Source of the DNA: a virus
Reading direction: 5' to 3' (one strand)
Virus record (IMG/VR): IMGVR_UViG_2645727538_000003
DNA length: 64,000 bases
Below, piece after piece: positions 1 to 64,000 of this stretch; positions within the stretch are counted from its first letter, which is position 1; each line of letters begins with the position of its first letter. The position numbers were made by a program, and so were the translations under genes. The notes below the pieces were generated by a model. The model was not told where the DNA came from. It did no database searches and worked only from the letters and a program-made list of their open reading frames with translations.

Positions 1-241
1 TATAAATTGATTTAATCTGCTCAAATGTATATTCGCTTAAGAATTCTTCTTCGTAATAATCATTTTTAATCAGATAATCCAGTTTCTCTTTTAAGTCATG
101 GAAAAAGACTGTGTTTTGATTAATGTAATCAACAAAGTAACTGTGTACGGCCTCCTTATCCTTCTCAAATTGAAACTTACCGTCTTTCTGAATCATGATC
201 TCATTATTGAGCTTGATCCACTTTGGTATTGTGTTTGTCAA
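1..241 (-). CDS. nrdE: Class Ib ribonucleotide reductase alpha subunit, N-terminal 80 aa (runs off window)
   Basis: Manual translation from TTG at 241: [57 protein letters not shown]; overlaps nrdI 3' end. Confidence 0.95.
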
Positions 242-599
242 TAAGTTGTACCTCCCGATTAATCTTCTGCAAATCTTGTTTTGTTCCGCTTAGTTCAAAC
301 TTTAATAACAATGGTACGTGGAACATTGCTGAGAGCTTGTCCCCAGCTAAACCATAGTTATCACCCCAAACCTTGTTACCACTCACAACAACTCCTTTTA
401 TTTTATTTTTATTCTTAATAATAAAGTTTAAAGTTCTTTCAGGTACTTCCCCAAAGCCTATCGTATATGTAATATGTATAAATTCTTCTTCAATGATTAA
501 GTCATCTGTAATTTCAATGACATCGAAGTTTAACTCCCTTTGTAAAGCTTGAGCAAACCTTTTCACGTTACCTGTCTTGCTTTCATATGTAATAATCAA
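204..599 (-). CDS. nrdI: NrdI flavodoxin-like RNR assembly protein
   Basis: [21 protein letters not shown] and [14 protein letters not shown] motifs; directly upstream of nrdE. Confidence 0.95.
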
Positions 600-946
600 T
601 ATTCTTTATATTCTCCGTTAACCAAACTGTTGGTGGTTGTTTCTGCTTCATTTTCAGCATGATGAAAAGCTTCAGATATTTCTAAATTAATGTCTCCCAT
701 TTCAGCATAGCCTTTGGCCATTTGAGCTTCATAATCTGATAACTCTGTCATTGGTACTGGAATGTAGTTATCCTTCTGCTCTTGTGTGATAACCATTTGA
801 TCCCCTTCAAGATTAGTCGCAATCAGCTCTCCTTTTAAAGCAGTGTATGAACCACCATTCTTCATATGTACTTGCGTATTTTCTTTTGCTTCATCCAAGG
901 TTACAAAGTGACTGCGCTTAACGTATAACTGTTTAGCAGCTCCCAT
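596..946 (-). CDS. yosL: YosL-like protein with C-terminal MazE-mimic helix
   Basis: Position upstream of nrdI; C-terminus MAKGYAEMGDINLEISEAFHHAENEAE resembles the B. subtilis MazE C-terminus and the AimX in this window. Confidence 0.8.
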   Translation of the reverse strand: MGAAKQLYVKRSHFVTLDEAKENTQVHMKNGGSYTALKGELIATNLEGDQMVITQEQKDNYIPVPMTELSDYEAQMAKGYAEMGDINLEISEAFHHAENEAETTTNSLVNGEYKEY

Positions 947-964
947 TCCACAACTCCCTTTTCT

Positions 965-1114
965 TTATTTTTTGTTTTTATCTTTGTCATGTCTTACGTC
1001 TAACTTATCCATATCATTGAGAATATGGTCAATAACAACATCGCTGAACTTACCGTAGACCTTATATCCAATTAATTTGCTTCTCAAATCTCTCCACTTT
1101 CTTGCTGCACTCAT
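965..1114 (-). CDS. Small hypothetical protein (49 aa)
   Basis: Manual ORF MSAARKWRDLRSKLIGYKVYGKFSDVVIDHILNDMDKLD... with GGAAGGGG RBS. Confidence 0.55.
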   Translation of the reverse strand: MSAARKWRDLRSKLIGYKVYGKFSDVVIDHILNDMDKLDVRHDKDKNKK

Positions 1115-1188
1115 TTTGCTTCCCCTTCCTTTGAAACTGTGATTTTATTTAGATTCAAGCCGTATCTATTCGTCCTCCTTAGGAATTG

Positions 1189-1389
1189 TCACTCTTCTTC
1201 GATCGTCCATCCGTTTAATCTTGCGTACTTTAATTTTCTTGAATATCTACGCTTCCACTCGTCCCAGTCCTTCTTCTCTTGACCTGACGTTAGTGAGCCT
1301 TTGTACTGATTTTTTCTTCTTTTCTTGTCTAGCTCTAGTATATCGCCAACCCATCTAGGAACTGACGGTCTATAGTTACTTTGCGACAT
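1189..1389 (-). CDS. Hypothetical phage protein (yosK-like by position and size)
   Basis: ORF track, 66 aa, RBS, synteny. Confidence 0.65.
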   Translation of the reverse strand: MSQSNYRPSVPRWVGDILELDKKRRKNQYKGSLTSGQEKKDWDEWKRRYSRKLKYARLNGWTIEEE

Positions 1390-1393
1390 CTAT

Positions 1394-1633
1394 TCATCCT
1401 CCAATTGTTTCTGCATAAATTTCATTGTGTCTTCCTTTGTTATTGTTTCGGCCACCCTTCTCCAAGGAGTTTTTAGCCTCTTCAACATCTGTGAATCTTT
1501 CAATCTTGTGTCTATAATCATCGATCCACCGGTAAACACATACTGCATTTTCTTCAACTTTCATGACGGTGTACTGCTGCATAGGATCTTCTAGAAGGTG
1601 AAGTTTCTGATCTTTATAAAACCCTTGAATCAT
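1394..1633 (-). CDS. Hypothetical phage protein (yosJ-like; C-terminus possibly frameshifted)
   Basis: ORF track; GAGGAGG RBS. Confidence 0.65.
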   Translation of the reverse strand: MIQGFYKDQKLHLLEDPMQQYTVMKVEENAVCVYRWIDDYRHKIERFTDVEEAKNSLEKGGRNNNKGRHNEIYAETIGG

Positions 1634-1653
1634 ATAATATCCTCCTCTTATTT

Positions 1654-1788
1654 TTATTGAATTTCTCTTACTTCATGCGGTACTCCGCTTTCTTCTTGAG
1701 CATATACAGCGTCATTGTGAGCCTCAATAGCATCATCATAAGTGTTAACAAGTGTTCCCATGCAATAAAGTCCATATTTTTTATTCAT
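1654..1788 (-). CDS. Small acidic protein (44 aa, yosI-like)
   Basis: Manual ORF MNKKYGLYCMGTLVNTYDDAIEAHNDAVYAQEESGVPHEVREIQ. Confidence 0.6.
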   Translation of the reverse strand: MNKKYGLYCMGTLVNTYDDAIEAHNDAVYAQEESGVPHEVREIQ

Positions 1789-1800
1789 TTTCATCAGCTC

Positions 1801-2142
1801 CTAATCTATTTTTGTGAATCTCTTAATCTCTTTCCCATCAATAATCACTTTTCCAAAGAACATTTCTTTAGGTCTTGCCCAAAGAACAGCGTATTGGTCT
1901 TCATATGTAACCAGCTTTTCTTCTGTTTCAGTGTGAATGACCTCTCCTATAACCTTATACAGACCCCCTTTATAATGTCTAAACCAGCAACCAGCTACTT
2001 CGTATGTATCCTTCAAAGCATTCAACAACTTCTGTGCATCTTGAGCACTTTTTGAACTGCTGTCATATTTGCTGAGATGTAAAACCGCTTCCTGCATTTT
2101 CAAATTCACTTTGTTCATCCTTCCCGGTTCCTCGAAGTACAT
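1801..2142 (-). CDS. DUF1653-type domain protein (likely start 2118)
   Basis: Motif FRHYKGGLYKVIGEVIHTETEEKLVTY...LWARPKEMF is characteristic of DUF1653. Confidence 0.75.
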   Translation of the reverse strand: MYFEEPGRMNKVNLKMQEAVLHLSKYDSSSKSAQDAQKLLNALKDTYEVAGCWFRHYKGGLYKVIGEVIHTETEEKLVTYEDQYAVLWARPKEMFFGKVIIDGKEIKRFTKID

Positions 2143-2281
2143 TAATTCTATTCACCATTTCTCTAAGCTCTTCAAGCTTCACTTTTGCATTTTCATATTC
2201 CCACTCTGGATAATACAAAGATTCCAGCTCCAAAATTCTTCTCTTGAGTAGATTGAGAACTTCTGATAATGCCTTATCCAT
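2063..2281 (-). CDS. Hypothetical coiled-coil protein
   Basis: ORF track; preceded by GAGG RBS. Confidence 0.5.
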   Translation of the reverse strand: MDKALSEVLNLLKRRILELESLYYPEWEYENAKVKLEELREMVNRINVLRGTGKDEQSEFENAGSGFTSQQI

Positions 2282-2387
2282 TCCAATTTCCTCAGCAGTT
2301 GTGTTTGAATTTATCAGAGCTTCTCGAATACGTTGAGACTGCCTTTGACTTATACTAATGTCTAATCAACTCCTTAAAATCATCCTT

Positions 2388-2744
2388 TTAAAGTAATGAA
2401 TAAAATCCCAGTTCGCTGACCGCCCCGCCAGCCATTGTTTTGAGCACTTTGAATTCTAATTTAACTGCCAAGTCTCCTGCCATGTTGAAATGAATTTTAT
2501 TAATGTCCGCCTTTAACACCTTTGTTTCGCCCTCATAACTTGTCAATTTCATTTTAAGTGGACTTTTTATCCCCTCATTCAAATCAAACACCTTATATGC
2601 TGTTGAATTCTTACCCGTGTTTATAGTAATCCTGTCCTCATCCTCAACAGCTTCAATGTTCTGGTAGTGAAGAACAATTTTCGTTTCCTTCGGTAAATAA
2701 TTATTAAATTTTTCTTTAAAAACAGAGATTTCTTTTAAAATCAT
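2388..2744 (-). CDS. Hypothetical protein
   Basis: ORF track; AAGGAGAG RBS. Confidence 0.65.
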   Translation of the reverse strand: MILKEISVFKEKFNNYLPKETKIVLHYQNIEAVEDEDRITINTGKNSTAYKVFDLNEGIKSPLKMKLTSYEGETKVLKADINKIHFNMAGDLAVKLEFKVLKTMAGGAVSELGFYSLL

Positions 2745-2780
2745 ATCTGACTCTCCTTTTGAAAAAAACTATTTTTCTGG

Positions 2781-3062
2781 TTAATCCTCTTGAGGGACTT
2801 TAATATAATTTGGAGCTTCCTCTAGCATCTCATCAAATATTTCGTCAATTGCTTCCTGAAATACAGTTAACCCGGTTTCACTATTTGTTGAGGTTTCATT
2901 AATCTTTTCAGCAAACCCTTTAGCAAATTGTCTTTTAAATTTAACCTTAATTGATTCATCCCAGTTGTTTGGATTATTGTTGAATGCCACTTCTAACAAA
3001 TCGATCGGTAGAGTAATGACTACATTTTTCCCTTTGACTTTCGCGTAATCCATGATTTCCAT
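2781..3062 (-). CDS. Hypothetical protein
   Basis: ORF track; GAGGAG RBS. Confidence 0.65.
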   Translation of the reverse strand: MEIMDYAKVKGKNVVITLPIDLLEVAFNNNPNNWDESIKVKFKRQFAKGFAEKINETSTNSETGLTVFQEAIDEIFDEMLEEAPNYIKVPQED

Positions 3063-3099
3063 CTCCTCTTTTGTTTAAAATAAAACTTTTAATTAAATC

Positions 3100-3297
3100 T
3101 CAATCAACTGATTCGTATTTAACCCTTGGATAAGTTGTTTGCATATAAACTTTTTTCATGCACAATGGACATTGAAACGGATACTTCGGTGGGTTTGATG
3201 TGAGCATCATATTTGCAAACACGAGCTCTGGAGCTTCCTCGCATTCATCACAATGCAACGTCTCTCTAAAAACTTTAACTTGCTGCGATTTAATCAT
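3100..3297 (-). CDS. Small zinc-ribbon-like protein
   Basis: CDEC and CPLC pairs; GAGGA RBS. Confidence 0.65.
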   Translation of the reverse strand: MIKSQQVKVFRETLHCDECEEAPELVFANMMLTSNPPKYPFQCPLCMKKVYMQTTYPRVKYESVD

Positions 3298-3315
3298 ATT
3301 CAGATTCCTCCTTCG

Positions 3316-3663
3316 TTAAATAAACAATGTACTGACATACAGAACAATCAATGCAAAAGCTGAATGAAGTAAAGACTTACCGGCTTTCTTGAAAATGTTC
3401 TCATCTTTTTCCTGATCTGACCGTTTTACACCTTTGACAAATACGTTGAGTAAAACACCAATAACAAATGCATGAGGTAAAGTGATATGGACATTTTGAA
3501 TGTTGTATGTATCAATAAGCAAAGGATTTAACACGTGATTCAATCCATAATAGACAACTAGTGACATAGTCAATGCTTCAACAAAAATGAGTAACCCAAC
3601 TACAATCAGGGAACCTGATCCAATAAAGAAACCGTTCCAAATATCTTTTGTATTCTTATTCAA
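3316..3663 (-). CDS. Membrane protein (yosE-like)
   Basis: Three hydrophobic segments; synteny. Confidence 0.65.
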   Translation of the reverse strand: MNKNTKDIWNGFFIGSGSLIVVGLLIFVEALTMSLVVYYGLNHVLNPLLIDTYNIQNVHITLPHAFVIGVLLNVFVKGVKRSDQEKDENIFKKAGKSLLHSAFALIVLYVSTLFI

Positions 3664-3677
3664 TAAATATCTCTCCT

Positions 3678-4085
3678 TTAGTCTTTTTTAGTTAGCCTCT
3701 TCCACCAGGAAGTTTTACGTTTTTCTTCTTCCTCTTTAAAGCGTTCATAGTTTTCTTTAACTTGCTGATTCCATTTCTGTATTTTTTCTTGTGTTTGAAT
3801 CGCTTTTTCAAGGCTCTCTTTATCCTCAATTGTTTTAATTACCTTGTCAGTCTGATATGTCCATTCATTTTTTGTGTTGCGCTGCCTGTCTGTTACAACT
3901 ACGTATTCATTAAACCCAGGAATATAAACCTTTCCACCAACTTCAATTGGGTCTAAGTCGATGATTCCTTCAAAAAATGTCTGGAATTCACATTGCTGCT
4001 CAATTGGAACAAGAGCATCACACAGGCCTAACCTCCAACTTTTCTTAATTATCTTCCCTTCAAATGTTGCTTTATGTCGTCCCAC
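3678..4085 (-). CDS. Hypothetical protein (yosD-like), paralog of the adjacent gene
   Basis: ORF track; GGAGGTG RBS; shared motifs with 4097..4645. Confidence 0.7.
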   Translation of the reverse strand: MGRHKATFEGKIIKKSWRLGLCDALVPIEQQCEFQTFFEGIIDLDPIEVGGKVYIPGFNEYVVVTDRQRNTKNEWTYQTDKVIKTIEDKESLEKAIQTQEKIQKWNQQVKENYERFKEEEEKRKTSWWKRLTKKD

Positions 4086-4096
4086 TTATTCACCTC

Positions 4097-4645
4097 CTAC
4101 TGTTGCATCTCTTTCTTAAAAGCATGTTTCAAATGTTGCCAAAATGATATCCTTTTATTTCCTAGCTGATTATCATACTTTTCTTTTCCTTTACTTCCGT
4201 CTAAATACTCCCTTAATTGTTTTTCAGCTTGAATTTTACTCTCCTTATTCTCGACTGTACTTATGACATAATCAGTGAAGTAAATCCATCCTCCATCAAG
4301 CATTTTGACCTTTTTTTCTATATGAACATTTTCATCAAGTTCATTTATGTAAAGAGTGTCGCCGCAGTTAACTTCAAAATTAATTTCATCCTCATAAAAA
4401 GTTTCAGTAGATATATCTAACTCCTCGTGCTCAATAGTTGGTGGCTTTTGTTTGGCAGGGACGCCATGAAAACACGATGGATATACCCTGAAAAGGTAAA
4501 TCTTTTCTATTTTCTTGCCTTTAAATACCGCTCTATGCTTCTCCATTTTCCACCTTCTCACTTTTTGTTTTGATTTGTCGTATACTGCGCTTGCCCGGGA
4601 AATTATGAATATTTCCTTCTGACTATTTCCCTTCACGTTGTTCAT
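4097..4645 (-). CDS. Hypothetical protein (yosC-like); start 4645 (ATGA overlap) or 4546
   Basis: ORF track trimmed to the start coupled with the upstream gene. Confidence 0.65.
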   Translation of the reverse strand: MNNVKGNSQKEIFIISRASAVYDKSKQKVRRWKMEKHRAVFKGKKIEKIYLFRVYPSCFHGVPAKQKPPTIEHEELDISTETFYEDEINFEVNCGDTLYINELDENVHIEKKVKMLDGGWIYFTDYVISTVENKESKIQAEKQLREYLDGSKGKEKYDNQLGNKRISFWQHLKHAFKKEMQQ

Positions 4646-4821
4646 ATCACTGTAAGAATAACTCCAAGAATGAGTGAACATCCTCCGATTAAGAAAACCG
4701 TAAGATAAAATGGTTTGCCTTCTTTAAAGTTCTTATTCTCAACCAAACATGCCATTCCATTGCCTAAGAATATTGAGCCGAATAAGATCAGACCCAGTAC
4801 TAAATATAAAATTTCATTCAC
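4642..4821 (-). CDS. Small two-TM membrane protein (59 aa, yosB-like)
   Basis: Manual ORF from GTG: MNEILYLVLGLILFGSIFLGNGMACLVENKNFKEGKPFYLTVFLIGGCSLILGVILTVI. Confidence 0.6.
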   Translation of the reverse strand: MNEILYLVLGLILFGSIFLGNGMACLVENKNFKEGKPFYLTVFLIGGCSLILGVILTVI

Positions 4822-4858
4822 CTCGATTCTCGATAAATGGAATATTTTATTTTTACTC

Positions 4859-5044
4859 TTAAAGTAGTTGCAAGTATTCCAACGTCTTTTCTAATTTCAT
4901 GTCTTTACAACTCTCAATGCATTCTTTCTTGATTGTTTCTCCGCATTCTTTATGTACCGGGAATTCTCTGTATTCTTTGTTATCAGTTATTCTTATGTAA
5001 TAAACGATCTCGCCTATGTGATCCTTGCATTTAACACACTCCAA
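4859..5044 (-). CDS. Small Cys/His-containing hypothetical protein
   Basis: CVKC and HKEC motifs; follows a sigma-A-like promoter at about 5073-5101. Confidence 0.6.
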   Translation of the reverse strand: MECVKCKDHIGEIVYYIRITDNKEYREFPVHKECGETIKKECIESCKDMKLEKTLEYLQLL

Positions 5045-5131
5045 TGCATCACCTCGCTCCCTATATTTCTAATATACTCGCATCTCATCAATTAATCAAT
5101 AACTATTTTATTTTTATTCTCAATATTTTTT

Positions 5132-5158
5132 AAAAAGTAGGAGAGTTTCCTCCCCTAC
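5132..5158 (-). terminator. Rho-independent terminator closing the bacteriocin/immunity pair
   Basis: Minus strand GTAGGGGAG-GAAA-CTCTCCTAC followed by TTTTT. Confidence 0.8.
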
Positions 5159-5176
5159 AGTACAATAAGGCTGCTG

Positions 5177-5341
5177 CTAATGGTTTTGAGTTCGTTTATG
5201 AAATACACGAACAATTATTGCTGCTATGAATAATAAGGCAAACAACCCAAAAGCCATTGTTCCATCCTTTAAAATTATCCCAAAGATCAACAATGCGCAA
5301 CCAGACAAAATAAATAGTATCTTACTTAAGATATTGATCAT
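5177..5341 (-). CDS. Putative bacteriocin immunity protein (54 aa, two TM helices)
   Basis: Manual ORF MINILSKILFILSGCALLIFGIILKDGTMAFGLFALLFIAAIIVRVFHKRTQNH; ATGA overlap with the upstream stop. Confidence 0.65.
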   Translation of the reverse strand: MINILSKILFILSGCALLIFGIILKDGTMAFGLFALLFIAAIIVRVFHKRTQNH

Positions 5342-6096
5342 TTACACTTCTCCATACAATCAAAGAATGCATTTACACCAATAATACCAGCAGAATTTAC
5401 ACAAGCATAGCAAGCAGTCCCCGCTGTTGCTGGAACACCAGCTGTGCATGCAGCTCCACATAAAATAGCTAAACCGGTAATTGCCCATTGGCTAATATTC
5501 TTATCACCTAAGCAATCTGATACGCATCCAGTCCAACTCTTCTGAGCACTCATCATGTTAGATGAACTTACTTTGTCCTCTGAAGTTTGTTTTGTTTCAA
5601 AGACCCCTGACTTGTCCTCATCCTTAACACCATTAACCCAATAATTCATTTCGTTTTGAGTACTGCTGATTTTCTTCATGTCAACTTCATAGTACTCTTC
5701 AATATTCATATCGCTATCAAACGAAACATTGAATGAGCTAACTCTGTCTACTTTTTCAGTATCCATGTATAAATAAGAAACCGAATAAGTTACTGTGCCA
5801 TCATCATACTTGATACCTCTAACTGATGCATTATCAAATACCTTTTCGTTTGATTTATGATACTTAATGTCTCCATCTTCAATTGCTTTTTCTGCCTTGG
5901 ATAGAAGTTTTTCCTTAGTCTTTTTACTCACATCAATAGTGTGATCTGCAATAAATTCTGCCTCTGATTTTACTTTATCCTTGTCGACATTATCTGTTGA
6001 GATTGTGCTCTTTGCATCACTGTTCGGAGGAAATGTTGAAAAGGCTAGGACAAATACGGCAACTAGTGCTAAGATCGTTCGATAAAAATTGTTCAT
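5338..6096 (-). CDS. Secreted precursor with 8-Cys C-terminal domain, halocin-C8-like bacteriocin candidate (252 aa)
   Basis: ATG at 6096 after AAGGGG RBS; signal peptide MNNFYRTILALVAVFVLAFSTFPPNSDA; C-terminal CxxxC/CxxxC/CxxC/CxxxC around a Gly/Ala-rich hydrophobic core. Confidence 0.7.
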   Translation of the reverse strand: MNNFYRTILALVAVFVLAFSTFPPNSDAKSTISTDNVDKDKVKSEAEFIADHTIDVSKKTKEKLLSKAEKAIEDGDIKYHKSNEKVFDNASVRGIKYDDGTVTYSVSYLYMDTEKVDRVSSFNVSFDSDMNIEEYYEVDMKKISSTQNEMNYWVNGVKDEDKSGVFETKQTSEDKVSSSNMMSAQKSWTGCVSDCLGDKNISQWAITGLAILCGAACTAGVPATAGTACYACVNSAGIIGVNAFFDCMEKCK

Positions 6097-6283
6097 TAAA
6101 ATATCCCCTTTGTAAAAATATAATTCGCATCTGGCACCAATACTTATCAAACAAACAATCTCATAAATCACCTTCTTTCTTTAATAAATGCTACCAATCA
6201 TATAAATAATTGTTAAGAAATACTGATGATTTTGAATATTAAGTAACACAGATGTCCTTATATCAAGGGGATATTGCTCACCT

Positions 6284-6481
6284 TTATAAACAACTTATGT
6301 AATTTTGTAATTCCTTAGATTTAGTAAAAATCTCACCGAATTTTTTGTCTATAGTTTTCCATTGTCTTTCAGATGTTGAAGGCAACTCATTTTCAAGATA
6401 AATGAACAACTCATCAACTCTGCTACTAAGTTGATCTATATTTTGCACAAGTGTTTCTTTTATTGGATCAGATATGTGCAC
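6284..6481 (-). CDS. Hypothetical protein
   Basis: ORF track; GGAGGA RBS. Confidence 0.55.
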   Translation of the reverse strand: MHISDPIKETLVQNIDQLSSRVDELFIYLENELPSTSERQWKTIDKKFGEIFTKSKELQNYISCL

Positions 6482-6494
6482 GGATCCGTCCTCC

Positions 6495-6719
6495 CTATGA
6501 AAAGATAATTACCGCCTTGCTGTTGTTATTTTTTATGTATGGAGAATATTTTCGTTCAAGATAATTAGACGTGCCTTCTCCCAGACTCACATTATAAATA
6601 TCTCTTACTTTATGTACTTCATATGCTTGTTCTTTTGCCTGTTCAGGTGATAACGCCTCAATTACCAAAGACGTATTTTCGCCTTTATGATCTTTACATC
6701 TAACATAGTACCTTTTCAA
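6495..6719 (-). CDS. Hypothetical protein
   Basis: ORF track. Confidence 0.55.
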   Translation of the reverse strand: MKRYYVRCKDHKGENTSLVIEALSPEQAKEQAYEVHKVRDIYNVSLGEGTSNYLERKYSPYIKNNNSKAVIIFS

Positions 6720-6756
6720 TAAACATCCCTTTATCCTTTCTTTTTATCCTGTTGTA

Positions 6757-6984
6757 TTAATCCTCTTTTAGGTAAGCCTTGAAGAACTCGTCTAGGTTTG
6801 CAGCAATCGCTCCAGCAACTTCTGCACAATGATCGTGACTCTTTTCTTGAGATCTTAGAAACTCAACTGCAGACTTTGCAATGGCTTTTATTTTCTCCTC
6901 GTCTAATTTTCCACTTCTTACTTCGTCTTTAATTTTTTCGGCTTCCTCTTTTAAACTTTCTGGATAGTTGACCATAGACTTCAC
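6757..6984 (-). CDS. Hypothetical helical protein
   Basis: ORF track; GAGGTG RBS. Confidence 0.6.
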   Translation of the reverse strand: MKSMVNYPESLKEEAEKIKDEVRSGKLDEEKIKAIAKSAVEFLRSQEKSHDHCAEVAGAIAANLDEFFKAYLKED

Positions 6985-7013
6985 CTCTCATATTTTATTT
7001 TTATTTTTAAAAA

Positions 7014-7235
7014 TTATACAGAAATCAACCTATAATGACCCAGTTCCACGTCTGAAACAGGAACGTAGTCAATCATTCCATCACTTTCAAAACGAACCTT
7101 ATAACAAAGCCTAGACTCTTGATTTTCAGGCTTATATCCAATAAAACCAATAATAATTCCCAACTCATTTTTTCTTCTATGGGCATAGCACGAAATTGGA
7201 TTGATAAACACTTTGCTTTCCATAAGGTACAGCAC
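7014..7235 (-). CDS. Hypothetical small beta-barrel-like protein
   Basis: ORF track; AGGAG RBS. Confidence 0.5.
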   Translation of the reverse strand: MLYLMESKVFINPISCYAHRRKNELGIIIGFIGYKPENQESRLCYKVRFESDGMIDYVPVSDVELGHYRLISV

Positions 7236-7270
7236 TCCTAACTATATGAAATTGATCTTTTATTTAAAGC

Positions 7271-7831
7271 TCATCTTATGTATGACATAGCTTGACCATT
7301 AGATAAGTTATTCATGGTTAGCAATATTTCTTTCATGCCTTCGATTTCATGCCCTTCTTTAACTCGAACCCAAGTTGGAGTGATTCCTTTCTGTTTAAAG
7401 ACAGCATTAATAACATTCTCTCTTTTCTTGTCGGCAATTTTTTTATATCTATGTTCTTTTTCGTCGTACTCGACTATTAGCCAAATATCAGGAAAAAAGA
7501 AATCAAGACGATACCTATCAATTTTCTTTTGTCTTTCAATAATAGTGCTACAGAAGAATCTTCCCAGCCAATCTCCAAAAGATGTTTCAAATCTAGGAGA
7601 CATTTGACTATACTTATATCTTGTTATAAGTCTCTCTTTTCCATGCTCAGTGATTTTGTACAAGGGAAGTTTTTTACCGCGCTGGGACGTATAATATTGT
7701 TTGTCAAAATCGCACTCAAATTCAGGCTGTCTTTCTACGATACTCTTTATATCCCTCAGTACATGGTCATGCCTTTTCTTAAATTCCTCAGCAATCTCCC
7801 TGCTGTCTGATACGAAGTTTTCTTTGATCAT
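7271..7831 (-). CDS. Rha-family N-terminal domain fused to a DUF559/Vsr-like endonuclease domain
   Basis: Rha motif DSREIAEEFKKRHDHVLRDI...YYTSQRGKKLPLYKIT; nuclease-like QKKIDRYRLDFFFP...IVEYDEKEH...DKKRE. Confidence 0.75.
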   Translation of the reverse strand: MIKENFVSDSREIAEEFKKRHDHVLRDIKSIVERQPEFECDFDKQYYTSQRGKKLPLYKITEHGKERLITRYKYSQMSPRFETSFGDWLGRFFCSTIIERQKKIDRYRLDFFFPDIWLIVEYDEKEHRYKKIADKKRENVINAVFKQKGITPTWVRVKEGHEIEGMKEILLTMNNLSNGQAMSYIR

Positions 7832-7958
7832 TTACCCTCCTATTTAATCCCTTTAAAAGAGATATTTCAAACACTTTCACAAACACTTCACACATTTCAA
7901 ATATTTAACATGATAGACTGGAGATGTAATCACAATCAAAACCTAGGAGGTAATTCTT

Positions 7959-8306
7959 ATGAAAAAGTTTTACAAAGGATTGATTGTTTCTGCTCTATCG
8001 CTTACAGCACTAGCACTCCCTGCATTCACATCACAGGCTTCTGCTTTAACCCCTGTCAAATCAGTTGATCAAGTTAAGCAGCTAGGTGATTCGCTTGGTA
8101 CAGTTGATTTTCACATGCTGAGGAATTCTAACGTATCTCTATTAAAAGGCTACACCCGTTGGGAAATTGTATCTGGAAGCAACCTTATAAGCATTAGTTC
8201 CAGTGGTGTCGTATCCTCTCATTCAACTTTGGGCACAGCATTGGTTTACGCGTATGACATTAATGACAACTATGTGATTTATAAAATTACAGTAGAAGCA
8301 CGTTAG
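7959..8306 (+). CDS. Secreted protein with probable Ig-like (Big_2-type) domain
   Basis: Signal peptide ending ASA; W...ISISSSGVV...GTALVYAY pattern; AGGAGG RBS; opposite orientation to neighbours. Confidence 0.6.
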   Translation: MKKFYKGLIVSALSLTALALPAFTSQASALTPVKSVDQVKQLGDSLGTVDFHMLRNSNVSLLKGYTRWEIVSGSNLISISSSGVVSSHSTLGTALVYAYDINDNYVIYKITVEAR

Positions 8307-8312
8307 TTTACT

Positions 8313-8336
8313 AAGGAGTGTTAATTCACTCCTTTT
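8313..8336. terminator. Hairpin terminator between convergent genes
   Basis: AAGGAGTG-TTAATT-CACTCCTT-TT. Confidence 0.7.
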
Positions 8337-8345
8337 AACTTTGTA

Positions 8346-8843
8346 TTACTCAAATAAATGAATCAAACCCTCTACAATATCATCGCTAGACCACTGCTCT
8401 GTATCCCATGAATATGTATGTAATCCTGCATCGTTCATTACTTCTCTATATAACTCTAAGACCGGTTCAATGTCTCGATCATTTATGTATTCGTCACCGC
8501 GTTCACTTAAACGCTGCTTAATAACTTTCGGATCAGCATGTAAGTAGATCACTTTGGCTTTATCTCTAATCTTCTTCTCGATTGTTCTTTGCTGCTCTTC
8601 TGTTAAGATTGAATAATCCTTGAACTTTCTCGCATAAACCAAATTTGAATATATGTATCGATCAATAATTACATTGTCCTCATCGGCAAGCTTGTTGAAG
8701 TGTTCGAACAGCTTCTTATTTCCGCTCTTGGCCAATTCAAAGCTGGATCCCTTTATTACCGGATATCCGAGTTCTTTGCTTAGCTTATCTGCAACTGTTG
8801 ATTTGTAGCAGCAGTCAGTGCCTTCTAAAATAATCATCGTCAT
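8346..8843 (-). CDS. yorR: Nucleoside monophosphate (dTMP) kinase-like P-loop protein
   Basis: ILEGTDCCYKST P-loop variant; IIDRYIYSNLVY motif. Confidence 0.85.
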   Translation of the reverse strand: MTMIILEGTDCCYKSTVADKLSKELGYPVIKGSSFELAKSGNKKLFEHFNKLADEDNVIIDRYIYSNLVYARKFKDYSILTEEQQRTIEKKIRDKAKVIYLHADPKVIKQRLSERGDEYINDRDIEPVLELYREVMNDAGLHTYSWDTEQWSSDDIVEGLIHLFE

Positions 8844-8998
8844 TTATCTTCCACCCTTCTTACATTGCTGAAGCCTATCACTCTATATGAGCCGTCTGGA
8901 AACTCAACTTCTAATTGCTCATGTCCTTTATCAACTTGCGCAACAACACCAATCTCACCCGTGAAACCTGCAATCACCTTCTCTCCCTTTTTAAACAA
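8840..8998 (-). CDS. yorQ: Small SH3/KOW-like protein (52 aa)
   Basis: Manual ORF from TTG: FKKGEKVIAGFTGEIGVVAQVDKGHEQLEVEFPDGSYRVIGFSNV; ATGA overlap with yorR. Confidence 0.65.
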   Translation of the reverse strand: MFKKGEKVIAGFTGEIGVVAQVDKGHEQLEVEFPDGSYRVIGFSNVRRVEDK

Positions 8999-9002
8999 AC
9001 AA

Positions 9003-9206
9003 TTAACCTCCTTTAGCTGGATTTATTTCATGCTCCTTGAAGAATGTAATATCACCTGTTTCATCACTGACCGCGTAATCATATATGGCAGAGTGCATCA
9101 ACTCAACAATCTTCCCTTCCCGTCCAACATGATGAGGACAAGCACTCTTTGCATTCTCATTTATGATGACTTTTAACCCTTCTAGATAAGACCAAAACTT
9201 CGGCAA
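9003..9206 (-). CDS. yorP: YorP-family protein
   Basis: CPHHVGREGKI...YDYAVSDETGDITFFKEHEI as recalled for SPbeta YorP. Confidence 0.8.
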   Translation of the reverse strand: MPKFWSYLEGLKVIINENAKSACPHHVGREGKIVELMHSAIYDYAVSDETGDITFFKEHEINPAKGG

Positions 9207-9217
9207 TTAACCGCCTC

Positions 9218-9925
9218 CTAACTAATAATCGAGATTGTCCCACTTTGTTTACCAAAATTAACTGCGTCACGCTCGGTTGCTACGAGCAAGTCCACTTTAT
9301 TTCCAACAATTGCGCCACCAGTATCAATTGCTATTGCTTTAAATGTTCTCCCACCAATTCTTACTTCAACTATTGAATTCAATGGAATAACACTTGGATC
9401 AGTTGCAATTACACGATACCCTTTGTAATAGATTGATTGAGTGACATTAACACCTGTTCTAGTTGTTCCTGTGCATCCTTCTTGGCAGTGGGCAATATAA
9501 GCACTCAGCTTAACCTGGATGGTTTTCTTTGCGGCCGGTGGCTTGTTTTCTTTTTCTTCAATACTAATTTTATTTTTATTCTTAAAAAGTTTATGCTTTA
9601 CCGTCTCACCTCCCTTCCTGTGCCTTTTCTTACTTTGCTTAGGTTTAATGAGTTTTGCTGAGATAATCTTCTCTGTATGCCTTTTTAATTGTTGTTCTTT
9701 GTTCGTTTGAGCTTTTTTAAATAGCCGTGAGACAATATTCTCACTTGATGGGATCCTAATCTGTCTAGGCTTCTTATAAAATGATTCTTTTATTGAGTCT
9801 TCATTTCCCTCTGTTTTATGTAAATGTTGCTCATAACTTATGTAAGAAAAAGTGGTTAACGGAATTAAAATCATCATACCATAAACGGATTTGAAAATGT
9901 GTGTTTTTATTTTATTTTTATCCAT
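9218..9925 (-). CDS. yorM: Membrane-anchored 3D-domain cell-wall protein
   Basis: N-terminal TM segment; 3D motif IATDPSVIPLNS...AIDTGGAIVGNKVDL. Confidence 0.85.
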   Translation of the reverse strand: MDKNKIKTHIFKSVYGMMILIPLTTFSYISYEQHLHKTEGNEDSIKESFYKKPRQIRIPSSENIVSRLFKKAQTNKEQQLKRHTEKIISAKLIKPKQSKKRHRKGGETVKHKLFKNKNKISIEEKENKPPAAKKTIQVKLSAYIAHCQEGCTGTTRTGVNVTQSIYYKGYRVIATDPSVIPLNSIVEVRIGGRTFKAIAIDTGGAIVGNKVDLLVATERDAVNFGKQSGTISIIS

Positions 9926-9951
9926 AAAATTTTTATTGATAATCCCGCCTC

Positions 9952-12900
9952 CTATACCTCAGCTCTTTTGGTTGTTAAACTAATATTGCCTTCACTATCA
10001 ACATGATCAATCCTACAGACCGTGTGGCTATAGATGCTGTTCTTATATACTTTAGGAATAAAGTTATTGCCTCTTCTGAATCCAGTAAACATCAGCAGAG
10101 TTCCTCTGGTATACCAAGACTTCTCAACAACCTCTTTCTTGCCGCCGGCAACAGGTCGAGAAATCTGTTTATTATAATGTCCAAAGCTACCAGCCCACTG
10201 TTTAACTGTTACCACCCCTGTAGGTGTAAGGAGTGTAATTGTATGTTTGTTTTTATCCCTGTCTAATACGGTTCCTGCAATCCGAGTTGTTCCATATTCG
10301 TAGAGAGTTCTCCCTCTCCATTGATATGGCTTCCCTTTAATCGGTTCTTCAGGAAGCTCATAAAAATCAGCAATGCCATATTTTTCAAAGTTAATACCAG
10401 AAAGCTCATGATCGTTATAATAATAGCTCAATGAATCCATTTCCCATTTGCCATATGTACCGCTAGCATATTTAATCCACTCATTGTTAAGTAGTCTTCG
10501 ATTTAAAAGATTTAGAGCCTCATCAGTTCCCAACCATTTTTTTAATGCAATCATCTTTTTGTCATATTCTTTTTTGAATGCATTCTCTGAGATTATAAGA
10601 TGTTCATTGTGAAAATCCACCACACAATTTTCATCAAAGTTTTGATTAAAGAACTCAGACGCTGCATCATCTAACAAATAAAGCTTATCATTAGGTGATT
10701 CAATTGTCTTAAAGACTTTCTTTGAAATATATTCTTTAAATTTAAAGCACCTAATTTCTAAAGCAAATTGGTCAGGAATTAAGTCGTTTTCTAACATCAT
10801 ACCTATATTTGCCATGGTTAATTTCTTTTTAGGTTCGGCAATTATTGTGATGTACTTTTTCATGATTTCTTTTCGGTCATCAAAGGTATCAAAGCAGCCT
10901 CCCTTAATCAATTGTATTACTTGGCCTTTTTTGATTTTTCCGGTATAGAATAATTTATCAAGGAATTCTTCAAAGGACTCGTATGGTCTATTTGAAATTA
11001 TTCGGTGAACTATTTCATCTCCAATTCCATTCATGCCCTTCATTCCAAAGATAATTGAATTGTTTTGAATATCAGCTTTAAAACCAAAACCTGCTTTATT
11101 AACATCCGGCAAATCAACCTTTATACCTCGATGGCGTATGCTTCCTATAGCCGAAGCAACTTTCCCATAGTCGGTTTTCTGAGTCTTTTTATTTCCGTCT
11201 TTATCTTCTGTTTGTTCTTCATTTTCAACACCTCCACTGTTAACTGTCAAACAGGCAGTATTCCAGTATAAGGGGTTATATCGATAGTTTAAGTTCAATT
11301 CCTGTAACGCAATAATGGAATACGCTAAAGTATGAAGTAGACTGAAACTGTAGCCAAACTGTCTTTTAAATTGAACATTCCATACATAATTCAAAAGAGC
11401 GTCTGACGCACCACATTCCTTCCCTTTCTTGAAGAACAAGTTCTGAACTTCTTTTAATACATCTTCTTTTTTCTTAGCTATGGATTTTCTTAAATAATTT
11501 GACTCCTTAATATCGAAGCCGGCTATATCTTTATCCATTACCATTTGCATGACAACTTCTTGAGTATCAGCAACTCCATAAATGTCTTTTAAATATCGTT
11601 CAACCACCTTTATCCCAGCATTGCTTAGGCCATAATTGCGCATTTCTTCATACCATAGTGACATATTGTTCTTATACTTTACGTATGTGTCAACAGGTTG
11701 CTCTTCGCTATCAGACATTAACCGCATTAAAGAGTTTGTGACTGCCGCCTCAAGCAGGCTTTTGGGTTTAACTTTAATCACGGATTGGTGGCCGACCTCG
11801 GTCGAAAACTGGAACAAATCCATTACCTCTCCATTACCAGCCATTTCCCACAGCCTTGGATCTTCATATTCGATTACGTCTGGATGTATGTACTTCTTGT
11901 ATGTTTCCTTTAAGTTCCCTTGCCATTCAATTTCTTTGTTCTCGATTAATTGGTCTAAGGTTACTCGAATCTTGTCTAAAGCCTCAATGGTAAGAAGATC
12001 AAACTTTACCGAGCCCATGGCTTCACTATCGCCCATATTAAACTGTGTAATAAAAGCTCCTTTAGGAGTTTTCATCATTGCATTCGACTTCGTGTATTCA
12101 TTGTTAAAGATGATAACGCCAGCTGCGTGAGAAGACCGTTTATTAGTTAACCCTTCAATTTTCAGAGCTGTTTCTTTAAGATTGGGATATTGTTCAACCT
12201 CTCTAATAAACTCTTTCATTGGTTTTCTATTAGTTTCTTTGTCACCATAAAAACAATGCGTTAAAGGCCAGTTAGACCCTCTTTCATAAGGAATCATCCC
12301 ACTTAAATATTCAGATATATCGTTATCTATCCCTAAGCCTCTACATGCTGTCTTAAGCGCTGATTTTGAGCCCTCAGTTCCAAAAGTAGCAATTTGAAGA
12401 ACACGTTTGTCTCCAAATCTTTTTCTAAGTGCCTTAAGAATTTTTTGTCTTTTTGATCCTTCAGTATCAATATCGATATCTGGAAGATCAGGTCTAGATT
12501 TATGTATATGTCTCCAATGTGGTAAATCATATTGCATTGGGTTAAATTGAGTGTTGTCGAGTAAATAGTTAACGAGATATCCTGCCGCACTTCCCCTGGC
12601 TGCCCCAACTAAACTATCTCCACCACACTCATCATCCCAAATAATATTAATTATTTCTCTGACTGTTATGTAATAAGAAGGCATAGACTGGTTTAGCTTT
12701 TGGCTAATTTCCCAAAGCTCTCCTAGCTCAACATTAATCCTATTTAATATTTTGTGAAATGCTTCCTTTGTTAGTTCATTTGTTTTCAGCTTATCATCAA
12801 ATCCATCTTCAATTAATTTCAAGAGATATCTGTCCTGCTCATCTTTTGATTCAGACATCTTCTTTATGTACTCATACTCATTATATGCTGGTTTAAATAA

Positions 12901-13881
12901 ATGCCTTAATTTAAACTGTGGTAGCTCCATTTTTGGAATAATTGGTTCGTGCTCAATAGTATAGTCTTCGATCATCTCTCCAATTAGTAATGTGTTTTCA
13001 ATGGCCTCATTGATGATCTCTTTGTCCATGTAGTCCATTCTCTCATGAATTTCATCAACATTCTGAACAAAACATGCCTCATAAAAAGAGTCGACTTCTC
13101 TCTCTCCATCCTTGGCGTTTAAAAAGGCTTGATGAATTGCCCTGTCTTCCGGTCTAAGAAAGTGTGCATCAGTTGTGACTATCATTTTTAATCCATAGCC
13201 GTTAGCTATATCAACAAGTTTCTTATTACAATAAATCTGCTCTTCACTTAAAGCTGGCTGAAGCTCAATAAAGAACTTATCTTTCCCAAAGACTTTTACA
13301 CACCATGTTATAAACTCATGAATTTTTAATTTGTGCTGCTTGATTGACTGAATGTCTCCACTTTCTTCGCATTCTTTGATTCTGAGTAAATTGATATTCA
13401 CCTCAGAGCCGAGACAAGCTGTTGTAGCGATAATGTGACCTGGATCTTTACTAAGCAGTTCTTCTACATCCTTTTTTACTGTTGGCACTCTTTCCATTGT
13501 TCCTGTGTAAAATGAATTTCCCCAGGCTTGTGAAGACAGTATTCTTAGCTGCTCATGTCCTATAGGGTCAATTGCCAACATTAAAAAGTGCGGAAACTTT
13601 GTCTGTCCTGACTTATAGTTATCACGGACTTCTTCCAGTGAATCGACTAAATATGCTTCATTCCCAAGTATGAGTTTAAAATCTGCAGGCATATCCCCTT
13701 TTTTCTTCATTTCTCTGACAGTCTTAATTGCTTCCAAATGCGCTGAAAGAACCTCATGGTCAGTTATGGCCAATCCTTTATAATTCATCTGAACCGCTGT
13801 CTTAAGCAATTCTCCAACTGAGTTTGTTGAATCGAGTAGCCTTATGTTACTTTTATCAGTGTGGCAGTGACATCCAATCAA
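9952..13881 (-). CDS. yorL: DNA polymerase III alpha subunit (DnaE-type)
   Basis: PHP domain HCHTDKS/AITDHE; RGSAAG; PDLPDIDID; KFDLL; C-terminal OB fold. Confidence 0.97.
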   Translation of the reverse strand: MIGCHCHTDKSNIRLLDSTNSVGELLKTAVQMNYKGLAITDHEVLSAHLEAIKTVREMKKKGDMPADFKLILGNEAYLVDSLEEVRDNYKSGQTKFPHFLMLAIDPIGHEQLRILSSQAWGNSFYTGTMERVPTVKKDVEELLSKDPGHIIATTACLGSEVNINLLRIKECEESGDIQSIKQHKLKIHEFITWCVKVFGKDKFFIELQPALSEEQIYCNKKLVDIANGYGLKMIVTTDAHFLRPEDRAIHQAFLNAKDGEREVDSFYEACFVQNVDEIHERMDYMDKEIINEAIENTLLIGEMIEDYTIEHEPIIPKMELPQFKLRHLFKPAYNEYEYIKKMSESKDEQDRYLLKLIEDGFDDKLKTNELTKEAFHKILNRINVELGELWEISQKLNQSMPSYYITVREIINIIWDDECGGDSLVGAARGSAAGYLVNYLLDNTQFNPMQYDLPHWRHIHKSRPDLPDIDIDTEGSKRQKILKALRKRFGDKRVLQIATFGTEGSKSALKTACRGLGIDNDISEYLSGMIPYERGSNWPLTHCFYGDKETNRKPMKEFIREVEQYPNLKETALKIEGLTNKRSSHAAGVIIFNNEYTKSNAMMKTPKGAFITQFNMGDSEAMGSVKFDLLTIEALDKIRVTLDQLIENKEIEWQGNLKETYKKYIHPDVIEYEDPRLWEMAGNGEVMDLFQFSTEVGHQSVIKVKPKSLLEAAVTNSLMRLMSDSEEQPVDTYVKYKNNMSLWYEEMRNYGLSNAGIKVVERYLKDIYGVADTQEVVMQMVMDKDIAGFDIKESNYLRKSIAKKKEDVLKEVQNLFFKKGKECGASDALLNYVWNVQFKRQFGYSFSLLHTLAYSIIALQELNLNYRYNPLYWNTACLTVNSGGVENEEQTEDKDGNKKTQKTDYGKVASAIGSIRHRGIKVDLPDVNKAGFGFKADIQNNSIIFGMKGMNGIGDEIVHRIISNRPYESFEEFLDKLFYTGKIKKGQVIQLIKGGCFDTFDDRKEIMKKYITIIAEPKKKLTMANIGMMLENDLIPDQFALEIRCFKFKEYISKKVFKTIESPNDKLYLLDDAASEFFNQNFDENCVVDFHNEHLIISENAFKKEYDKKMIALKKWLGTDEALNLLNRRLLNNEWIKYASGTYGKWEMDSLSYYYNDHELSGINFEKYGIADFYELPEEPIKGKPYQWRGRTLYEYGTTRIAGTVLDRDKNKHTITLLTPTGVVTVKQWAGSFGHYNKQISRPVAGGKKEVVEKSWYTRGTLLMFTGFRRGNNFIPKVYKNSIYSHTVCRIDHVDSEGNISLTTKRAEV

Positions 13882-13893
13882 TTTTCATCCCCC

Positions 13894-15621
13894 TTAAAAC
13901 ACAAGCTCTTTTTTCTTTGTACGAACCACCTCCAAGTCATAAATTTCAATTTGAGGTGTTTGTCTACCCTTATATTCATTTACCCTTGCCTTACCAACAA
14001 CATTAAGTATTAAAGTTCCATTTGATTGAGTAAGTTTCTCAAAGTATTCCGTATCGCTTTTAAAGCGTATGTATTCAATATCTCCATGTTTAAACTTGAC
14101 TGTTGTCTTGTTCTTTTTCCCGATGTGTTCAATTTGATCAACATCAACTTCTAGTTCTGTTATTGCCACTAATGGTTCTTCGACCTTATAGCCCCAATAA
14201 TCTTTATAGCTATACAGCTTAATTAAAAATTCCTTTCTAAGTTGATTAGCCGGTATCTCAAAGTCAACATTTTGAACTTCTTCACCTGTCTCTACATCTT
14301 TAAATTTTTCATTTAGAACTTCATTAACCAAAATCAAGTTTTCACGCTTGATTGCAAATCCGGCTGCATTTGGATGGCCTTCAACAAATTCAAACAGCCC
14401 AGTATCTGTTAGCTCTTTTTTAAAATCTTTGATGTAGCCAGTCTCATACCCTCGAATAGACCCGCTCAACATCCCTTCTTCTTCATCGCTTTTTCTAGCC
14501 AGCAAAACTGGCTTTTTATATTCACCTGCAAGTACGTTTGCTACTAGCCCAGTCAAGCTTTTATCCAAAATTCCCTCAGTGTAGACTATAAGCACTTTAT
14601 TAGCTACCAAATTCTTTTCTTCAACTCTGTTTTTAATTTCCACTGTAGCTGCATCAACAATGCGTTTCTGTTTAGCTTTAAGGTTCCCCAAAATCCTGAC
14701 TGTGTCATCGTGAATTGACACGAGATTGATTTCATCTTGTCCACGTTTCTTATATGGAACTTTTTCTTTAGACAACAGAAACGATCTCAACAATTGATCT
14801 TTTTCTTCACTGCTACCGACCCTTATAGCTGCGTTAATTAATGGATTAATAAAGAACTGTGTGTTCTGTATGTTTGTGCAACCCTTGGTTGAAAACTCTT
14901 GTTTTTTAAAGAGCTTTTTGATTAGTGGATGCTTAATGTTCCTTAAGCCTTCATTCATAAAGTACCTGGTCTCTAGATTTCTTGAATCAGCTGAATCGGC
15001 TATATTACCAATAGAAACAAGATCTAAAAATTGTTCTGCTTTGGTTTTGCCTAGCTTATAATCAATGGCCTGGCAAAGCTTATATGCCATTCCAGCACCC
15101 GTTAATGTTTTGTTTGAATACTCAGTCGAGAGCTGATTGTTGACGACTATAGCGTGTTTAGATTCTCTTTCACATTCATGATGGTCAATAACAATTACAT
15201 CTACGCCATTCTTTTTTAGCTCCTCATGTTCATCAAATTGACCTGATCCAGCATCCGGAATTAAAACTAAGTCGACATCATCAGGAATTGTATCAATGAA
15301 AATGCCGTGCTCTTTATCTTCATGAATCCGGTATCGTATGTCAGCTTTCGGATAAATTGCTTTTATGTAATTGATAATGATTGAACTGGATGTGTACCCA
15401 TCTACATCGCTATCCACTTGAACAAATATTTTATTTTTATTCTCTAAATGCTTTATTAAACAATCAGCTGCTTTATCAATGTTGTTGAGTTTTGAAAAAT
15501 GAATGACTGAGCTCTGGTTCACATCAATAAAGCTCTTCGGATTTTCAATCCCTCTGTTTTTTAAAATTGTCGATAATGGATTGAAATTATAATCATTGTT
15601 GCCAATGAGCTTATAAGCCAC
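13894..15621 (-). CDS. yorK: RecJ-like DHH ssDNA exonuclease
   Basis: DSDVDG, IDHH and GHPNAAG motifs. Confidence 0.93.
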   Translation of the reverse strand: MAYKLIGNNDYNFNPLSTILKNRGIENPKSFIDVNQSSVIHFSKLNNIDKAADCLIKHLENKNKIFVQVDSDVDGYTSSSIIINYIKAIYPKADIRYRIHEDKEHGIFIDTIPDDVDLVLIPDAGSGQFDEHEELKKNGVDVIVIDHHECERESKHAIVVNNQLSTEYSNKTLTGAGMAYKLCQAIDYKLGKTKAEQFLDLVSIGNIADSADSRNLETRYFMNEGLRNIKHPLIKKLFKKQEFSTKGCTNIQNTQFFINPLINAAIRVGSSEEKDQLLRSFLLSKEKVPYKKRGQDEINLVSIHDDTVRILGNLKAKQKRIVDAATVEIKNRVEEKNLVANKVLIVYTEGILDKSLTGLVANVLAGEYKKPVLLARKSDEEEGMLSGSIRGYETGYIKDFKKELTDTGLFEFVEGHPNAAGFAIKRENLILVNEVLNEKFKDVETGEEVQNVDFEIPANQLRKEFLIKLYSYKDYWGYKVEEPLVAITELEVDVDQIEHIGKKNKTTVKFKHGDIEYIRFKSDTEYFEKLTQSNGTLILNVVGKARVNEYKGRQTPQIEIYDLEVVRTKKKELVF

Positions 15622-16757
15622 TAAATCCCTCCTTCATTCGTATTGATTTCAATTTTTCTTCTCATCAACTCCTCTAAAACGTCTTTTCCCTTATCAGCTG
15701 GACTGTCTTTATAATCCAATATGTTTTCAAAATCCCATAAAACATACACACGAACATACGGCGTAAATTTTGCTGCAAGCTTCAAGATTTTTTTCTGATA
15801 CTCAAGCAGTTTACGTTGATACATCTCCTCTGTCTCATGCTCTTTCGGTGGTCTATATTTATCTAAAGCAATAAACACTTCTTCCACTCCAAGAGAAAGT
15901 AAGATATCACGGTGAAAATTTGAAATGTTGTTTGAACAGACTGCACATGTGAAATTTGCTTCACCATAAAAGTCCTGGCATTTTAAAACAGACTTTTCAG
16001 ATTCAAAAATTAAGGCTTTTTTAAACCTTTCAATTGAATCTTTTGTTTTATGTAATCCATATAAATTCATCATGGTCTGATGATTATACAGGGTGTTCCC
16101 AACTTTTAAAGGCATATATTTATAGCCGGCATCAACTTCCTCTTTAATAAGAGATCGTCTACGTATGCCAATCAATCTATTATTTAAGTCCCGATGTGGA
16201 ATAGATATCCCTTCTGTGTGAGTTCTAAAATAGTAGCCAATTTCAAAGTCATTTAATGTTTGCATGCTGATTCCTTCGTCCAGCCACATTTGATGAGGAT
16301 AAGGCAAAAACACATCTAAAACAGTTTCATTGAAGCTGGGAAGTTCAATGTCTATCTTTTTCTTCTTATTGAACTTCCCCATCCATTCCCAGTCATCAAT
16401 TAAATTATTGTTCGTGAATGTCTCTCTATTACCGAAACCAAATGTTCTCCCAGCTAGCCTTGCAACATACTCAATAGCTTGATTGAAAGGTATATTGATC
16501 CCTTTTTGTCTTTTTGCTCGTATTACAAGCTCAAAGACATCGAATGTGTCTCCACATTCTGTATAGCAATGAAATTGCTTTGCTTCGTGGTAATAATACA
16601 GCTTGTAGCTTCCACCAGAAGCATTATGGCAAACGGTTCTGTATATTGGGTTTCCTTGTTGATCCCATTGATTATTTTCGCTACCCAATTCTTTTAATAT
16701 TTTATGTATATCCTCAACCGTAAGACTTTCTTTTATTCTGTCCTTATCATATTTCAA
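15621..16757 (-). CDS. yorJ: DNA primase-like protein (zinc finger plus TOPRIM)
   Basis: CHN...HCYTECG zinc-binding region; FESEKS and ALDK TOPRIM-type acidic residues. Confidence 0.88.
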   Translation of the reverse strand: MKYDKDRIKESLTVEDIHKILKELGSENNQWDQQGNPIYRTVCHNASGGSYKLYYYHEAKQFHCYTECGDTFDVFELVIRAKRQKGINIPFNQAIEYVARLAGRTFGFGNRETFTNNNLIDDWEWMGKFNKKKKIDIELPSFNETVLDVFLPYPHQMWLDEGISMQTLNDFEIGYYFRTHTEGISIPHRDLNNRLIGIRRRSLIKEEVDAGYKYMPLKVGNTLYNHQTMMNLYGLHKTKDSIERFKKALIFESEKSVLKCQDFYGEANFTCAVCSNNISNFHRDILLSLGVEEVFIALDKYRPPKEHETEEMYQRKLLEYQKKILKLAAKFTPYVRVYVLWDFENILDYKDSPADKGKDVLEELMRRKIEINTNEGGI

Positions 16758-16772
16758 AGGGTGCTACACCCC

Positions 16773-18287
16773 TTATCCTGCTTTAATATTCAATTTTTCA
16801 ACTGTAATTAATTCATTATCGAGATTTGTTGTGAAACAATCCTTGATCCGCATATTCCCCATATTTATATGGGAGAAGACTTTTACTTTGTCGTACTCAT
16901 TTCCCCTGTTTTTAAACACGTGTGTAACAAAATTTGGCTCTGGATAAAATCCTGCTTTTAAGATTGGCTCAATTGCATCCTTCTCTTTTTTACTTAAAGG
17001 AAGAATAATCATTGCACCATCAGTCTTATCGGCAATAGCTTTACTTCCTCTCAGATAAGATGCGTCTATTACTTGTCCTTTTTGCCATGCCTCTTTCCAA
17101 TCACCATTTAACTGAGTAGCACTCATCATATAAACATCGTATTTGTTACATAAGCCCTTTAACTTATCAGACATAAGCAAAAGGATTTGATCCTCTCTTA
17201 GGTTTACCCCGCTTTTTTTACTCATCTCCGAAAAAATTGTCACTGATGAGTGAATATAATCAAAGTAAATGTACTCAACATTATTTTTAATTACATTCTT
17301 TTCAATCGTTCTCTCGATCTCTTGGATATTGAAATCAGGAAGATGCTCGAACCAAATATTAGACTGCTGAAGTACTTTAGCAGCTTTGCGCACAAGCTGT
17401 TTTTCTTGCTCATTGATCGTATTTCTAAGTATTTTTTTCTCTTCTACGCCACTAATATAGGCAAGTGCCAAGCTTTGCAATTCCTCTGCCATCATTTCCG
17501 TTGAGATGACCGTGGAACTTTTATTCCAAGGATTTTTCACCCATTCTTTCTTTTTAAGGTCGTACAACTCAGTTGCACTTAATCGACAAGCATCAGCAAC
17601 CATATTCCTTGTTTTACCTCCGCCTGTAATACTTGAACGAATGTAAAACTTTTTCTTACGAGACCCACGGAAAATTGACGTAAGCATTTCACTATTTAAT
17701 GGCACTCCAATATCTGGTGACTCCTCAAAAGAATCTAATAACTCATCAATGCCTTCTCCACCTTGAATTCCCACACTTTCAGATGAGGTTCGAAACTTCT
17801 CTTTTACATCTACAATCTTCATTTCATAAGTTGCTAGAATTTCATCAATCGATTTCTTATCAAACTGTTCCTGCATTTTTTCTTGTTCTTTTGGATCAAT
17901 TATAGTTTCATCATAAATCTCCTTGATATCGAAACCTAAGCCGCTCATTTCTCTGAGCAAACTAAACTTTTTTAGTCTTTTGTAGTGGTAATCAAAGTTT
18001 TCGACTACAGCCAGCTCTTGAATTCTCTCGATGTATTCAAGGCCATTGTTGTCATGAAAAATCTTATATTGAATGTCGTAATCTTTTAGATATCCATCTA
18101 TCTCAACCTCATTCAATACTTCCGTCCCTTGCTGGAATAAGTTACTCATAGCAAAAAACAGTATTGAGTGAAATCTTGAAGGGAAATCATCCGAAGTAAT
18201 CCTATACTTGTTGCTTTCAGATAAGATTGTGGGATCCTTAAGTATGCTTCCTAAAACCTGAATAATTGCTTTTTTGTCTTGTAGCAA
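16773..18287 (-). CDS. yorI: DnaB-like replicative helicase
   Basis: Walker A SITGGGKT; STEM; FDYIH; ATQLN; GSKAIADKTD. Confidence 0.92.
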   Translation of the reverse strand: MLQDKKAIIQVLGSILKDPTILSESNKYRITSDDFPSRFHSILFFAMSNLFQQGTEVLNEVEIDGYLKDYDIQYKIFHDNNGLEYIERIQELAVVENFDYHYKRLKKFSLLREMSGLGFDIKEIYDETIIDPKEQEKMQEQFDKKSIDEILATYEMKIVDVKEKFRTSSESVGIQGGEGIDELLDSFEESPDIGVPLNSEMLTSIFRGSRKKKFYIRSSITGGGKTRNMVADACRLSATELYDLKKKEWVKNPWNKSSTVISTEMMAEELQSLALAYISGVEEKKILRNTINEQEKQLVRKAAKVLQQSNIWFEHLPDFNIQEIERTIEKNVIKNNVEYIYFDYIHSSVTIFSEMSKKSGVNLREDQILLLMSDKLKGLCNKYDVYMMSATQLNGDWKEAWQKGQVIDASYLRGSKAIADKTDGAMIILPLSKKEKDAIEPILKAGFYPEPNFVTHVFKNRGNEYDKVKVFSHINMGNMRIKDCFTTNLDNELITVEKLNIKAG

Positions 18288-18301
18288 ACGGACTCTCCTT
18301 C

Positions 18302-18772
18302 CTATAGCGTTGAGATGTCAACAAGTCCCCTTTTCTTTCTCAATCCCTTTTTTATAATTAACGTGATTTCTTCTCTTTTGTGATTCTTAGGGTCTTCGGC
18401 TGATTTTTGGATTGCCTTTTGTTTTATGTAATGTCGCTTAGCCTCGTCATATACAAAAGGGACGATTCCAATGCCGTCACCTTCTCTTGGATGATTCTCC
18501 AGTGTTTCATAAAAGTACTTAAGCGCAAGCTCGATTCCTTTTAGCTTATACCCATATTCCTCTTGAAACTCTTTGATCTGTTTTAGCATCATACCTGTCG
18601 GAGATGCAAGACCATATAAGTTGCATATGTATTGAAGTAAATCTTTTCGATGGTCTGCCTCTTGTCTCCACGTGTTGAAGCACTGTTCATGGTAGTATCT
18701 TTTTTTATAAGGAATCGCTAAATCCTTATCTAATTTAGTCTCACAATATGGACATTTGACTTGTCTTCCCAA
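18302..18772 (-). CDS. yorH: Zinc-finger replication-associated protein
   Basis: CPYC and HEQC at the N-terminus; between yorG and yorI. Confidence 0.75.
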   Translation of the reverse strand: MGRQVKCPYCETKLDKDLAIPYKKRYYHEQCFNTWRQEADHRKDLLQYICNLYGLASPTGMMLKQIKEFQEEYGYKLKGIELALKYFYETLENHPREGDGIGIVPFVYDEAKRHYIKQKAIQKSAEDPKNHKREEITLIIKKGLRKKRGLVDISTL

Positions 18773-18813
18773 ATAATCACCCCTAATAAGGAGGAGGGAA
18801 TAATCCCCCCAGT

Positions 18814-19785
18814 TTATTTAGATAGAAGATCTTTTAGGTCATCCAAGATTACAGACATGACGTTTACTTGTTTGCGGCTGCATTCAGTCACTTTAACTCC
18901 CTTGCCTAAATGCTTCTCTGTAATCTCATTAACCTCTTCCAATCGTCCCTCTCCATTGAGCTTAATTCCAACTTCTTTGATTTGCTCCATCAAAGAGTCA
19001 TAATCAAGCTCCTCTGAAGCATTGTTTTGTTTTTGCTCTTCATATGTAACAGCAACAATACCTTCTGCTTCTTCCTGTCTTTCAACTGCCTCGATAATGG
19101 CCTTCTCCAGGTTCTCTGCAGTGAATTCAGGAAGGTATGTGTCAATGTAATCGAATCGGCTGCGTGCAAAGTGCTCTTCTGTTTCAGCCAACCAAGCGCT
19201 TGATTTGATAACCTTTCTGTCTTCATCAACACCATTAGAACTTAGATAAAGTACAATATCACTGTTATCAATAACAGGGGCCAATACACGTTTATCACCC
19301 TTAGGATAAACTTTTCCTTTTTTGTCCTCTGCAGCATGAGCAATAAAGATAACGGTGAATCCTACACCAATCAGTTTATTAATTTCTTCCCATACTTCTG
19401 TTTCATACTCTTTCCAAAGACCAAACCCATCATTTCCATCTTTAATCCGTTCTACATCATATTGTTCGCAAACATATCTGGTTGCATATTTAGCAAATGC
19501 ATCTACTTCATCAACAATAATTGTCTGATACGTTTCTTTTGCCTTTTCTGCATTTTTGGTTAACTGTTTATTAACCTTCTTAAAATCCGCCCAGCTATTA
19601 ATAGCCATAAATTTAACGCCTGCGATGGCATTCAAACCTTTTTCAAATGGCAAGTATAAAGGCTTCGTCATTCGTGTGCTTTGTTTTGTCTTACCCAAGT
19701 TGTTAGAACCATAGATAGTAATAACTTTTCCTTCTAAACCTTTTGCGACTACTGAAACCTGAGGATTGAAAATATCGATTGCCAT
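18814..19785 (-). CDS. yorG: AAA-family ATPase (Sak4-like single-strand annealing candidate)
   Basis: YGSNNLGKT Walker A; IIVDEVD Walker B; FIAH. Confidence 0.85.
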   Translation of the reverse strand: MAIDIFNPQVSVVAKGLEGKVITIYGSNNLGKTKQSTRMTKPLYLPFEKGLNAIAGVKFMAINSWADFKKVNKQLTKNAEKAKETYQTIIVDEVDAFAKYATRYVCEQYDVERIKDGNDGFGLWKEYETEVWEEINKLIGVGFTVIFIAHAAEDKKGKVYPKGDKRVLAPVIDNSDIVLYLSSNGVDEDRKVIKSSAWLAETEEHFARSRFDYIDTYLPEFTAENLEKAIIEAVERQEEAEGIVAVTYEEQKQNNASEELDYDSLMEQIKEVGIKLNGEGRLEEVNEITEKHLGKGVKVTECSRKQVNVMSVILDDLKDLLSK

Positions 19786-19874
19786 TTAAACTCTCCTTTA
19801 ATTATGATTTGATGGGTGAGTCAAAGCCCACCCCAGTTATGTATTTTTTAGTTTAATTATTTTATTTTTATCCT

Positions 19875-20801
19875 TTAAAAAGGTAGGTCATCATCTGAAA
19901 TTTCAACCGGCTTTGAAGGCTTGTTATTAGGAGCACTTCCGCCAAACCCAGACTTTTTATTGTTCTCATTGTCACTTTCATTCTTAAGTCCATCTAGGTA
20001 AATCTCTCTTTCAGTCAACGCTTTTTTAATTGCATCTGCATTAAAAGCATTCTTACTATCCTCGTCATATGGATCATTGCCACCTGTAATTAGGTACTCT
20101 CTTTTCGAATTAGTAGTGATTTCTTTCTTGTCTTCACCAAATGCTGCTGTTTTGGTCGTTACTTTTTGCTCTTTGAAGTTAATAATCTTTCCAAAAACAT
20201 TAACCGTAGACCCTTTATCATAATTATTTTCAACGTATTGAGACCCTTCTTTTGTGACTACAAATTCAAACGGAATTACTTTCCCACCATATAAAGGAAT
20301 ATAACCATTTAAATTAACTCTGCCCGTTTCTTCACCTTTTACTTTTTCTTCGGTTACATTCTTTACAAACAGCTCAACATCAAATTCTGCTCTTGGATTG
20401 AATTCTTCATTGGCGTCCAGTCTATTTACAAAGTTAGTCGTTAACTGTGGATACGCCTTTAAAATCCCTTGAGAGTAATATTCATTCAATCCAATCTTTC
20501 CTTGGGTAATTCTCACTTTGTCAGCTTCGTCTCTCCCATGTTCTGCAATGGACTTATATTCACTAATAATGGTTTGATAACCTTTTGCAATAGCATTATC
20601 TGTGCCATCAGCTTTCTTATATTTTGAAAAGCCTTTTACTGTATGCACTTCATTTGGTGCAACCTCAATATCTAGTTCAATATTTAGCCCTTTACCACTT
20701 TTCCACTCAGTGTGTTTTACCTCAGCAAGTGTCCCCTCAATAGTTACAACATTTGATGCTTCACGTAATACTGTTTTATTTTCTGCCATGTAAATAATCA
20801 A
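19875..20801 (-). CDS. yorF: Putative ssDNA-binding protein (tandem OB-like)
   Basis: Acidic C-terminal tail ending DDDLPF; position in the replication block. Confidence 0.8.
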
Positions 20802-20810
20802 CCTCTTCCT

Positions 20811-21194
20811 TTAATTATTAATTTTATTTTCATTCTTAAAATGCCTATAATGAGACTTGCTACTAAACTTACAATCCTTGATACCAAGTAGCTTATTTAA
20901 TTCTATGTATCTCTTTTTTGGAAAGTCCCAAGGTTCAGGATCACCTTTTACATTTTCAATCCTTATTACTGTTCCATGTCGGATTGTAATCTTTAAGTTT
21001 CCGTATGAATATGTTTTAGAAAAAAGACCTCTTTTAATTCCTCTTGGTTTAAATTCCTTTACCAACATCACATTCCTGGTTAATTTTCTTCTTGCTTGGT
21101 CTTCGTCAATGTCGTAATTCCTTTTTACATCATTTTTGTAGGTATGTAAGGCTACTGCAGATACTTTCAGTATCTTTAATTCCTTTTTCATCAC
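20811..21194 (-). CDS. yorE: YorE-like protein
   Basis: Synteny (first gene of the replication operon) and size. Confidence 0.65.
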   Translation of the reverse strand: MMKKELKILKVSAVALHTYKNDVKRNYDIDEDQARRKLTRNVMLVKEFKPRGIKRGLFSKTYSYGNLKITIRHGTVIRIENVKGDPEPWDFPKKRYIELNKLLGIKDCKFSSKSHYRHFKNENKINN

Positions 21195-21314
21195 TTTCCT
21201 CCTTTCTCTCTTTGGGATAACTTAATCTTACATCACTAAATCAGATTGGTCAATAACTATTTTATTTTTATTCTCAAAAATTTTGACTTCACATATGTTT
21301 TATTGATTATAAAT

Positions 21315-21343
21315 AAAGAAGAACCCTGCGATGGCAAGGTTCT
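21315..21343 (-). terminator. Terminator after the protease gene
   Basis: Minus strand AGAACCTTGC-CATC-GCAGGGTTCT-TCTTT. Confidence 0.7.
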
Positions 21344-21353
21344 GTAATTAAGG

Positions 21354-22361
21354 TCATTGTGTGTTAGCATACGAAATAAAATCACGCATTGGCTTAGTCA
21401 TTTTTGGGCCACCATTATCTCCGGAAGAATAAGCTGCGTTATGTAGCCCTATAATTTGACCACTTGAATTTAGCATAGCTGCGCCTGACTGACCACTCGC
21501 TGTGTCTATGCTATAATATGCGACATTTTTGTCTTCTGAAGTCACTTTCCCAGACATGCCAAATTGAGAAACTGCGCCATATTTTTTACTCAAATCTCCA
21601 GGATAACCAGTTATGCTAATAGTCGTTCCTTTAATATTTGTAACTTGTTTAGTTGGTAGCACCCCAACAACATCACCTATATTTTTCCCTGGAGTTGGTT
21701 TCAGCTTGATTACTGCAAAATCATATTGCGATGAACCCTTAGAACTGATGTATCCTTGGGGAACAAGATATTTTTTCATTTCATAAGCACCGTATGAATA
21801 GTGAGAATCATTCAATCCAGGAATAGCATACCCATATTTAATATACTGTTTTTCATCTGTATCATATACACAATGAGCATTTGTAATTATCATGTCTTTC
21901 CCAATCACATTACCTGTACAAGTATAGCTGTATTTGCTGTTTTCACCATAAAAATATGAAATCATTTTATATGGAGACACGTTAGTATTCTTAACTTTAG
22001 TTCGACCGTCTGAACCAATGACTTTAGTGGGCTTGAATATTTGAGAGTTATCTATTTTAGCTGGTAGTAATGTTCTTTTGTCAAAGATTTTTTCCGGTTT
22101 TAATTTGGAAGTGTCGAATTTTTTAAAATCTTTAGAATCGAATTTTTCTCCAGTACCGCTTACATATTTGTCAGGAAGCTTTATACCGGCACTCTTAGCT
22201 GTATTTTCAATTTCAGAATACGGAACAACTTCACCATCCGAAGTAACCATGTCATAGGGACTAGTTTCTTTAGTTTTCCCAAGAGCAATCAGTGGCAATG
22301 AAACTATCAAAAGAAAAAATACACTGGAAACAACCAACTTCTTCATCATTTTCCCTCCCAA
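21354..22361 (-). CDS. Secreted trypsin-like serine protease (glutamyl endopeptidase/Mpr-like)
   Basis: Signal peptide and propeptide; triad motifs ITNAHC, YDFAVIKL, GQSGAAM. Confidence 0.9.
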   Translation of the reverse strand: MGGKMMKKLVVSSVFFLLIVSLPLIALGKTKETSPYDMVTSDGEVVPYSEIENTAKSAGIKLPDKYVSGTGEKFDSKDFKKFDTSKLKPEKIFDKRTLLPAKIDNSQIFKPTKVIGSDGRTKVKNTNVSPYKMISYFYGENSKYSYTCTGNVIGKDMIITNAHCVYDTDEKQYIKYGYAIPGLNDSHYSYGAYEMKKYLVPQGYISSKGSSQYDFAVIKLKPTPGKNIGDVVGVLPTKQVTNIKGTTISITGYPGDLSKKYGAVSQFGMSGKVTSEDKNVAYYSIDTASGQSGAAMLNSSGQIIGLHNAAYSSGDNGGPKMTKPMRDFISYANTQ

Positions 22362-22412
22362 TCATTTGTTCATTTTTATATTATATGATAATAATTGGGA
22401 ATTCAAGAATAT

Positions 22413-22769
22413 TTATTGAATTCTTTCAAATTTTGAGATGGTTGTTTTTGGCGGTGAAGATTCATTTAATTTTTTATACCAGATACGAACTTTTTGTCCT
22501 TTTTTCAAGTCATTTTTATTATCAAGTTGACTAAGTCCCAGTAAAATTATATCTGTTCTATACCTTTCAATAATCTCTTTTGCATTTAGATTCTCATAGT
22601 CTTTAACATTAGCTTTTTCATTAGGTATGAAAATTGCTTGATTCTCTCCTTTGAAAATGACATAGCCAACCATGGTTTGCTCTTCTTCGGCAAGATTTTT
22701 ACTATGTTGGTTTTGACATCCTAATGTTACACACAACAAAATTGACAACATTAGAAAAACTCTGTACAA
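22413..22769 (-). CDS. Lipoprotein (YobA/DUF3221-like OB fold)
   Basis: Lipobox TLGC; LKKGQKVRIWY...ESSPP pattern. Confidence 0.7.
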   Translation of the reverse strand: MYRVFLMLSILLCVTLGCQNQHSKNLAEEEQTMVGYVIFKGENQAIFIPNEKANVKDYENLNAKEIIERYRTDIILLGLSQLDNKNDLKKGQKVRIWYKKLNESSPPKTTISKFERIQ

Positions 22770-22827
22770 ATTAAAACCACCCTTCTCAAGTATTTAGCAC
22801 AAATGTAAACTGTTTCTCATTTAAGAT

Positions 22828-23205
22828 TTAAACAACCTCACTCCAAGACCACATGTTCATTGTCTGCATCGTAAAACCATCAGGAAGCTTTTTCATTTTA
22901 ACATTCACATTGTATCTCTTCCCAGTAGTCTTATGGATCACAGCAAGTTCTTCACCATCATAGAACCGCACAATTGCTTCATTAAATTCAATTGGCTGAT
23001 CAACCACATAACCTTCTTTAAGCGCTCTGATATACAGATAAGGATCTGCCTTATAAAGCTCATATAGTCTATTACCAAAGTCTTCGTGTTTATCTCTAAG
23101 TAGGTTAAAATTAATCAGGGATATGTACAGTTTTTCAGATAAGCTCAGTTTGTTCTTGAAATACCGAATTGCTTCATCTTGTTCTTTGCTTAAAATATTG
23201 GTCAT
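22828..23205 (-). CDS. Conserved SPbeta-type protein (yorC-like)
   Basis: Synteny after yorA; 125 aa. Confidence 0.6.
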   Translation of the reverse strand: MTNILSKEQDEAIRYFKNKLSLSEKLYISLINFNLLRDKHEDFGNRLYELYKADPYLYIRALKEGYVVDQPIEFNEAIVRFYDGEELAVIHKTTGKRYNVNVKMKKLPDGFTMQTMNMWSWSEVV

Positions 23206-23243
23206 ATATCCATCTCCTAATCTTATTAAAACTACAGTTTTAT

Positions 23244-24986
23244 TTAGACCACAATATCTCCTTCTGCAGTCTTCAGCGTTCCACTGTCATATGTGTTATA
23301 AATTAAGGTTGTATTCTTTGCTTTATCTGTGCAATATGGGTGGGATAATAACTTGCCACCAATTCCGCGCACGTCGTTTCTGACGAGACGTACCTTGTTT
23401 GTATTCTCCAAATAAACACCATATCCTTGGTCTGCTGAACGATTGAACATGATCTCATTATCCTTTAATATATGTTCTGAACCGCCAGTCAGTTGGATGG
23501 CGATTAATGATTTACAGAAATAAACCTGATTCTCACTAATCTGGCAACTGTATTTCTCAGGGGTGCCTTTAATTGCAACATTCCTAGGCTCATGAATTTC
23601 ATTTCGATGCAGTGAGACAGAAGAGTCTTTATCCCAAAAGATGCCGTATCCACTCCCACTTAACAACAAGTCATTTCCCTTTAAACGAACTGACTGAGAC
23701 CTTTCGCAATAAATTCCACCATATACATTAGCAAACTCATTATTAACGAGACTGATTCGGGTAGAGTCCATTATCTTTGCAGCATAAGACGAGCTCGTTC
23801 CTTTTCCTTTGGTATTCACAACCTTAATATCATTTGAGTTTCTAACCTGGACTTGAACACAATCACTGTTTTCTATCCTGTTGTCCGTAATTAAAAAGTC
23901 CTCTGCTTGATGTGTTGCAATAGGGCATGCTTTTATTTTTTCAAAAGTATTATTTGATACTGTGCCACCCTTTCCTCTTACACAAATGCCCACTTCAAAG
24001 CCACTAATCGTATTGCCATCAATTTGAACTCTGTTTCCAGACTCAGTACTTGAAACACCTACCGAGTCAATTCCATAAGTCTTAATTTCATTTTCATTGA
24101 TGATCTTGTTATTTTTGATACTGACATCCGTGCTATATCCATAGGAAATAACATGGTCGCTGTAGTTTCCTTCAATAATTACCTTGCCGCTTGTGTGAGC
24201 TGTAACAGATCCACGTCCATTGTTTTTAAATCTGCAGTTTCGCACAGTTAATTTATACGGGTGATCGTATTTAATTCCGTTTTCTCCAAAGCCCTCTAAA
24301 TCAATTCCTAATTGTGGCCCAATTGTATCTCCTCCAGCTTCCTCTATATCACAGTCATCGACAAGAAGACCTTCACAACCATTGGTAGCCAGATTATTTC
24401 TTCTTCCTCTTAAAAGCGTACACTTTCGAACGGTTACATTCTTTGAAGGCGTATATGTTCCTGAAGTGTTCATCATTCCATCAGCCGCTATCCAAATGTT
24501 GTCTCCAATACAGTCAGAAACTTGTACATTTTCAATTAGCACATTGCTACTTCCATTAACATGGATACCAAAGCCCCATTCATGCGTCTTCTTAATTGAG
24601 GTAATTTTTGAATAATCATGCTCATGTCGATCCCCAATAATTTGACCGCCACGAATCGTAACATTACTTGCTTGGCCGATATAAAAACAGGAGTAACCCT
24701 GATAATCATTTGGCTGCACTTTAAATATAGCCTCTGGATGAAGTATTAGCTCAATATTCGAAGGAACATTGATACCTCCACCGAATTCAGGTAACCGCTT
24801 TGACGTATTCACTGCATCAATTAGGTAGATACCTTTTGGAACATATACTTTATAGAATGATTTTGAGCATGCATACTCTAAAGCTCGGTTTAATCCTTCT
24901 GTTGTTTCAATTGCATTTGACCCTTTATCATCAATTCCCCAATCCAGAGCATCAACAAAATAGTATAAGGGCTGTTGCATGTTCAT
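23244..24986 (-). CDS. yorA: Right-handed parallel beta-helix (pectin-lyase-like) protein
   Basis: VYVPKGIYLID; repeated N-I-x-I-x-N-x-x-I beta-helix units; GIDLEG; 580 aa. Confidence 0.85.
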   Translation of the reverse strand: MNMQQPLYYFVDALDWGIDDKGSNAIETTEGLNRALEYACSKSFYKVYVPKGIYLIDAVNTSKRLPEFGGGINVPSNIELILHPEAIFKVQPNDYQGYSCFYIGQASNVTIRGGQIIGDRHEHDYSKITSIKKTHEWGFGIHVNGSSNVLIENVQVSDCIGDNIWIAADGMMNTSGTYTPSKNVTVRKCTLLRGRRNNLATNGCEGLLVDDCDIEEAGGDTIGPQLGIDLEGFGENGIKYDHPYKLTVRNCRFKNNGRGSVTAHTSGKVIIEGNYSDHVISYGYSTDVSIKNNKIINENEIKTYGIDSVGVSSTESGNRVQIDGNTISGFEVGICVRGKGGTVSNNTFEKIKACPIATHQAEDFLITDNRIENSDCVQVQVRNSNDIKVVNTKGKGTSSSYAAKIMDSTRISLVNNEFANVYGGIYCERSQSVRLKGNDLLLSGSGYGIFWDKDSSVSLHRNEIHEPRNVAIKGTPEKYSCQISENQVYFCKSLIAIQLTGGSEHILKDNEIMFNRSADQGYGVYLENTNKVRLVRNDVRGIGGKLLSHPYCTDKAKNTTLIYNTYDSGTLKTAEGDIVV

Positions 24987-25807
24987 GTTGTCAAACCCTT
25001 CCCTTCTACATTTTCATTGAGAAACCCTGATAGAGTGTCAATGAAGTTATAAAAGGTCTCATTTCTTGTACCAGAGCGTCCTTTCAGAGAAAAGGTGTTG
25101 AACATTGATTTGCGTAGTCCAGTGCTCAATTCCAGTTGAATGCTCTTTCCTGTTTTATTTTTATTGGCCACGTTATTTGGACTGCTACCGGATAGCCTCG
25201 TTCCCTCATCTAGAAGCTCTGCAGAGTAGCCGGCATTATTTAATGTACTTGTTATCGCTTCAGCTTTGTCCCGGTCTGTGCCGCCAACTAGAACATGTTG
25301 ATCATTACTTGCATAACCGTGAAGTGACAATGTGAACTCATGCCCCTTCAACATTTCAAGTGCTTGTGGTTCATCAAAATTCGTACTGGTTAAATGCAAA
25401 TCAAAGGCTCCTGGTGTCTTTAAAGCTTCAAAAAGATATGTAGAGTATGTTTCGCTTAATTCCTTTGCAAGCTCGCTTGTTCCCCCTTCTATGCCACCTC
25501 CATGGGGAGCAAGAATTAATACATCAGTGTCTTGCTCTTTTGAGAACACGCTAAAATTGAACGGTGATTCATTCGCTTTAAGCTCTTCAAAATTTCGATA
25601 CTTGTCCGCTGCTAAAATACTCACTGGATTCAGGAATGAAACCAGAGCAGTCACCAGGACTGGAAAAGTCTTCTTAACTGTGATACACTTTAATAGCTTC
25701 GTAGTGATACGATGCATGCAGAGTTGGGGGTGCGTCCCAATGCTAACCCTCTCTGCCTCTTCAATCTTTTTTAAAAAATCCTCTATTCTGTTTTTAATCC
25801 TTAACAA
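24983..25807 (-). CDS. pghZ: Poly-gamma-glutamate hydrolase family protein
   Basis: DKYRNFEEL, APHGGGIEGGTSE, HLTSTNFDEP, SLHGY and QLELS motifs; yoqZ position. Confidence 0.88.
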   Translation of the reverse strand: MLRIKNRIEDFLKKIEEAERVSIGTHPQLCMHRITTKLLKCITVKKTFPVLVTALVSFLNPVSILAADKYRNFEELKANESPFNFSVFSKEQDTDVLILAPHGGGIEGGTSELAKELSETYSTYLFEALKTPGAFDLHLTSTNFDEPQALEMLKGHEFTLSLHGYASNDQHVLVGGTDRDKAEAITSTLNNAGYSAELLDEGTRLSGSSPNNVANKNKTGKSIQLELSTGLRKSMFNTFSLKGRSGTRNETFYNFIDTLSGFLNENVEGKGLTT

Positions 25808-26096
25808 TTAATAACCACTCCTTTTATTTTTGTTTTATTCTTAAAACTCCAATCACACAGGTAACTCACATTGTTATCACCCCCTTAAATAAAAAATTGA
25901 TTTTATTTAGACATACAAGTTAAATCCAAGACACAATATTACCGCATTCTAAATGCACGTGTTCCCAATCTCCTTCCCAAGGCCCTTCTACCAAGTCAAC
26001 CTCATAATCAACTTCATCTTTTTCGATTACTTTTTCACATTCGTTGCAGAAGCAGGTAAACATTTTCACTCCTCCTCTTTCTGTAAAATATCGTTT

Positions 26097-26534
26097 TTAT
26101 TTAGACTCTAAAAGCTCAGGATCTTCGTAAATGTTGCCGATGACTTCTAAATCAACATGAGCTACAAATACAGTAGTCAAGCCTCGCTTTATTCTCTTGA
26201 ATCTAAAACCTGGCACCTCTTTTGTCCAATAGATCCCGTCTGAAGCATGTTCAGCAACTTCTTCCTTCCACAAAACTTCTAATAGCTCATTTGAATTATC
26301 ACGGTGGTTCCTTACAATGTCTCCCTCATAAATCTCCTGACCGTTTTTGTCCTTCAGCCCGGTATATTGCAAATAAATTAGATGGTGCAACGTTTTAAAA
26401 TTAGGTTCGTCTTCTGTGATGTCTGTAGCAACAATACCGCTTCCACCAAACTCAAAAACAATGTCATCTTCTTCGCCTAAATAAAGCATTCTTTCTTTGA
26501 CATCGTCCCATGCCCGAAACTTGGTTTCCCTCAT
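26097..26534 (-). CDS. YopX-family protein
   Basis: KFRAWD; QYTGLKDKNGQEIYEGDIV; EVIGNIYEDPELL. Confidence 0.88.
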   Translation of the reverse strand: MRETKFRAWDDVKERMLYLGEEDDIVFEFGGSGIVATDITEDEPNFKTLHHLIYLQYTGLKDKNGQEIYEGDIVRNHRDNSNELLEVLWKEEVAEHASDGIYWTKEVPGFRFKRIKRGLTTVFVAHVDLEVIGNIYEDPELLESK

Positions 26535-26716
26535 TCTGCCGCCTCCTTTAAAGCTCTTTGATAGAAATAATTTCTGTGGGGTTCTGCTTCAGGGAAAGCA
26601 CAGCAGAATAATGACAAAGTTTCATCCAAAGGCACATCAAAAGTAATCTTTTGCAGTGACTTAAATTCCTGATAGTATTTATCTAAAAATTGTTTTCTTT
26701 TTTGAAAGTCGTTCAT
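26531..26716 (-). CDS. Hypothetical protein
   Basis: ORF track; GGAGG RBS; ATGA overlap with the YopX gene. Confidence 0.55.
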   Translation of the reverse strand: MNDFQKRKQFLDKYYQEFKSLQKITFDVPLDETLSLFCCAFPEAEPHRNYFYQRALKEAAE

Positions 26717-26801
26717 TTCGCCGCCTCCATTTTCAATTTAAATTCATCTTTTTAAATCTATGTTTTTTATCTTCATCGAAGCTATCCGCTCTCGCCGATT
26801 A

Positions 26802-27059
26802 TCACACAATTATTTTATTTTTATCAAATAAATCAATTATGTAAGCCTCGTACATCTCATCCCAATAAGGATCTGTTCTTGCTATGTATTTCTTTGCTTT
26901 TCCATTCTCCTCAATTTTAAAGGTTTGCCCCTTTCGGATATCCGTGAACTTCTTCTTTGTCCATATGCCTCTAATCAACACTTCAACTTCTTTTACCTCA
27001 ACTGTTTGCCGCTGCATCACATTCCTCCTTTTTGATTTTCGTGTATCAAGCCTGTACAA
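26802..27059 (-). CDS. Hypothetical protein (yoqX-like; likely start MQRQTV)
   Basis: Divergent from the SRAP gene, as in SPbeta. Confidence 0.55.
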
Positions 27060-27087
27060 TATTCAAAAACCCTAAAGGATGATGAAC

Positions 27088-27762
27088 ATGTGCGGCAGGT
27101 TCACTTTATTCTCTGAGTTTGACGACATTATCGAACAGTTCAATATAGATCAATTTTTGTCTGAAAACGAATACCATCCAAGCTATAACGTTGCTCCTTC
27201 ACAAAACATCCTGACAATCATTAATGATGGATCAAACAACCGTATGGGTAAGCTTAGATGGGGTCTTATCCCTCCTTGGGCCAAAGATGAAAAGATCGGC
27301 TATAAAATGATCAATGCTCGAGCTGAGACATTGGCCGAGAAACCCAGCTTTCGAAAGCCACTCGTAAGCAAACGTTGTATCATCCCAGCTGACAGTTTTT
27401 ATGAATGGAAGCGTCTTGACCCAAAGACTAAGGTTCCTATGAGGATTAAACTTAAATCATCCAACCTCTTTGCATTTGCCGGCTTATATGAAAAGTGGAA
27501 TACGCCAGAAGGCAATCCGCTATATACCTGCACAATCATTACTACAAAACCCAATGAGTTGATGGAGGACATCCATGATCGGATGCCGGTCATTCTCACT
27601 GACAAGAACGAAAAGGAATGGCTAAACCCCAAAAACACCGATCCTGATTATCTTCAAAGCTTACTGCTTCCGTATGATGCTAATGACATGGAAGCTTATC
27701 AAGTTTCATCCTTAGTTAACTCGCCTAAAAACAACTCACCGGAACTGATTGAATCCCATTAA
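27088..27762 (+). CDS. yoqW: SRAP (abasic-site processing) protein
   Basis: N-terminal MCGRF; PSYNVAPS; INARAET; IHDRMPVIL. Confidence 0.93.
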   Translation: MCGRFTLFSEFDDIIEQFNIDQFLSENEYHPSYNVAPSQNILTIINDGSNNRMGKLRWGLIPPWAKDEKIGYKMINARAETLAEKPSFRKPLVSKRCIIPADSFYEWKRLDPKTKVPMRIKLKSSNLFAFAGLYEKWNTPEGNPLYTCTIITTKPNELMEDIHDRMPVILTDKNEKEWLNPKNTDPDYLQSLLLPYDANDMEAYQVSSLVNSPKNNSPELIESH

Positions 27763-27831
27763 GTACCACAGTCATTTTGCTTTATATATCACCTTCGCTT
27801 AGCTATTATGTTCTAAGTAGGAGGTGATATT

Positions 27832-28644
27832 TTGTTTGTATCGCCAATGTTATTACATTCAATCAAAGAACCATTTGATGACGATGGTTATATTACCGAG
27901 CTGAAGTTTGATGGAATTAGACTGATCCTCTCCAAGTTTAATGATCAGATAAAGCTTTACACTCGTCACAACAATGAGGTAACAAGCAAGTTCCCAGAAC
28001 TGTTGGATATCGATATCCCCAATGGAACTGTATTAGACGGGGAAATCATTGTAGCTGCGCCAGGCGGTGCTCCTGATTTTGAAGCTGTCATGGAACGCTT
28101 TATGTCTAAGAAATCAGCTCATAAGGTGGTTTACTGTGTATTTGATGTAATTTATATTGATGGGTGTTCAATCGCTAATAAGCCGCTCATTGAACGAAAG
28201 AGCATGCTTTCAGACTTAAACCTAGACCACGATAATTTCTTTGTAATCGAAGGCCTGCAAGGAAACGGATTAGCTTATTTTAATCTGGCCAAAGAAAAGC
28301 ATCTTGAAGGAATCGTACTAAAGAAAGCTAACTCCCCTTATGAAATCAATAAACGTTCCCATAGCTGGCTGAAAGTGATTAATTATGATTACACAGATGT
28401 GCTTATCACCGGCTACACCAAAGAGGATATAAAATTTCTTCTGTCTTATCCTGATGGTACTGCAGCCGGAATAATGGAGTTCATGTCGAACGCAGAACGA
28501 AGTAAATTCCACTCTATGAAACAAGTAAAGTCTGAAACTGACGAATATGTATTTGTAGAACCGATCTTATGTAAGGTTAAGCACAGATTTAAGACTAAAC
28601 ATGGTAAACTCCGTATACCTTCCTTTGAATTCTGGAGAGTCTAA
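27832..28644 (+). CDS. ligB: ATP-dependent DNA ligase
   Basis: ELKFDGIR, LDGEI, VFDVI, EGIVLK and WLKV motifs. Confidence 0.93.
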   Translation: MFVSPMLLHSIKEPFDDDGYITELKFDGIRLILSKFNDQIKLYTRHNNEVTSKFPELLDIDIPNGTVLDGEIIVAAPGGAPDFEAVMERFMSKKSAHKVVYCVFDVIYIDGCSIANKPLIERKSMLSDLNLDHDNFFVIEGLQGNGLAYFNLAKEKHLEGIVLKKANSPYEINKRSHSWLKVINYDYTDVLITGYTKEDIKFLLSYPDGTAAGIMEFMSNAERSKFHSMKQVKSETDEYVFVEPILCKVKHRFKTKHGKLRIPSFEFWRV

Positions 28645-28756
28645 TCTCTCCGTTACATAATTCCTTAGTCCAAAGTTAATTAATCTCAATGAAAATTTAG
28701 TACAAGAATCAATTAGTTTAAAATTTTATTTGCTGTTGAATAAGACCTTTAGTGAT

Positions 28757-29122
28757 TTAATTGGTCATATCTTTTATAAATTCAAATTGCCCTTTTTTAT
28801 CTAATTTTAAAAACAAATCAATCCGATCTTGTGAACTGCTTTTCCCTCTAACTTCGCTCATTTTCGCTCGAAACATTTCTTCTGCAGATACTCCATGATC
28901 TTTTGCGATCCAATAAATATCATTTAACAGTTTTTGTGCATTATTATTAGACCAGATTGTATATGGGAACCGGTTTGGAATTGCTGTAGTTTCATCATCT
29001 GGAGCTGCTACCGTATATGGCAATGACCTGTCAAATATCTCAGTATGATAGTCATACCACAACCAGAGCATGTCAGCAGTATTATTTATGCAATATCCTA
29101 AGCAATCACGTTGAAAATTCAT
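28757..29122 (-). CDS. Hypothetical protein
   Basis: ORF track; GGGGAG RBS. Confidence 0.6.
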   Translation of the reverse strand: MNFQRDCLGYCINNTADMLWLWYDYHTEIFDRSLPYTVAAPDDETTAIPNRFPYTIWSNNNAQKLLNDIYWIAKDHGVSAEEMFRAKMSEVRGKSSSQDRIDLFLKLDKKGQFEFIKDMTN

Positions 29123-29218
29123 CTGTTCTCCCCTTTTGAATAAATTAACTATTTTATTTTGATCCTTTAATAATCACCAAATATCATAGCCCACAAAATC
29201 ATTTAGAATATTCGTCAT

Positions 29219-29428
29219 TTATTCCCCTCCTCCATTTCCATATCCGCTATGGGAACTACTTCCGAATAACCCGAGGGAAACGACTAATGCTGTTATAAAC
29301 GACGACAGTATAAGGGGAATCAAAAATACTGCCAAGCCGGTATAGTTACCCGACTCAAATGTAATAAGCTGTGTGATCGAATATGCGAAAAAGAAAACAT
29401 ATGCCCCGTACGTAATCCAAAACCGCAA
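29219..29428 (-). CDS. Small two-TM membrane protein
   Basis: Two hydrophobic segments; starts 1 nt after the upstream stop. Confidence 0.55.
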   Translation of the reverse strand: MRFWITYGAYVFFFAYSITQLITFESGNYTGLAVFLIPLILSSFITALVVSLGLFGSSSHSGYGNGGGE

Positions 29429-29674
29429 TTATTCACCCTCCAATCGTTTTAATGCTTCATTGTTTTCGTATATAGTTTCGTTAATCAATACTCTACGAGC
29501 TTTCTCCTTCGTAGTTATCCGGAATGTACAGTCGTCTCTCCCATACATCTCGCAATAAACAACGTAATCGCGGAATAGGTCGTTCATATACTCGATGTCG
29601 CCGCATCCGTACAACTTACCGTTCAGAAAGCACGCATATATTTGCCCCATATGCTCCACCTCAATTTTCTTCAT
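29429..29674 (-). CDS. Hypothetical protein
   Basis: ORF track. Confidence 0.6.
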   Translation of the reverse strand: MKKIEVEHMGQIYACFLNGKLYGCGDIEYMNDLFRDYVVYCEMYGRDDCTFRITTKEKARRVLINETIYENNEALKRLEGE

Positions 29675-29787
29675 GTTTTTTTCAATTCTTTTTGATTTTC
29701 ATATTGCTTTTCACTCTTTTATTAATAGAGGCATGTCTTACGCATGCCATCTAAGAGAGATAGGACATTCTTGGGAGGTGAAAGGTA

Positions 29788-29940
29788 ATGAAATTTCTAA
29801 TGGATCTATTCACAAATTGGACTTTTGATAAAGTCATGGATTACATGCTAGCTGCTGTAATTTGGTTTGTATTCAAGTCCAAGACAAAGCAGAATGAGTA
29901 TCCCGATGACTTTGAGGAAAGAAGGCGTTATAGAGATTGA
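29788..29940 (+). CDS. Small hydrophobic peptide (50 aa, yoqT-like)
   Basis: Manual ORF MKFLMDLFTNWTFDKVMDYMLAAVIWFVFKSKTKQNEYPDDFEERRRYRD with GGAGGTG RBS. Confidence 0.65.
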   Translation: MKFLMDLFTNWTFDKVMDYMLAAVIWFVFKSKTKQNEYPDDFEERRRYRD

Positions 29941-29992
29941 TATTCTCTCTATGATCGATATCTATATGGTTACTGCTTTAGATAGCGATCTT

Positions 29993-30376
29993 CTAGGAGT
30001 TTAATTTAAATTCAACACCCAAAAAGTCACATAGCTCTTCCTTAAAATCCGGTTCTCCAAATGTTCCATTCAACAACCTGTGTTCTAAAACATTGAGAGT
30101 AACCTCTTCAGGTTCCCACTGATCTTCTAAACCGTGGCATGAACAGTGGGAACCATTAACCTCGAACAATTTCCCTTCCTCTTCAAATAGAACCCAAGCG
30201 TGCCCTTCACAAATGTCACCATCATAAGAGGCAAACAGAATGTTTACATCAGTTTCTTTTTCTTCAAAGTCTGACAAAACGTCAACCTTTTCTTTTCCTT
30301 CCCATTCGTTCAGGAGTACTGATTTTTGATTAATGATTTCTTCAAATTTTTTCATTGTTACTCCCCCCATTTTCAC
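29993..30376 (-). CDS. Acidic hypothetical protein
   Basis: ORF track; GSHCSCHGLEDQW motif. Confidence 0.65.
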   Translation of the reverse strand: MKMGGVTMKKFEEIINQKSVLLNEWEGKEKVDVLSDFEEKETDVNILFASYDGDICEGHAWVLFEEEGKLFEVNGSHCSCHGLEDQWEPEEVTLNVLEHRLLNGTFGEPDFKEELCDFLGVEFKLNS

Positions 30377-30391
30377 TTTGAAAACTATCTT

Positions 30392-30907
30392 TTAATTAGA
30401 TATCGTTATTGAACTCCAATCAAACGTTTCGAGAATTTTAAGCAGCCGCTCTACTTTCGGTGCCCTCCAAGCTGTCATTGCGTAAGTATGAGCTTCTGAA
30501 GTGTAGTGATGCCTATTTAATTTGATATGAGCCTTCGCTTCTGCTTTGGTCAAAAACATTGTATCCGGCCGTACAATATGAACCTTTCTTTCTGGAATTA
30601 ATTCTGCTTCTTCATCAATGTATTTTTGAATCCACTCAATAGGATCATCAAAGTCATCCTTTTTCAACTCAGTTAAAGCTTCCTTAGAGAGCTCACTATC
30701 TTCTTTTAAATCTTCTAAATAATCATCTAAAACATATGCTTCTGCAATATATGGCAGGTATACAGAATACCGTTCTGCGTTTTCTTCTCGAACTTCGACC
30801 CATTCATAATCGCCAACTGTCCAGAAACGCGGTGCAGCTTGACAGTCGCTGTCTTGATTTTTCAACTCTTGCTGAAGTTCTTTTAAAAACTGAATATCTT
30901 GATTCAT
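30392..30907 (-). CDS. YoqJ-like protein
   Basis: 171 aa; QAAPRFW and HTYAMTAWRAP motifs; synteny. Confidence 0.65.
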   Translation of the reverse strand: MNQDIQFLKELQQELKNQDSDCQAAPRFWTVGDYEWVEVREENAERYSVYLPYIAEAYVLDDYLEDLKEDSELSKEALTELKKDDFDDPIEWIQKYIDEEAELIPERKVHIVRPDTMFLTKAEAKAHIKLNRHHYTSEAHTYAMTAWRAPKVERLLKILETFDWSSITISN

Positions 30908-31027
30908 TCGCTTCCTCCTATCTGTTTAAAATCACGATTTTAACTATTTATGATCTATTATTCACTTTCAAAGTAACTTCCATTTAACTCATAATTAATA
31001 TATAAAATGTAAATGGAGTTGATATAT

Positions 31028-31288
31028 TTGAACCTTCGAAAAATTTTATTGAGTTCTGCTTTATCATTAGGTATGCTGGTATCTGCTTCTCCTGTCTTGG
31101 CAACAAGTTCTTCGTCTGAAGTGACAGTAAAAAGTGATGAATATGATTATGACACCATATATCAGCTTAGCCCACTACCGAACTTCAAACCTTCTCTTGA
31201 ATACAATGGCTATACTTATACACTTACACGTTATTATTTCGATTACTCAATAGGGTTTTATACGGCTATTTATACAAAAGTTGTTTAA
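31028..31288 (+). CDS. Secreted LCI-like antimicrobial peptide precursor (86 aa)
   Basis: TTG start; signal peptide ending VLA; C-terminal 35 aa align without gaps to LCI as recalled (12/35 identical). Confidence 0.65.
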   Translation: MNLRKILLSSALSLGMLVSASPVLATSSSSEVTVKSDEYDYDTIYQLSPLPNFKPSLEYNGYTYTLTRYYFDYSIGFYTAIYTKVV

Positions 31289-31295
31289 ACATTCG

Positions 31296-31318
31296 AGGAG
31301 CTTCTTTGGCTCCTTTTT
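31296..31318 (+). terminator. Terminator after the LCI-like gene
   Basis: AGGAGC-TTCTTTG-GCTCCT-TTTT. Confidence 0.7.
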
Positions 31319-31326
31319 CATCTGTT

Positions 31327-31557
31327 TTAAGCTAAATACTTCTTCTTATGTGGTCTTCTATGTACAAAATCAAACGCAATATCGACTTGTGCCGGTTCCT
31401 TCTCCTCTGCTACTCGCTCTGTAACAACAATCAGTTGTCCATTTTCCTGGCGGTCAATGCTATGGACTGAATATCCTTTAGCAGCGTAATATTCACCAAT
31501 AATCTCATCAACGTGGTTGCTAAGCAGATTCCTCTTTATCAACTTTATAACCTCCAT
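31327..31557 (-). CDS. Hypothetical protein
   Basis: ORF track. Confidence 0.55.
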   Translation of the reverse strand: MEVIKLIKRNLLSNHVDEIIGEYYAAKGYSVHSIDRQENGQLIVVTERVAEEKEPAQVDIAFDFVHRRPHKKKYLA

Positions 31558-31669
31558 TTATTTTATTTTTATCCTTAAATATTTATATGTATTCCATCCG
31601 CAGCCATCAAATATGCTTATATCCGCTCCAAGATGCCATCTAAACCAAACTAAGTTAAACCAAGCTGTA

Positions 31670-31966
31670 TCAATTATGTGCTTTAAATAACCTATATGCC
31701 TTCCTCCTTACAATGAAATAATCCTTTAATTGTGATTTATTTTCCAACGCTTTTAATTCTTCTTCATACAAAGGTAGAATAGCCTTTTCGGCTTCGCCCC
31801 TAGACACACCATGCTGCTCTATATATGTAACAATATCCATTCCAATGTTATTTCCTAGCTCGGTTTCCCAAACTATGTGATCAGCCATAGCAAGATTTCC
31901 ATCCATTAAGTAGTTCATCCCCTTTCTCTTTAAAACAGTCTTTTTATTGTGATTCTGTAGCCCCAA
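31670..31966 (-). CDS. Hypothetical protein (likely start MNYL near 31918)
   Basis: ORF track; AAGGGG RBS before the internal ATG. Confidence 0.5.
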   Translation of the reverse strand: MGLQNHNKKTVLKRKGMNYLMDGNLAMADHIVWETELGNNIGMDIVTYIEQHGVSRGEAEKAILPLYEEELKALENKSQLKDYFIVRRKAYRLFKAHN

Positions 31967-32018
31967 TTAAAAATCTCTTTCTTGGTTACAGTTGAAACAA
32001 CCGAGTCAAGATTAACTA

Positions 32019-32357
32019 TTACTTTCTTTCATACATTTGTATAACTTGATGTGCTTCGTGCTCTGAAAGCAGACCGCCCCCATTAAAACGCCTAACTATT
32101 TTTCGTTTTGCTTTACTGAGTGGAGACAAGCCATGTTTTTTGAACAAATTTGCGATATATTGTTTTTGTTTTGGTGTAATGAAATGAGGACTATATACTC
32201 GGTCATCTTGTCGTAAATAAGCTTGTAGGTTGGCCTTTAGCTGTTCGCCCTGTCTTACTGCCATGTGAAGATACATATTTTCTTTATAGACCTCTTTCAT
32301 ATGATCCACTTGCTTTTTTAAATTTTCATTTTCTTCCCTTAATTGTGATTCCGTCAT
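32019..32357 (-). CDS. Hypothetical coiled-coil protein
   Basis: ORF track; GGAGGG RBS. Confidence 0.6.
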   Translation of the reverse strand: MTESQLREENENLKKQVDHMKEVYKENMYLHMAVRQGEQLKANLQAYLRQDDRVYSPHFITPKQKQYIANLFKKHGLSPLSKAKRKIVRRFNGGGLLSEHEAHQVIQMYERK

Positions 32358-32410
32358 CTTTATTTCCCTCCGTTATTTCATATGAATGAAATTTTACTCT
32401 TTATCCAGTC

Positions 32411-32608
32411 TTAGACCATTTTGGGATTGTTAATTATCTTATTAAAGCAGTTGCCAGTAACTTCAATTCTCGGAAGTAAGAGTTCACCCGCTTCTGTACT
32501 TGAATCCCAACTCACTTCTTTAAGGCTGGTAATCATCCCTTTTTCATCAATGGAATACTGAATAGCAATTTTATCAGCTCCACATTCATACCTTTGTCTA
32601 ATCTTCAT
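32411..32608 (-). CDS. Hypothetical protein
   Basis: ORF track. Confidence 0.5.
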   Translation of the reverse strand: MKIRQRYECGADKIAIQYSIDEKGMITSLKEVSWDSSTEAGELLLPRIEVTGNCFNKIINNPKMV

Positions 32609-32735
32609 CTCTGCGCCCCCTACTAAACTTCAAAAGTTTTGTATTATTTATTACCCCTTATTAACTTAATTTTAATATAGCGTCTGCCGATTCCGAAGTC
32701 ATTCTTTTCTTTAAAACTTCAATTAGATTCTGTTT

Positions 32736-32939
32736 TTAATTCCAATTAAAATGTTTGGGTCTAGCGACAAATTCGTAGTTCTCCTCCCAATCAAATTGTT
32801 TTAACCCATCTTCTTCAAATTCCCAGCATTCGCCGAGTAAAGGATCATCTAATTCAGGAACTCTTTTTTTTAAGGTTCGAAGTTTGTTGAAATGACTAGC
32901 TGTTTTAAATTTAACTTTATCCATTGGTGCAAATTTCAT
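32736..32939 (-). CDS. Hypothetical protein (yoqK-like size)
   Basis: ORF track. Confidence 0.55.
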   Translation of the reverse strand: MKFAPMDKVKFKTASHFNKLRTLKKRVPELDDPLLGECWEFEEDGLKQFDWEENYEFVARPKHFNWN

Positions 32940-32973
32940 CTTTCCATCAACCTTTCTCTTTAAAGTTTTACTT

Positions 32974-33210
32974 TTAATCCAATTTCCTCATATCATCCCT
33001 CTGTTTAATATAGCTTTTGAAATATTCCCAATCCTGATCAATTTCCTTAATGTTAAGCTCAATGAAATTCTCTGCCTGTTTTCCATCTATCATGTTGCTT
33101 ACAGAAAGTTGAAACATCATCTCAATTTTCGCGATTCTCTCTGCAAGAATTCGAGAGTACTCTTTTGCTTTATTTAAACGTCCTTGACTTAATCCGTGTT
33201 TTGTTTCCAT
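32974..33210 (-). CDS. Hypothetical protein
   Basis: ORF track; AAGGAGG RBS. Confidence 0.6.
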   Translation of the reverse strand: METKHGLSQGRLNKAKEYSRILAERIAKIEMMFQLSVSNMIDGKQAENFIELNIKEIDQDWEYFKSYIKQRDDMRKLD

Positions 33211-33225
33211 GCAGTTCCCTCCTTA

Positions 33226-33912
33226 TCAAAAAATTTCACTAAATAAAAAGCGTTCTTCTTTAAATCCATAGGTTTCACTGAAGAGCATATTGCCGTACCT
33301 ATCATCATTGTCTGACCAATGTTTTATTCTGTCGGATACTTCAACAAAACGTTTCAATCCTGTAGCATCTACAACTATATAAACGAACCAGTAATCAGAT
33401 TTCCTTGTTGCACAACCGGTAAGTTTGAAAAAATCATTGGTTTTTTCTGGATTAAAATCCTTTCTCCAGCCTTTTACAACTTTCCATTTACGCTCAAAGG
33501 CCGTTATAACCTGCTTATCCTTAAATGGCTGCTTAATAAAATCGGCAGACTCTTTAGTAAAACCCTTGGCAACGATTTTATCTCTTTCATATCTTTGTGT
33601 CTTAGCATGTTTTAATGGTATATCTTTTAATTGAGCTATGTCTGTTCTTTGAAGCTCCTCTTTGCTAATAAATGAAATAACCTTCCCGTTTTTCAAAACC
33701 ACATTCGGCATATATTCTAATTTGCAATTTGAGCACCTCTCATTAAACCAATCATCTTCGACATATAAACCTTCTGGTGCTCCTGAAACAACATCACCCA
33801 ACTCATAGTCTAATAGTAAGCAATCACTCCATTTAAACTGAACCTCTGTGTTGTGTATTGCAGCGCAATTAGGACATTTAATTTGACCATTAAAGGTATC
33901 AAACATTCCCAT
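33226..33912 (-). CDS. Hypothetical protein with N-terminal zinc-ribbon
   Basis: MGMFDT...CPNC...QFK...CSNC pattern. Confidence 0.7.
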   Translation of the reverse strand: MGMFDTFNGQIKCPNCAAIHNTEVQFKWSDCLLLDYELGDVVSGAPEGLYVEDDWFNERCSNCKLEYMPNVVLKNGKVISFISKEELQRTDIAQLKDIPLKHAKTQRYERDKIVAKGFTKESADFIKQPFKDKQVITAFERKWKVVKGWRKDFNPEKTNDFFKLTGCATRKSDYWFVYIVVDATGLKRFVEVSDRIKHWSDNDDRYGNMLFSETYGFKEERFLFSEIF

Positions 33913-33918
33913 ATCAAA

Positions 33919-34548
33919 TCACCCCATACCCTGTTCTGTTATAGATTTTATTAATGTATTAATTTGTCCACCAATAACTGTGGATGCCGCTCCCTTTATT
34001 ACATCCTTTAAGATTTTTAAAAACTTAATGAGTTTACTCTTATCAGGCGACTCATTGCCTATCTCTCTTTCAATCCCTTTAATGGCATCCGAAGATAAAG
34101 CAGCTTGATCAAATTTCAAATTTAAAGTTTCGTACTCCTTTTTAAATAAATGTATAAGGTTGACTAACGATTCTTTTAAATCACTAGCATTATAATTGTT
34201 GCCTTGATGTAAATGAGAATTATGCATGTACTGTATGTTAGTTGTGTAATTATTTTGTATAATGTATTGCTTATCCTCTTCCGTCTTCATGTATAATGAA
34301 AGTTCTCCCTTCATAAGTTCCCGGTGATAAATTATTTCTTCGTAAAAGATTTCTTCTACTGATAGACCCAGCCCTCTACTTATTTGTAATGCAGTTTGAA
34401 TGCTCATAGAACATTTGACACCAGAAGCATAACAACTTAATTTTTGCACGTTGATACCGGTCAAAGATGACAAATCATGTATAGTTAATCCCTTTTCACT
34501 TAATATCTCTCTAACTCGATTTCTTAATGTAGTCTCGACTAACTTCAA
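33919..34548 (-). CDS. XRE/Cro-type HTH fused to an unknown C-terminal helical domain
   Basis: NRVREILSEKGLTIHDLSSLTGINVQKLS...ISRGLGLSVEEIF. Confidence 0.7.
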   Translation of the reverse strand: MKLVETTLRNRVREILSEKGLTIHDLSSLTGINVQKLSCYASGVKCSMSIQTALQISRGLGLSVEEIFYEEIIYHRELMKGELSLYMKTEEDKQYIIQNNYTTNIQYMHNSHLHQGNNYNASDLKESLVNLIHLFKKEYETLNLKFDQAALSSDAIKGIEREIGNESPDKSKLIKFLKILKDVIKGAASTVIGGQINTLIKSITEQGMG

Positions 34549-34590
34549 TTATTAAACCGCCTTATTTTCTATTTAAAATGCATCTTTTAA

Positions 34591-34998
34591 TCACTTCTTT
34601 GCAGCATAGCTCTCAAAGAATTCTTCAACTGATCTTAGGTATCGGTATTTATTTGGATCTTCTGGATTTCTGAATCTTTTCGAAAGCACCAATGACCAAT
34701 TAAACATCATTGGGGAAAACCTTGCCCATTTGCTAAAGCTTAACTGAAGACCTTTCCATTCTCTCCCCGCTAATTCTGCTAATTCGAGAATTTGGTCTTC
34801 TTTTAAATTCACTTCTTCTTCAAACATTACTTGAATTTCCTCGTATGGTTTATGTCCAAAACAACAGTGGCGTGTTTTCAATCCAATCTTGAAATTCAAA
34901 ATATCAATTAAATTGATCATTTGTGTATCAAGTTCATCATAGGGAATGCCATTTGTAATGAATTTTTCTCTTTGGTTTGTTTTCACATTAACCTCCAA
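34591..34998 (-). CDS. YoqC-like protein
   Basis: 135 aa; synteny. Confidence 0.6.
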
Positions 34999-35004
34999 TA
35001 ACAG

Positions 35005-35358
35005 CTACACCTCCTGTCCACTCCATGCTTCAAATTTCTCTATGGCAGCTTTTTGTTTATTTTCATGATTAATTTGCTCCTGAATAGAATTTTCGTATGT
35101 AATGACTTCATTGATTGCCATCTCTATGTAATTGTAATCCCACTTTGCCTCGAAATAACTAGATGCTGATCCCCCTTCTGCTGTGAGACACTTAAACTTT
35201 TCTTTCCCGAATAAACTGCGTACCTTTTTATATAAAGAGACTCTGACAAAACCTTTCGAGTATCTGTCACTGTAAATGCTTACGGCATACTCATTACCTT
35301 CAACCGAAGTCACGGGATATTTGTGTAAATGGAACTCGTTCATTCTGTGCCCTCCCAT
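35005..35358 (-). CDS. YoqB-like protein (likely start MNEF)
   Basis: Synteny and size. Confidence 0.6.
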   Translation of the reverse strand: MGGHRMNEFHLHKYPVTSVEGNEYAVSIYSDRYSKGFVRVSLYKKVRSLFGKEKFKCLTAEGGSASSYFEAKWDYNYIEMAINEVITYENSIQEQINHENKQKAAIEKFEAWSGQEV

Positions 35359-35555
35359 CCGATCTTTCTCTTATACTCTGCTGCTGTACCTTTTACAACG
35401 AATGCACTACCATTTTTGAAGGATACTTTGCTCCCGTCTTCTGTGTCAGTAATGCTTTCGATATCGTCATAATTAAAACGGTAAAACGGTATTAACTCTC
35501 CATCCGTCTTGCGTTTACGGTAGACCACAAATTCCTTAAATTTTGATTCACTCAT
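35340..35555 (-). CDS. Hypothetical protein
   Basis: ORF track; 4-nt overlaps with neighbours. Confidence 0.55.
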   Translation of the reverse strand: MSESKFKEFVVYRKRKTDGELIPFYRFNYDDIESITDTEDGSKVSFKNGSAFVVKGTAAEYKRKIGWEGTE

Positions 35556-36097
35556 TCCGCGCCCTCCAATGCTTCTCTGGCTATTTGCCCTCGGTCTACT
35601 TCCATGAAAGAAGGATTAAAATCGCCAAAACGTTTTTCATTTTCAACCGTGGCCCACTGCGACATACGCAGTGTTCTTCGGTATTTGTTTTCATCTGCAT
35701 ATACTTGCAGAGCCTCTTTAAAGCGATTGTTCTCCGCCCGGAGACGGCTGATTTTTTCCTGGGCCTGCCGGAGTTCCTTTGTATTTGCTTCCTGTATGGC
35801 TTTGGCTTCACCTTCATGACCCCAAGTTTCATATGAAATTAACTGCCCTTCATTGATGTTTAAATCAGGTCTATTTCTTTTTATATATTTAGCGAAACCT
35901 CCACACAAAACCGTCTCATCGCTATGACAAGCCCAATTGTGTCCACTCTTTTCCTTCATCTCTACGATTTGCTGGGGTGTGGGCAAACATCCGTAATTTT
36001 GAACCATTTCAGCTTCATCACTGTGCGAGAAGGGACAACTCATACATCCTCCACTTCCACAATAAGAACGTTCAATCATATTTATTTCTTTCAACAT
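35552..36097 (-). CDS. Cys-rich N-domain plus coiled-coil C-domain protein
   Basis: CGSGGCMSC, GCLP, WACH and CGG motifs, then a coiled coil. Confidence 0.6.
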   Translation of the reverse strand: MLKEINMIERSYCGSGGCMSCPFSHSDEAEMVQNYGCLPTPQQIVEMKEKSGHNWACHSDETVLCGGFAKYIKRNRPDLNINEGQLISYETWGHEGEAKAIQEANTKELRQAQEKISRLRAENNRFKEALQVYADENKYRRTLRMSQWATVENEKRFGDFNPSFMEVDRGQIAREALEGAE

Positions 36098-36127
36098 ATA
36101 TCCCCCTTATCTGAATCTCGATAAAAC

Positions 36128-36352
36128 TTACATTTTATTTTTATCCTTAAAATATTCATGTTGATTCACAACATCACGAAGTATGTACTGTATTTCCTCT
36201 AAATTGTCTTTAACAAAGTCCAGGTCTCCAATTGCCATTCTGATTTCATTATTCTCTATGCTGCGCAAAGACCTTTCACATGATGCTAAGAGCTTTGTAT
36301 ATTTCCTCAAAACCATAGTTCTTATTTGATCGTTAATTGGTTTATTAATCAA
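36128..36352 (-). CDS. Hypothetical helical protein
   Basis: ORF track; AAGGAG RBS. Confidence 0.55.
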   Translation of the reverse strand: MINKPINDQIRTMVLRKYTKLLASCERSLRSIENNEIRMAIGDLDFVKDNLEEIQYILRDVVNQHEYFKDKNKM

Positions 36353-36460
36353 TAATTAAAGCTATCTCCTTTCCTGATTCTAATTTGATTATATAACCTC
36401 AACCATATGTTGTAAATACTTATTTTATTTTTACTCTTAATAATTTCAAAAAAATCAGCT

Positions 36461-36706
36461 TTACTCATACTGTAAAGCTGCTGTCTTCATAAACGTCTTC
36501 ATGCCGTCCAGTTTCCAAAGAGTTTCATTTATTTTGTCTCTAAATTCTAAAACTGAAGCATGATCCATTCTAATCCTCAAACAATCCCCATTGTTTTTAA
36601 AAATAATGTCTATGTAGTACTCTCCACTTTGGATGTTCTTAGAACCAACACTCATGGAAACTGATCTCATAATGTCTTTCAAGTCAATTTCAAGATTAAA
36701 ATCCAT
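36461..36706 (-). CDS. Hypothetical protein
   Basis: ORF track. Confidence 0.55.
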   Translation of the reverse strand: MDFNLEIDLKDIMRSVSMSVGSKNIQSGEYYIDIIFKNNGDCLRIRMDHASVLEFRDKINETLWKLDGMKTFMKTAALQYE

Positions 36707-36780
36707 TGTATGCTCCAGTCTGACTAAAAAGTCACCAATTTTTTATGTCTCATGATGACTGACAAGATGTGTATGTATTT

Positions 36781-37080
36781 TTACTTCGATGATAACAATT
36801 GTGAAGATTTATAATCCTCATTTTCAAACGAATCGTCTATTTCTTCGGCATAAGAGGTTGTTAATTCAGCATCCTCTGTACACATGATATCTACATCAAA
36901 TAGTGCCTCATATTTTTCATGATCTTTTTGAAGAAACCCCATTTTTCCTGTTTTATTTCTCAATTTCTTTTTAATTGATTGATATGCGAACAAAAGTGCT
37001 TCCTCTTCATTCTTGGCTTTTATTCTGCCGAAAAAAGGTATGCACAGCTCCCCTTGAATGAAATAATCCTTTTCTGACAT
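36781..37080 (-). CDS. Hypothetical protein, first gene of a putative SOS-linked operon
   Basis: ORF track; SOS box 30 nt upstream. Confidence 0.6.
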   Translation of the reverse strand: MSEKDYFIQGELCIPFFGRIKAKNEEEALLFAYQSIKKKLRNKTGKMGFLQKDHEKYEALFDVDIMCTEDAELTTSYAEEIDDSFENEDYKSSQLLSSK

Positions 37081-37109
37081 ACGTTTCCCTCTCTCTGGTA
37101 GTAATTAAC

Positions 37110-37123
37110 CGAACTTACGTTCC
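37110..37123. promoter_or_regulatory. LexA (Cheo/SOS) box
   Basis: CGAACTTACGTTCC matches the Bacillus GAAC-N4-GTTC consensus. Confidence 0.75.
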
Positions 37124-37204
37124 CTTTTTTGTTGACTTAATTATAACCTTTTACCTAGTTAGTGGCAAATCTTTTTTCTTTCATTTAAAAACTTGGAAAG
37201 AATT

Positions 37205-37232
37205 GATATAGTATGATAAGCAATACTATATC
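37205..37232. promoter_or_regulatory. Perfect 10-bp inverted repeat upstream of yopS (operator candidate)
   Basis: GATATAGTAT-gataagca-ATACTATATC, abutting the yopS RBS. Confidence 0.6.
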
Positions 37233-37245
37233 AGGAGGTTGTCCG

Positions 37246-37467
37246 ATGCTTGAGGTTGAAATCGGACAATGTTTGATATCCATTCTCCTTGAACGTAGAG
37301 GAATGTCCCTAGGGCAACTTTCGAACCTAACAGGCATCAGTAAGCAAAGGTTAAGTGATTACGCTAATGGCGTTAGACCTTCTATGAATATAAAAACAGC
37401 GAGAATCATTGCAATTGCCCTCAACTGTTCGATTGAAGACCTCTATGAATGGAAAATCAAACATTGA
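37246..37467 (+). CDS. yopS: XRE-family HTH regulator
   Basis: MLEVEIGQCLI...ISKQRLSDY...IALNCSIEDLY; AGGAGG RBS; convergent with sroF. Confidence 0.85.
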   Translation: MLEVEIGQCLISILLERRGMSLGQLSNLTGISKQRLSDYANGVRPSMNIKTARIIAIALNCSIEDLYEWKIKH

Positions 37468-37687
37468 CTTAATCGCTAGGGAGTTTGACCTAGCGAACCT
37501 CCTTGTACCCTTTTTAGTGTATAGAACTATTTTACTGCATATGTACAAATTTGTCTCTGTCTAACTTTGTCGAATTCTGAAAAATATGAACAAAATCCTG
37601 ATATTTTCTTAAAAATACCACGAGTTAATTCACATTGTTTTTATTTTTACTCTAAAAATTATGTAAAGTTAATCCCTGTAACAGGGA

Positions 37688-38671
37688 TTAAGAATTAGTC
37701 TCAATTACTTCAGACTTGATACAATATTTTTCTAAGTTCTCCATATTCACTACTTTCCTCAGTGATTGAGAATTAAACTCCGCGTCTTCATTCAGGAACC
37801 CATATTGTCGAGTTATTTTTTTATAATCAGGTACTTTTAATTCGCCCTTCTCTTTGTATATCTCATACGCCATGTTGAGCTTTCCTGAGTTGATAAGATT
37901 CTTGGGTGAAAAGAAGGGTTCTTCTAAAAATTTTTGAAACTGACTAAAAGATCGGTGAACTAAAAATTTATCAGCTTTCATACTCTGATTAGAACTCTTA
38001 TATTTTAGCCTAAAAATGTTTTCGCTTTTAACTAATGTAGCAAATTTGTTTTTAAGTCCACTCTCTGGCGAACCATTGCTAAGATGATATGTTGTTTGAT
38101 CATTAGCGCGCTTAAGCAACTCATAACATTTATCGCTTACAGTAATTATTCTTACACCATGTTTATCATCTACCAGCTTTACCTTGTTATCATCAAGTAA
38201 ATCGTCACCTGTTAAATTCAGTAACTCTGAATGCTGATAACCATCTATACCTTCATAAATAGCCTGTATCATCGCTTTATCCTGATCATTAACCATAAAA
38301 TCAACATATTCTTCTACTTCTTTATTGGTGAATAGTGTTTTTTTGTTTTTATCTATAAACTGCTTTAAGTCACCATCCTGTATCTGATACACTTTGTTGA
38401 TGTTACTGTTTGCCAAGCCATTTTCCATTGCCCATGTTGTGTATTGTCCAATTACAGCTCTTGCTCCTCTTAGTGAATCTATAGATTTGCTATCTAAATC
38501 TAAAAATAACGTACGCAGCTCTTCCAAAGAAAAATTAAATATGTCTTTTTGAAGTATTTTTTCTGTAGCTGAGAAATCCCTTAGCCTTAGCCAATAATGG
38601 TTTCTTGTTGCTTCACTTTCGTATTTCTCTAAAAACTTTTCCTTCAATTCAGCATTATACATTTCACTCAT
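37688..38671 (-). CDS. yopR: Master repressor with degenerate tyrosine-recombinase fold (SroF/YopR/MrpR)
   Basis: [11 protein letters not shown] start; integrase-like fold lacking HxxR; last gene of the sro operon. Confidence 0.88.
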
Positions 38672-38691
38672 ATTAAATTCTCCTTTAGGCT

Positions 38692-40041
38692 TTAAACAAC
38701 AGCAATTTCATCATAAAATATTCGCTTAAGTTTCTTCTTCATAACATTCTTTAGTTGATTTTCATTATTTTGTCTTCCTAATTCTTCAAACACTCTTCCG
38801 CTTTTACTAAAGTCAATCGTATTAAGGATATTTTCAAGCTTGTTTAGTTCTACATTGTTTTCCTTCATCTTCTTGGCCAAATAAACATAACCGTAAAACA
38901 TTACGTTATGATTAATGTATGATTGCTTTCTAATGGACGATAAATCATCTTCAAGAAATTCATCTGGGAAGGCATAAAAAAGGTTATCGAAAAAGTCTAC
39001 CAGGTATTTCGCAATTTTCAACGCATCTTTTCGAGATTTCAACTCAAATGCATCGTCTATAGCTTCCGATAAAGTATAATATGTCACAAGAAAATTGCTA
39101 TCGATACCAATTTCACTTTGTGGGCTTATTTTATTTTTAAGTTCACTTTTAAATTTCAACTGCTCGACAACGGTTGAAGAATACCGTTTTTGTCCCAATT
39201 CTTCAATTCTGGATTTTTCAACTGGGTTAATTGTATTCATTTGAGCAAAGTGAACCTTAGCCTTTTCTTCATCGTAATTGAGCACATTTAAAATGAATGG
39301 TTGATCTAATTCAGGGACTTCAGCAATGGCCTTAACAATACCTGAAATTCGATGATATCCATCAAGAGCATCTAATAAGGTTCCTCGTGTTACAGTGAGG
39401 GTTTGATCGCTTGGATCATATTCAACTTCTTCATCACCATCAGATGTTCCAAGACGAGCGTTAAAAGTTAACATTGACACAATTAAATCGCCTTTAATAA
39501 ACAATTCTTTGATCTCATCAACTGATTTAGGGTTTGTTTTAGGTACAGGAATAAGGCTGCCCTTAATGTACTTTCCTTCACGCTGAGTGTTGTAATTGTA
39601 CTGCAGGATGGAGCTATTATATAACTCACTTAGTTCTTTGGCAGTAATGGAAGTGACATAGTTATCCTCTTTAATTTTAATCACATTTTTAAACTTGTAT
39701 GGGAGTTTAACTACTTCTTCACCGGCGAATACTCTCCCACCTTCAAGCTCTTTTGCCAATCTGGTTGGAAAATAATTTGACGGATCTAAAGCTTGCGCCC
39801 CAAGAATTGAATACATCTCTTTTGAAACAATGTACACTTCTTTTTCGTTTAAACGCTGTACATTGTTATCATTATTATTTAAAATTTCTTGGATATAACC
39901 AGGGAGTGCCTTGTATTTGTCCGCCATTGTGGCTTTTAATTCCTTCACCATATTGGGATCATTTTTAATATCATTAAGATTTTCCTCTATTTCAGTTTTT
40001 AACTTATAAAGTTTATCCATTGTCAACAAAACTTCAGACAC
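38692..40041 (-). CDS. yopQ: SroE/YopQ, DndB/ParB-like (DGQHR-type) protein
   Basis: YNYNTQR; LDALDGYHR motif; position in the sro operon. Confidence 0.85.
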
Positions 40042-40117
40042 ATTATCACCTCACATAATCATATTAAATTTATCATTATTTTCATAAGTAAGTAAAGCTA
40101 TTATATGATTATTTGTA

Positions 40118-41176
40118 TCACTTGTTCAAAAACATTTTAAGTTTATTCTGTATATACATGTCTGATTTTAAAAAGAATTCTTTATATTGCTCTAATGTAA
40201 CATCATCTAAAAAGGACATATCTTCTTTTTGATCAACCAAAACCCCTGGATCTTGAGAATAATCCCTTTCATTGACTAAATAATGGTCATTTAAAGTATT
40301 AATATTGCTGTGACCAGAGAACGCTGCCACTTTTTTAATATCACCATTAACGCTGTAAGAAAAGTTTGTTGCAGTATTGCGTAAGCTATGCGGAGTTATC
40401 TTTCTTTCTTTGGGAATGCCCATAACTCTACATACGCGATTCCACATATCCTGTATTGAATCAACTGTTAACTTATGAAATAACAACTCATGTTCCCCAT
40501 ACTCTTGCTTTAACAGCAACAACTCTTCATAAAAAGCAGTGGAAATCCCAACTGGCCTAGCCTTTTTTTGCTTAGTTTTTTTAAAGTTGACTAGATAGCA
40601 TTGGTGCTTCTCTGAATAAGTAATATCATCCCACCCAACTCTAAGCACCTCTGATTTACGCCCACCAGTACGTGCACTAAACAAAATAAACATCTTTTTC
40701 ATTAATCTGTTCTGACGCTCAGTAGCATAAGCTGCCTCAGCAAATTCATCAGCTTCCGATATTCCTTCAAAAGACCCTGCTGGATTCTTTTCTGTTGGAA
40801 GAGGTCTAAAATTAAATACAGATGAATCACACTCATGTTCAGATTCAAGATACTTAATCATGCTTTTCAGTGCGGCAATCTTATTGTTAATTGTTGAATT
40901 GGAGTTACTTTTATTTTTAGCCAAATGGGTTCGATAATCATACAGGTCGCTTTTCTTGATCGCCAGGTCACTCTCAGTTAAATATTCAATATCCTTGGCA
41001 GCATAGTGGTTGAAAAACTCTCTTATATGCCTTTCATACGTGGCTCTAGTATTAGACTTTTCAATTTCTCCAGTTTCTCGATCCCTGTTTCTTAAATCTA
41101 ATTCATCAAACCACCTATTTATGTTATTGTATATTGAATAATCCCTTAGTGTTGACGCTTTCTTTTGAGCTCCCAT
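40118..41176 (-). CDS. yopP: SroD/YopP tyrosine-recombinase-family protein
   Basis: SAM-like N-domain; TGGRKSE; KTK; HSLR; GHS...DHY. Confidence 0.88.
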   Translation of the reverse strand: MGAQKKASTLRDYSIYNNINRWFDELDLRNRDRETGEIEKSNTRATYERHIREFFNHYAAKDIEYLTESDLAIKKSDLYDYRTHLAKNKSNSNSTINNKIAALKSMIKYLESEHECDSSVFNFRPLPTEKNPAGSFEGISEADEFAEAAYATERQNRLMKKMFILFSARTGGRKSEVLRVGWDDITYSEKHQCYLVNFKKTKQKKARPVGISTAFYEELLLLKQEYGEHELLFHKLTVDSIQDMWNRVCRVMGIPKERKITPHSLRNTATNFSYSVNGDIKKVAAFSGHSNINTLNDHYLVNERDYSQDPGVLVDQKEDMSFLDDVTLEQYKEFFLKSDMYIQNKLKMFLNK

Positions 41177-41185
41177 AATGACACC

Positions 41186-41350
41186 TCATATCATTTTTTT
41201 CATTAAGTATTGATCAAATTCTTGCCATGCAACAATCCATTCATTTTCACCTTGAAAATTACTCAGTAGCATTATATTGGCGTTACAGATTTCTATTTGC
41301 TTTAGCATGTCGTATTCCTTAAGAGCGTTAATTAAGATGTCTGTATTCAT
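41186..41350 (-). CDS. Small protein at the sroC position (54 aa)
   Basis: Manual ORF MNTDILINALKEYDMLKQIEICNANIMLLSNFQGENEWIVAWQEFDQYLMKKMI with GGTGTG RBS. Confidence 0.6.
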   Translation of the reverse strand: MNTDILINALKEYDMLKQIEICNANIMLLSNFQGENEWIVAWQEFDQYLMKKMI

Positions 41351-41388
41351 TTTATCACACCTAATTTATTTTTATTCTATAATAAAAT

Positions 41389-41619
41389 TTAGTTTAGGAC
41401 ATTTACCCTTTCGTCCTTACAGACGTTTATAATTGGCATCCCCGTCAATTCCTCATAAAGCTCCTCTTCGAACCCAACCCATTCATCACTCGTTGCTTCC
41501 TTTCGTAGGAACTCATTATAAGCTACTGCTATCTCAGGCTGCTCTAGAAACTTTAAAACGATCATATGCTTTTTCCAAACTTTAGCCTTGTTTTCTTCTG
41601 TGTAATATTTATTATTCAT
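41389..41619 (-). CDS. yopN: SroB/YopN-like (phi3T_93-like) lysogeny-promoting protein
   Basis: MNNKYYTEENKAKVWKKHMIVLKFLEQP as recalled for YopN/phi3T_93. Confidence 0.75.
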   Translation of the reverse strand: MNNKYYTEENKAKVWKKHMIVLKFLEQPEIAVAYNEFLRKEATSDEWVGFEEELYEELTGMPIINVCKDERVNVLN

Positions 41620-41633
41620 TTTATTTTTACTCC

Positions 41634-41846
41634 TTAAATACATTTTATAGAATTTTTTTGTTCTTTAATGAGGTTGTATTCTTTATGGTTTTTTCTCATT
41701 GTTGTTACATTATTAGGTGTAAACACATCTGGATCCTCTAGATGGAGATTGACTCGTGTGAAGTTCTTTAGTTGTTTTATGTATTGATATTGTCTTAATG
41801 ATGTAATCTTCAACTCTTCTTTTTGAGTGGCACTGGTTGTTTCCAT
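41634..41846 (-). CDS. SroA/YopM-position protein
   Basis: First ORF after aimX, with its own promoter; start METT. Confidence 0.6.
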   Translation of the reverse strand: METTSATQKEELKITSLRQYQYIKQLKNFTRVNLHLEDPDVFTPNNVTTMRKNHKEYNLIKEQKNSIKCI

Positions 41847-41940
41847 TGTTTCATCCCCCAACAACGTTCATCTTATAACTTTATTATATATGTTACCACA
41901 ATAATATGCAATGATTTATTTTATTTTTATTCACGACAAA

Positions 41941-41965
41941 TAACACATCCCCTATGTATGTGTTA
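41941..41965 (-). terminator. Hairpin downstream of aimX
   Basis: TAACACAT-cccctatgt-ATGTGTTA. Confidence 0.5.
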
Positions 41966-41995
41966 AAATGTCTGCTGATTTGTCTTTAATCCTCA

Positions 41996-42151
41996 TTAGG
42001 ATACCTTTGCTTTATATTTTGATCTAATCATTTCTGCTTCATTTTCAAGATGATTATCTTCCTGGGAAATTTCTAAATTAATATCTCCCATTTCCATGTA
42101 TCCCTTAGCCATTTCCTCATAAGAAAGTGCTTTCCCGAAATGCTTTTTCAT
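41996..42151 (-). CDS. aimX: AimX lysis-promoting MazE mimic (51 aa)
   Basis: Manual ORF MKKHFGKALSYEEMAKGYMEMGDINLEISQEDNHLENEAEMIRSKYKAKVS directly after the AimR operator. Confidence 0.9.
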   Translation of the reverse strand: MKKHFGKALSYEEMAKGYMEMGDINLEISQEDNHLENEAEMIRSKYKAKVS

Positions 42152-42163
42152 TTTAATTCCCCC

Positions 42164-42200
42164 ATGTTCTTGTTTTTTATATTATGAATTTCTGGAACAT
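42164..42200. promoter_or_regulatory. AimR operator
   Basis: Perfect ATGTTC-N25-GAACAT, the known 6-25-6 AimR site geometry, upstream of aimX. Confidence 0.88.
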
Positions 42201-42213
42201 TCTCTTAAAATTA

Positions 42214-42247
42214 GAAAAGACGCCTGATCCAGTGGATCAAACGCCTA
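42214..42247 (-). terminator. Terminator between aimP and aimX
   Basis: Minus strand AGGCGTTTGATCC-ACT-GGATCAGGCGTCT-TTT (13-bp stem with GU pairs). Confidence 0.8.
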
Positions 42248-42283
42248 ACCATTGATTATGTAGTGTAGTATCCTGTTGTGTTA

Positions 42284-42415
42284 TTAAGCTCCCCGAATTG
42301 CACTTGCTACAGAGATCTCATCAGAAACTGATGCCGTATTAACTGAATGTTGACCAGCAATGAATGAAATTGCTAATGCTGCTAAAATGGCTGTACCGAA
42401 AATAATTTTCTTCAT
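42284..42415 (-). CDS. aimP: Arbitrium pre-pro-peptide; mature peptide SAIRGA
   Basis: Manual ORF MKKIIFGTAILAALAISFIAGQHSVNTASVSDEISVASAIRGA; AAGGAGGTG RBS. Confidence 0.95.
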   Translation of the reverse strand: MKKIIFGTAILAALAISFIAGQHSVNTASVSDEISVASAIRGA

Positions 42416-42444
42416 TAAATTCACCTCCTTTCAAGTGCTAAATT

Positions 42445-43584
42445 CTAAATTAAATTTAGCAGCTCCGGATCACAGCCTAATTTTTCGAGTTCCATTATTG
42501 TCAATTGGATAAAATATTTATCATCTGATTTTTTGAAATATGTTATTGATTTATAAAAATCAGATTTTTGTTTTGAAATCAAACCTTTATAATAAAAATA
42601 AAATCCTAATTCATTTTCATCTTGATCCCTAGTTGATAAGCTTTCCAATAATTCGTTAGCCTTGTCGAGATTATTATTTTTTATGTAATAAAAAGCTCTA
42701 AGCTGCTGATATTTAATATCATCTGATTCATAGTTAACCCATGGATTCCCCTTGTCCCATACGTTAGCTAGGAAGCAAAGAGCACCATTTAGCATTTCTT
42801 TATGGGTATCATTAAGAACATACTTCTTTGCCTCATTATACGCCAGCATAGCTTCTTCATAGTTTTCGAAAATTAGAGTGTTTCCTATTGTCAGATGCGC
42901 AAAAAAACATATTCGGTTCACATTGGACTGCATTATTGCAATATTTGAATGTTTCCTCGCTTCGATTAAATTGTTTTCATTTAAGCTTATATTCGCTTGT
43001 AACATTGACACTCTACTTTTGTACGAATCTTTTATAAATCCTTCTGGCAAGCTTTTAAAATCTAAAAGTGTTAAGGTGCTTTTCATCAATCCAAACTCAC
43101 CAATATTCAAGTATTTATACATCAGCATTGCATCTGAGAAAAATGACATTTCTGGGGCTTTGCATCTCCCGCACTCTCTTATTGCTTCTGGTATTGAGAT
43201 TTCGTTTTTATAAAGCTTTCTGTGTATGCTGTAGATGTTGCCCCATTCTTGACTTGTGGTGTTTTTTGAGTTGCTTAAATTTAAAATAATCTTGTCTGTT
43301 AACGTATCCCATTGATTAATATCTGAGTATTCAACAGATTGTCTAGCACATTTTTTGTTGGGATCCAGTGATAAGAAGTAATCACTTAGAAGCTGCTCCT
43401 CATTATCTGGAAACAAGCTTTTAACAATATTAATTAAACCGCCTAAGTTGTCCATTTCTTTCTCTGGGGTGTTGATGAATTTGTAAAAGCCGTTAACCTT
43501 TTCGTACCCTGCTATTTTTGAGAGTTTCGCTGCGAGCTGGTTGTCTTTTTCACATTCATTCTTAATCATCTGCTTAAGATTCAT
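42445..43584 (-). CDS. aimR: Arbitrium receptor (RRNPP family, HTH plus TPR)
   Basis: MIKNECEKDNQLAAKL...ARQSVEYSDINQW...DENELGFY; phi3T-type; upstream of aimP. Confidence 0.95.
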   Translation of the reverse strand: MNLKQMIKNECEKDNQLAAKLSKIAGYEKVNGFYKFINTPEKEMDNLGGLINIVKSLFPDNEEQLLSDYFLSLDPNKKCARQSVEYSDINQWDTLTDKIILNLSNSKNTTSQEWGNIYSIHRKLYKNEISIPEAIRECGRCKAPEMSFFSDAMLMYKYLNIGEFGLMKSTLTLLDFKSLPEGFIKDSYKSRVSMLQANISLNENNLIEARKHSNIAIMQSNVNRICFFAHLTIGNTLIFENYEEAMLAYNEAKKYVLNDTHKEMLNGALCFLANVWDKGNPWVNYESDDIKYQQLRAFYYIKNNNLDKANELLESLSTRDQDENELGFYFYYKGLISKQKSDFYKSITYFKKSDDKYFIQLTIMELEKLGCDPELLNLI

Positions 43585-43745
43585 TGGTTACTCCACCCCT
43601 TCCCAACTAATGTTCCCTTGTTTATAATATACATTAGAGTTGTCAGAATTACAAGTATTTATTTTATTTTTATTCTAATTATTTTTTAAGGAATAATTAT
43701 CTGTTTAAAATTCGTATTTTATGTAAACCGGCACAATAAGGATTC

Positions 43746-44156
43746 TTATTGTGCCTTAAAGATATTTAGTCCGAGTTTATCTTTTAATGCATCCTGCAGC
43801 ACCTGAGAAAAATTAATGTTCTTTTCTTCAGCCACTTCATTCAACCACGCAGGAATAGTTAATGTTTTCTTGACTGATTTACGTCTATATTCATCGCGGA
43901 ATGCATGCATAGGTATATCAATCAAGCACACAACTTCATTTTCCGCTGTCTTAATTTCCGAAAACGGTGAAGGGCCAGGATACTTCTCTCCGTCCATTTC
44001 TAACCCATATAAATGAAGCCCTAAAGCTTCTTTTGCCATGCTAATTGCCTCTGTGTCATTCGATCCACAGGTTACACACCCAGGAAGGTCTGGAAAGGTT
44101 ACTGTAATACCATCATTTGCAAAGTGTAAAATAGAGGGGTAAGATACCCAATTCAT
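43746..44156 (-). CDS. hicB: HicB-family antitoxin (orphan)
   Basis: VTFPDLPGCVTCG...EAISMAKEALGLHL; C-terminal VKKTLTIPAWL...NFSQVLQDAL. Confidence 0.9.
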   Translation of the reverse strand: MNWVSYPSILHFANDGITVTFPDLPGCVTCGSNDTEAISMAKEALGLHLYGLEMDGEKYPGPSPFSEIKTAENEVVCLIDIPMHAFRDEYRRKSVKKTLTIPAWLNEVAEEKNINFSQVLQDALKDKLGLNIFKAQ

Positions 44157-44212
44157 TTATAATCAACTCCTTATTGAAGATTATAAATACATTTAAAAAG
44201 TTTGCAAATTCG

Positions 44213-44232
44213 ATACGTATAATTAAACGTAT
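44213..44232. promoter_or_regulatory. Inverted repeat in the hicB promoter
   Basis: ATACGT-ATAATTAA-ACGTAT. Confidence 0.55.
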
Positions 44233-44238
44233 TTGTCT

Positions 44239-44580
44239 TTATTGCTCACTTTCTCCCGGCCAAATGCACATCTCAATTTCACTTTTTAATTTCTTTTTTG
44301 TTTCTTCATCTAATTTTTTATAAAGAGCACGGGTAAGATTTCGCTGATCAATAATCATGTTGACTAAGACTGACTTAGTACGTTTATTTAAACCTGCTTT
44401 TGTTAGTAGCCACTCGTCTTCATACCCAATAAACCCAAGCAACACTGATTCAAGATCACGTATCCGTTTTTCCATTTGATCTTTGTATTCAGCTCCTGCA
44501 CTAAAACCATTTTTAAATTCTTCATTATCAAATTTGTTCTTATTTAGATTATTGATAAATGTTTCATCCATGTCCATCAA
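44239..44580 (-). CDS. Hypothetical protein
   Basis: ORF track; 4-nt overlap with the upstream gene. Confidence 0.6.
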   Translation of the reverse strand: MMDMDETFINNLNKNKFDNEEFKNGFSAGAEYKDQMEKRIRDLESVLLGFIGYEDEWLLTKAGLNKRTKSVLVNMIIDQRNLTRALYKKLDEETKKKLKSEIEMCIWPGESEQ

Positions 44581-45122
44581 CCGCCAAAATATGTGAAATC
44601 AAAATAGTACTCAGAGGCATTATCTTTAAACTTCATGTCAAGTAATAGCTCTACCCCTTCGTTCCCTCTTTCAACCGGTATCACGGAAACATCATGTGTA
44701 CCTAATGGGTAACAATTTAAAAAGAGTTTAGCACTTTCTTCTCCTCTCTTTATTGCTTTATCTATGTTGATATTTGAATTGTTTTCTTGAAATTCTTTAT
44801 TAATACTTTGTAACACAAAAAATGCCTCAACTTTATCTTCAGATGCCCTGCTATTCGCAACAGTCCTATTTACTTTGTGATCAAATGAATCTCCGATTAA
44901 TGGCAATGTAAAAAGTTTAAACGCTGTATCCTGAAGAATTTCTTTTTTACCTTTTTCATAAATATCAATGTAATACTCTTTATATAATATCTCATTAACA
45001 AATTCTTTTGTTTTTAAATCAACACTTTTTGAAGGATATTCCCCTTTTGGGGTTGCTACCAATAAAATAATGGATTCGTAATTCACATTAAGGCATTTTC
45101 TATAATGATTTAATTCTTCCAT
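44577..45122 (-). CDS. Hypothetical protein
   Basis: ORF track; GGAGAAGG RBS. Confidence 0.65.
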   Translation of the reverse strand: MEELNHYRKCLNVNYESIILLVATPKGEYPSKSVDLKTKEFVNEILYKEYYIDIYEKGKKEILQDTAFKLFTLPLIGDSFDHKVNRTVANSRASEDKVEAFFVLQSINKEFQENNSNINIDKAIKRGEESAKLFLNCYPLGTHDVSVIPVERGNEGVELLLDMKFKDNASEYYFDFTYFGG

Positions 45123-45313
45123 TCTAAAAACCTTCTCCCTTTACATTAATTTTATTTAGACTTGTGTTTTTTAAATTCTCTTCCATTCAACATACTCAAA
45201 TCGTTGCTGATAAAGGTCTTCCAGGATTGTGACCCATTCCACCCAGCCCTCAGCAACAATACTTTTCTTCTCCCCATCCTCAATCCATTCAATCCAGTAC
45301 ACCTGAACACTCC

Positions 45314-45529
45314 TCACCTAGTAATAACTTCAATTTGCCTTATGGCAGAAGTGGCTTTAAACTCCATATGTAGCTCATTTGCGATCGCTAAGGCTTCTGA
45401 CATTGTAGTGAGCTTAGAAGCGCTATGAAGCCCCTTAGATGTCTTATAACCACTTCCATCTAATTTAAATGACTTGAAGTAATCATCATTTTCAAATTGA
45501 ATAACAAAAAAGGTATCGATAACCGGCAT
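45314..45529 (-). CDS. Hypothetical protein (yopE/F region)
   Basis: ORF track; coupled to the upstream gene. Confidence 0.55.
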   Translation of the reverse strand: MPVIDTFFVIQFENDDYFKSFKLDGSGYKTSKGLHSASKLTTMSEALAIANELHMEFKATSAIRQIEVITR

Positions 45530-45531
45530 AG

Positions 45532-45783
45532 CTAACTCCTCTTCAGCAGACCAGCAATTTTTATGGCCAGTGGCAGCAATCCAATTAATATGTAAAACAC
45601 CATGATATTTATTTTATTCTTAAAGAACAGTTCAATCATATTCTGCTCCATACCTGGTGAAAATGAATCAATCAGTTCCTGCTTAAACTCTTCATCATAA
45701 ACCTGATCAACGAATAAGGCCTTAAATCCTGTCAGAAAGCCAATACCCAGCCAGAGTATTAAGAAATATGCTATTCCAATCAA
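45532..45783 (-). CDS. Small two-TM membrane protein
   Basis: Two hydrophobic segments; GGAGGGG RBS; TTG start. Confidence 0.65.
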   Translation of the reverse strand: MIGIAYFLILWLGIGFLTGFKALFVDQVYDEEFKQELIDSFSPGMEQNMIELFFKNKINIMVFYILIGLLPLAIKIAGLLKRS

Positions 45784-45853
45784 ATAAAACCCCTCCTTAT
45801 ATACATCGTCTGGTATTATAGTAGTGTTAAATACTTTGTGTAGGTGAAATTTA

Positions 45854-46036
45854 ATGGAAGAGAAAGATTTTGAGACTAATGGCTACGATGTAACAATTGT
45901 GTATGATTATAAGGAGTATCCTGATGTTAAATATGGACGCTGCGACAACTGTGATTACGCTTTATTCAAGAGTTCAGTGAAAAGTGGTGTGTTTTTACGT
46001 GAGTGTCGCAGATGTGGTATGAAGAAGAGCATTTAG
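45854..46036 (+). CDS. Small zinc-ribbon protein
   Basis: CDNC and CRRC; AGGTG RBS. Confidence 0.65.
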   Translation: MEEKDFETNGYDVTIVYDYKEYPDVKYGRCDNCDYALFKSSVKSGVFLRECRRCGMKKSI

Positions 46037-46048
46037 TAATGCTCTTTT

Positions 46049-46279
46049 TTATTTCACTGGATCCATGTAGCTTACATATACTTCAATTCCGTCTTCAGTT
46101 TTATATTCCGCAATTTTGTCTGGATCCGATTCAATCTTTTCAATAAGCCGCTTTGCACTTTTATTGCCCTTTTCACTATTTGCAGCAACAATCCAAGACC
46201 AATAATTCCATTCAGAGATGCAAGACTTAATCTTTTCTGGTATCTTATGACCTCTTGTATAAACCTTGATCATTTGCAT
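46049..46279 (-). CDS. Hypothetical protein
   Basis: ORF track. Confidence 0.55.
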   Translation of the reverse strand: MQMIKVYTRGHKIPEKIKSCISEWNYWSWIVAANSEKGNKSAKRLIEKIESDPDKIAEYKTEDGIEVYVSYMDPVK

Positions 46280-46297
46280 ACTCCCCCTGCTGGTTCA

Positions 46298-46525
46298 TTA
46301 TTTAATCCAAAAAGCTGGTGGAACGCTCAATACTCGATATTGTTCATCTAAATAAGCATACTTTCTTTCCCAATCACTTTTCTTCCATGCTTCTTGATTT
46401 GAGTATGATGGATCTTTTGGTTTTGGATAGTCTCCATTTACCCAACCATTTTCAATATGATTTAGTTTGGCTTCGTTGCCCTTATCATCATATTTGTACC
46501 AGACAGTTATCATTTTGGCTACCAT
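46298..46525 (-). CDS. Hypothetical protein
   Basis: ORF track; GGGAGAGG RBS. Confidence 0.55.
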   Translation of the reverse strand: MVAKMITVWYKYDDKGNEAKLNHIENGWVNGDYPKPKDPSYSNQEAWKKSDWERKYAYLDEQYRVLSVPPAFWIK

Positions 46526-46567
46526 AAGTCATCCTCTCCCTTATTGTGCATTTATGATTTTTCACAA

Positions 46568-47119
46568 TTATTTCTTATTGCCAAGCATAAATAATAAGGC
46601 ACCCTCTGTGCCAATCAATTCATACTTTATTCCATTTTTAGAGGCGGAATGTTTTGTTCCTGTCTCAATTACATTATTAAAATTCAATTCATTTAAAATT
46701 AATCGTTCCTTATCTTCATCAGAAAGTTTTGAATCTGCTACACTACTTAATGCTTTCATTATTTCTTGGTATTGCCCTAAGGAAATTTCATCCATTTGAT
46801 TTGAAGGAAGGCCAATAACACCATAGGGAAAAATGATACGGTCTTTACTATCTACAGATGCCGTAATTGTGAAACCATTCCATTTGGCCATATAGACAGA
46901 TGACCCATCATTAACCTTCTCAATTTTCGAATCATTAATATCAATAACTCCGTTTGAAACTTTGTATATTTTATCTTGAAACTTATCCTGTGTTAATCCT
47001 GAGCTTCTGCCAAACACGAGGTACCCAACAGTAGCGATTATAACAATAGCGATTATCAATCTCTTATGTCTATTGATTACCCTCCAAATATTATTAGTTG
47101 TATCTGTAAACTGGTTCAT
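46568..47119 (-). CDS. Single-pass membrane-anchored extracellular protein
   Basis: TM segment LIIAIVIIATVGYLVFG followed by a soluble domain. Confidence 0.7.
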   Translation of the reverse strand: MNQFTDTTNNIWRVINRHKRLIIAIVIIATVGYLVFGRSSGLTQDKFQDKIYKVSNGVIDINDSKIEKVNDGSSVYMAKWNGFTITASVDSKDRIIFPYGVIGLPSNQMDEISLGQYQEIMKALSSVADSKLSDEDKERLILNELNFNNVIETGTKHSASKNGIKYELIGTEGALLFMLGNKK

Positions 47120-47255
47120 TAATTCACTCCTTCATATCTGCGTTCTAAACACCTTTTCATGTTCTGATGATTGTTTTTCGTTCCACAGTTGTCTTAGTTC
47201 CACATAAAAGAATGATTTCATTGCAATTTAAGTGCTTCTAGCCTAGGAGTCTTCC

Positions 47256-47567
47256 TTATGCCTTTTTAATTGCATCCTGGTGATCAGAAGGATATTCAAT
47301 ATACTGTCCATCTGACCACATTACCCCAAATTTTTCTTCCTTGATGGATTTAATTACGCCAATTGTTTCTTCTTCGTCATCTCGCCAAATAACTTTGTCA
47401 CCTACCTTAAAATAAGTATCCGTGTCGTTGTCATACCATTCGGACTTATTCTCATCCTCATTCCCAAAAACATTTTTAATTGTTGTGTTCCACTCTTCAA
47501 AAAAATTATCGTTTTTCATTTTGTTTACCTCTTCCTTTGAAAGTACGATTTTAAAAAAAGCCTGCAA
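47256..47567 (-). CDS. Hypothetical protein with C-terminal SH3-like motif (likely start MKND)
   Basis: FKVGDKVIW...GVIKSI...GVMWSDG. Confidence 0.55.
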   Translation of the reverse strand: MQAFFKIVLSKEEVNKMKNDNFFEEWNTTIKNVFGNEDENKSEWYDNDTDTYFKVGDKVIWRDDEEETIGVIKSIKEEKFGVMWSDGQYIEYPSDHQDAIKKA

Positions 47568-47616
47568 TTATCCTTCATGTCTACATTGCAGGCCTCAATT
47601 CTCACTTAGTTCTGCC

Positions 47617-47859
47617 CTAGTTTTGCTTTACTCTTTCAACGAATCTTGATGCTAACTCCCTGTATATTACTTCACTAATCATATGTAGTTGAGTGATATT
47701 CGTATTAAAAGTATCATGTAAATTTCTAACCTTTCCCTGCTCTAGGACACCTGATTCCCGCCACTGTTTTAATTCATTAAAGCAATCTGCTAGAAAGGTA
47801 TCCGTTTGCTCTTTTAAATGTTGTTCTAAATTATTCAATCTCTCCACTCTCTTTTCCAT
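47617..47859 (-). CDS. Hypothetical protein
   Basis: ORF track; downstream of an operator-bearing promoter. Confidence 0.55.
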   Translation of the reverse strand: MEKRVERLNNLEQHLKEQTDTFLADCFNELKQWRESGVLEQGKVRNLHDTFNTNITQLHMISEVIYRELASRFVERVKQN

Positions 47860-47900
47860 TGTTTTTTAATGTTTCCTTAACTTGTAACTTTAATATACCA

Positions 47901-47919
47901 TGATCACTTTAAGTGATCA
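47901..47919. promoter_or_regulatory. 19-bp operator (perfect copy) within a sigma-A promoter spacer
   Basis: TGATCAC-TTTAA-GTGATCA; related copies at 48158, 52813 and 56474. Confidence 0.7.
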
Positions 47920-47927
47920 ATATCTTT

Positions 47928-48131
47928 TTAATCTTTTTTGTAAATCAACAGCTCATGTAGCTCAATGTCTAAATATGTACAGACTTTATCCAACAGATCC
48001 CTTGGGTACCGCTCCATTTCGTCATGATACAGCTTTCTAACTGTGTTAAAACCATGGTCAATATCATTGGACAGCTTTCGAATACTGATATTCCTTTCAT
48101 CTAATATTGGCTTTAAATTTGATTTAATCAA
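47928..48131 (-). CDS. XRE-family (HTH_26-like) transcriptional regulator
   Basis: [18 protein letters not shown]...FNTVRKLY...[16 protein letters not shown]; TTG start after GAGG. Confidence 0.8.
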
Positions 48132-48224
48132 TATTACTACCTCGCATTCATTATGTATGATCACTTTAAATTATCATTATATCCATAAAAAAGGTCAAGG
48201 ATATACCTTGACTATGTATTAAGC

Positions 48225-48662
48225 TTACCAATCAAATGAATCTTCATGTTCAAATCCATAAATACCTTTAATCCACACATCTCCACATCCTGGATTCTTT
48301 GTAATCTCTAACACATGATTACGATTTGCATCTCCCTCTACTCGATCTGCAGCAGTATAGTCGGCATAGTTCCCTACAAACTGCTTTTCACTACGTGGGA
48401 ATACCCAGCCAGCAAGAGTTATCCTACTGATTTTCATATTTAGAGTACACCCCTCAGCATTGCTAATTGTGAATTTGTAGAAGAGCCAAGTGCGATCGTA
48501 ATTCCGATCAAAATAATCTGCCATTGAGAAACTCTCTGAATCCTCACTCATATGAAAATTCACATTTTTGTAGTCTAAGGTAAGCTTCGCCTCAGCCCTT
48601 GGTGTCGTGAAACACGAGATGAAACCAATGCAAATTACAGCCAAAAAGATTAGCTTTTTCAT
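48225..48662 (-). CDS. Secreted hypothetical protein
   Basis: Signal peptide ending AEA; two Cys in the mature region. Confidence 0.7.
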   Translation of the reverse strand: MKKLIFLAVICIGFISCFTTPRAEAKLTLDYKNVNFHMSEDSESFSMADYFDRNYDRTWLFYKFTISNAEGCTLNMKISRITLAGWVFPRSEKQFVGNYADYTAADRVEGDANRNHVLEITKNPGCGDVWIKGIYGFEHEDSFDW

Positions 48663-48966
48663 TCCCTCTCCCCCTTTTCCAAATTATACTATATTGGAAA
48701 TAAAGGTGAAAGAACAGGTCGAAGCTTCGTGGTTTATCTGTATTCTTCATGATATAGCTAGATATACATGTATCTATGAATATCTACGTTTGTTTATAAG
48801 TATCTATACCTCCCTACATCACACAAATATACCTTATTAAGAACAAAAATATTTATTTTTGTTCATTTTTAAGAACAAATCTTCCATTTTTATGATATAA
48901 TCATCACTGCTTATAGGCAGCCTTACTGCTTATTCGCCATATGGTATAGGAAAGAGGTTCTTTAAA

Positions 48967-50064
48967 ATGAACGTAAAGCATTCTAATTGTTTTTTTGTTA
49001 TCAGGCTGTTTGCTGCTCTCTGTGTGCTTATTGGTCATGCTACAAGAGATCTAAACATTTCTGTCTTTGGTTATACTCCAGAGAGTAAAGCAATATTTCA
49101 CACCGGCATATCAATCTTCTTTTTTCTAAGCGCATTTTTTCTTTTCACTTCTTATGAGAGATCCAAGCTTAAAGGAAATAATGTAACGGATTTTTATTGG
49201 AGCCGAATTATCAGGATCGCGCCCGCAATTTACACCTATGCTATTGCCTCCACCATCCTGTTAATTGTTCTAGGAGCTCTTTCATTAACAGTATTCACTA
49301 CTAAAGAGTACTGGACATGGCTTCTTAGCAATTTTGTGTTATACCCTCAATACTTCCCTGACATATTCCATCACATTGGCACAGGTCACCTTAACGATTC
49401 ACTTTGGACAATTCCTGTTCAGATTAGCTTTTACCTGGTGTTACCCGCAATTTATTGGTTTTATAAACGCTTCGGATTCAAAAAAATGATTCTTTGTTCT
49501 TTTGCTGTTTCTGCTTTTAGTGTGCTGATTTCTTTCGTGGTTTTGAAGTTCTTTCCTGGTAATGTAATCGGTAGCTTATACTTACATTCTTTTTTGCCGC
49601 AGATGTTTTATTTCACCTTGGGCATCTTCTGGGCAAAGGCATGGACTAAGTCACCGCGGCATATTGTTTTATTCTTATCTTCAATAATTTTATTTTTATT
49701 CTTTAAAATTGACCCTTTACACCTCAGCTCAATAAACAGCACATTATGGAACTTTTTATGGTTCGTACCTTTGAGCTATGCAATTGTATGGTTCGGTTAC
49801 AATGGGCCGAAGATATTGCGGCAACTAAACCGGTTAGACGATATTAGTATGGGAATTTTCATATGGCACATGGTGATTATCAACATCTTCCTATACACCG
49901 GAATTAATGAAACATTGTCTGATTACCCGCTGATCATAGTTCTAATAGCTGTTACTTCTTCAGTTGCTTTTCTGTCATATAGATTAATTGAAAGGCCAGT
50001 TTTAAAATTACGCAAAAACAGTGAAAGCAAATCGCGTAATTTTAAAACAATAAAAGCAAGTTAA
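48967..50064 (+). CDS. Acyltransferase family 3 (OafA/OatA-like) integral membrane protein
   Basis: IRLFAALCVLIGH; ISIFFFLSAF; RIIRIAP; NDSLWTIPVQ; SMGIFIWH; SYRLIERP; about 10 TM segments. Confidence 0.9.
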   Translation: MNVKHSNCFFVIRLFAALCVLIGHATRDLNISVFGYTPESKAIFHTGISIFFFLSAFFLFTSYERSKLKGNNVTDFYWSRIIRIAPAIYTYAIASTILLIVLGALSLTVFTTKEYWTWLLSNFVLYPQYFPDIFHHIGTGHLNDSLWTIPVQISFYLVLPAIYWFYKRFGFKKMILCSFAVSAFSVLISFVVLKFFPGNVIGSLYLHSFLPQMFYFTLGIFWAKAWTKSPRHIVLFLSSIILFLFFKIDPLHLSSINSTLWNFLWFVPLSYAIVWFGYNGPKILRQLNRLDDISMGIFIWHMVIINIFLYTGINETLSDYPLIIVLIAVTSSVAFLSYRLIERPVLKLRKNSESKSRNFKTIKAS

Positions 50065-50087
50065 AGGCTGTTTTATTTAGACAGCCT
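50065..50087. terminator. Hairpin terminator after the acyltransferase
   Basis: AGGCTGT-tttatttag-ACAGCCT between convergent genes. Confidence 0.6.
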
Positions 50088-50106
50088 CTCCCCTTTATAG
50101 CATAAT

Positions 50107-50493
50107 TTAAAAATATAGCTCTCTATATCTTCTCAATATGTAATCATTTATTTCATACTGCCACTCTACCTTAATTGAATAGCCTTTTATTTTGACGGAT
50201 TTATTCCACAGTAGCGACTCTCCAAACTTATCCTCAATCTTTCCCCCTTCCTCTAAACCATGATGGTTAAAGAAATTTAGAGTACAACAATCATAATTGT
50301 CTTTGGTGTATCCAGAGTCTACTTTCACCCAGTTTTCTGCTAATTCATAAAGCCATGCGGGAGCACTTAGATCAATATCAAACAATCTTTTTGCGCAGGT
50401 AGATCCGTAAGGCTTTCCATCAAATTCGAACACTTTTTTATGCTTCTTGCCACAAGCAGTGCAGTTTTCGTTACCTAAATAAACTTTGAACAT
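50107..50493 (-). CDS. Hypothetical protein with zinc-binding N-terminus
   Basis: CTACGK...YGSTCA motif. Confidence 0.6.
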   Translation of the reverse strand: MFKVYLGNENCTACGKKHKKVFEFDGKPYGSTCAKRLFDIDLSAPAWLYELAENWVKVDSGYTKDNYDCCTLNFFNHHGLEEGGKIEDKFGESLLWNKSVKIKGYSIKVEWQYEINDYILRRYRELYF

Positions 50494-50609
50494 TGGTCCT
50501 CATCACCCCATTATTTTGACACTTTATGCTAGTATAGATAAATTAATAATGGCTGCCTATTTATAAATTACATTCAAGTTAAAATGGTGTTTTTATTGTA
50601 AAGCCCGTC

Positions 50610-50828
50610 TTATTTGTTGTCTGCGTCAGTCATTATAAAAAGTCTCTCATACTCTAAATCAAAAGCATCAACAAACGCCTTCTTTGCTATTGCACTTGTG
50701 ATAACTAAATTGTCTTCACTCGTTTTGTCTGCTCTTCTAAAAACATTTTCCGCGGCGCTTTTGGCCAGTTCTCCTATTCCATTTTCACTAACATCAATCA
50801 TAAAATCCCTAAGTTCTTTTGTGTTCAC
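50610..50828 (-). CDS. Hypothetical protein
   Basis: ORF track; GTG start overlapping the upstream stop. Confidence 0.5.
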   Translation of the reverse strand: MNTKELRDFMIDVSENGIGELAKSAAENVFRRADKTSEDNLVITSAIAKKAFVDAFDLEYERLFIMTDADNK

Positions 50829-51034
50829 TTTATAATCCCCTCAGCTTTCAATTTCTTTATGTAACCAAACAAAGCATCTCTCACCTCTGTATCATCCCAA
50901 CTCCACTTTTTAGCAAGAGATATAATTTCTACAGGCAAAATCTTAACAATAGTTTGTATTTCAGAATTATTCGGTGCTCTTCTATAAGCATCTACAAAAC
51001 AGCAGTCGTTTATTTGATCATTCATGCTATTCAA
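50825..51034 (-). CDS. Hypothetical protein
   Basis: ORF track; conserved-looking SWDDTEVRD motif. Confidence 0.55.
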   Translation of the reverse strand: MNSMNDQINDCCFVDAYRRAPNNSEIQTIVKILPVEIISLAKKWSWDDTEVRDALFGYIKKLKAEGIIK

Positions 51035-51078
51035 TTGGTTAAGCGCTCCTATTACATATTTTATTTAATATCATCGAC

Positions 51079-51189
51079 TTAACCAATAACTTTGATATTT
51101 TCACTTTCACAAGATGGACAGTCTTCATCAAAGTCATCGCCAATCCATCTATACTCACATTCTTCGCACTTGATTAGTAGCTCATCCAT
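51079..51189 (-). CDS. Tiny zinc-ribbon peptide (36 aa)
   Basis: Manual ORF MDELLIKCEECEYRWIGDDFDEDCPSCESENIKVIG. Confidence 0.5.
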   Translation of the reverse strand: MDELLIKCEECEYRWIGDDFDEDCPSCESENIKVIG

Positions 51190-51228
51190 TGTTCATCTCT
51201 CCTTTTTAAAGGGTTATTGCATGCAGTT

Positions 51229-51456
51229 CTATTTCAACCCTTTTTTCATATCTTGTAATTGATTGTACACTTGCTCTAATTCATCATCGTATAATTGAAA
51301 CTCTTTTACATCTTCTTCTGAGAGTTTCACCTTAAAATCAATAGCAATCTCTCCGTTGGGGTCAGGGTTATTTATATAATAAAAAACTTCCGCTCCATCA
51401 TCGTAGTCAAATTTAATCCATTTCTTCATGTTAATCACCTTTCTTTTAACATTCAT
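51229..51456 (-). CDS. Acidic hypothetical protein
   Basis: ORF track; likely start MKKW. Confidence 0.5.
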   Translation of the reverse strand: MNVKRKVINMKKWIKFDYDDGAEVFYYINNPDPNGEIAIDFKVKLSEEDVKEFQLYDDELEQVYNQLQDMKKGLK

Positions 51457-51892
51457 TTTTTTTATTAATCAATGTACCCAAGAGGAAGAGGTTCCAGAAA
51501 AAAAGATTGGTGAACTGCAATTACCTCCGAATCACTTTCCTCCGATTTATATATAATTTCAAGTACGACACTATCTAATGCACCTTTTGTTTTCTTGACT
51601 TCAATGTCCATTTGAGCACTCCTTTCATTGTTTTTGATCTTTTTAATAAGTTGTTCTATTTAATCTCGGCTTCAATTTGTATAAACTCTCCCAGTGGCTC
51701 AACACATGCTACTTCGTACATGCAGTCGTCATATGTATTGAGTAGAACCTGTGTTTCCTCTGTTATTTGCCCTTTGTCCATCATCTCTTGCAATGAATCA
51801 ATCAATTGTTTAACCTTCATGGCTATTGTATTTCCCCTCTCTTTTGCTACTCAGTTGCATAACTAATTAATGGCTTAATTTCTTTTACATAT

Positions 51893-52186
51893 TCAAAAAA
51901 ACTGCTGTTGACCTTCAAGAATGCCAAACAATTCATGCCTACCAGTAAAGACCCATTGAGGGGACTCCCCATTTGTCTGTATCTCTACAGTAAAGCTTAC
52001 TCCTTTTGTATTAATCTCTTCATCTTCCTCGATTTCATAATGATGTTCAATTAATCTTTTCAACGTTTGACCGTCTTTTATTTCCTTAGAATAAAATGTC
52101 AACCCCTGATCTTCATATTCCTTTAGTTTAAAGCCGTTGTCCAGTAAGAATTGAAGGATTTTTTCATTTAATTTTGATTTTGTCAT
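51893..52186 (-). CDS. Hypothetical protein
   Basis: ORF track. Confidence 0.55.
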   Translation of the reverse strand: MTKSKLNEKILQFLLDNGFKLKEYEDQGLTFYSKEIKDGQTLKRLIEHHYEIEEDEEINTKGVSFTVEIQTNGESPQWVFTGRHELFGILEGQQQFF

Positions 52187-52280
52187 GCTTTATTCTCATC
52201 TCTTTAAAACTGCTGTTTTATACTAAATTGGTTTTTTGCTGTAGCATACCTACCGAGAACCCGATCAATTTTATTTATAA

Positions 52281-52745
52281 CTATTTCAGTTGCTGTAATG
52301 TTTGTCTTGCTTTTTCTAAATAAGCATCATCATTAAAGATTCTATACAAAGTCATATAATCATTATGTTCATCAAGAATTTGGTCTACTGTTCTTGTCTT
52401 TTTGAAAATATACTCCTTCTCAGTAGCTTTTTCTGTTTCTGCTTTTTTGGATACATCGCTGCTCTTTTGTTCGATTTCCCCTGATTGCTCTAAAAGCTGA
52501 ACAATGTCCATGCCAACTTTGTAATTTCTTTTGCCAAATTGGATGGTGGCCTCGCCCCAAAACATTTGATAATCAACCAGTATCCCTTGAGATCCTTTTT
52601 TCTTTAAGACTCTGTCCCCAGAAATCGTTGTGTGATTTTCTGTTAATATAACAGTACTTCCAATTAGATTATGAAGTTCTTTTTGAGACAATTTTTTAAG
52701 TGTTGTTTTCATATTAAATATCCCCATTCTGTTTAAAATATGCAT
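52281..52745 (-). CDS. Hypothetical protein (likely start MKTT)
   Basis: ORF track; downstream of an operator-bearing promoter. Confidence 0.6.
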   Translation of the reverse strand: MHILNRMGIFNMKTTLKKLSQKELHNLIGSTVILTENHTTISGDRVLKKKGSQGILVDYQMFWGEATIQFGKRNYKVGMDIVQLLEQSGEIEQKSSDVSKKAETEKATEKEYIFKKTRTVDQILDEHNDYMTLYRIFNDDAYLEKARQTLQQLK

Positions 52746-52870
52746 TTTATTTTATTTTTACCCTTAAAATATGTATGCTTTCGCTGTTGTTTTAACTTGA
52801 TTTAAGTATATCATGACTATTTTAAATAATCAATACTTATTTTATTTTTATTCTTAAAGTGTGTGTCTTG

Positions 52871-54472
52871 TTATGATGTAAGCATGAGAATCTTCGATTT
52901 ATCCAGGATATAATAAGAAGCGTTATTTACCGTTTCATTATAAGATTGCGCACCCTCAAAATTATTGATTACGTCTTTTTCTTCTGCTGTCATATCCTGA
53001 TATTTTACCTTGCCATACGAAGGAGGAAGCCAGTTTTTCTTTTGGCTGCCAAAAATATTAAATTTCTTGAGAATTTCCATATCTTTAAACTCAATGTGAC
53101 ATGTCCCTTTTTTATAGAAAGTGACATAAAAGTACTTTAATTCTAGTTTTTTCGTTTCGCCGTAATGCTCAGCTAGCTTTAAAGTTTCATCTATGTTTAT
53201 GTCTTCTGTTAACCCATTGTCAAGGTAATTGAAAACTTTTTCGACATCCTTCAACTTTTCTAAGACCTTGTAGTCTGTTGGATTATACCGACCATCTAGC
53301 CAGCTATACACGTTCAATGGGATAATTATTTTTTTATTAATTTTATATGATTTATTTGTTTTCCACCCATTATATAAGTGTACATTTTTTGATGATTCAT
53401 CATAGTAATGCTTGTGGCTAAATTCTTCAAAAAGATTAAGTATTGTATCTTCTACGCCCTGCGTCATCTCTTTGCTCATCTGAATTCTTAATGTATAGAT
53501 ATTGAACAAAGAAAAGTCATAATCTTTTAATTCCTCAACGTGCTGCAAGTATTTTTGTTTTAGGTTGCTTGTAAAGAGCCCCATAAACTGATCATTGTTA
53601 AATAACGTATTCCAATACTTCGCCCTAATTTGTTTTATATATGCGTTCTCTATGTCATTTTCTTCGGTATTCTTATCAATTTGCAGCTTCAATATTGGCG
53701 TACTGTCATCATTGAAACTATGCAGCATTAAGGGTTTCAAACTGTTGTATTCATTGATTAATTTTAAACCCGCTTTTATTTCATAGTTGAATTGTTCTAC
53801 AATTCCTTTTATAACGTCTACATTCACCAACTGTGTTGCTTTATAATCCTCATTAATTTTATAAGACTCATCCTTTTTCAATTCTTCTATTAGAACGCTG
53901 CTATATTCTTGTTTTTCAATGCTTATATATATTAGCGCCGTTTCAACTTCTGTGTTTCGCTCTGAGTTCGAAAAAGCGTTTTGAATGTATTCAACTTCTG
54001 CATTTATTTCCTCTAGCTTACGTATAAGAAATTTCCTGTCGTTTGAATACGGATTTTTTAATGTTTCGGCATTTAGTAAGCAAACAATTTGGCCGGATCT
54101 TTGTTGCTTTTCAATTAATTCAATCGCCTTTAATAAATGTTTAACACCGCTACTAAAAGGTGGATTCATAAAAATCAAATCATACTTCTTGTAAGTGTTA
54201 AACGTCAGAAAATCGTCTGCTACCACTCTATAACTTTTCCCCTCAAGGATGTGCCTTAAGTTTTCATCTTGTTCAATTGAATCAATATCATATTTCGAAT
54301 TCCCTCTATAGTTCTTGGTGTATTTGAATTGATTGTGAATAGCTTCTACCAAATCCCCTTTACCTGCTGACGGCTCTAAAACAGACTTAATATGCTTCCA
54401 TTCTATTTTTGATGTCATTTTTCGGATTAACTGTGCTGGTGTCGGATAAAAATCCGGATTATCTTTAAACAT
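52871..54472 (-). CDS. Orphan amino (N6-A/N4-C) DNA methyltransferase with DUF4942-type C-terminus
   Basis: FYPTP; motif I VLEPSAGKGDL; motif IV DLIFMNPPF; C-terminal FYKKGTCHIEF. Confidence 0.88.
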   Translation of the reverse strand: MFKDNPDFYPTPAQLIRKMTSKIEWKHIKSVLEPSAGKGDLVEAIHNQFKYTKNYRGNSKYDIDSIEQDENLRHILEGKSYRVVADDFLTFNTYKKYDLIFMNPPFSSGVKHLLKAIELIEKQQRSGQIVCLLNAETLKNPYSNDRKFLIRKLEEINAEVEYIQNAFSNSERNTEVETALIYISIEKQEYSSVLIEELKKDESYKINEDYKATQLVNVDVIKGIVEQFNYEIKAGLKLINEYNSLKPLMLHSFNDDSTPILKLQIDKNTEENDIENAYIKQIRAKYWNTLFNNDQFMGLFTSNLKQKYLQHVEELKDYDFSLFNIYTLRIQMSKEMTQGVEDTILNLFEEFSHKHYYDESSKNVHLYNGWKTNKSYKINKKIIIPLNVYSWLDGRYNPTDYKVLEKLKDVEKVFNYLDNGLTEDINIDETLKLAEHYGETKKLELKYFYVTFYKKGTCHIEFKDMEILKKFNIFGSQKKNWLPPSYGKVKYQDMTAEEKDVINNFEGAQSYNETVNNASYYILDKSKILMLTS

Positions 54473-54521
54473 TTTGATCTCCCCTTTTTAGGGAATGAGA
54501 TTTTTCCCATCCCCTATAAGT

Positions 54522-56408
54522 TTATAAATTAGGCTTGTACGTGTTGATTATTGGTTTGAAGCTTTTTTTATTTAAGTAACCTAAAACCTCATCAAATTGT
54601 CTTTTGTCACAAGAGTGGTACTTACTATGAATTATTTTCATTCCACCTGGTTTAACCTCTACATTATTCAATACTGTTTCGGGAAGTGAGTGCCACCCTT
54701 TGAACATCAATAATTCTGAATAGAAGTGACGATAATATAATTTTCTTTTACTTTCAGGACGGTATGTCAACTTGACTGCATTATCATATTGGGCATATTT
54801 AGTTGGCCGGTAACTGTCATATGTTATTCTTTCAGTAATTAAAGAGTCAAGATCAGATATGTAAAACAGAGTATATTTTTCACCTTTTTCAAGATCAGCA
54901 TTTTTAAATTGTTCTTGAATGCTGTCAACTTCATGGAGAATTCTGTATAACGAAATTTTCAATTCTTCTATATCTACTTGTTGGATAATTTTTTTCTTCA
55001 ACTTCAAACTTTTAAACTTCAACTTTTCTTTAAATAAAGATTTATATTTGTTCCAGTCTTCCTTTTTCCAGGTCTTATGTATATTTAATTCTTCAATTAC
55101 CGAAGTTGAAATATCTTCCAACACATCTGCTTGATATTTTAACTCCTCTAATTCTCCTTCTTTTAACGCTTGCTTATGAGAAATTGACTTTTCAGTTTTT
55201 GCATTGTCCACTAAACCAACATACCTTGCATAAGAATAGCCTTGAGCATCTACAATAAATTGCAATTTCCCACCGTAGTACACACCTACGCCATATAAAT
55301 TCCATTTAACTGTGTTCTTTTCTAAATCGTCCATATTGTAATAATCAATCATTGAGTTGATCCTGTTGTCTTCCGTAAAACTTCCACCGGTTTCCGCAAG
55401 AAAATCAAAATCATTTAAAAGCAAGTTAGAAAAGTTGTTTAAAGCTTCTTCAGTATTGAAATGCACTTCTTTTGTAATTTTCACATTTTCAAGTCTGTAG
55501 TCACCTTTAGCAACCTCGTCTTTGTATTGATCAAGTGTTTGATTTTTGTTTAAGTTGGCAAACTGTGCATCAATAACAAAATACTCTTGATCTTCATTCA
55601 GTTGTTTTACTACAATGCTGCTATAGATATTTTCGGCTTGTTTCTTTTCTTCTTCTTGCCGTCTCTTATATTCAGCATTTTTAAGCTCTTGCTCTTTTAA
55701 ATACTCATTAAGTTCTTTTTCTTTTCTCGCTTTCTCGGCTTCTTCGAATTCTTCCATCTTTGAATCAAACAGTGCCATATCTTCTTTAATTTCTTCTGTT
55801 TGTTCTGTCACTGTGTATTCCCAGTCCAATGAAACTCGACCATAAAAGTTGTAACTACCTGCGTAATCAGTGTATGGATCTGCTGGGCTGTAGCAATGGC
55901 GATAATTGTTTAAAAGACTGTTGCAATAACCATAAATCGCAGTCAAATAAGCTGACCCTTTTTCATATGGACTTGATTTGATTGTGATGTTAATAGTGCT
56001 ATGTAAATAGCTTCCCCCAGTAGTAACAGAGAATTTGCATTGTGGGAAACGTTGTCTTATATGCTTTCTTATTTCCTTTGCCATTTCTTTTACTTCTTGT
56101 TCCTTATTTACTTCTACTTCACTCCATTGTGTTGCATCCCACAGACCCATTTTTACACCCTTAGCTTTCTTTTTAGTTTTAGTGATTGTTTTAGAAGATG
56201 AGACTTCTTGTTTAGTGACACCATTAGCGACCTGCATTGATTTTTCTGTCCGTTGGCTCCACCAACATTTTTTGAATCCAGAGTATCGAAAACCGTTTGA
56301 TTTAAGATGAGTTAAAACCTCTTGTTCTGGTTTACTATCAAAATAAAGTTCAATTCCGTTTAACTCTTCGTTAATTCTTAAAACAGCTGTCATTTTCAAC
56401 CTCTCCAT
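54522..56408 (-). CDS. Large polyvalent-protein-associated (LPD29-type) multidomain protein
   Basis: N-terminal GIELYFDSKP...LKSNGFRYS; KEMAKEIRKHIRQRFPQCKFSVT...INITI resembles LPD29. Confidence 0.7.
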   Translation of the reverse strand: MERLKMTAVLRINEELNGIELYFDSKPEQEVLTHLKSNGFRYSGFKKCWWSQRTEKSMQVANGVTKQEVSSSKTITKTKKKAKGVKMGLWDATQWSEVEVNKEQEVKEMAKEIRKHIRQRFPQCKFSVTTGGSYLHSTINITIKSSPYEKGSAYLTAIYGYCNSLLNNYRHCYSPADPYTDYAGSYNFYGRVSLDWEYTVTEQTEEIKEDMALFDSKMEEFEEAEKARKEKELNEYLKEQELKNAEYKRRQEEEKKQAENIYSSIVVKQLNEDQEYFVIDAQFANLNKNQTLDQYKDEVAKGDYRLENVKITKEVHFNTEEALNNFSNLLLNDFDFLAETGGSFTEDNRINSMIDYYNMDDLEKNTVKWNLYGVGVYYGGKLQFIVDAQGYSYARYVGLVDNAKTEKSISHKQALKEGELEELKYQADVLEDISTSVIEELNIHKTWKKEDWNKYKSLFKEKLKFKSLKLKKKIIQQVDIEELKISLYRILHEVDSIQEQFKNADLEKGEKYTLFYISDLDSLITERITYDSYRPTKYAQYDNAVKLTYRPESKRKLYYRHFYSELLMFKGWHSLPETVLNNVEVKPGGMKIIHSKYHSCDKRQFDEVLGYLNKKSFKPIINTYKPNL

Positions 56409-56699
56409 TCTTTATCACAATTTTATTTTTACTCTAAATGTATGTAATTCTTTGACTTGATTTAATTTTAACATGATCACTTTAAATATTCAATAGTTAT
56501 TTTATTTTTATTCTAAAAAAAGAAAAACATATTATCGAGGTTCAGCTTGCTGAAACGAGACGGCCGTAAAGGCACTTTCTTTACGGACGAATTTATTATT
56601 TTTTATTTAATTATTTTTCTGGTTCTCCTTAAGACTTAGGCTCTAAAACCCTTGATATGACTGGCTTATTTTTTAAGTTTAAGAGGTTTGTCCTCTTTA

Positions 56700-57917
56700 T
56701 CAGGTATCTAGCCAGTTTGTGAGCAGCTTCCTCATTCTTAAAGAAGGTATGTACAAAGTTATTTCTTCTCCATCCCTAATAGCTGACCTCCATACCCATT
56801 GCACTAACTCAGACAATGCAAATGCGTCCTGGTCTATTGTAATACTGTACTTTTCTTTAAAATAATTATACAGAACAGTATTCGTATATCTGTTTATTGT
56901 ATATGCTAAGTGTTTCTTATGCTTAAACTCGTTTGTAGCACGTGCATTACATGAGACAAACCCCTTTGTATACCCATTGCCCTTTATTCTGTTCTTATGG
57001 TCTGAATAAGTCGTCCACATAGCTTCATCACTTGACGACTTAACAATATTATTAAAGTAATTGAATACATTGTTCTTCACCTTTTTGATGGTGTATGGTG
57101 ATTTATTTTTATACCAATTAGAAGACAGTGAAAACTCCAGTTGTCCTATTGTGTTTAGATTGCCTTCATATATTTTTATTTTGTTTCTTAACTCTTTCTT
57201 AAAGCTCCTTTCATAATCAGTACTGTGATCAATGAACCTATACTGCCCATCCATGTAAGCTGAAATGTACTTTTGATACTTAATGTTGTTCAGATCGTAG
57301 TAATATTTTTGTATTTGAGCATCAAACATATATGTAAGTATGTAAACCTCCTTGAATAACTGGAATACGTCGGCTGGAAAGTTCCAAATCAATATATTGT
57401 CTTTGAAATACATTAGGTTGTTATTTAACGCCATATCTCGAATGTCATCGTATCGTGTTTCATAGTCTTTTTTTTCTTCATTCCATTTGACAAAACCGTT
57501 TTCAATATAAATCAGATTGGAATCAAACAGTGTTGTTAGATCATGTTTCTTTACCTGTAATTGTTCCACTACTTCCATGACTTCATCTAATATCAGTGTG
57601 TAATTGCCTGCAAGTATAAGTTCCTTTGTCTCGTCGTTTGCGTTTTTAAAAAGGTTATGAGTTGCCACAATGTTTTTATTTTGTGATAAGAGTTCGTGAA
57701 AGGATTCAAACTTATATTGTGTTTTATCACCTTTCTTCTTTACTTTAGGTTCGAAAAATTGTTTGCCCTTTATGCTTTTCTTTATGCGCTCAACTTCATT
57801 TAAATAAGGTGTGATGAATATAAAGGTTTCTTCTTTACTGGCAGAATTCATTTTGTTAATCGCTGCAGATGTTTTACCGCTTCCCATAACCGAATCAACT
57901 ATTTTAATTTTATTCAT
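56700..57917 (-). CDS. yonV: SF2-like helicase/ATPase
   Basis: VDSVMGSGKT; LILDE; QWVWRSAIR; 405 aa; SPbeta yonV position. Confidence 0.85.
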   Translation of the reverse strand: MNKIKIVDSVMGSGKTSAAINKMNSASKEETFIFITPYLNEVERIKKSIKGKQFFEPKVKKKGDKTQYKFESFHELLSQNKNIVATHNLFKNANDETKELILAGNYTLILDEVMEVVEQLQVKKHDLTTLFDSNLIYIENGFVKWNEEKKDYETRYDDIRDMALNNNLMYFKDNILIWNFPADVFQLFKEVYILTYMFDAQIQKYYYDLNNIKYQKYISAYMDGQYRFIDHSTDYERSFKKELRNKIKIYEGNLNTIGQLEFSLSSNWYKNKSPYTIKKVKNNVFNYFNNIVKSSSDEAMWTTYSDHKNRIKGNGYTKGFVSCNARATNEFKHKKHLAYTINRYTNTVLYNYFKEKYSITIDQDAFALSELVQWVWRSAIRDGEEITLYIPSLRMRKLLTNWLDT

Positions 57918-57997
57918 AATATATACAGACTTCCCCCTTTAATATTAAAAATAAAGGAACGGATAAATGTTTTACCGCTCCTTCTCATGTATGAAAT

Positions 57998-58246
57998 TCA
58001 ATTGTTGATTCTTTCTTCAAGATCATGAATACGTCTTTCAAGTTCAGAGAATTTCTTATCATTGTATCGGTGGTCACTTTCAATATTCTTGTTAATAATC
58101 TTAAGCATGGATACAACTTCTTCAGGTTCATTTTCTTCGATCCGTTTAACCGTTTCTTTAATATCCTTAACGTCCTGCTTAATTGTGTTAATATCCTTGG
58201 AAAGTTGCTGAATCGCTTCAAGGATCTGATTTCCCATTCCGCTCAC
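57998..58246 (-). CDS. Coiled-coil protein (yonU-like)
   Basis: Third gene of the yonT-yoyJ unit. Confidence 0.65.
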   Translation of the reverse strand: MSGMGNQILEAIQQLSKDINTIKQDVKDIKETVKRIEENEPEEVVSMLKIINKNIESDHRYNDKKFSELERRIHDLEERINN

Positions 58247-58287
58247 CTCTAATAAGCTTAGTATAGCATGATGTTAGCTAGATTTGT

Positions 58288-58491
58288 TTACCTTCTTTTG
58301 GCGTATACAAAGTAAGCGATCCATAACAAAATGACAATGATACACGTTACTATGAAGATAGCCGTAATAAGCGACTGTATTCCGCTGCTGAAGTAATCTT
58401 TGATGAAGAGGAACAATAAGAATAAAACAATAAATGTTATGTTCGTAAACCATAATGAGAATCGTGTCATGTTTACAAAGTGCTTGTCCAT
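58288..58491 (-). CDS. yoyJ: Two-TM membrane toxin-like protein
   Basis: Two hydrophobic helices; directly downstream of yonT. Confidence 0.65.
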   Translation of the reverse strand: MDKHFVNMTRFSLWFTNITFIVLFLLFLFIKDYFSSGIQSLITAIFIVTCIIVILLWIAYFVYAKRR

Positions 58492-58504
58492 GTTATAATA
58501 TGGG

Positions 58505-58610
58505 TAGTGACTAAAGGGGAATTAATCCCCTTTAGCGTGTTATCTGCGTATACGTTTGCGTTGTCTCTTGCTACGGAGGCGCTTGCGTGTACGCTTTTTA
58601 TTTTTGCTTT
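58505..58610 (+). ncRNA. SR6-like antisense antitoxin RNA (ends approximate)
   Basis: Plus-strand promoter TTTACA(58472)-16-TATAAT(58494) with extended TG; hairpin CTAAAGGGGA-ATTAA-TCCCCTTTAG; overlaps the yonT 3' end. Confidence 0.55.
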
Positions 58611-58719
58611 TCTTATTCTTCATCAGGTTTTGAATCTTCTCAGCTATCGTTAAACAGTTGATGATTAAAACCGTGATAGGAATAAGGAAAGCAATTGTTA
58701 TACCCACTTTCTCAAGCAC
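58540..58719 (-). CDS. yonT: Type I toxin YonT (59 aa)
   Basis: GTG start after AGGAGGTG; hydrophobic helix followed by a highly basic tail KKRTRKRLRSKRQRKRIRR. Confidence 0.88.
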   Translation of the reverse strand: MLEKVGITIAFLIPITVLIINCLTIAEKIQNLMKNKKSKNKKRTRKRLRSKRQRKRIRR

Positions 58720-58799
58720 TATGTACACCTCCTTTCCTATAACTCTATTATAGCACATTCTTCTTACAAAGTCATTTTATTTTTACTCTAAATATGGAT

Positions 58800-59660
58800 T
58801 TTTTAAATTATTTTGGACTATTATTCATGTGTGTATAGGCTGTATAAGGCGTGTATGTGGATTGGATACCAATGATACTATGATTAAATTAAAATTGATT
58901 CTAGGTGGATTAGAATGCTTCTGATGATACCTGGTTAGTTTGCTATAGGATGGATATATGATGTATGGTGAAGGAAACGGATAGAGATGAGGACAAGCAA
59001 GGTTATGGGTGGATATAATGGGAAGGAATATGGTTAGGATGAATATAAAATAGGTGTATGAATTGATGAGTAAATTGCATAGATAAAAAATAAGACTTCG
59101 ATTTGCTTCCTTTCGTTATATACACGATTATTTTAATGAATGGGTATTCACTTTTAAATTGACCGCTTAATTATTTTTTCAAAAATAAATATTGTTTTTC
59201 ATTTGAAATTGTGTTAGCTGTGCAAATTTATCAGCCAAATCATAAAAACCCTACATAACGTATCTTATATAGGGAATTAAATACCAATATATAGGGGGTA
59301 TATTAACATCTAAAGGCCAAAAAATAGGAACAAATGTACCCCTAGCACTTCCATTTCCACACCCAACTTATTTTTTCACTTTCCCATTTTTCAGCCTATT
59401 TTCACATCGTAATCGCTATCGTAAAAGCCTATAATATCAATGTTTTTCCACCCCTTATTCTCCCCTTTTTCATCAGATTTTTAAATAAACAACCACTTTT
59501 CCTCTCTCCTGTCTACGTTTTACGATCACAAAACACCTATTATCCCCTTTGACAGCTCTAAATCATTGCTATATCAACTAAATAACCCTTTCCAATCTTC
59601 ATTTACGATAAGTACTTTTTTTAGCTCACGAACACTAAGGGGGTCATAAAAAATCAAAAT
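58800..59660. other. Long non-coding region, origin-of-replication candidate
   Basis: No ORF of 60 aa or more; G-rich 58820-59080 then C-rich 59340-59600; repeated TTTACGAT/ATCGTAAA and ATATCAA motifs. Confidence 0.45.
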
Positions 59661-59685
59661 AAAAAAGCCACCTTAATTGGCAGCT
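59661..59685 (-). terminator. Terminator after the tubulin-like gene
   Basis: Minus strand GCTGCC-AATTAA-GGTGGC-TTTTTT. Confidence 0.7.
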
Positions 59686-59696
59686 TCCCTTTAAAA

Positions 59697-60809
59697 TTAG
59701 CGCTTTAGTCTCTTCAGCGCCTCCATATACGAGGTCTTTTTCGATTCCTTGTTCTCCAGTTTCTTCGGTTTAAATAAATCCTCTCTACGGCGATTCTTCG
59801 CTTTATAAACAGTTGTTTCTTTAACTTCAGTGTTCCCATTTTCAATTAAATCATCTAACTGCTTCATTCGCTCATTGATCCAGGTTAATCCACTAAGAAT
59901 CGTTATCGCCCTATTACCTTTATCATAATGCCCTTTAAATAAGTCTAGGGGCATCTTGTTATCAAAGACATTAAACAGCTCATTATACGATATATGCTCC
60001 GTTAAGAACTCATGAACATCCAGAATGACTCCAGCTCTCATCACATTTGTAAACTCAACAGGAGTGAAAATCGAATTGTTCCACGACTTTTGTATATCTT
60101 CATGCAGCTTATCAAAATACTTACCCTCATTTGTAAATTCATTGAGGTCTGTTTGAGCAATAGTCATGATTCCTGGTGTGTCAAAAAGCTGATTTAAATC
60201 CTTCCTGTCTAATGTACTGATCTTTGATCCTCTGTCCGTGTAATTGAGTAAGACTTCGATTAAATCAAGGAACATCTTGTTTGTCTCCTTGTATAGTCTG
60301 CTTTCAGAAATCTTCCCTTCATATTTGCTCAAAACCATTTGATTATCCAAAGGTAAGACACAGATCTCTGGCATAGATAAGTCATCAAGCAACTCCAGTG
60401 TATTCATCTGGTTAACCAATACCTCATTATTGTCAGGAAGGATTGGTACAGCAACTATTGTTTTATGTGTAAGACATTCGTTTAACAATTCTAATAATAT
60501 ATGGGCTACTCCTGAACCGGTTCCACCAGCTGCAGAGAAAACTACGAAAATAACTTGAACTGAAGGCTTTTCCATTGTGTTCTTTATAAACTCAATAGAG
60601 GACTCCCAGTTATTTTTCATATGTTTCGCTGCTACGCTTCTGTCTTTACCTACTCCTTCTGTCCCTACCAGATGAAGCTTATCTTGAATATTGATTAATG
60701 AATTAAGGTCTGAAAGTGAATAATTTATTGCAACAGAATGAAATCCTCTCTTCATTGCTTCATCCGCTATACTTCCACCGGCCTGACCAACTCCAATAAA
60801 TCCAAACAT
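59697..60809 (-). CDS. Tubulin/FtsZ-family GTPase (TubZ-like)
   Basis: FIGVGQAGGSI; GVGKDR; signature AAGGTGSG; LPLDN; TLDRKDL; charged C-terminal tail. Confidence 0.9.
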   Translation of the reverse strand: MFGFIGVGQAGGSIADEAMKRGFHSVAINYSLSDLNSLINIQDKLHLVGTEGVGKDRSVAAKHMKNNWESSIEFIKNTMEKPSVQVIFVVFSAAGGTGSGVAHILLELLNECLTHKTIVAVPILPDNNEVLVNQMNTLELLDDLSMPEICVLPLDNQMVLSKYEGKISESRLYKETNKMFLDLIEVLLNYTDRGSKISTLDRKDLNQLFDTPGIMTIAQTDLNEFTNEGKYFDKLHEDIQKSWNNSIFTPVEFTNVMRAGVILDVHEFLTEHISYNELFNVFDNKMPLDLFKGHYDKGNRAITILSGLTWINERMKQLDDLIENGNTEVKETTVYKAKNRRREDLFKPKKLENKESKKTSYMEALKRLKR

Positions 60810-61093
60810 TAAACCCTCTCCCCTTCTAATTGATATCTCAAAGCTTCTTGACCATATTGAGTAATAAAAATTGTATGCTCTTTACTGTTTTTCACTATAT
60901 TAATAAATTGCAAGGCCTCCAGCCGATCGATGCTCTTTCTAAAGGTAGCATCAGTTAACTGAGTTTTTGCTTGAATGGTTTTCTTCCTAATTGATTTAAA
61001 CTTTAAATCAGCCCCTTCATCACTCAATAAGCCTAGAATATACAGATCATTTCGAGTTAAGTTGTCAATTACAGAATCAAAATAAGTATCCAT
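60809..61093 (-). CDS. Winged-helix DNA-binding protein (TubR-like, 94 aa)
   Basis: ATG at 61093 after AGGAGGGG; TDATFRKSIDRLEALQFINIV...TIFITQYG wHTH; TAATG overlap with the tubulin gene. Confidence 0.75.
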   Translation of the reverse strand: MDTYFDSVIDNLTRNDLYILGLLSDEGADLKFKSIRKKTIQAKTQLTDATFRKSIDRLEALQFINIVKNSKEHTIFITQYGQEALRYQLEGERV

Positions 61094-61160
61094 GTAACCC
61101 CTCCTTAATATCTGATGATTTTGAAGTATCTTGGTTGATATACGATTATTATATTGTCTA

Positions 61161-61202
61161 TTTGTATTTGAATGCAAATATTTTTGTATCTTAATGCAAA
61201 TA
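61161..61202. repeat. Two 20-bp direct repeats at 22-bp period upstream of the tubR-like gene (tubC candidate)
   Basis: TTTGTATTTGAATGCAAATA and TTTGTATCTTAATGCAAATA. Confidence 0.6.
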
Positions 61203-61271
61203 ATCATACTCTGCTTGTATGTAAACCAGTCATTTTATAAAATTTATTCAAACAGCAAAAGGATGATTTAA

Positions 61272-61508
61272 ATGGAATATAGGGTTAAAAGTAAGTTGGA
61301 TTCATTTTTAAGCAGCAAAGGTATCGAAAAAGGCTGGTTAGCAGAGCAAATAAAAGCTGAAAGAGCAAGTATATCTAGATGGTGTAAAAATGACAGCGAG
61401 GGATTTGCAACCGTCCTCCCTAGTACATACAATCTTTTATTGATGGCACATGTTCTAAATTGTAAAGTTGACGATCTTTTTGAATTAATCGAAATTAAAT
61501 CCAATTAA
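61272..61508 (+). CDS. XRE-family HTH protein
   Basis: LDSFLSSKGIEKGWLAEQI...SISRWC...AHVLNCKVDDLF. Confidence 0.8.
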   Translation: MEYRVKSKLDSFLSSKGIEKGWLAEQIKAERASISRWCKNDSEGFATVLPSTYNLLLMAHVLNCKVDDLFELIEIKSN

Positions 61509-61523
61509 CTTTGGATTTTTATG

Positions 61524-61552
61524 TTTACAAGAGTAAAAATAAAATATATAAT
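61524..61552 (+). promoter_or_regulatory. Sigma-A promoter whose 17-nt spacer is the repeated phage element
   Basis: TTTACA-AGAGTAAAAATAAAATA-TATAAT upstream of yonP/yonO. Confidence 0.8.
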
Positions 61553-61627
61553 AAAGACACAACCACGTGAAGTGGTCTTTATTTTAATCATTTTAAGAGT
61601 AAAAATAAAATAGTATGGAGGTGTAAG

Positions 61628-61807
61628 ATGAAAAAGCAGTATTTATTTAGTCATTTATTGGGGTTTATTGAGGGAAAAGTAGTCGATGGTACAGCAACAC
61701 CCGAAGAAGAATACCTTTATCAGGATTACAAGTGGTACGGAAAGATTAATAAGCACAGCTTTACATATCGAAGTTTAGTAAATCAATATCTTAATAGCGA
61801 ATATTAA
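61628..61807 (+). CDS. Small protein (59 aa, yonP-like)
   Basis: Manual ORF MKKQYLFSHLLGFIEGKVVDGTATPEEEYLYQDYKWYGKINKHSFTYRSLVNQYLNSEY with GGAGGTG RBS. Confidence 0.65.
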   Translation: MKKQYLFSHLLGFIEGKVVDGTATPEEEYLYQDYKWYGKINKHSFTYRSLVNQYLNSEY

Positions 61808-61847
61808 GAACTTATAGAGTAAAAATAAAATAATTGGAGGGGATTGA

Positions 61848-64000
61848 TTGAAAAGAAAAAAAGACGGATTGTCTAAGCAAGTTCACATCTACAGTGTAGA
61901 CACATCGGCATTTTATAATGACAAAGAAAATTCATTACATAATAAGATTTTGAAGTCTTATAGATACAGAGATTACCTTAAGACATTAGACAATGTAAAT
62001 CATAAACATAAGAAATACATATCACAAAGGATTACATACCTTAAAGAATGCCTTTATTCCGCATTTGAAGAACATAATGACATTAGAACACTTCGAACTG
62101 ACAGTTTAAGGGATAATAAAGTGATTTCTTTATTTGATTCAGTGTTGACCCGTACATTAGGGATTAAAGAAAACACCCTTTCAGAGGAAATCATGGTTGT
62201 CCAGACTTACCATTTTGAGGTGTTGAAGGATATTATTGATCAAGGATTTTTACATAACAATGAAAAATACATTTATTTCACAAGCAGTGCCGGTCAAATT
62301 CGTACAAAGAAATCATGTTTCATTAAAAAAAGCACCTACGATAAGTATCAGGATGCTTTGACATGCGGGTTGAGTATTGAAAAGATTAACTCCCTTGGTG
62401 GTAGCAGCATTAACAAATGGAATAGCTATATGGCCCTTTCTAACAGTGCCAGTAGCCCTTGGGAGATTGATATTGATAAAGCCATTGTTGTCAACGACTT
62501 AGAAACTGATGTGTCGAGTCTCGTTGACTACATTGATCGAGATACCTACGATATCACACGAAAAACAATGAACATTCCCATTGAGCATACGGATGGATGC
62601 GGAATGATACTCCCCACTCTAAGTCGTAAAAGCTTCATGGTAAGGCTCCCATGGGTAAAGGGTTTATTAGTCCCTTTTGATTTTCGTAAATTTGCTGAGG
62701 AAAACAAAGCTTTTAAAGTAACTGATATATACGGCAAGGAATGGGACGTAGTGAAAGATGATGTTCAAATTATCTTCACTAAAAGCCAGTTTAAAATGTG
62801 GAAGTATTATTCATCGTGGGAAGAATATCAAGGCAATTATAAAAAATATGGATGCTTAGGGGCAAAACTCAACGAAGAAGATCCTTCTGTTGAAGGGAAG
62901 CTCACTTATCAAATGCTCCAGACACTTACAGATATCTCCGATGAAGAATTAATTCAAATGAGCTCAAAGACTGTAAAAGAAATAACCACATTGGGAACTG
63001 ACAAAGAAACCATGTTAAGAGTTCTTGGAGCTACGGAGAAAAAGAAACATCGGACAGCTCTTCAGGACGCTTTACTTCTATATCCAGAACTTCTTAACGA
63101 TGATCACACGAAAGAAATTATCAAAAATAAAAAGAAAAGCATGATTAAAGATGCCAAATCAGGAAAATTGCTTGTGGATGGTGCGCGTTATACATACTTA
63201 TGCCCTGATCTATATGCTTTCTGCGAAAAATTATTTCTGAACATCCAGAATCCAAAAGGACTGCTTTCAGGAAGTGATGTCCATTGTTCTTTATATGATG
63301 AAGGGTATATTGATATCCTCCGCTCCCCTCACCTATTCAGAGAGCATGGTGTTAGGTGGAACAAAAAAGATGAGAAATATGAAAAATGGTTCATTACACC
63401 AGGTGTTTACACAAGCATTCATGATCCGATTTCTAAGTTGCTGCAGTTTGATAATGACGGGGATAAGGCTTTAATTATTGCTGATGAGTTAATCGTTAAT
63501 ATCGCCAAGCGTAATATGGAAAACATCGTTCCGTTGTATTATGAAATGTCTGTAGCCCAGAAACAAGAGATTAATAGCAAGAACATCTATGAAGCACTAA
63601 CTCTTGCTTATGGGATCAATATCGGGGAGTACAGTAACAACATCACTAAGATATGGAACAGTGACAATATAAATCTGGATGTGATCAAATGGTTATGCAT
63701 GGAAAATAACTTTACTATCGATTTTGCAAAAACCTTATTCATGCCCACCCGTCCTGATCATGTTGATGAAAAAATCAAAGATTACATAAAAAATAAAGTC
63801 CCCTACTTCTTCATAAATGCAAAGGATAAAGAAGAACATAGCGTTGAGTTAATTAATGAAAGCACAGTAAATAAGTTAGACTCCATTATCCCTTCTGACC
63901 GAATTAATTTCGCAGCAGTGGCAGGAAAATTTGATTATCGCTTCCTACTCAGGAACAAAGAGATTAAATTGGACGATGCAATTATTAGTGAATACAAACG
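61848..64000 (+). CDS. yonO: Single-subunit two-barrel DNA-dependent RNA polymerase (partial, runs off window)
   Basis: TTG at 61848 after GGAGGGG; in-frame landmarks include [19 protein letters not shown] and the catalytic DNDGD at 63450-63464. Confidence 0.93.

Follow-up and report, generated by a model that had tools for sequence, protein, structure and literature searches.

The element TAAAA-N6-TTTTA, which recurs at the gene boundaries of the studied phage, is probably the core of a putative dyad docking site on double-stranded DNA for a symmetric, phage-encoded protein. In the window, i.e. the whole 64-kb stretch of DNA that was analyzed, 15 perfect copies were found, and the scan against dinucleotide shuffles that had been suggested in a preliminary description gave an expectation of 1.05 (largest shuffle value 5). 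The preliminary description had counted 13 perfect copies, which was too low, but the excess that it noted over about one expected copy is real. The whole phage genome (125 kb) contains 24 perfect copies, and only the spacer of 6 is enriched (24 copies, versus 0-3 at most other spacings and 8 at N11). Twelve of the 15 copies in the window are intergenic, though non-coding DNA makes up 12% of its sequence (p = 3e-9); the proposed placement at gene ends, as opposed to an equal frequency within genes, was thus borne out. The perfect copies are listed below; no strand is assigned to the element, and (-) denotes an ORF on the minus strand.

2375..2390, one arm overlaps the stop codon of ORF 2388-2744 (-)
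3076..3091, 8 nt past the stop of ORF 3100-3297 (-) and 22 nt ahead of the next start; centre recurs in SPBc2, phi3T and BUCT083
9777..9792, within the yorM-like ORF (9218-9925, 3D domain); SPBc2 and phi3T have copies at the equivalent place
16945..16960, within the replicative helicase gene (16773-18287); conserved in SPBc2 and phi3T
23227..23242, 1 nt past the stop of ORF 23244-24986 (-) and 21 nt ahead of the start of 22828-23205
25890..25905, intergenic
26084..26099, overlaps the stop of ORF 26097-26534 (-); centre shared with SPBc2 (95129)
30927..30942, 19 nt ahead of the start of the yoqJ-like ORF 30392-30907 (-)
31931..31946, 24 nt ahead of a start codon; centre present in SPBc2 and phi3T, with different flanks there
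34574..34589, 1 nt past the stop of 34591-34998 (-) and 25 nt ahead of the start of 33919-34548; centre recurs in SPBc2 and phi3T
36122..36137, 24 nt ahead of the start of 35552-36097 (-); overlaps the end of one copy of a second repeat, AAGGATAAAAATAAAAT
43706..43721, 121 nt upstream of the aimR-like gene (42445-43584), and also upstream of the promoter-associated repeat of that gene
50580..50595, intergenic
52205..52220, 18 nt ahead of the start of 51893-52186 (-)
52734..52749, 21 nt ahead of a start codon; centre recurs in SPBc2 and phi3T with an unrelated upstream flank

The earlier statement that the long replication genes are free of the element was contradicted by the copy at 16945 in the helicase gene, which SPbeta and phi3T share, and the copy at 9777 is also intragenic. 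One-mismatch copies as a class are not enriched in the window (22 versus about 20.7 expected). Intergenic positions account for ten of the 22 (p = 1e-4). At least six of these ten share their 6-base centre with a perfect copy in a relative, which identifies them as decayed or variant orthologues. The intergenic one-mismatch copies, again without strand, are the following.

1132..1147, intergenic; the coding strand reads TAAAA-N6-TTTCA
4834..4849, intergenic; centre of an SPBc2 perfect copy (116415)
7247..7262, intergenic; centre of an SPBc2 perfect copy (113664)
7854..7869, intergenic; 22 nt ahead of the start of ORF 7271-7831 (-)
26739..26754, intergenic
29141..29156, intergenic
30379..30394, at the stop of ORF 30392-30907; centre of an SPBc2 perfect copy (92394)
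32961..32976, intergenic; centre of an SPBc2 perfect copy (86886)
47205..47220, intergenic; centre of a BUCT083 perfect copy (10234)
61222..61237, intergenic

The pairs reported to bracket single genes (7247/7854 and 30379/30927) were found at their positions, but three of the four copies carry one mismatch.

The motif is phage-specific. Every one of the 18 SPbeta-like phages and prophages that were scanned has between 15 and 46 perfect copies; their hosts belong to seven genera (Bacillus, Paenibacillus, Geobacillus, Psychrobacillus, Staphylococcus, Mammaliicoccus and Clostridioides), and the eight Spbetavirus genomes contain 192 unique copies at N6, versus about 8 per control spacing. The B. 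pseudomycoides chromosome is not enriched (105 copies genome-wide versus 111 for the reversed control; 28 of the 105 lie on the prophage contig), and 24 of the 25 copies in a 9.1-Mb assembly lie on the phage contig. It is therefore very unlikely that the binder is a conserved host factor, such as a nucleoid protein common to Bacillota, instead of a phage protein. The core is identical across phages of seven genera whose candidate proteins are only 24-41% identical, which favors a host factor; however, besides the lack of enrichment in the host chromosome examined, the base at position 2 differs by phage group (A only, or A/G), and this fits better with a co-evolving phage protein.

Alignment by coding direction of 80 unique sites extended the element to a 28-bp dyad (11+6+11) with the sequence TYT-N3-TAAAA-N6-TTTTA-N3-ARA, so that the inverted-arm geometry around a 6-bp core, as first described, is right. 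The degenerate positions are also dyad-symmetric, with Y/R at -5/+5 and K/M at the spacer edges. No symmetric pair within the sites showed Watson-Crick pairing above column shuffles, and neither compensatory arm variants nor one-mismatch variants overall were enriched. Moreover, position 2 is A or G in the Paenibacillus and Psychrobacillus phages, and the two arms assort independently: AA 15, GG 14 and mixed 20+17 in P. illinoisensis, AA 17, GG 10 and mixed 11+14 in Perkons, and AA 33, GG 4 and mixed 20+23 in P. vulneris, with about 1-2 copies in the controls at other spacings. The absent covariation and the independent assortment of the arms rule out a hairpin and favor a symmetric dimer on double-stranded DNA.

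Alternatively, the element could act at the RNA level, either by folding into a small AU hairpin or by binding a protein, and thereby affect transcript processing, transcript stability or translation of the next gene. Its position is suggestive of this, since in the eight genomes 57% of the co-directional intergenic copies end 15-29 nt 5' of the following start codon, in agreement with the stop-motif-RBS-start layout proposed earlier. Nevertheless, of 164 intergenic copies, 37 are flanked by convergent or divergent genes (19 of them by convergent ones), so that an RBS context is not required. Base preferences are symmetric despite alignment by coding strand, and mixed arms that would place A opposite C in a hairpin are as common as those that would form G-U. 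In addition, a stem of five A-U pairs is marginal by established nearest-neighbour energetics. With no covariation and no enrichment of compensatory variants, an RNA site is extremely improbable, and the RNA processing signal listed among the first alternatives was excluded. Within the same list, the protein operator is the best fit.

The motif is also associated with gene exchange. Homology breakpoints between SPbeta-like genomes occur at 80% of motif-bearing gene junctions, compared to 40% of comparable junctions, and concentrate 6-15 bp to either side of the motif centre; the alignment check that had been proposed therefore showed a coincidence beyond that of other junctions. In 258 cases of one-sided homology the centre is retained unchanged and the similarity ends where the core does on its far side; the motif stays with the downstream flank in 171 of these cases and with the upstream flank in 87. 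Thus, either flank can keep the motif together with its own centre. Gene-swap boundaries cluster at the motif, yet it does not behave as an integron-style cassette site. Exchange of cassettes at paired sites, as originally suggested, predicts bracketing by two sites, but none of 98 clean indels had sites at both ends, and the mechanism is therefore unsupported. When one mismatch was allowed, both-end sites were at chance level (indels, 1 versus 2.3 expected; replacements, 24 versus 22). Only about 15-19% of indel and replacement edges lie at the motif (more than 80% lie elsewhere), and no tyrosine recombinase was found to be constant across the phages that keep it.

A related possibility is that the sites are recombination joints, at which a Xer-like tyrosine recombinase (SroD/YopP or the enzyme in the YomM position) would cleave at the borders of the 6-bp centre. 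Because each centre is unique, a junction could recombine only with its counterpart in a co-infecting relative, and genes would therefore be swapped without loss of synteny. The 11+6+11 geometry is that of dif-type sites, and like the dif/pdif sites of XerC/XerD the motif has 11-bp arms around a centre of 6 bp, borders exchangeable genes and occurs in a phage with Xer-like genes. The breakpoint distribution and the 258 one-sided cases fit as well, as does the catalytic set of SroD in the studied phage (R, HxxR, H, Y). The centre is more conserved than the flanks (152 collinear pairs: arms 96.6%, spacer 92.1%, flanks 87%), although the conservation of the arms in these pairs equally supports a docking site. 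No centre is repeated within one genome, which is also what chance alone would predict. On the other hand, the absent bracketing and the many edges away from the motif count against such joints, and P. vulneris has no SroD but carries 80 sites. K replaces the second catalytic Arg in SPbeta-type SroD and in all YomM orthologues, and in two phages an unrelated integrase occupies the YomM position while the motif is unchanged. In phi3Ts x SPbeta laboratory hybrids, crossovers lie within 1.4-18 kb blocks of identity; a single junction is mapped sharply (to 40 bp), and the nearest motif is 7 kb away from it. In collinear alignments, identity changes across the motif by a step of 0.052, only a little more than the 0.046 at control junctions. 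Additionally, pdif modules and integron cassettes are bracketed by two sites, whereas SPbeta-like segments are not; attC acts as a folded single strand, whereas the motif has no pairing signal; and no recombinase is constant in the family. Taken together, we consider recombination joints unlikely.

A role without any binding, in which a conserved spacer made of stop codons and an AT-rich leader is kept and spread as micro-homology for relaxed phage recombination, e.g. by the Sak4-like YorG, is very improbable. Breakpoints do cluster at the motif, the upstream arm often contains a stop codon and the site lies 5' of the RBS. However, the ten invariant bases, the exact 6-bp spacing and the conservation in seven host genera require sequence-specific selection, and the degeneracy is dyad-symmetric; non-cognate sites share too little homology, because the arms are only 5 bp long and the centres differ; and copies also occur within genes and between convergent genes. 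Micro-homology, one of the alternatives first listed, may act as a side effect, although the operator fits best among them. Any recombination at these sites is probably a by-product.

The three genes considered in connection with the putative docking protein are the following.

37688..38671, minus strand, sroF / yopR (MrpR)-like master repressor; different, longer operator, given for context only
38692..40041, minus strand, sroE / yopQ-like gene, 449 aa, Pfam DndB (DGQHR) with ParB/Srx-like central domain; candidate binder
40118..41176, minus strand, sroD / yopP-like Xer-type tyrosine recombinase, 352 aa; R, HxxR, H and Y all present

Only YorL, YorJ, SroF and SroE are detectable in all nine distant motif-bearing elements. 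By elimination and family resemblance, SroE (YopQ) is the leading candidate binder, a tentative assignment with somewhat less than an even chance; SroD/YopP is the second candidate. SroE matches Pfam DndB (E = 5e-16) and retains the invariant DGxHR, and its best fold matches, which are weak (Foldseek E of at least 0.03, VIA Z of at most 6.3, model pLDDT 73), are ParB, Noc, KorB and PadC. YorJ is likewise universal among the distant elements, which counts against singling out SroE. It was previously reported that yopQ is transcribed in the lysogen and that its deletion gives translucent colonies (bioRxiv 10.1101/2021.11.22.469490).

The operator of SroF (SPBRE, bound by MrpR/YopR/SroF) was rejected as the identity of the motif, since its sequence differs and is asymmetric. 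In SPbeta it reads approximately ACAAATACAAAWAATATGTATATAAT, as deduced from ten ChAP-seq promoters. Both are repeated intergenic elements of SPbeta-like phages, but SPBRE is 24-26 bp long, asymmetric, monomer-bound and present in about 10 copies (PMC10516654; bioRxiv 10.1101/2025.11.27.690993), and differs between SPbeta and phi3T, whereas the palindrome is identical in both. The motif sometimes adjoins SPBRE, e.g. at the aimR and yosX promoters in SPBc2.

Other phages also have dispersed elements. The stoperators of Cluster A mycobacteriophages (L5 gp71) are about 20-35 repressor sites in short gene spacers of early and late operons. The SPbeta-like sites are likewise spread over the whole genome in short gene spacers, but stoperators are asymmetric, transcription-oriented 13-mers bound by the immunity repressor, whereas the motif is palindromic and differs from the sequence to which the immunity repressor SroF binds. 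PeSL of T4-type phages is a promoter with an RNA stem-loop that acts through homology. As in PeSL, a conserved short element lies at small early gene junctions in a hyperplastic region with modular shuffling, but the motif is neither promoter nor stem-loop; it is not a promoter because YonO has a single start site (PMC5467207). DndB, of the same Pfam family as SroE, is a repressor of bipartite palindromes with a free spacer (TACG-N10-CGTA, footprints of 26-33 nt; PMC4507180). Its two boxes lie at the promoter of one DNA-modification operon and differ in arms and spacing from the motif, for which there are 20-80 sites genome-wide and no dnd genes.

Further parallels are dispersed palindromes that are read by a dimer on one replicon, as in Noc-NBS and ParB-parS. 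The KorB-OB system of plasmid RK2 (PMC11790492) similarly has a 13-16 bp palindrome in many copies per replicon, read by a dimer (putative here), and a ParB/Srx-fold protein encoded on the same element beside a second repressor (KorA in RK2; here SroF would take this part). SroE differs from canonical ParB in belonging to the DndB/DGQHR branch and in having no recognized HTH or CTP-binding motif, and the centre is variable in the motif, in contrast to parS, NBS and OB.

It is important to mention that the all-or-none core is stricter than most operators, that the 6-base centre is more conserved than coding flanks, and that a pure operator model explains only indirectly why breakpoints are about 1.6 times as frequent at motif-bearing junctions as at the junctions next to them; these observations count against the docking reading. 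In the proposed docking model, the half-sites of the 28-bp site T-Y-T-N3-TAAAA-K-N4-M-TTTTA-N3-A-R-A on double-stranded DNA would be read independently, one by each subunit of a symmetric DNA-binding protein that the phage encodes. The sites lie in very short gene spacers, presumably because compact genomes offer no other room. The TAA of the stop codon often comes from the upstream arm, and the outer arm on the downstream side extends into the ribosome-binding site. Gene replacements would end at the site edges because each site is a perfectly conserved island to be kept intact; with some short homology that the site may contribute to exchange, this would explain the clustering of breakpoints with no need for a recombinase dedicated to cassettes. 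In each genome, the 20-80 copies most likely act as dispersed operators or loading sites, as do KorB OB, Noc NBS, ParB parS and mycobacteriophage stoperators. SroE is co-transcribed with the master repressor SroF. As with KorB, Noc and ParB, the proposed role would be genome-wide silencing or organization of the prophage or phage DNA.

The window corresponds to bases 19267-83266 of the 125,329-bp genome of an SPbeta-like phage, and most of its genes are carried on the minus strand. The yor replication genes are among them, as is the sroD-sroE-sroF (yopP-yopQ-yopR) operon, which adjoins aimR; SroD is a YopP-like tyrosine recombinase of the Xer type, SroE a YopQ-like DndB/DGQHR protein, and SroF a master repressor similar to YopR (MrpR). 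Within a 24-kb stretch, half of the sequence can be matched to phages phi3T and BUCT083, at approximately 79% identity. The perfect palindrome TAAAA-N6-TTTTA was found 15 times in the window against 1.05 copies expected, which bears out the enrichment over a shuffled null proposed in the preliminary description, and 24 times in the complete genome. The enrichment was limited to the 6-base spacing when other spacings were compared. The 24 copies of this phage are fewer than those of its relatives (30-37).

Palindromes with one mismatch were found 22 times in the window, with approximately 20.7 expected; the counts matched expectation in the pooled genomes as well, and an enrichment of this class as a whole was rejected. 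Ten of the 22 are intergenic, and these are regarded as variant orthologues, because at least six of them have the same six-base centre as a perfect copy in a relative; the spacing control for the intergenic one-mismatch copies was contaminated, as it also counted shifted readings of perfect copies. In eight of the ten (window positions 1132, 4834, 7247, 26739, 29141, 30379, 32961 and 61222), the change lies in the arm nearer to the downstream gene.

Non-coding DNA makes up 12% of the window and holds 12 of the 15 perfect copies. The absence of copies from the long replication genes, noted earlier by eye, does not hold, since the copy at 16945 is located inside the helicase gene. Another intragenic copy is found at 9777 in a yorM-like ORF, and both SPbeta and phi3T have copies at the same places as these two. 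The yorM-like ORF (window 9218-9925) encodes a C-terminal 3D domain and, counted from its called start, reaches the palindrome after about 45 codons. That start has no detectable ribosome-binding site, and translation may in fact begin downstream of the palindrome.

The palindrome was then counted in further phages and prophages, each of which contained between 15 and 46 perfect copies. Counts are given below; the SPbeta reference record SPBc2 contains 34 copies.

Perfect copies of TAAAA-N6-TTTTA in SPbeta-like elements. A/G-arm variants have A or G at the second arm position.
Further Spbetavirus genomes: 31-37 each (reversed-pattern control, 0-2)
B. pseudomycoides prophage: 28
Bacillus sp. 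prophage: 46
P. vulneris: 33 (plus 47 A/G-arm variants)
P. illinoisensis: 15 (plus 51 A/G-arm variants)
Geobacillus virus E3: 30
Psychrobacillus phage Perkons: 17 (plus 35 A/G-arm variants)
Mammaliicoccus phi6255: 36
Staphylococcus SPbeta-like: 17
Clostridioides LIBA2945: 18

Control spacings mostly gave 0-5 copies, and up to 9 in the AT-rich LIBA2945. In a de novo scan of the distant elements, the palindrome was the top palindromic 5-N6-5 word in all those scanned except P. illinoisensis, in which the variant TGAAA-N6-TTTCA ranked first. A T-R-AAA arm is used in P. vulneris, P. illinoisensis and Perkons, and the number of sites increases to 52-80 per genome, whereas only A is enriched at arm position 2 in the Bacillus, Staphylococcus and Mammaliicoccus phages. 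The three phages with A/G arms may represent one lineage. The comparison with a host chromosome indicated that the motif is phage-specific: the whole B. pseudomycoides genome contains 105 copies compared with 111 for the control, and 28 of the 105 are located in the prophage contig. A host-wide regulatory motif is thus not supported, as this host's own DNA is not enriched.

Among the matches in the genome collection, the one closest to YorL of the window (80%) was on NZ_JBHVTC010000023.1 (133 kb, 36% GC), a contig of a 'Streptomyces sp.' assembly. This contig is an SPbeta-like Bacillus phage genome, 88-97% identical to that of the present phage over long stretches, and it is almost certainly a contamination of the assembly or a mis-binned contig.

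An alignment of 80 unique sites from three genomes, oriented by coding direction, gave the consensus T-Y-T-N3-TAAAA-K-N4-M-TTTTA-N3-A-R-A, a dyad of 11+6+11 bases. Its degenerate positions are mirror-symmetric (Y/R at -5/+5 and K/M at the spacer edges), yet within single sites they were complementary no more often than in shuffled columns. Pooling eight Spbetavirus genomes yielded 192 unique perfect copies compared with approximately 8 per control spacing, and neither single-mismatch variants nor compensatory double variants exceeded the controls. In the Paenibacillus and Perkons phages, the two arms choose A or G at position 2 independently of each other (15 AA, 14 GG and 20+17 mixed in P. 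illinoisensis; 17 AA, 10 GG and 11+14 mixed in Perkons). A hairpin is unlikely, since it would disfavour the one of the two mixed arm combinations that creates an A-C mismatch, and this combination is not depleted. Moreover, the genes on either side are convergent or divergent for 37 of the 164 intergenic copies. The independent arms, the copies between convergent or divergent genes and the symmetry without a pairing signal lead us to conclude that the element functions on double-stranded DNA, its two half-sites being recognized by a symmetric dimer. An RNA or cruciform hairpin was accordingly rejected, and so was an RNA stem-loop element (terminator, PeSL or processing site), for which compensatory maintenance of base pairs would be expected and was not seen. 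Promoters of the phage RNA polymerase YonO were also rejected, because YonO uses a single start site, upstream of yonK (PMC5467207).

The ends of homology between genomes were associated with the palindrome. In the eight genomes compared, they pile up at 6-15 bp on either side of the motif centre, and a breakpoint was present at 88% of the motif-bearing junctions and at 48% of the others. For co-directional junctions with spacers of 25-70 nt, the values were 80% with the motif and 40% without it (odds ratio 5.8). The number of comparator genomes with a breakpoint was 1.56 for motif junctions and 0.99 for neighbours within 3 kb, counts that are non-independent across genomes. Homology was one-sided in 258 cases, in which the partner genome carries a motif of identical centre and homology ends at the distal border of the core; the downstream gene keeps the motif in 171 of these and the upstream gene in 87. 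Identity in collinear pairs was 96.6% in the arms, 92.1% in the centre and 87% in the flanks. Two results speak against a cassette mechanism: in collinear alignments, identity changes by 0.052 across the motif, barely more than for the control (0.046), and only approximately 15-19% of the edges of indels and replacements coincide with a motif.

It had been suggested that genes are exchanged as cassettes by site-specific recombination at these elements. The breakpoints at the motif edges and the 11+6+11 geometry agree with this reading, as tyrosine-recombinase core sites (dif, pdif, lox) have inverted arms of about 11-13 bp around a centre of 6-8 bp, at whose borders cleavage and strand exchange take place. 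However, mobile segments in those systems lie between two sites, and such bracketing was not observed here: among 98 unique clean indels, 72 had the motif at neither end, 26 at one end and none at both. When up to one mismatch was allowed, both-end cases numbered 1 for indels and 24 for replacements, compared with 2.3 and 22 from the product of the single-end frequencies. Sites of the dif/pdif/lox type also need a cognate, catalytically complete recombinase wherever they occur, and no constant recombinase accompanies the palindrome. P. vulneris, with its 80 sites, lacks SroD, and SroD of the SPbeta type has Lys in place of the second catalytic Arg. The same replacement is found in the orthologues of the tyrosine recombinase YomM, which have HxxK throughout and never HxxR. 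The YomM locus of two motif-bearing elements, one of them the Bacillus sp. prophage, encodes very different, unrelated integrases, and the motif is unchanged.

YomM itself (103358-104359 of genome G000, in the tail-gene region outside the window) is the most conserved protein of the SPbeta-like supergroup, with 54-80% identity where the DNA polymerase YorL has 22-57%; in the comparison with Geobacillus virus E3, the values are 80% and 22%, respectively.

The palindrome also differs from integron attC sites, which are imperfect palindromes of 57-141 bp recombined as a folded single strand, in being 16-28 bp long and having no pairing signal. An integron array is headed by an integron integrase, attI and a cassette promoter; here, SroD scored best with Xer models, and its score with the integron-integrase model was 29.8 bits against a cut-off of 265. 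The palindromes occur on both strands and throughout the early, late and lysogeny regions, an arrangement unlike such an array. The hybrids made in the laboratory between phi3Ts and SPbeta are uninformative on site-specific exchange, because their crossovers lie inside identity blocks of 1.4-18 kb; one hybrid junction could be resolved to 40 bp and is 7 kb from any motif. The boundaries of these identity blocks are often only a few bases away from a palindrome, as in the Hyb2 block 104630-106035, with palindromes at 104632 and 106012. The cassette reading is only partly supported, and the bracketing and half-site tests favour a protein-docking site, which is the predicted nature of the palindrome.

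Only YorL, YorJ, SroF and SroE were detectable in all nine distant elements. SroE matches the Pfam family DndB (E = 5e-16), keeps the DGxHR motif and was found in all 17 other genomes checked. DndB is known to bind bipartite palindromes (PMC4507180). The fold matches of SroE were weak (ParB, Noc, KorB and PadC; E of at least 0.03 and Z of at most 6.3 for ParB, KorB and PadC), and searching the solved structures with the SroD and SroE sequences gave nothing useful. Lysogens express the gene yopQ, and colonies are translucent when it is lost. SroE, selected by elimination and family resemblance only, is the best candidate for the binder of the palindrome.

SroF has an operator of its own, the published SPBRE (PMC10516654), and acts as a monomer on a box of 24-26 bp (bioRxiv 10.1101/2025.11.27.690993). 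The upstream regions of ten MrpR ChAP-seq genes of SPBc2 share a sequence, approximately ACAAATACAAAWAATATGTATATAAT, which overlaps sigma-A-type promoters. Since this consensus and the SroF box differ from the palindrome, identity with SPBRE was rejected and the palindrome is considered a second, distinct element. No description of it was found in full-text searches for the motif string or in an SPbeta review (PMC8270828), and a mention in Lazarevic et al. 1999 is possible; the GenBank record of SPBc2 annotates only one copy, as part of a stem_loop. The palindrome is real, family-wide and apparently undescribed.

A second repeat, approximately ttAAGAATAAAAATAAAAT, was seen about 29 times in the genome, 25 of these in the window:

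Window 400, 4844, 5105, 6992, 9567, 15428, 19859, 20821, 21259, 31560 and 36132, minus strand, second repeat
Window 36422, 37638, 41363, 41918, 43661, 49687, 52839, 56420, 56499 and 58774, minus strand, second repeat
Window 42588, 61529, 61595 and 61815, plus strand, second repeat

It is nearly always oriented along local transcription and is often followed closely by a sigma-A-like -35/-10 pair or immediately by a ribosome-binding site. It is probably the counterpart, of the phi3T type, of the SPBRE/SroF box in this phage. This repeat explains the 33 copies of TTTTA-N1-TTTTA.

Among known systems, ParB-parS, Noc-NBS and KorB-OB likewise have a short, replicon-specific palindrome in many copies. 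In those systems, a ParB/Srx-fold protein encoded on the same replicon binds the palindrome directly and forms a CTP-dependent clamp; SroE, with its weak fold matches, would be the candidate equivalent. The stoperators of Cluster A mycobacteriophages are asymmetric, aligned with transcription and bound by the immunity repressor, whereas the palindrome has symmetric flanks and the SPbeta immunity repressor uses another site. By analogy with KorB-KorA of plasmid RK2, SPbeta-like phages could possess a two-part silencing system whose sites double as crossover points, a scheme that we regard as rather unlikely. A ParB-fold SroE would load at 20-80 intergenic palindromes and would cooperate with the recombinase-fold repressor SroF at promoter-side boxes to keep the 130-kb prophage silent. 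The palindromes, with their private six-base centres, could also serve as preferred, register-keeping crossover points between related phages. If true, such a system would be without precedent in phages and would link silencing sites mechanistically with genome mosaicism.

SPbeta is a model temperate phage, and its repressor, its arbitrium system and its RNA polymerase have been studied in detail. The palindrome has 30-odd copies per genome, is conserved in phages ranging from those of Bacillus to those of Clostridioides, and gives YopQ/SroE a putative target that can be tested directly. It marks the end of about one-sixth of the gene swaps in these highly mosaic genomes, and so bears on the exchange of accessory, defence and counter-defence genes among large temperate phages.

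Follow-up and report, generated by a model that had tools for sequence, protein, structure and literature searches.

Organization of the tubRZ cassette

The window, a 64,000-nucleotide stretch of viral DNA from a 125,329-bp record that IMG/VR classes as a provirus, carries two consecutive genes, tubR and tubZ, on its minus strand. The upstream gene, tubR (60809..61093), encodes a 94-aa winged-helix homologue of centromere-binding proteins, recognized through phmmer, profile, AF2 and Foldseek analyses, and the downstream gene, tubZ (59697..60809), encodes a 370-aa GTPase of the tubulin/FtsZ fold (PF00091). The two reading frames overlap in a TAATG string, in which the stop codon (TAA) of tubR shares one base (60809) with the ATG of tubZ, and the operon ends in a hairpin of 12 pairs followed by a T-run (59661..59690, minus strand) that resembles an intrinsic terminator. 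A preliminary description of this DNA had listed the winged-helix gene, the coupled GTPase gene and the terminator, and all three lie where it placed them. Upstream of tubR, a Shine-Dalgarno sequence (AAGGAGG; 61100..61106, minus strand) can be read 6 nt before the ATG, and across 27 lineages no k-mer ahead of tubR is more strongly conserved than AGGAGG. A predicted sigma-A-like promoter (61148..61177, minus strand), likewise read from the sequence, combines TTGCAT (61177-61172) and TATAAT (61153-61148) across an 18-nt spacer, and a promoter consensus scan returned a weaker, overlapping variant at 61172-61145. On the other side of the intergenic region, a divergent gene (61272..61508, plus strand) encodes a 78-aa Cro/C1-type (XRE) HTH protein (PF13443, 26.9 bits; cut-off 22) and is the first gene in the xre-yonP-yonO direction; a comparison of its product with the YonR protein of SPBc2 found no relation. 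A search of Rfam gave no match inside the cassette.

Identity of TubR and TubZ

The sequence of the small protein matches that of the TubR of pBM400 (4asn) with a phmmer E-value of 1.3e-17 and 39% identity over 89 residues, and a family profile with an E-value of 1.6e-38. Its AF2 model (pLDDT 85) has the same structure as best Foldseek match (TM 0.87/0.91, rmsd 1.1 Å), followed by the TubR of phage c-st (6tey). Judged by homology and predicted fold, the 94-aa product is a true TubR.

The larger protein scores 67.5 bits against PF00091 (cut-off 33), and its best sequence matches in the PDB are the c-st TubZ entries 4xcq and 3v3t, with a small margin over CetZ (8e-13 vs. 3e-12). In the structural comparison of its AF2 model (pLDDT 86), c-st TubZ again ranks first (3v3t/4xcq, TMt 0.84), followed by the TubZ structures of Bacillus thuringiensis and Bacillus cereus (2xka, 4ei7), interleaved with CetZ. 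The protein contains the GVGQAGG and AGGTGSG motifs, and both the GGTGSG box and D201 and D204, the acidic T7 residues on which hydrolysis coupled to polymerization depends, are invariant among 24 homologues. The model predicts a folded core (residues 1-328), a disordered linker (329-359) and a terminal helix (361-369), and the C-terminal peptide is conserved in the 24 aligned homologues, with a KKxSxxDILxKYK consensus in which L365 is nearly invariant. An identity as FtsZ or CetZ was considered and rejected, the score against the FtsZ equivalog model TIGR00065 (22.2 bits) falling far below its cut-off of 295.2, and identity to FtsZ structures in the Foldseek alignments is about 15-17%. The names "cell division protein FtsZ" and "CetZ" carried by relatives of this protein in public records are automatic labels. 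An assignment to PhuZ was also rejected, given that a TubR partner is always present and that the match to the PhuZ family phrog_4733 is partial (E 6e-9) and weaker than that to the unnamed phrog_17961. Taken together, sequence and model comparisons place the protein closer to characterized TubZ proteins than to FtsZ, CetZ or tubulin.

Conservation, distribution and phage context

The tubR and tubZ genes are syntenic in all 65 related loci, defined as those encoding a TubZ with at least 33% identity, which include Priestia megaterium plasmids, phage G (gp137/gp138) and many phage contigs of 100-180 kb. Homology, structure models and synteny thus bear out the earlier proposal of a canonical site-tubR-tubZ order with genuine TubR and TubZ homologues. 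The same description had suggested interference with the host FtsZ, and this idea found no support. In its fuller form, the idea holds that TubZ manipulates the infected host, for instance through FtsZ ring assembly or cell shape, and moves no phage DNA, with TubR serving as operon repressor only. The tubulin/FtsZ fold of TubZ, the annotation of its relatives and the location of the cassette in an early control region are in line with such a role, but the distance from FtsZ in both profile score and identity to FtsZ structures speaks against it, and the obligatory pairing with TubR in 65 of 65 loci, true plasmids included, argues for a DNA cargo, leaving host manipulation an unlikely function.

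The phage context is that of an SPbeta-like element. The YonO encoded here is 87% identical to that of SPBc2, and the cassette occupies the early divergent control region, where SPbeta has yonR-yonS. Among YonO-bearing contigs, all 18 velezensis-type and all 5 pumilus-type phages have the cassette, at the same position, and none of the 20 SPbeta-proper phages has it, which makes it clade-specific within this group. Ratios of dN/dS range from 0.02 to 0.05 for tubR and from 0.03 to 0.09 for tubZ, as estimated from sequence comparison, indicating strong purifying selection on the pair. The cassette is nevertheless dispensable, because two close relatives (L058 and L060) and one plasmid copy (L037) have a frameshift in tubZ. 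These frameshifts, together with the absence from SPbeta-proper phages, could be taken as signs of an inert, plasmid-derived leftover without any current role in the phage. The low dN/dS across both genes, the intact frames with invariant catalytic motifs and the presence of the cassette at one position in every velezensis-type and pumilus-type YonO phage compared all point the other way, and make this explanation highly improbable.

Carriers of the cassette sit on contigs of 1.6-4.9 Mb, which means that most of them are integrated. A 96%-identical cassette is found on a 122,487-bp circular record of a near-identical phage deposited as plasmid plaBV1. However, this record does not tie an episomal state to TubRZ, because an SPbeta-like element without the cassette has likewise been deposited as a plasmid. 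The plasmid-like state put forward in the preliminary description hence gains a circular deposited relative, but it is set against the integration of most carriers and the plasmid record of a cassette-less element, and stays a conjecture. In the provirus record, which may have been trimmed, no serine recombinase and a single tyrosine-recombinase-like match were found, which says nothing about lifestyle. In RNA-seq data from three studies, a 95-99% relative of tubZ and the DNA downstream of it are spanned by contigs, with DNA carry-over possible; in two of the three, tubR and the 5' part of tubZ are covered by short, low-depth contigs only, and these contigs allow no reading of level, strand or silence.

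The intergenic region and its candidate regulators

The region upstream of tubR contains the phased, partly palindromic 20-bp direct repeats reported before, with a promoter-proximal unit (unit 2) at 61161..61180 and a distal unit (unit 1) at 61183..61202. The two units are 90% identical, start 22 bp apart, and each forms an imperfect palindrome (TTTGTAT-N4-ATGCAAA on the plus strand). The predicted tubR -35 element falls within unit 2, and the repeats overlap this element and the promoter spacer. Both units are conserved in 23 close relatives, where unit 2 is mostly a perfect palindrome (TTTGCATTTAAATGCAAA), and the motif is found nowhere else in the window. Because the pair is so short, and because 19 of 100 shuffles equaled its match count when three mismatches were allowed, it is statistically not compelling alone. 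The units resemble classical dimer operators.

Comparison across lineages yielded no iteron common to all of them, the top k-mers giving only the ribosome-binding site. The TTTGCAT half-site showed no enrichment in other lineages (7 observed vs. 4.7 expected), and per-lineage families of 8-mer repeats did not exceed shuffles in such AT-rich DNA. An oriented CAAG motif was enriched upstream of tubR across lineages (38 observed vs. 13 expected, the top of 32 offsets), and the distant lineage L088, which has no adjacent XRE gene, contains five AnCAAGAT copies in a 10-bp phase. One copy of the enriched motif, a CAAG(C) box, lies upstream of the repeats (61214..61217, minus strand), and a CAAG(A) box is located in the tubR leader (61130..61133, minus strand) within ATCAACCAAGATA, a string also seen in L088. 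A sporulation-sigma reading of the upstream CATACAAG, judged by eye, was unconvincing and was dropped.

That 61161-61202 constitutes tubC, as proposed earlier, is a tentative reading, weakened by the presence of only two units and of a divergent XRE gene in the same intergenic region. It is possible, if tentative, that the two palindromes are instead operators of the divergent XRE repressor, forming a small genetic switch between the xre-yonP-yonO and tubRZ directions, and that TubR sites lie elsewhere, for example in the oriented CAAG(C/A) boxes or in the leader. Within each unit, 7-nt half-sites stand 4 nt apart, with a center-to-center distance of about one helical turn, and the units are two turns apart. 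Half-sites and units spaced in this manner are the classical layout for cooperative dimers of the Cro/CI type. In 15 or more of the 26 other lineages, an XRE homologue is the divergent neighbor of tubR on its upstream side, and the CAAG motif, repeated in L088 next to no XRE gene, could be the real TubR box, but it may also be a mere promoter element. Palindromes near the promoter also occur in L071, L075 and L079, all without an adjacent XRE gene, and in L079 the ATGCAAA and TTTGTAT half-sites recur immediately ahead of the tubR ribosome-binding site, which speaks against the XRE reading. Palindrome strength was no guide to whether a lineage has an adjacent XRE gene. In the L051 group, both TubR and the palindrome in this place differ from those of the window. 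This covariation cannot assign the repeats to either protein, because xre, the intergenic DNA and tubR have been exchanged as one block, and the exchange of xre within that block is equally in keeping with XRE operators. Lastly, in every type III system studied, TubR binds the DNA immediately ahead of tubR, promoter included (PMC6009700, PMC7762940), and the tubC sites of these systems consist of several iterons in blocks (PMC6009700, PMC7762940). The 61161-61202 segment is best treated as the leading candidate for the nucleation site of TubR, possibly together with the flanking CAAG boxes, and the XRE protein as a candidate second regulator of the intergenic region that it has in common with tubR.

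A third protein of such systems, TubY or TubX, is a modulator that combines a MerR-like HTH with a coiled coil. TubY is needed for stable maintenance in studied plasmids, where it is encoded outside the tubRZ operon at a position that is not conserved (PMC7762940). No MerR-like open reading frame was found flanking the cassette, the upstream divergent position being held by the 78-aa XRE gene, and c-st TubY used as a query gave no match in the whole 125-kb record.

A proposed model for TubRZ function in an integrated phage

TubR-TubZ pairs move large plasmids on tubulin-like filaments. The explanation we favor, with somewhat more than even confidence, is that the cassette would be a functional type III (TubZRC) tubR-tubZ operon of the pBM400 lineage, acting on excised or replicating phage DNA. 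By analogy with the studied homologues, TubR dimers would bind at the tubRZ promoter region, thereby repressing the operon and assembling a nucleoprotein complex on the DNA of the phage. With GTP, TubZ would form dynamic filaments, its flexible tail and conserved terminal helix would engage the TubR-DNA complex, and the phage genome of about 125 kb would in this way be pulled or positioned in the cell. Since an integrated prophage needs no partition, the machine would most likely act on the excised, circular or replicating genome, presumably early after induction, when it could position or spread replicating copies, and a heritable episomal state might be allowed as a by-product. Several observations were counted against this partition reading: the repeat units number only two, compared to the several iterons of pBtoxis, pBsph and c-st; the 7-N4-7 palindrome geometry fits an XRE dimer as well as TubR; no iteron motif is common across lineages; TubY is lacking; and SPbeta-proper phages do without the cassette (0 of 20).

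A bolder and rather doubtful version would make the velezensis- and pumilus-group SPbeta-like phages facultative plasmid-prophages, in which a 125-kb low-copy episome is actively segregated by a tubulin spindle on a minimal two-unit centromere, with the XRE protein replacing TubY. Excision would here be spontaneous, stress-induced or linked to sporulation, and the circle would then persist; if true, these phages would have, besides integrated lysogeny and lysis, an intermediate third state that is heritable. More conservatively, the cassette of this SPbeta-like Bacillus prophage is a real, selectively maintained TubR-TubZ pair, and it is probably used on the phage DNA once excised.

To our knowledge, work on type III (tubulin-based) partition has been confined to Bacillus plasmids and one clostridial phage, c-st, which is plasmid-like. 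The preliminary description knew of no functional study in SPbeta-type phages, and a literature search likewise found none. Here the same machine accompanies SPbeta-type prophages integrated in the chromosome, as an accessory that is both conserved and clade-specific, and the hosts are genetically tractable and close relatives of the B. subtilis model. This raises the question of what role a partition motor plays in a normally integrated phage, with the positioning of replicating genomes, the keeping of excised copies and a carrier state as candidates, and SPbeta, which has no cassette, provides natural "with" and "without" phages to compare.

Comparison with known systems

The closest relative with a solved structure is the TubR of the P. 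megaterium (Bacillus megaterium) plasmid pBM400 (4ASN). In pBM400-like loci (L032-L034, L037), TubZ is about 38-41% identical to that of the window, and both the gene order and the overlap of the tubR stop with the tubZ start are the same. On the other hand, the pBM400 replicon is a plasmid rather than an integrated prophage, the upstream neighbor in these loci is a co-directional 326-aa HTH protein instead of a small divergent XRE protein, and their upstream DNA features AGTATCT-type repeats in place of TTTGCAT palindromes.

Phage c-st of Clostridium botulinum (TubZ 3V3T/4XCQ, TubR 6TEY) offers a further parallel, in that its system is also phage-borne, follows the same site-tubR-tubZ order and provides the top sequence and structure match for TubZ and the second-best for TubR, even though its TubZ is only about 26% identical. 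A c-st-type phage contig (L193) apparently encodes a YonO homologue as well. In contrast to the element described here, c-st is maintained as a plasmid prophage and carries a MerR-like tubY downstream. Its tubC spans about 350 bp and is built from 4-5-bp iterons of two kinds, arranged in two blocks (PMC6009700), rather than from two 20-bp units.

The pBtoxis (B. thuringiensis) and pBc10987 (B. cereus) systems match the fold of TubZ (2XKA, 4EI7; TM about 0.7) and have a winged-helix TubR encoded upstream in an autoregulated operon (PMC5016525), but their TubZ chains, with 395-402 and 381-382 residues in the matched structures, exceed the 370 found here and are only 17-19% identical. Several direct repeats in two blocks make up the tubC of pBtoxis (PMC5016525), and that of pBsph comprises several iterons in blocks, as opposed to only two units here. 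In virulent Bacillus plasmids, stable maintenance depends on tubY, which is located upstream of tubRZ (PMC7762940). Across the systems studied, the binding site of TubR is upstream of tubR, and the protein both represses tubRZ and recruits TubZ by way of the C-terminal tail (PMC5016525, PMC6009700, PMC7762940).

A precedent for an integrated prophage with a cytoskeletal system is AlpC-AlpA of the Corynebacterium glutamicum prophage CGP3, where the actin-like protein is reported to be required if the viral DNA is to replicate efficiently once the prophage is induced (PMC4446434); its filament is of the actin type and its proteins are unrelated to TubZ and TubR. PhuZ of the nucleus-forming jumbo phages is also a phage tubulin and positions viral DNA during lytic growth, but it works without a TubR adaptor, whereas the relatives of the TubZ described here are always accompanied by TubR.

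A coupled tubR-tubZ operon in an SPbeta-like prophage

The minus strand of the cassette region reads as a single compact operon for two coupled and conserved proteins, TubR and TubZ, preceded by conserved repeats that overlap its predicted promoter. The tubR ORF (94 aa, 60809-61093), with AAGGAGG ahead of its start, ends in a TAA that overlaps the ATG of tubZ (370 aa, 59697-60809), and a hairpin of 12 pairs with a T-run (59690-59661) starts 7 nt past the tubZ end. The best promoter readable by eye is a predicted sigma-A-type element (TTGCAT, 18 nt, TATAAT at 61153-61148) on the same strand. On the plus strand, a Cro/C1-type XRE gene (78 aa, 61272-61508; PF13443 above cut-off) begins 178 bp from the tubR start; next come a yonP-like gene (phrog_20387) and yonO, whose product is 87% identical to SPBc2 YonO. 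The equivalent of the cassette interval in SPBc2 is yonR, yonS, yonT and yonU, and the window itself is part of a 125,329-bp IMG/VR provirus record.

In Pfam, the winged-helix matches of the 94-aa protein all stay below threshold; a search against solved structures aligns its residues 1-89 with TubR of B. megaterium pBM400 (4ASN; E 1.3e-17). A profile built from nine family members matches 4ASN at 1.6e-38 and c-st TubR (6TEY) at 6e-8, and the AF2 model (pLDDT 85) superimposes on 4ASN with TM 0.87/0.91 and an rmsd of 1.1 A. The 370-aa protein scores 67.5 bits with the Tubulin/FtsZ GTPase model, above its cut-off, falls far short of a curated FtsZ model and keeps the nucleotide-binding motifs GVGQAGG and AGGTGSG. 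Two acidic residues, D201 and D204, are invariant among 24 homologues and presumably lie in the T7 loop. In its model (pLDDT 86), residues 1-328 fold into a core, 329-359 are disordered and 361-369 form a short helix at the end; the C-terminal peptide is conserved in the 24 aligned homologues (consensus KKxSxxDILxKYK). Foldseek places c-st TubZ at the top (TMt 0.84), followed by B. thuringiensis/B. cereus TubZ and archaeal CetZ, with FtsZ lower; at the sequence level, TubZ leads CetZ by a marginal amount.

Beside the cassette, an SR6 antitoxin RNA (Rfam; 58508-58605, plus strand; 86.9 bits, cut-off 55) is placed antisense, between or over two small membrane-type ORFs (58288-58491 and 58540-58758, minus strand), one with a Lys/Arg-rich tail, in what looks like a retained type I toxin-antitoxin locus of the yonT/yoyJ-SR6 type. 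The ~940 bp past the tubZ terminator (58759-59696) hold no convincing ORF; they contain a second terminator-like hairpin (59274-59249, minus strand) and three GGATGGATATA-like copies at 58948, 59007 and 59037, and are traversed by RNA-library contigs from three studies.

The candidate cis site and its regulators

Two 20-nt units precede tubR (61161-61180 and 61183-61202), with 90% identity and a spacing of 22 bp. Both are imperfect palindromes, TTTGCAT-N4-ATRCAAA on the tubR strand, and the promoter-proximal unit (61161-61180) contains the -35-like TTGCAT of the predicted tubR promoter. The motif is confined to these two copies in the 64-kb window, and two copies of such a motif do not by themselves reach significance against shuffled sequence. 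Both units are kept in 23 close loci, where the proximal one is mostly a perfect 18-bp palindrome.

In three otherwise 90%-identical loci (L051, L060 and L070), a block running from the end of yonP to the last 18 tubR codons is divergent. This block, 60862-61785 in the window, covers xre, the DNA between the two divergent genes and all of tubR but its last 18 codons; those codons and tubZ are unchanged. The new TubR is accompanied by a new XRE protein, and the palindrome at this position is likewise new and perfect (GTAATCATTAATGATTAC), so that the replacement looks like the swap of a specificity module. Regulators and site thus co-vary, a pattern that does not assign the site to either protein. 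Of 26 other lineages, at least 15 likewise have a small XRE gene divergent beside tubR. The palindromes might belong to the XRE protein instead of TubR, a variant that we regard as less likely.

Comparison of the tubR upstream regions revealed no iteron common to all lineages. Unexpectedly, the tetramer CAAG (mostly CAAGC or CAAGA, tubR strand) is about threefold over-represented within 150 nt ahead of tubR, with 38 copies against ~13 expected in 27 lineages (L028-L091), counts that are not independent because the lineages are related. This enrichment was reached by none of 500 shuffles and ranked top among 32 offsets across loci. The window carries copies at 61217-61214 and 61133-61130, and one lineage (L088) has five AnCAAGAT copies spaced by exactly 10 bp. 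CAAG could serve as a TubR box or belong to a promoter. The two-unit candidate site of the window fits an operator better than a multi-iteron centromere.

Distribution, selection and lifestyle

Relatives of TubZ of ~370 aa constitute a small family (83 clusters) in the Bacillaceae and Paenibacillaceae. Every one of the 65 fetched loci with TubZ at least 33% identical has a TubR homologue that runs up to the TubZ start; the set is made up of 26 velezensis-type proviruses, B. pumilus-type proviruses, many 100-180 kb viral contigs, Paenibacillus elements and P. megaterium plasmids (L037 carries the plasmid label). In L032-L034 the TubR sequence is practically that of 4ASN. Phage G, a jumbo phage of Bacillus, carries both genes as well (gp137 and gp138), and a phage collection search found no cassette in isolated SPbeta-type phages. 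Among 80 YonO-bearing IMG/VR contigs, banded by YonO identity to that of the window, the cassette adjoins yonO in 18 of 18 contigs at 95% or above, in none of 20 SPbeta-proper contigs (84-88%), in all five of the 71% (pumilus-type) band and in 3 of the remaining 37, some of which carry the pair elsewhere on the contig. A 133-kb contig labelled Streptomyces sp. (L027, NZ_JBHVTC010000023.1) has a cassette 99% identical to the Bacillus phage one, most likely through assembly contamination or mislabelling.

Comparison with close relatives yields dN/dS values of 0.03-0.09 for tubZ and 0.02-0.05 for tubR. In two close proviruses (L058 and L060) tubZ (3001-4112) is broken by a one-base deletion, and in L037 it is split (4965-6089); these copies could be true pseudogenes or artefacts of assembly. 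Low dN/dS together with broken copies therefore indicates a cassette under selection that can nonetheless be lost, and we give small odds to its being a relic or a means of manipulating the host.

Cassette homologues occur on 1.6-4.9 Mb contigs and the window record is classed as a provirus, so integration is the usual state. A plasmid-record search also recovered B. velezensis HMB26553 'plasmid plaBV1' (NZ_CP097468.1), a circular SPbeta-like phage genome of 122,487 bp and 35% GC with a cassette at 96.3% identity, listed simply as a plasmid in the genome paper (PMC10177454). This record is equally compatible with an episomal state and with assembled induced phage DNA, and a B. subtilis SPbeta-like 118-kb 'plasmid' is devoid of the cassette; the plaBV1 record hence gives no tie between episomal state and TubRZ.

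The neighboring yonO is not uniform. Its match is ~331 nt longer (an insertion of ~330 nt) in L130, L131, L133, L161 and L163, and ends at residue 625 in L129, L132, L139, L143-145 and L158; L199 (5451-8202) is a further non-uniform case, and the annotation of plaBV1 splits the region into two CDSs ('CoiA family' and hypothetical). An intron, an intein or a split gene is possible.

Proposed role and relation to known systems

By analogy with its homologues, TubR would bind its own upstream region, repress the operon and form a cargo complex that TubZ filaments would move via the flexible tail; the context suggests that the cargo would be the excised or replicating phage genome. The actin-like AlpC of the integrated prophage CGP3 is reported to be required for efficient viral DNA replication (PMC4446434). 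Phage G and the CGP3 precedent make an early lytic role no less probable than plasmid-like inheritance, and the two are not exclusive. Overall, we lean towards a TubR-TubZ system acting on the excised or replicating phage genome.

TubZ is also present in the Clostridium phage D-1873 record, and a 74,599-bp IMG/VR contig (L193) encodes a YonO homologue at 50% identity; YonO-type RNA polymerase and TubRZ may both be common to c-st-type and SPbeta-type phages.

TubR and TubZ are members of a known, structurally characterised family, and the literature searched held no paper on a TubRZ cassette in SPbeta-like prophages. What is new is where the cassette occurs: in integrated SPbeta-like prophages it is clade-wide and selected, has only a minimal repeat site and lacks TubY, the MerR-like protein on which stable maintenance depends in the plasmids studied (PMC7762940). 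No tubY adjoins the cassette, and a c-st TubY query has no match in the 125-kb record. In virulent Bacillus plasmids, tubY occupies the position held here by the divergent XRE gene; the two protein types are unrelated, and a functional analogy between them is speculation.
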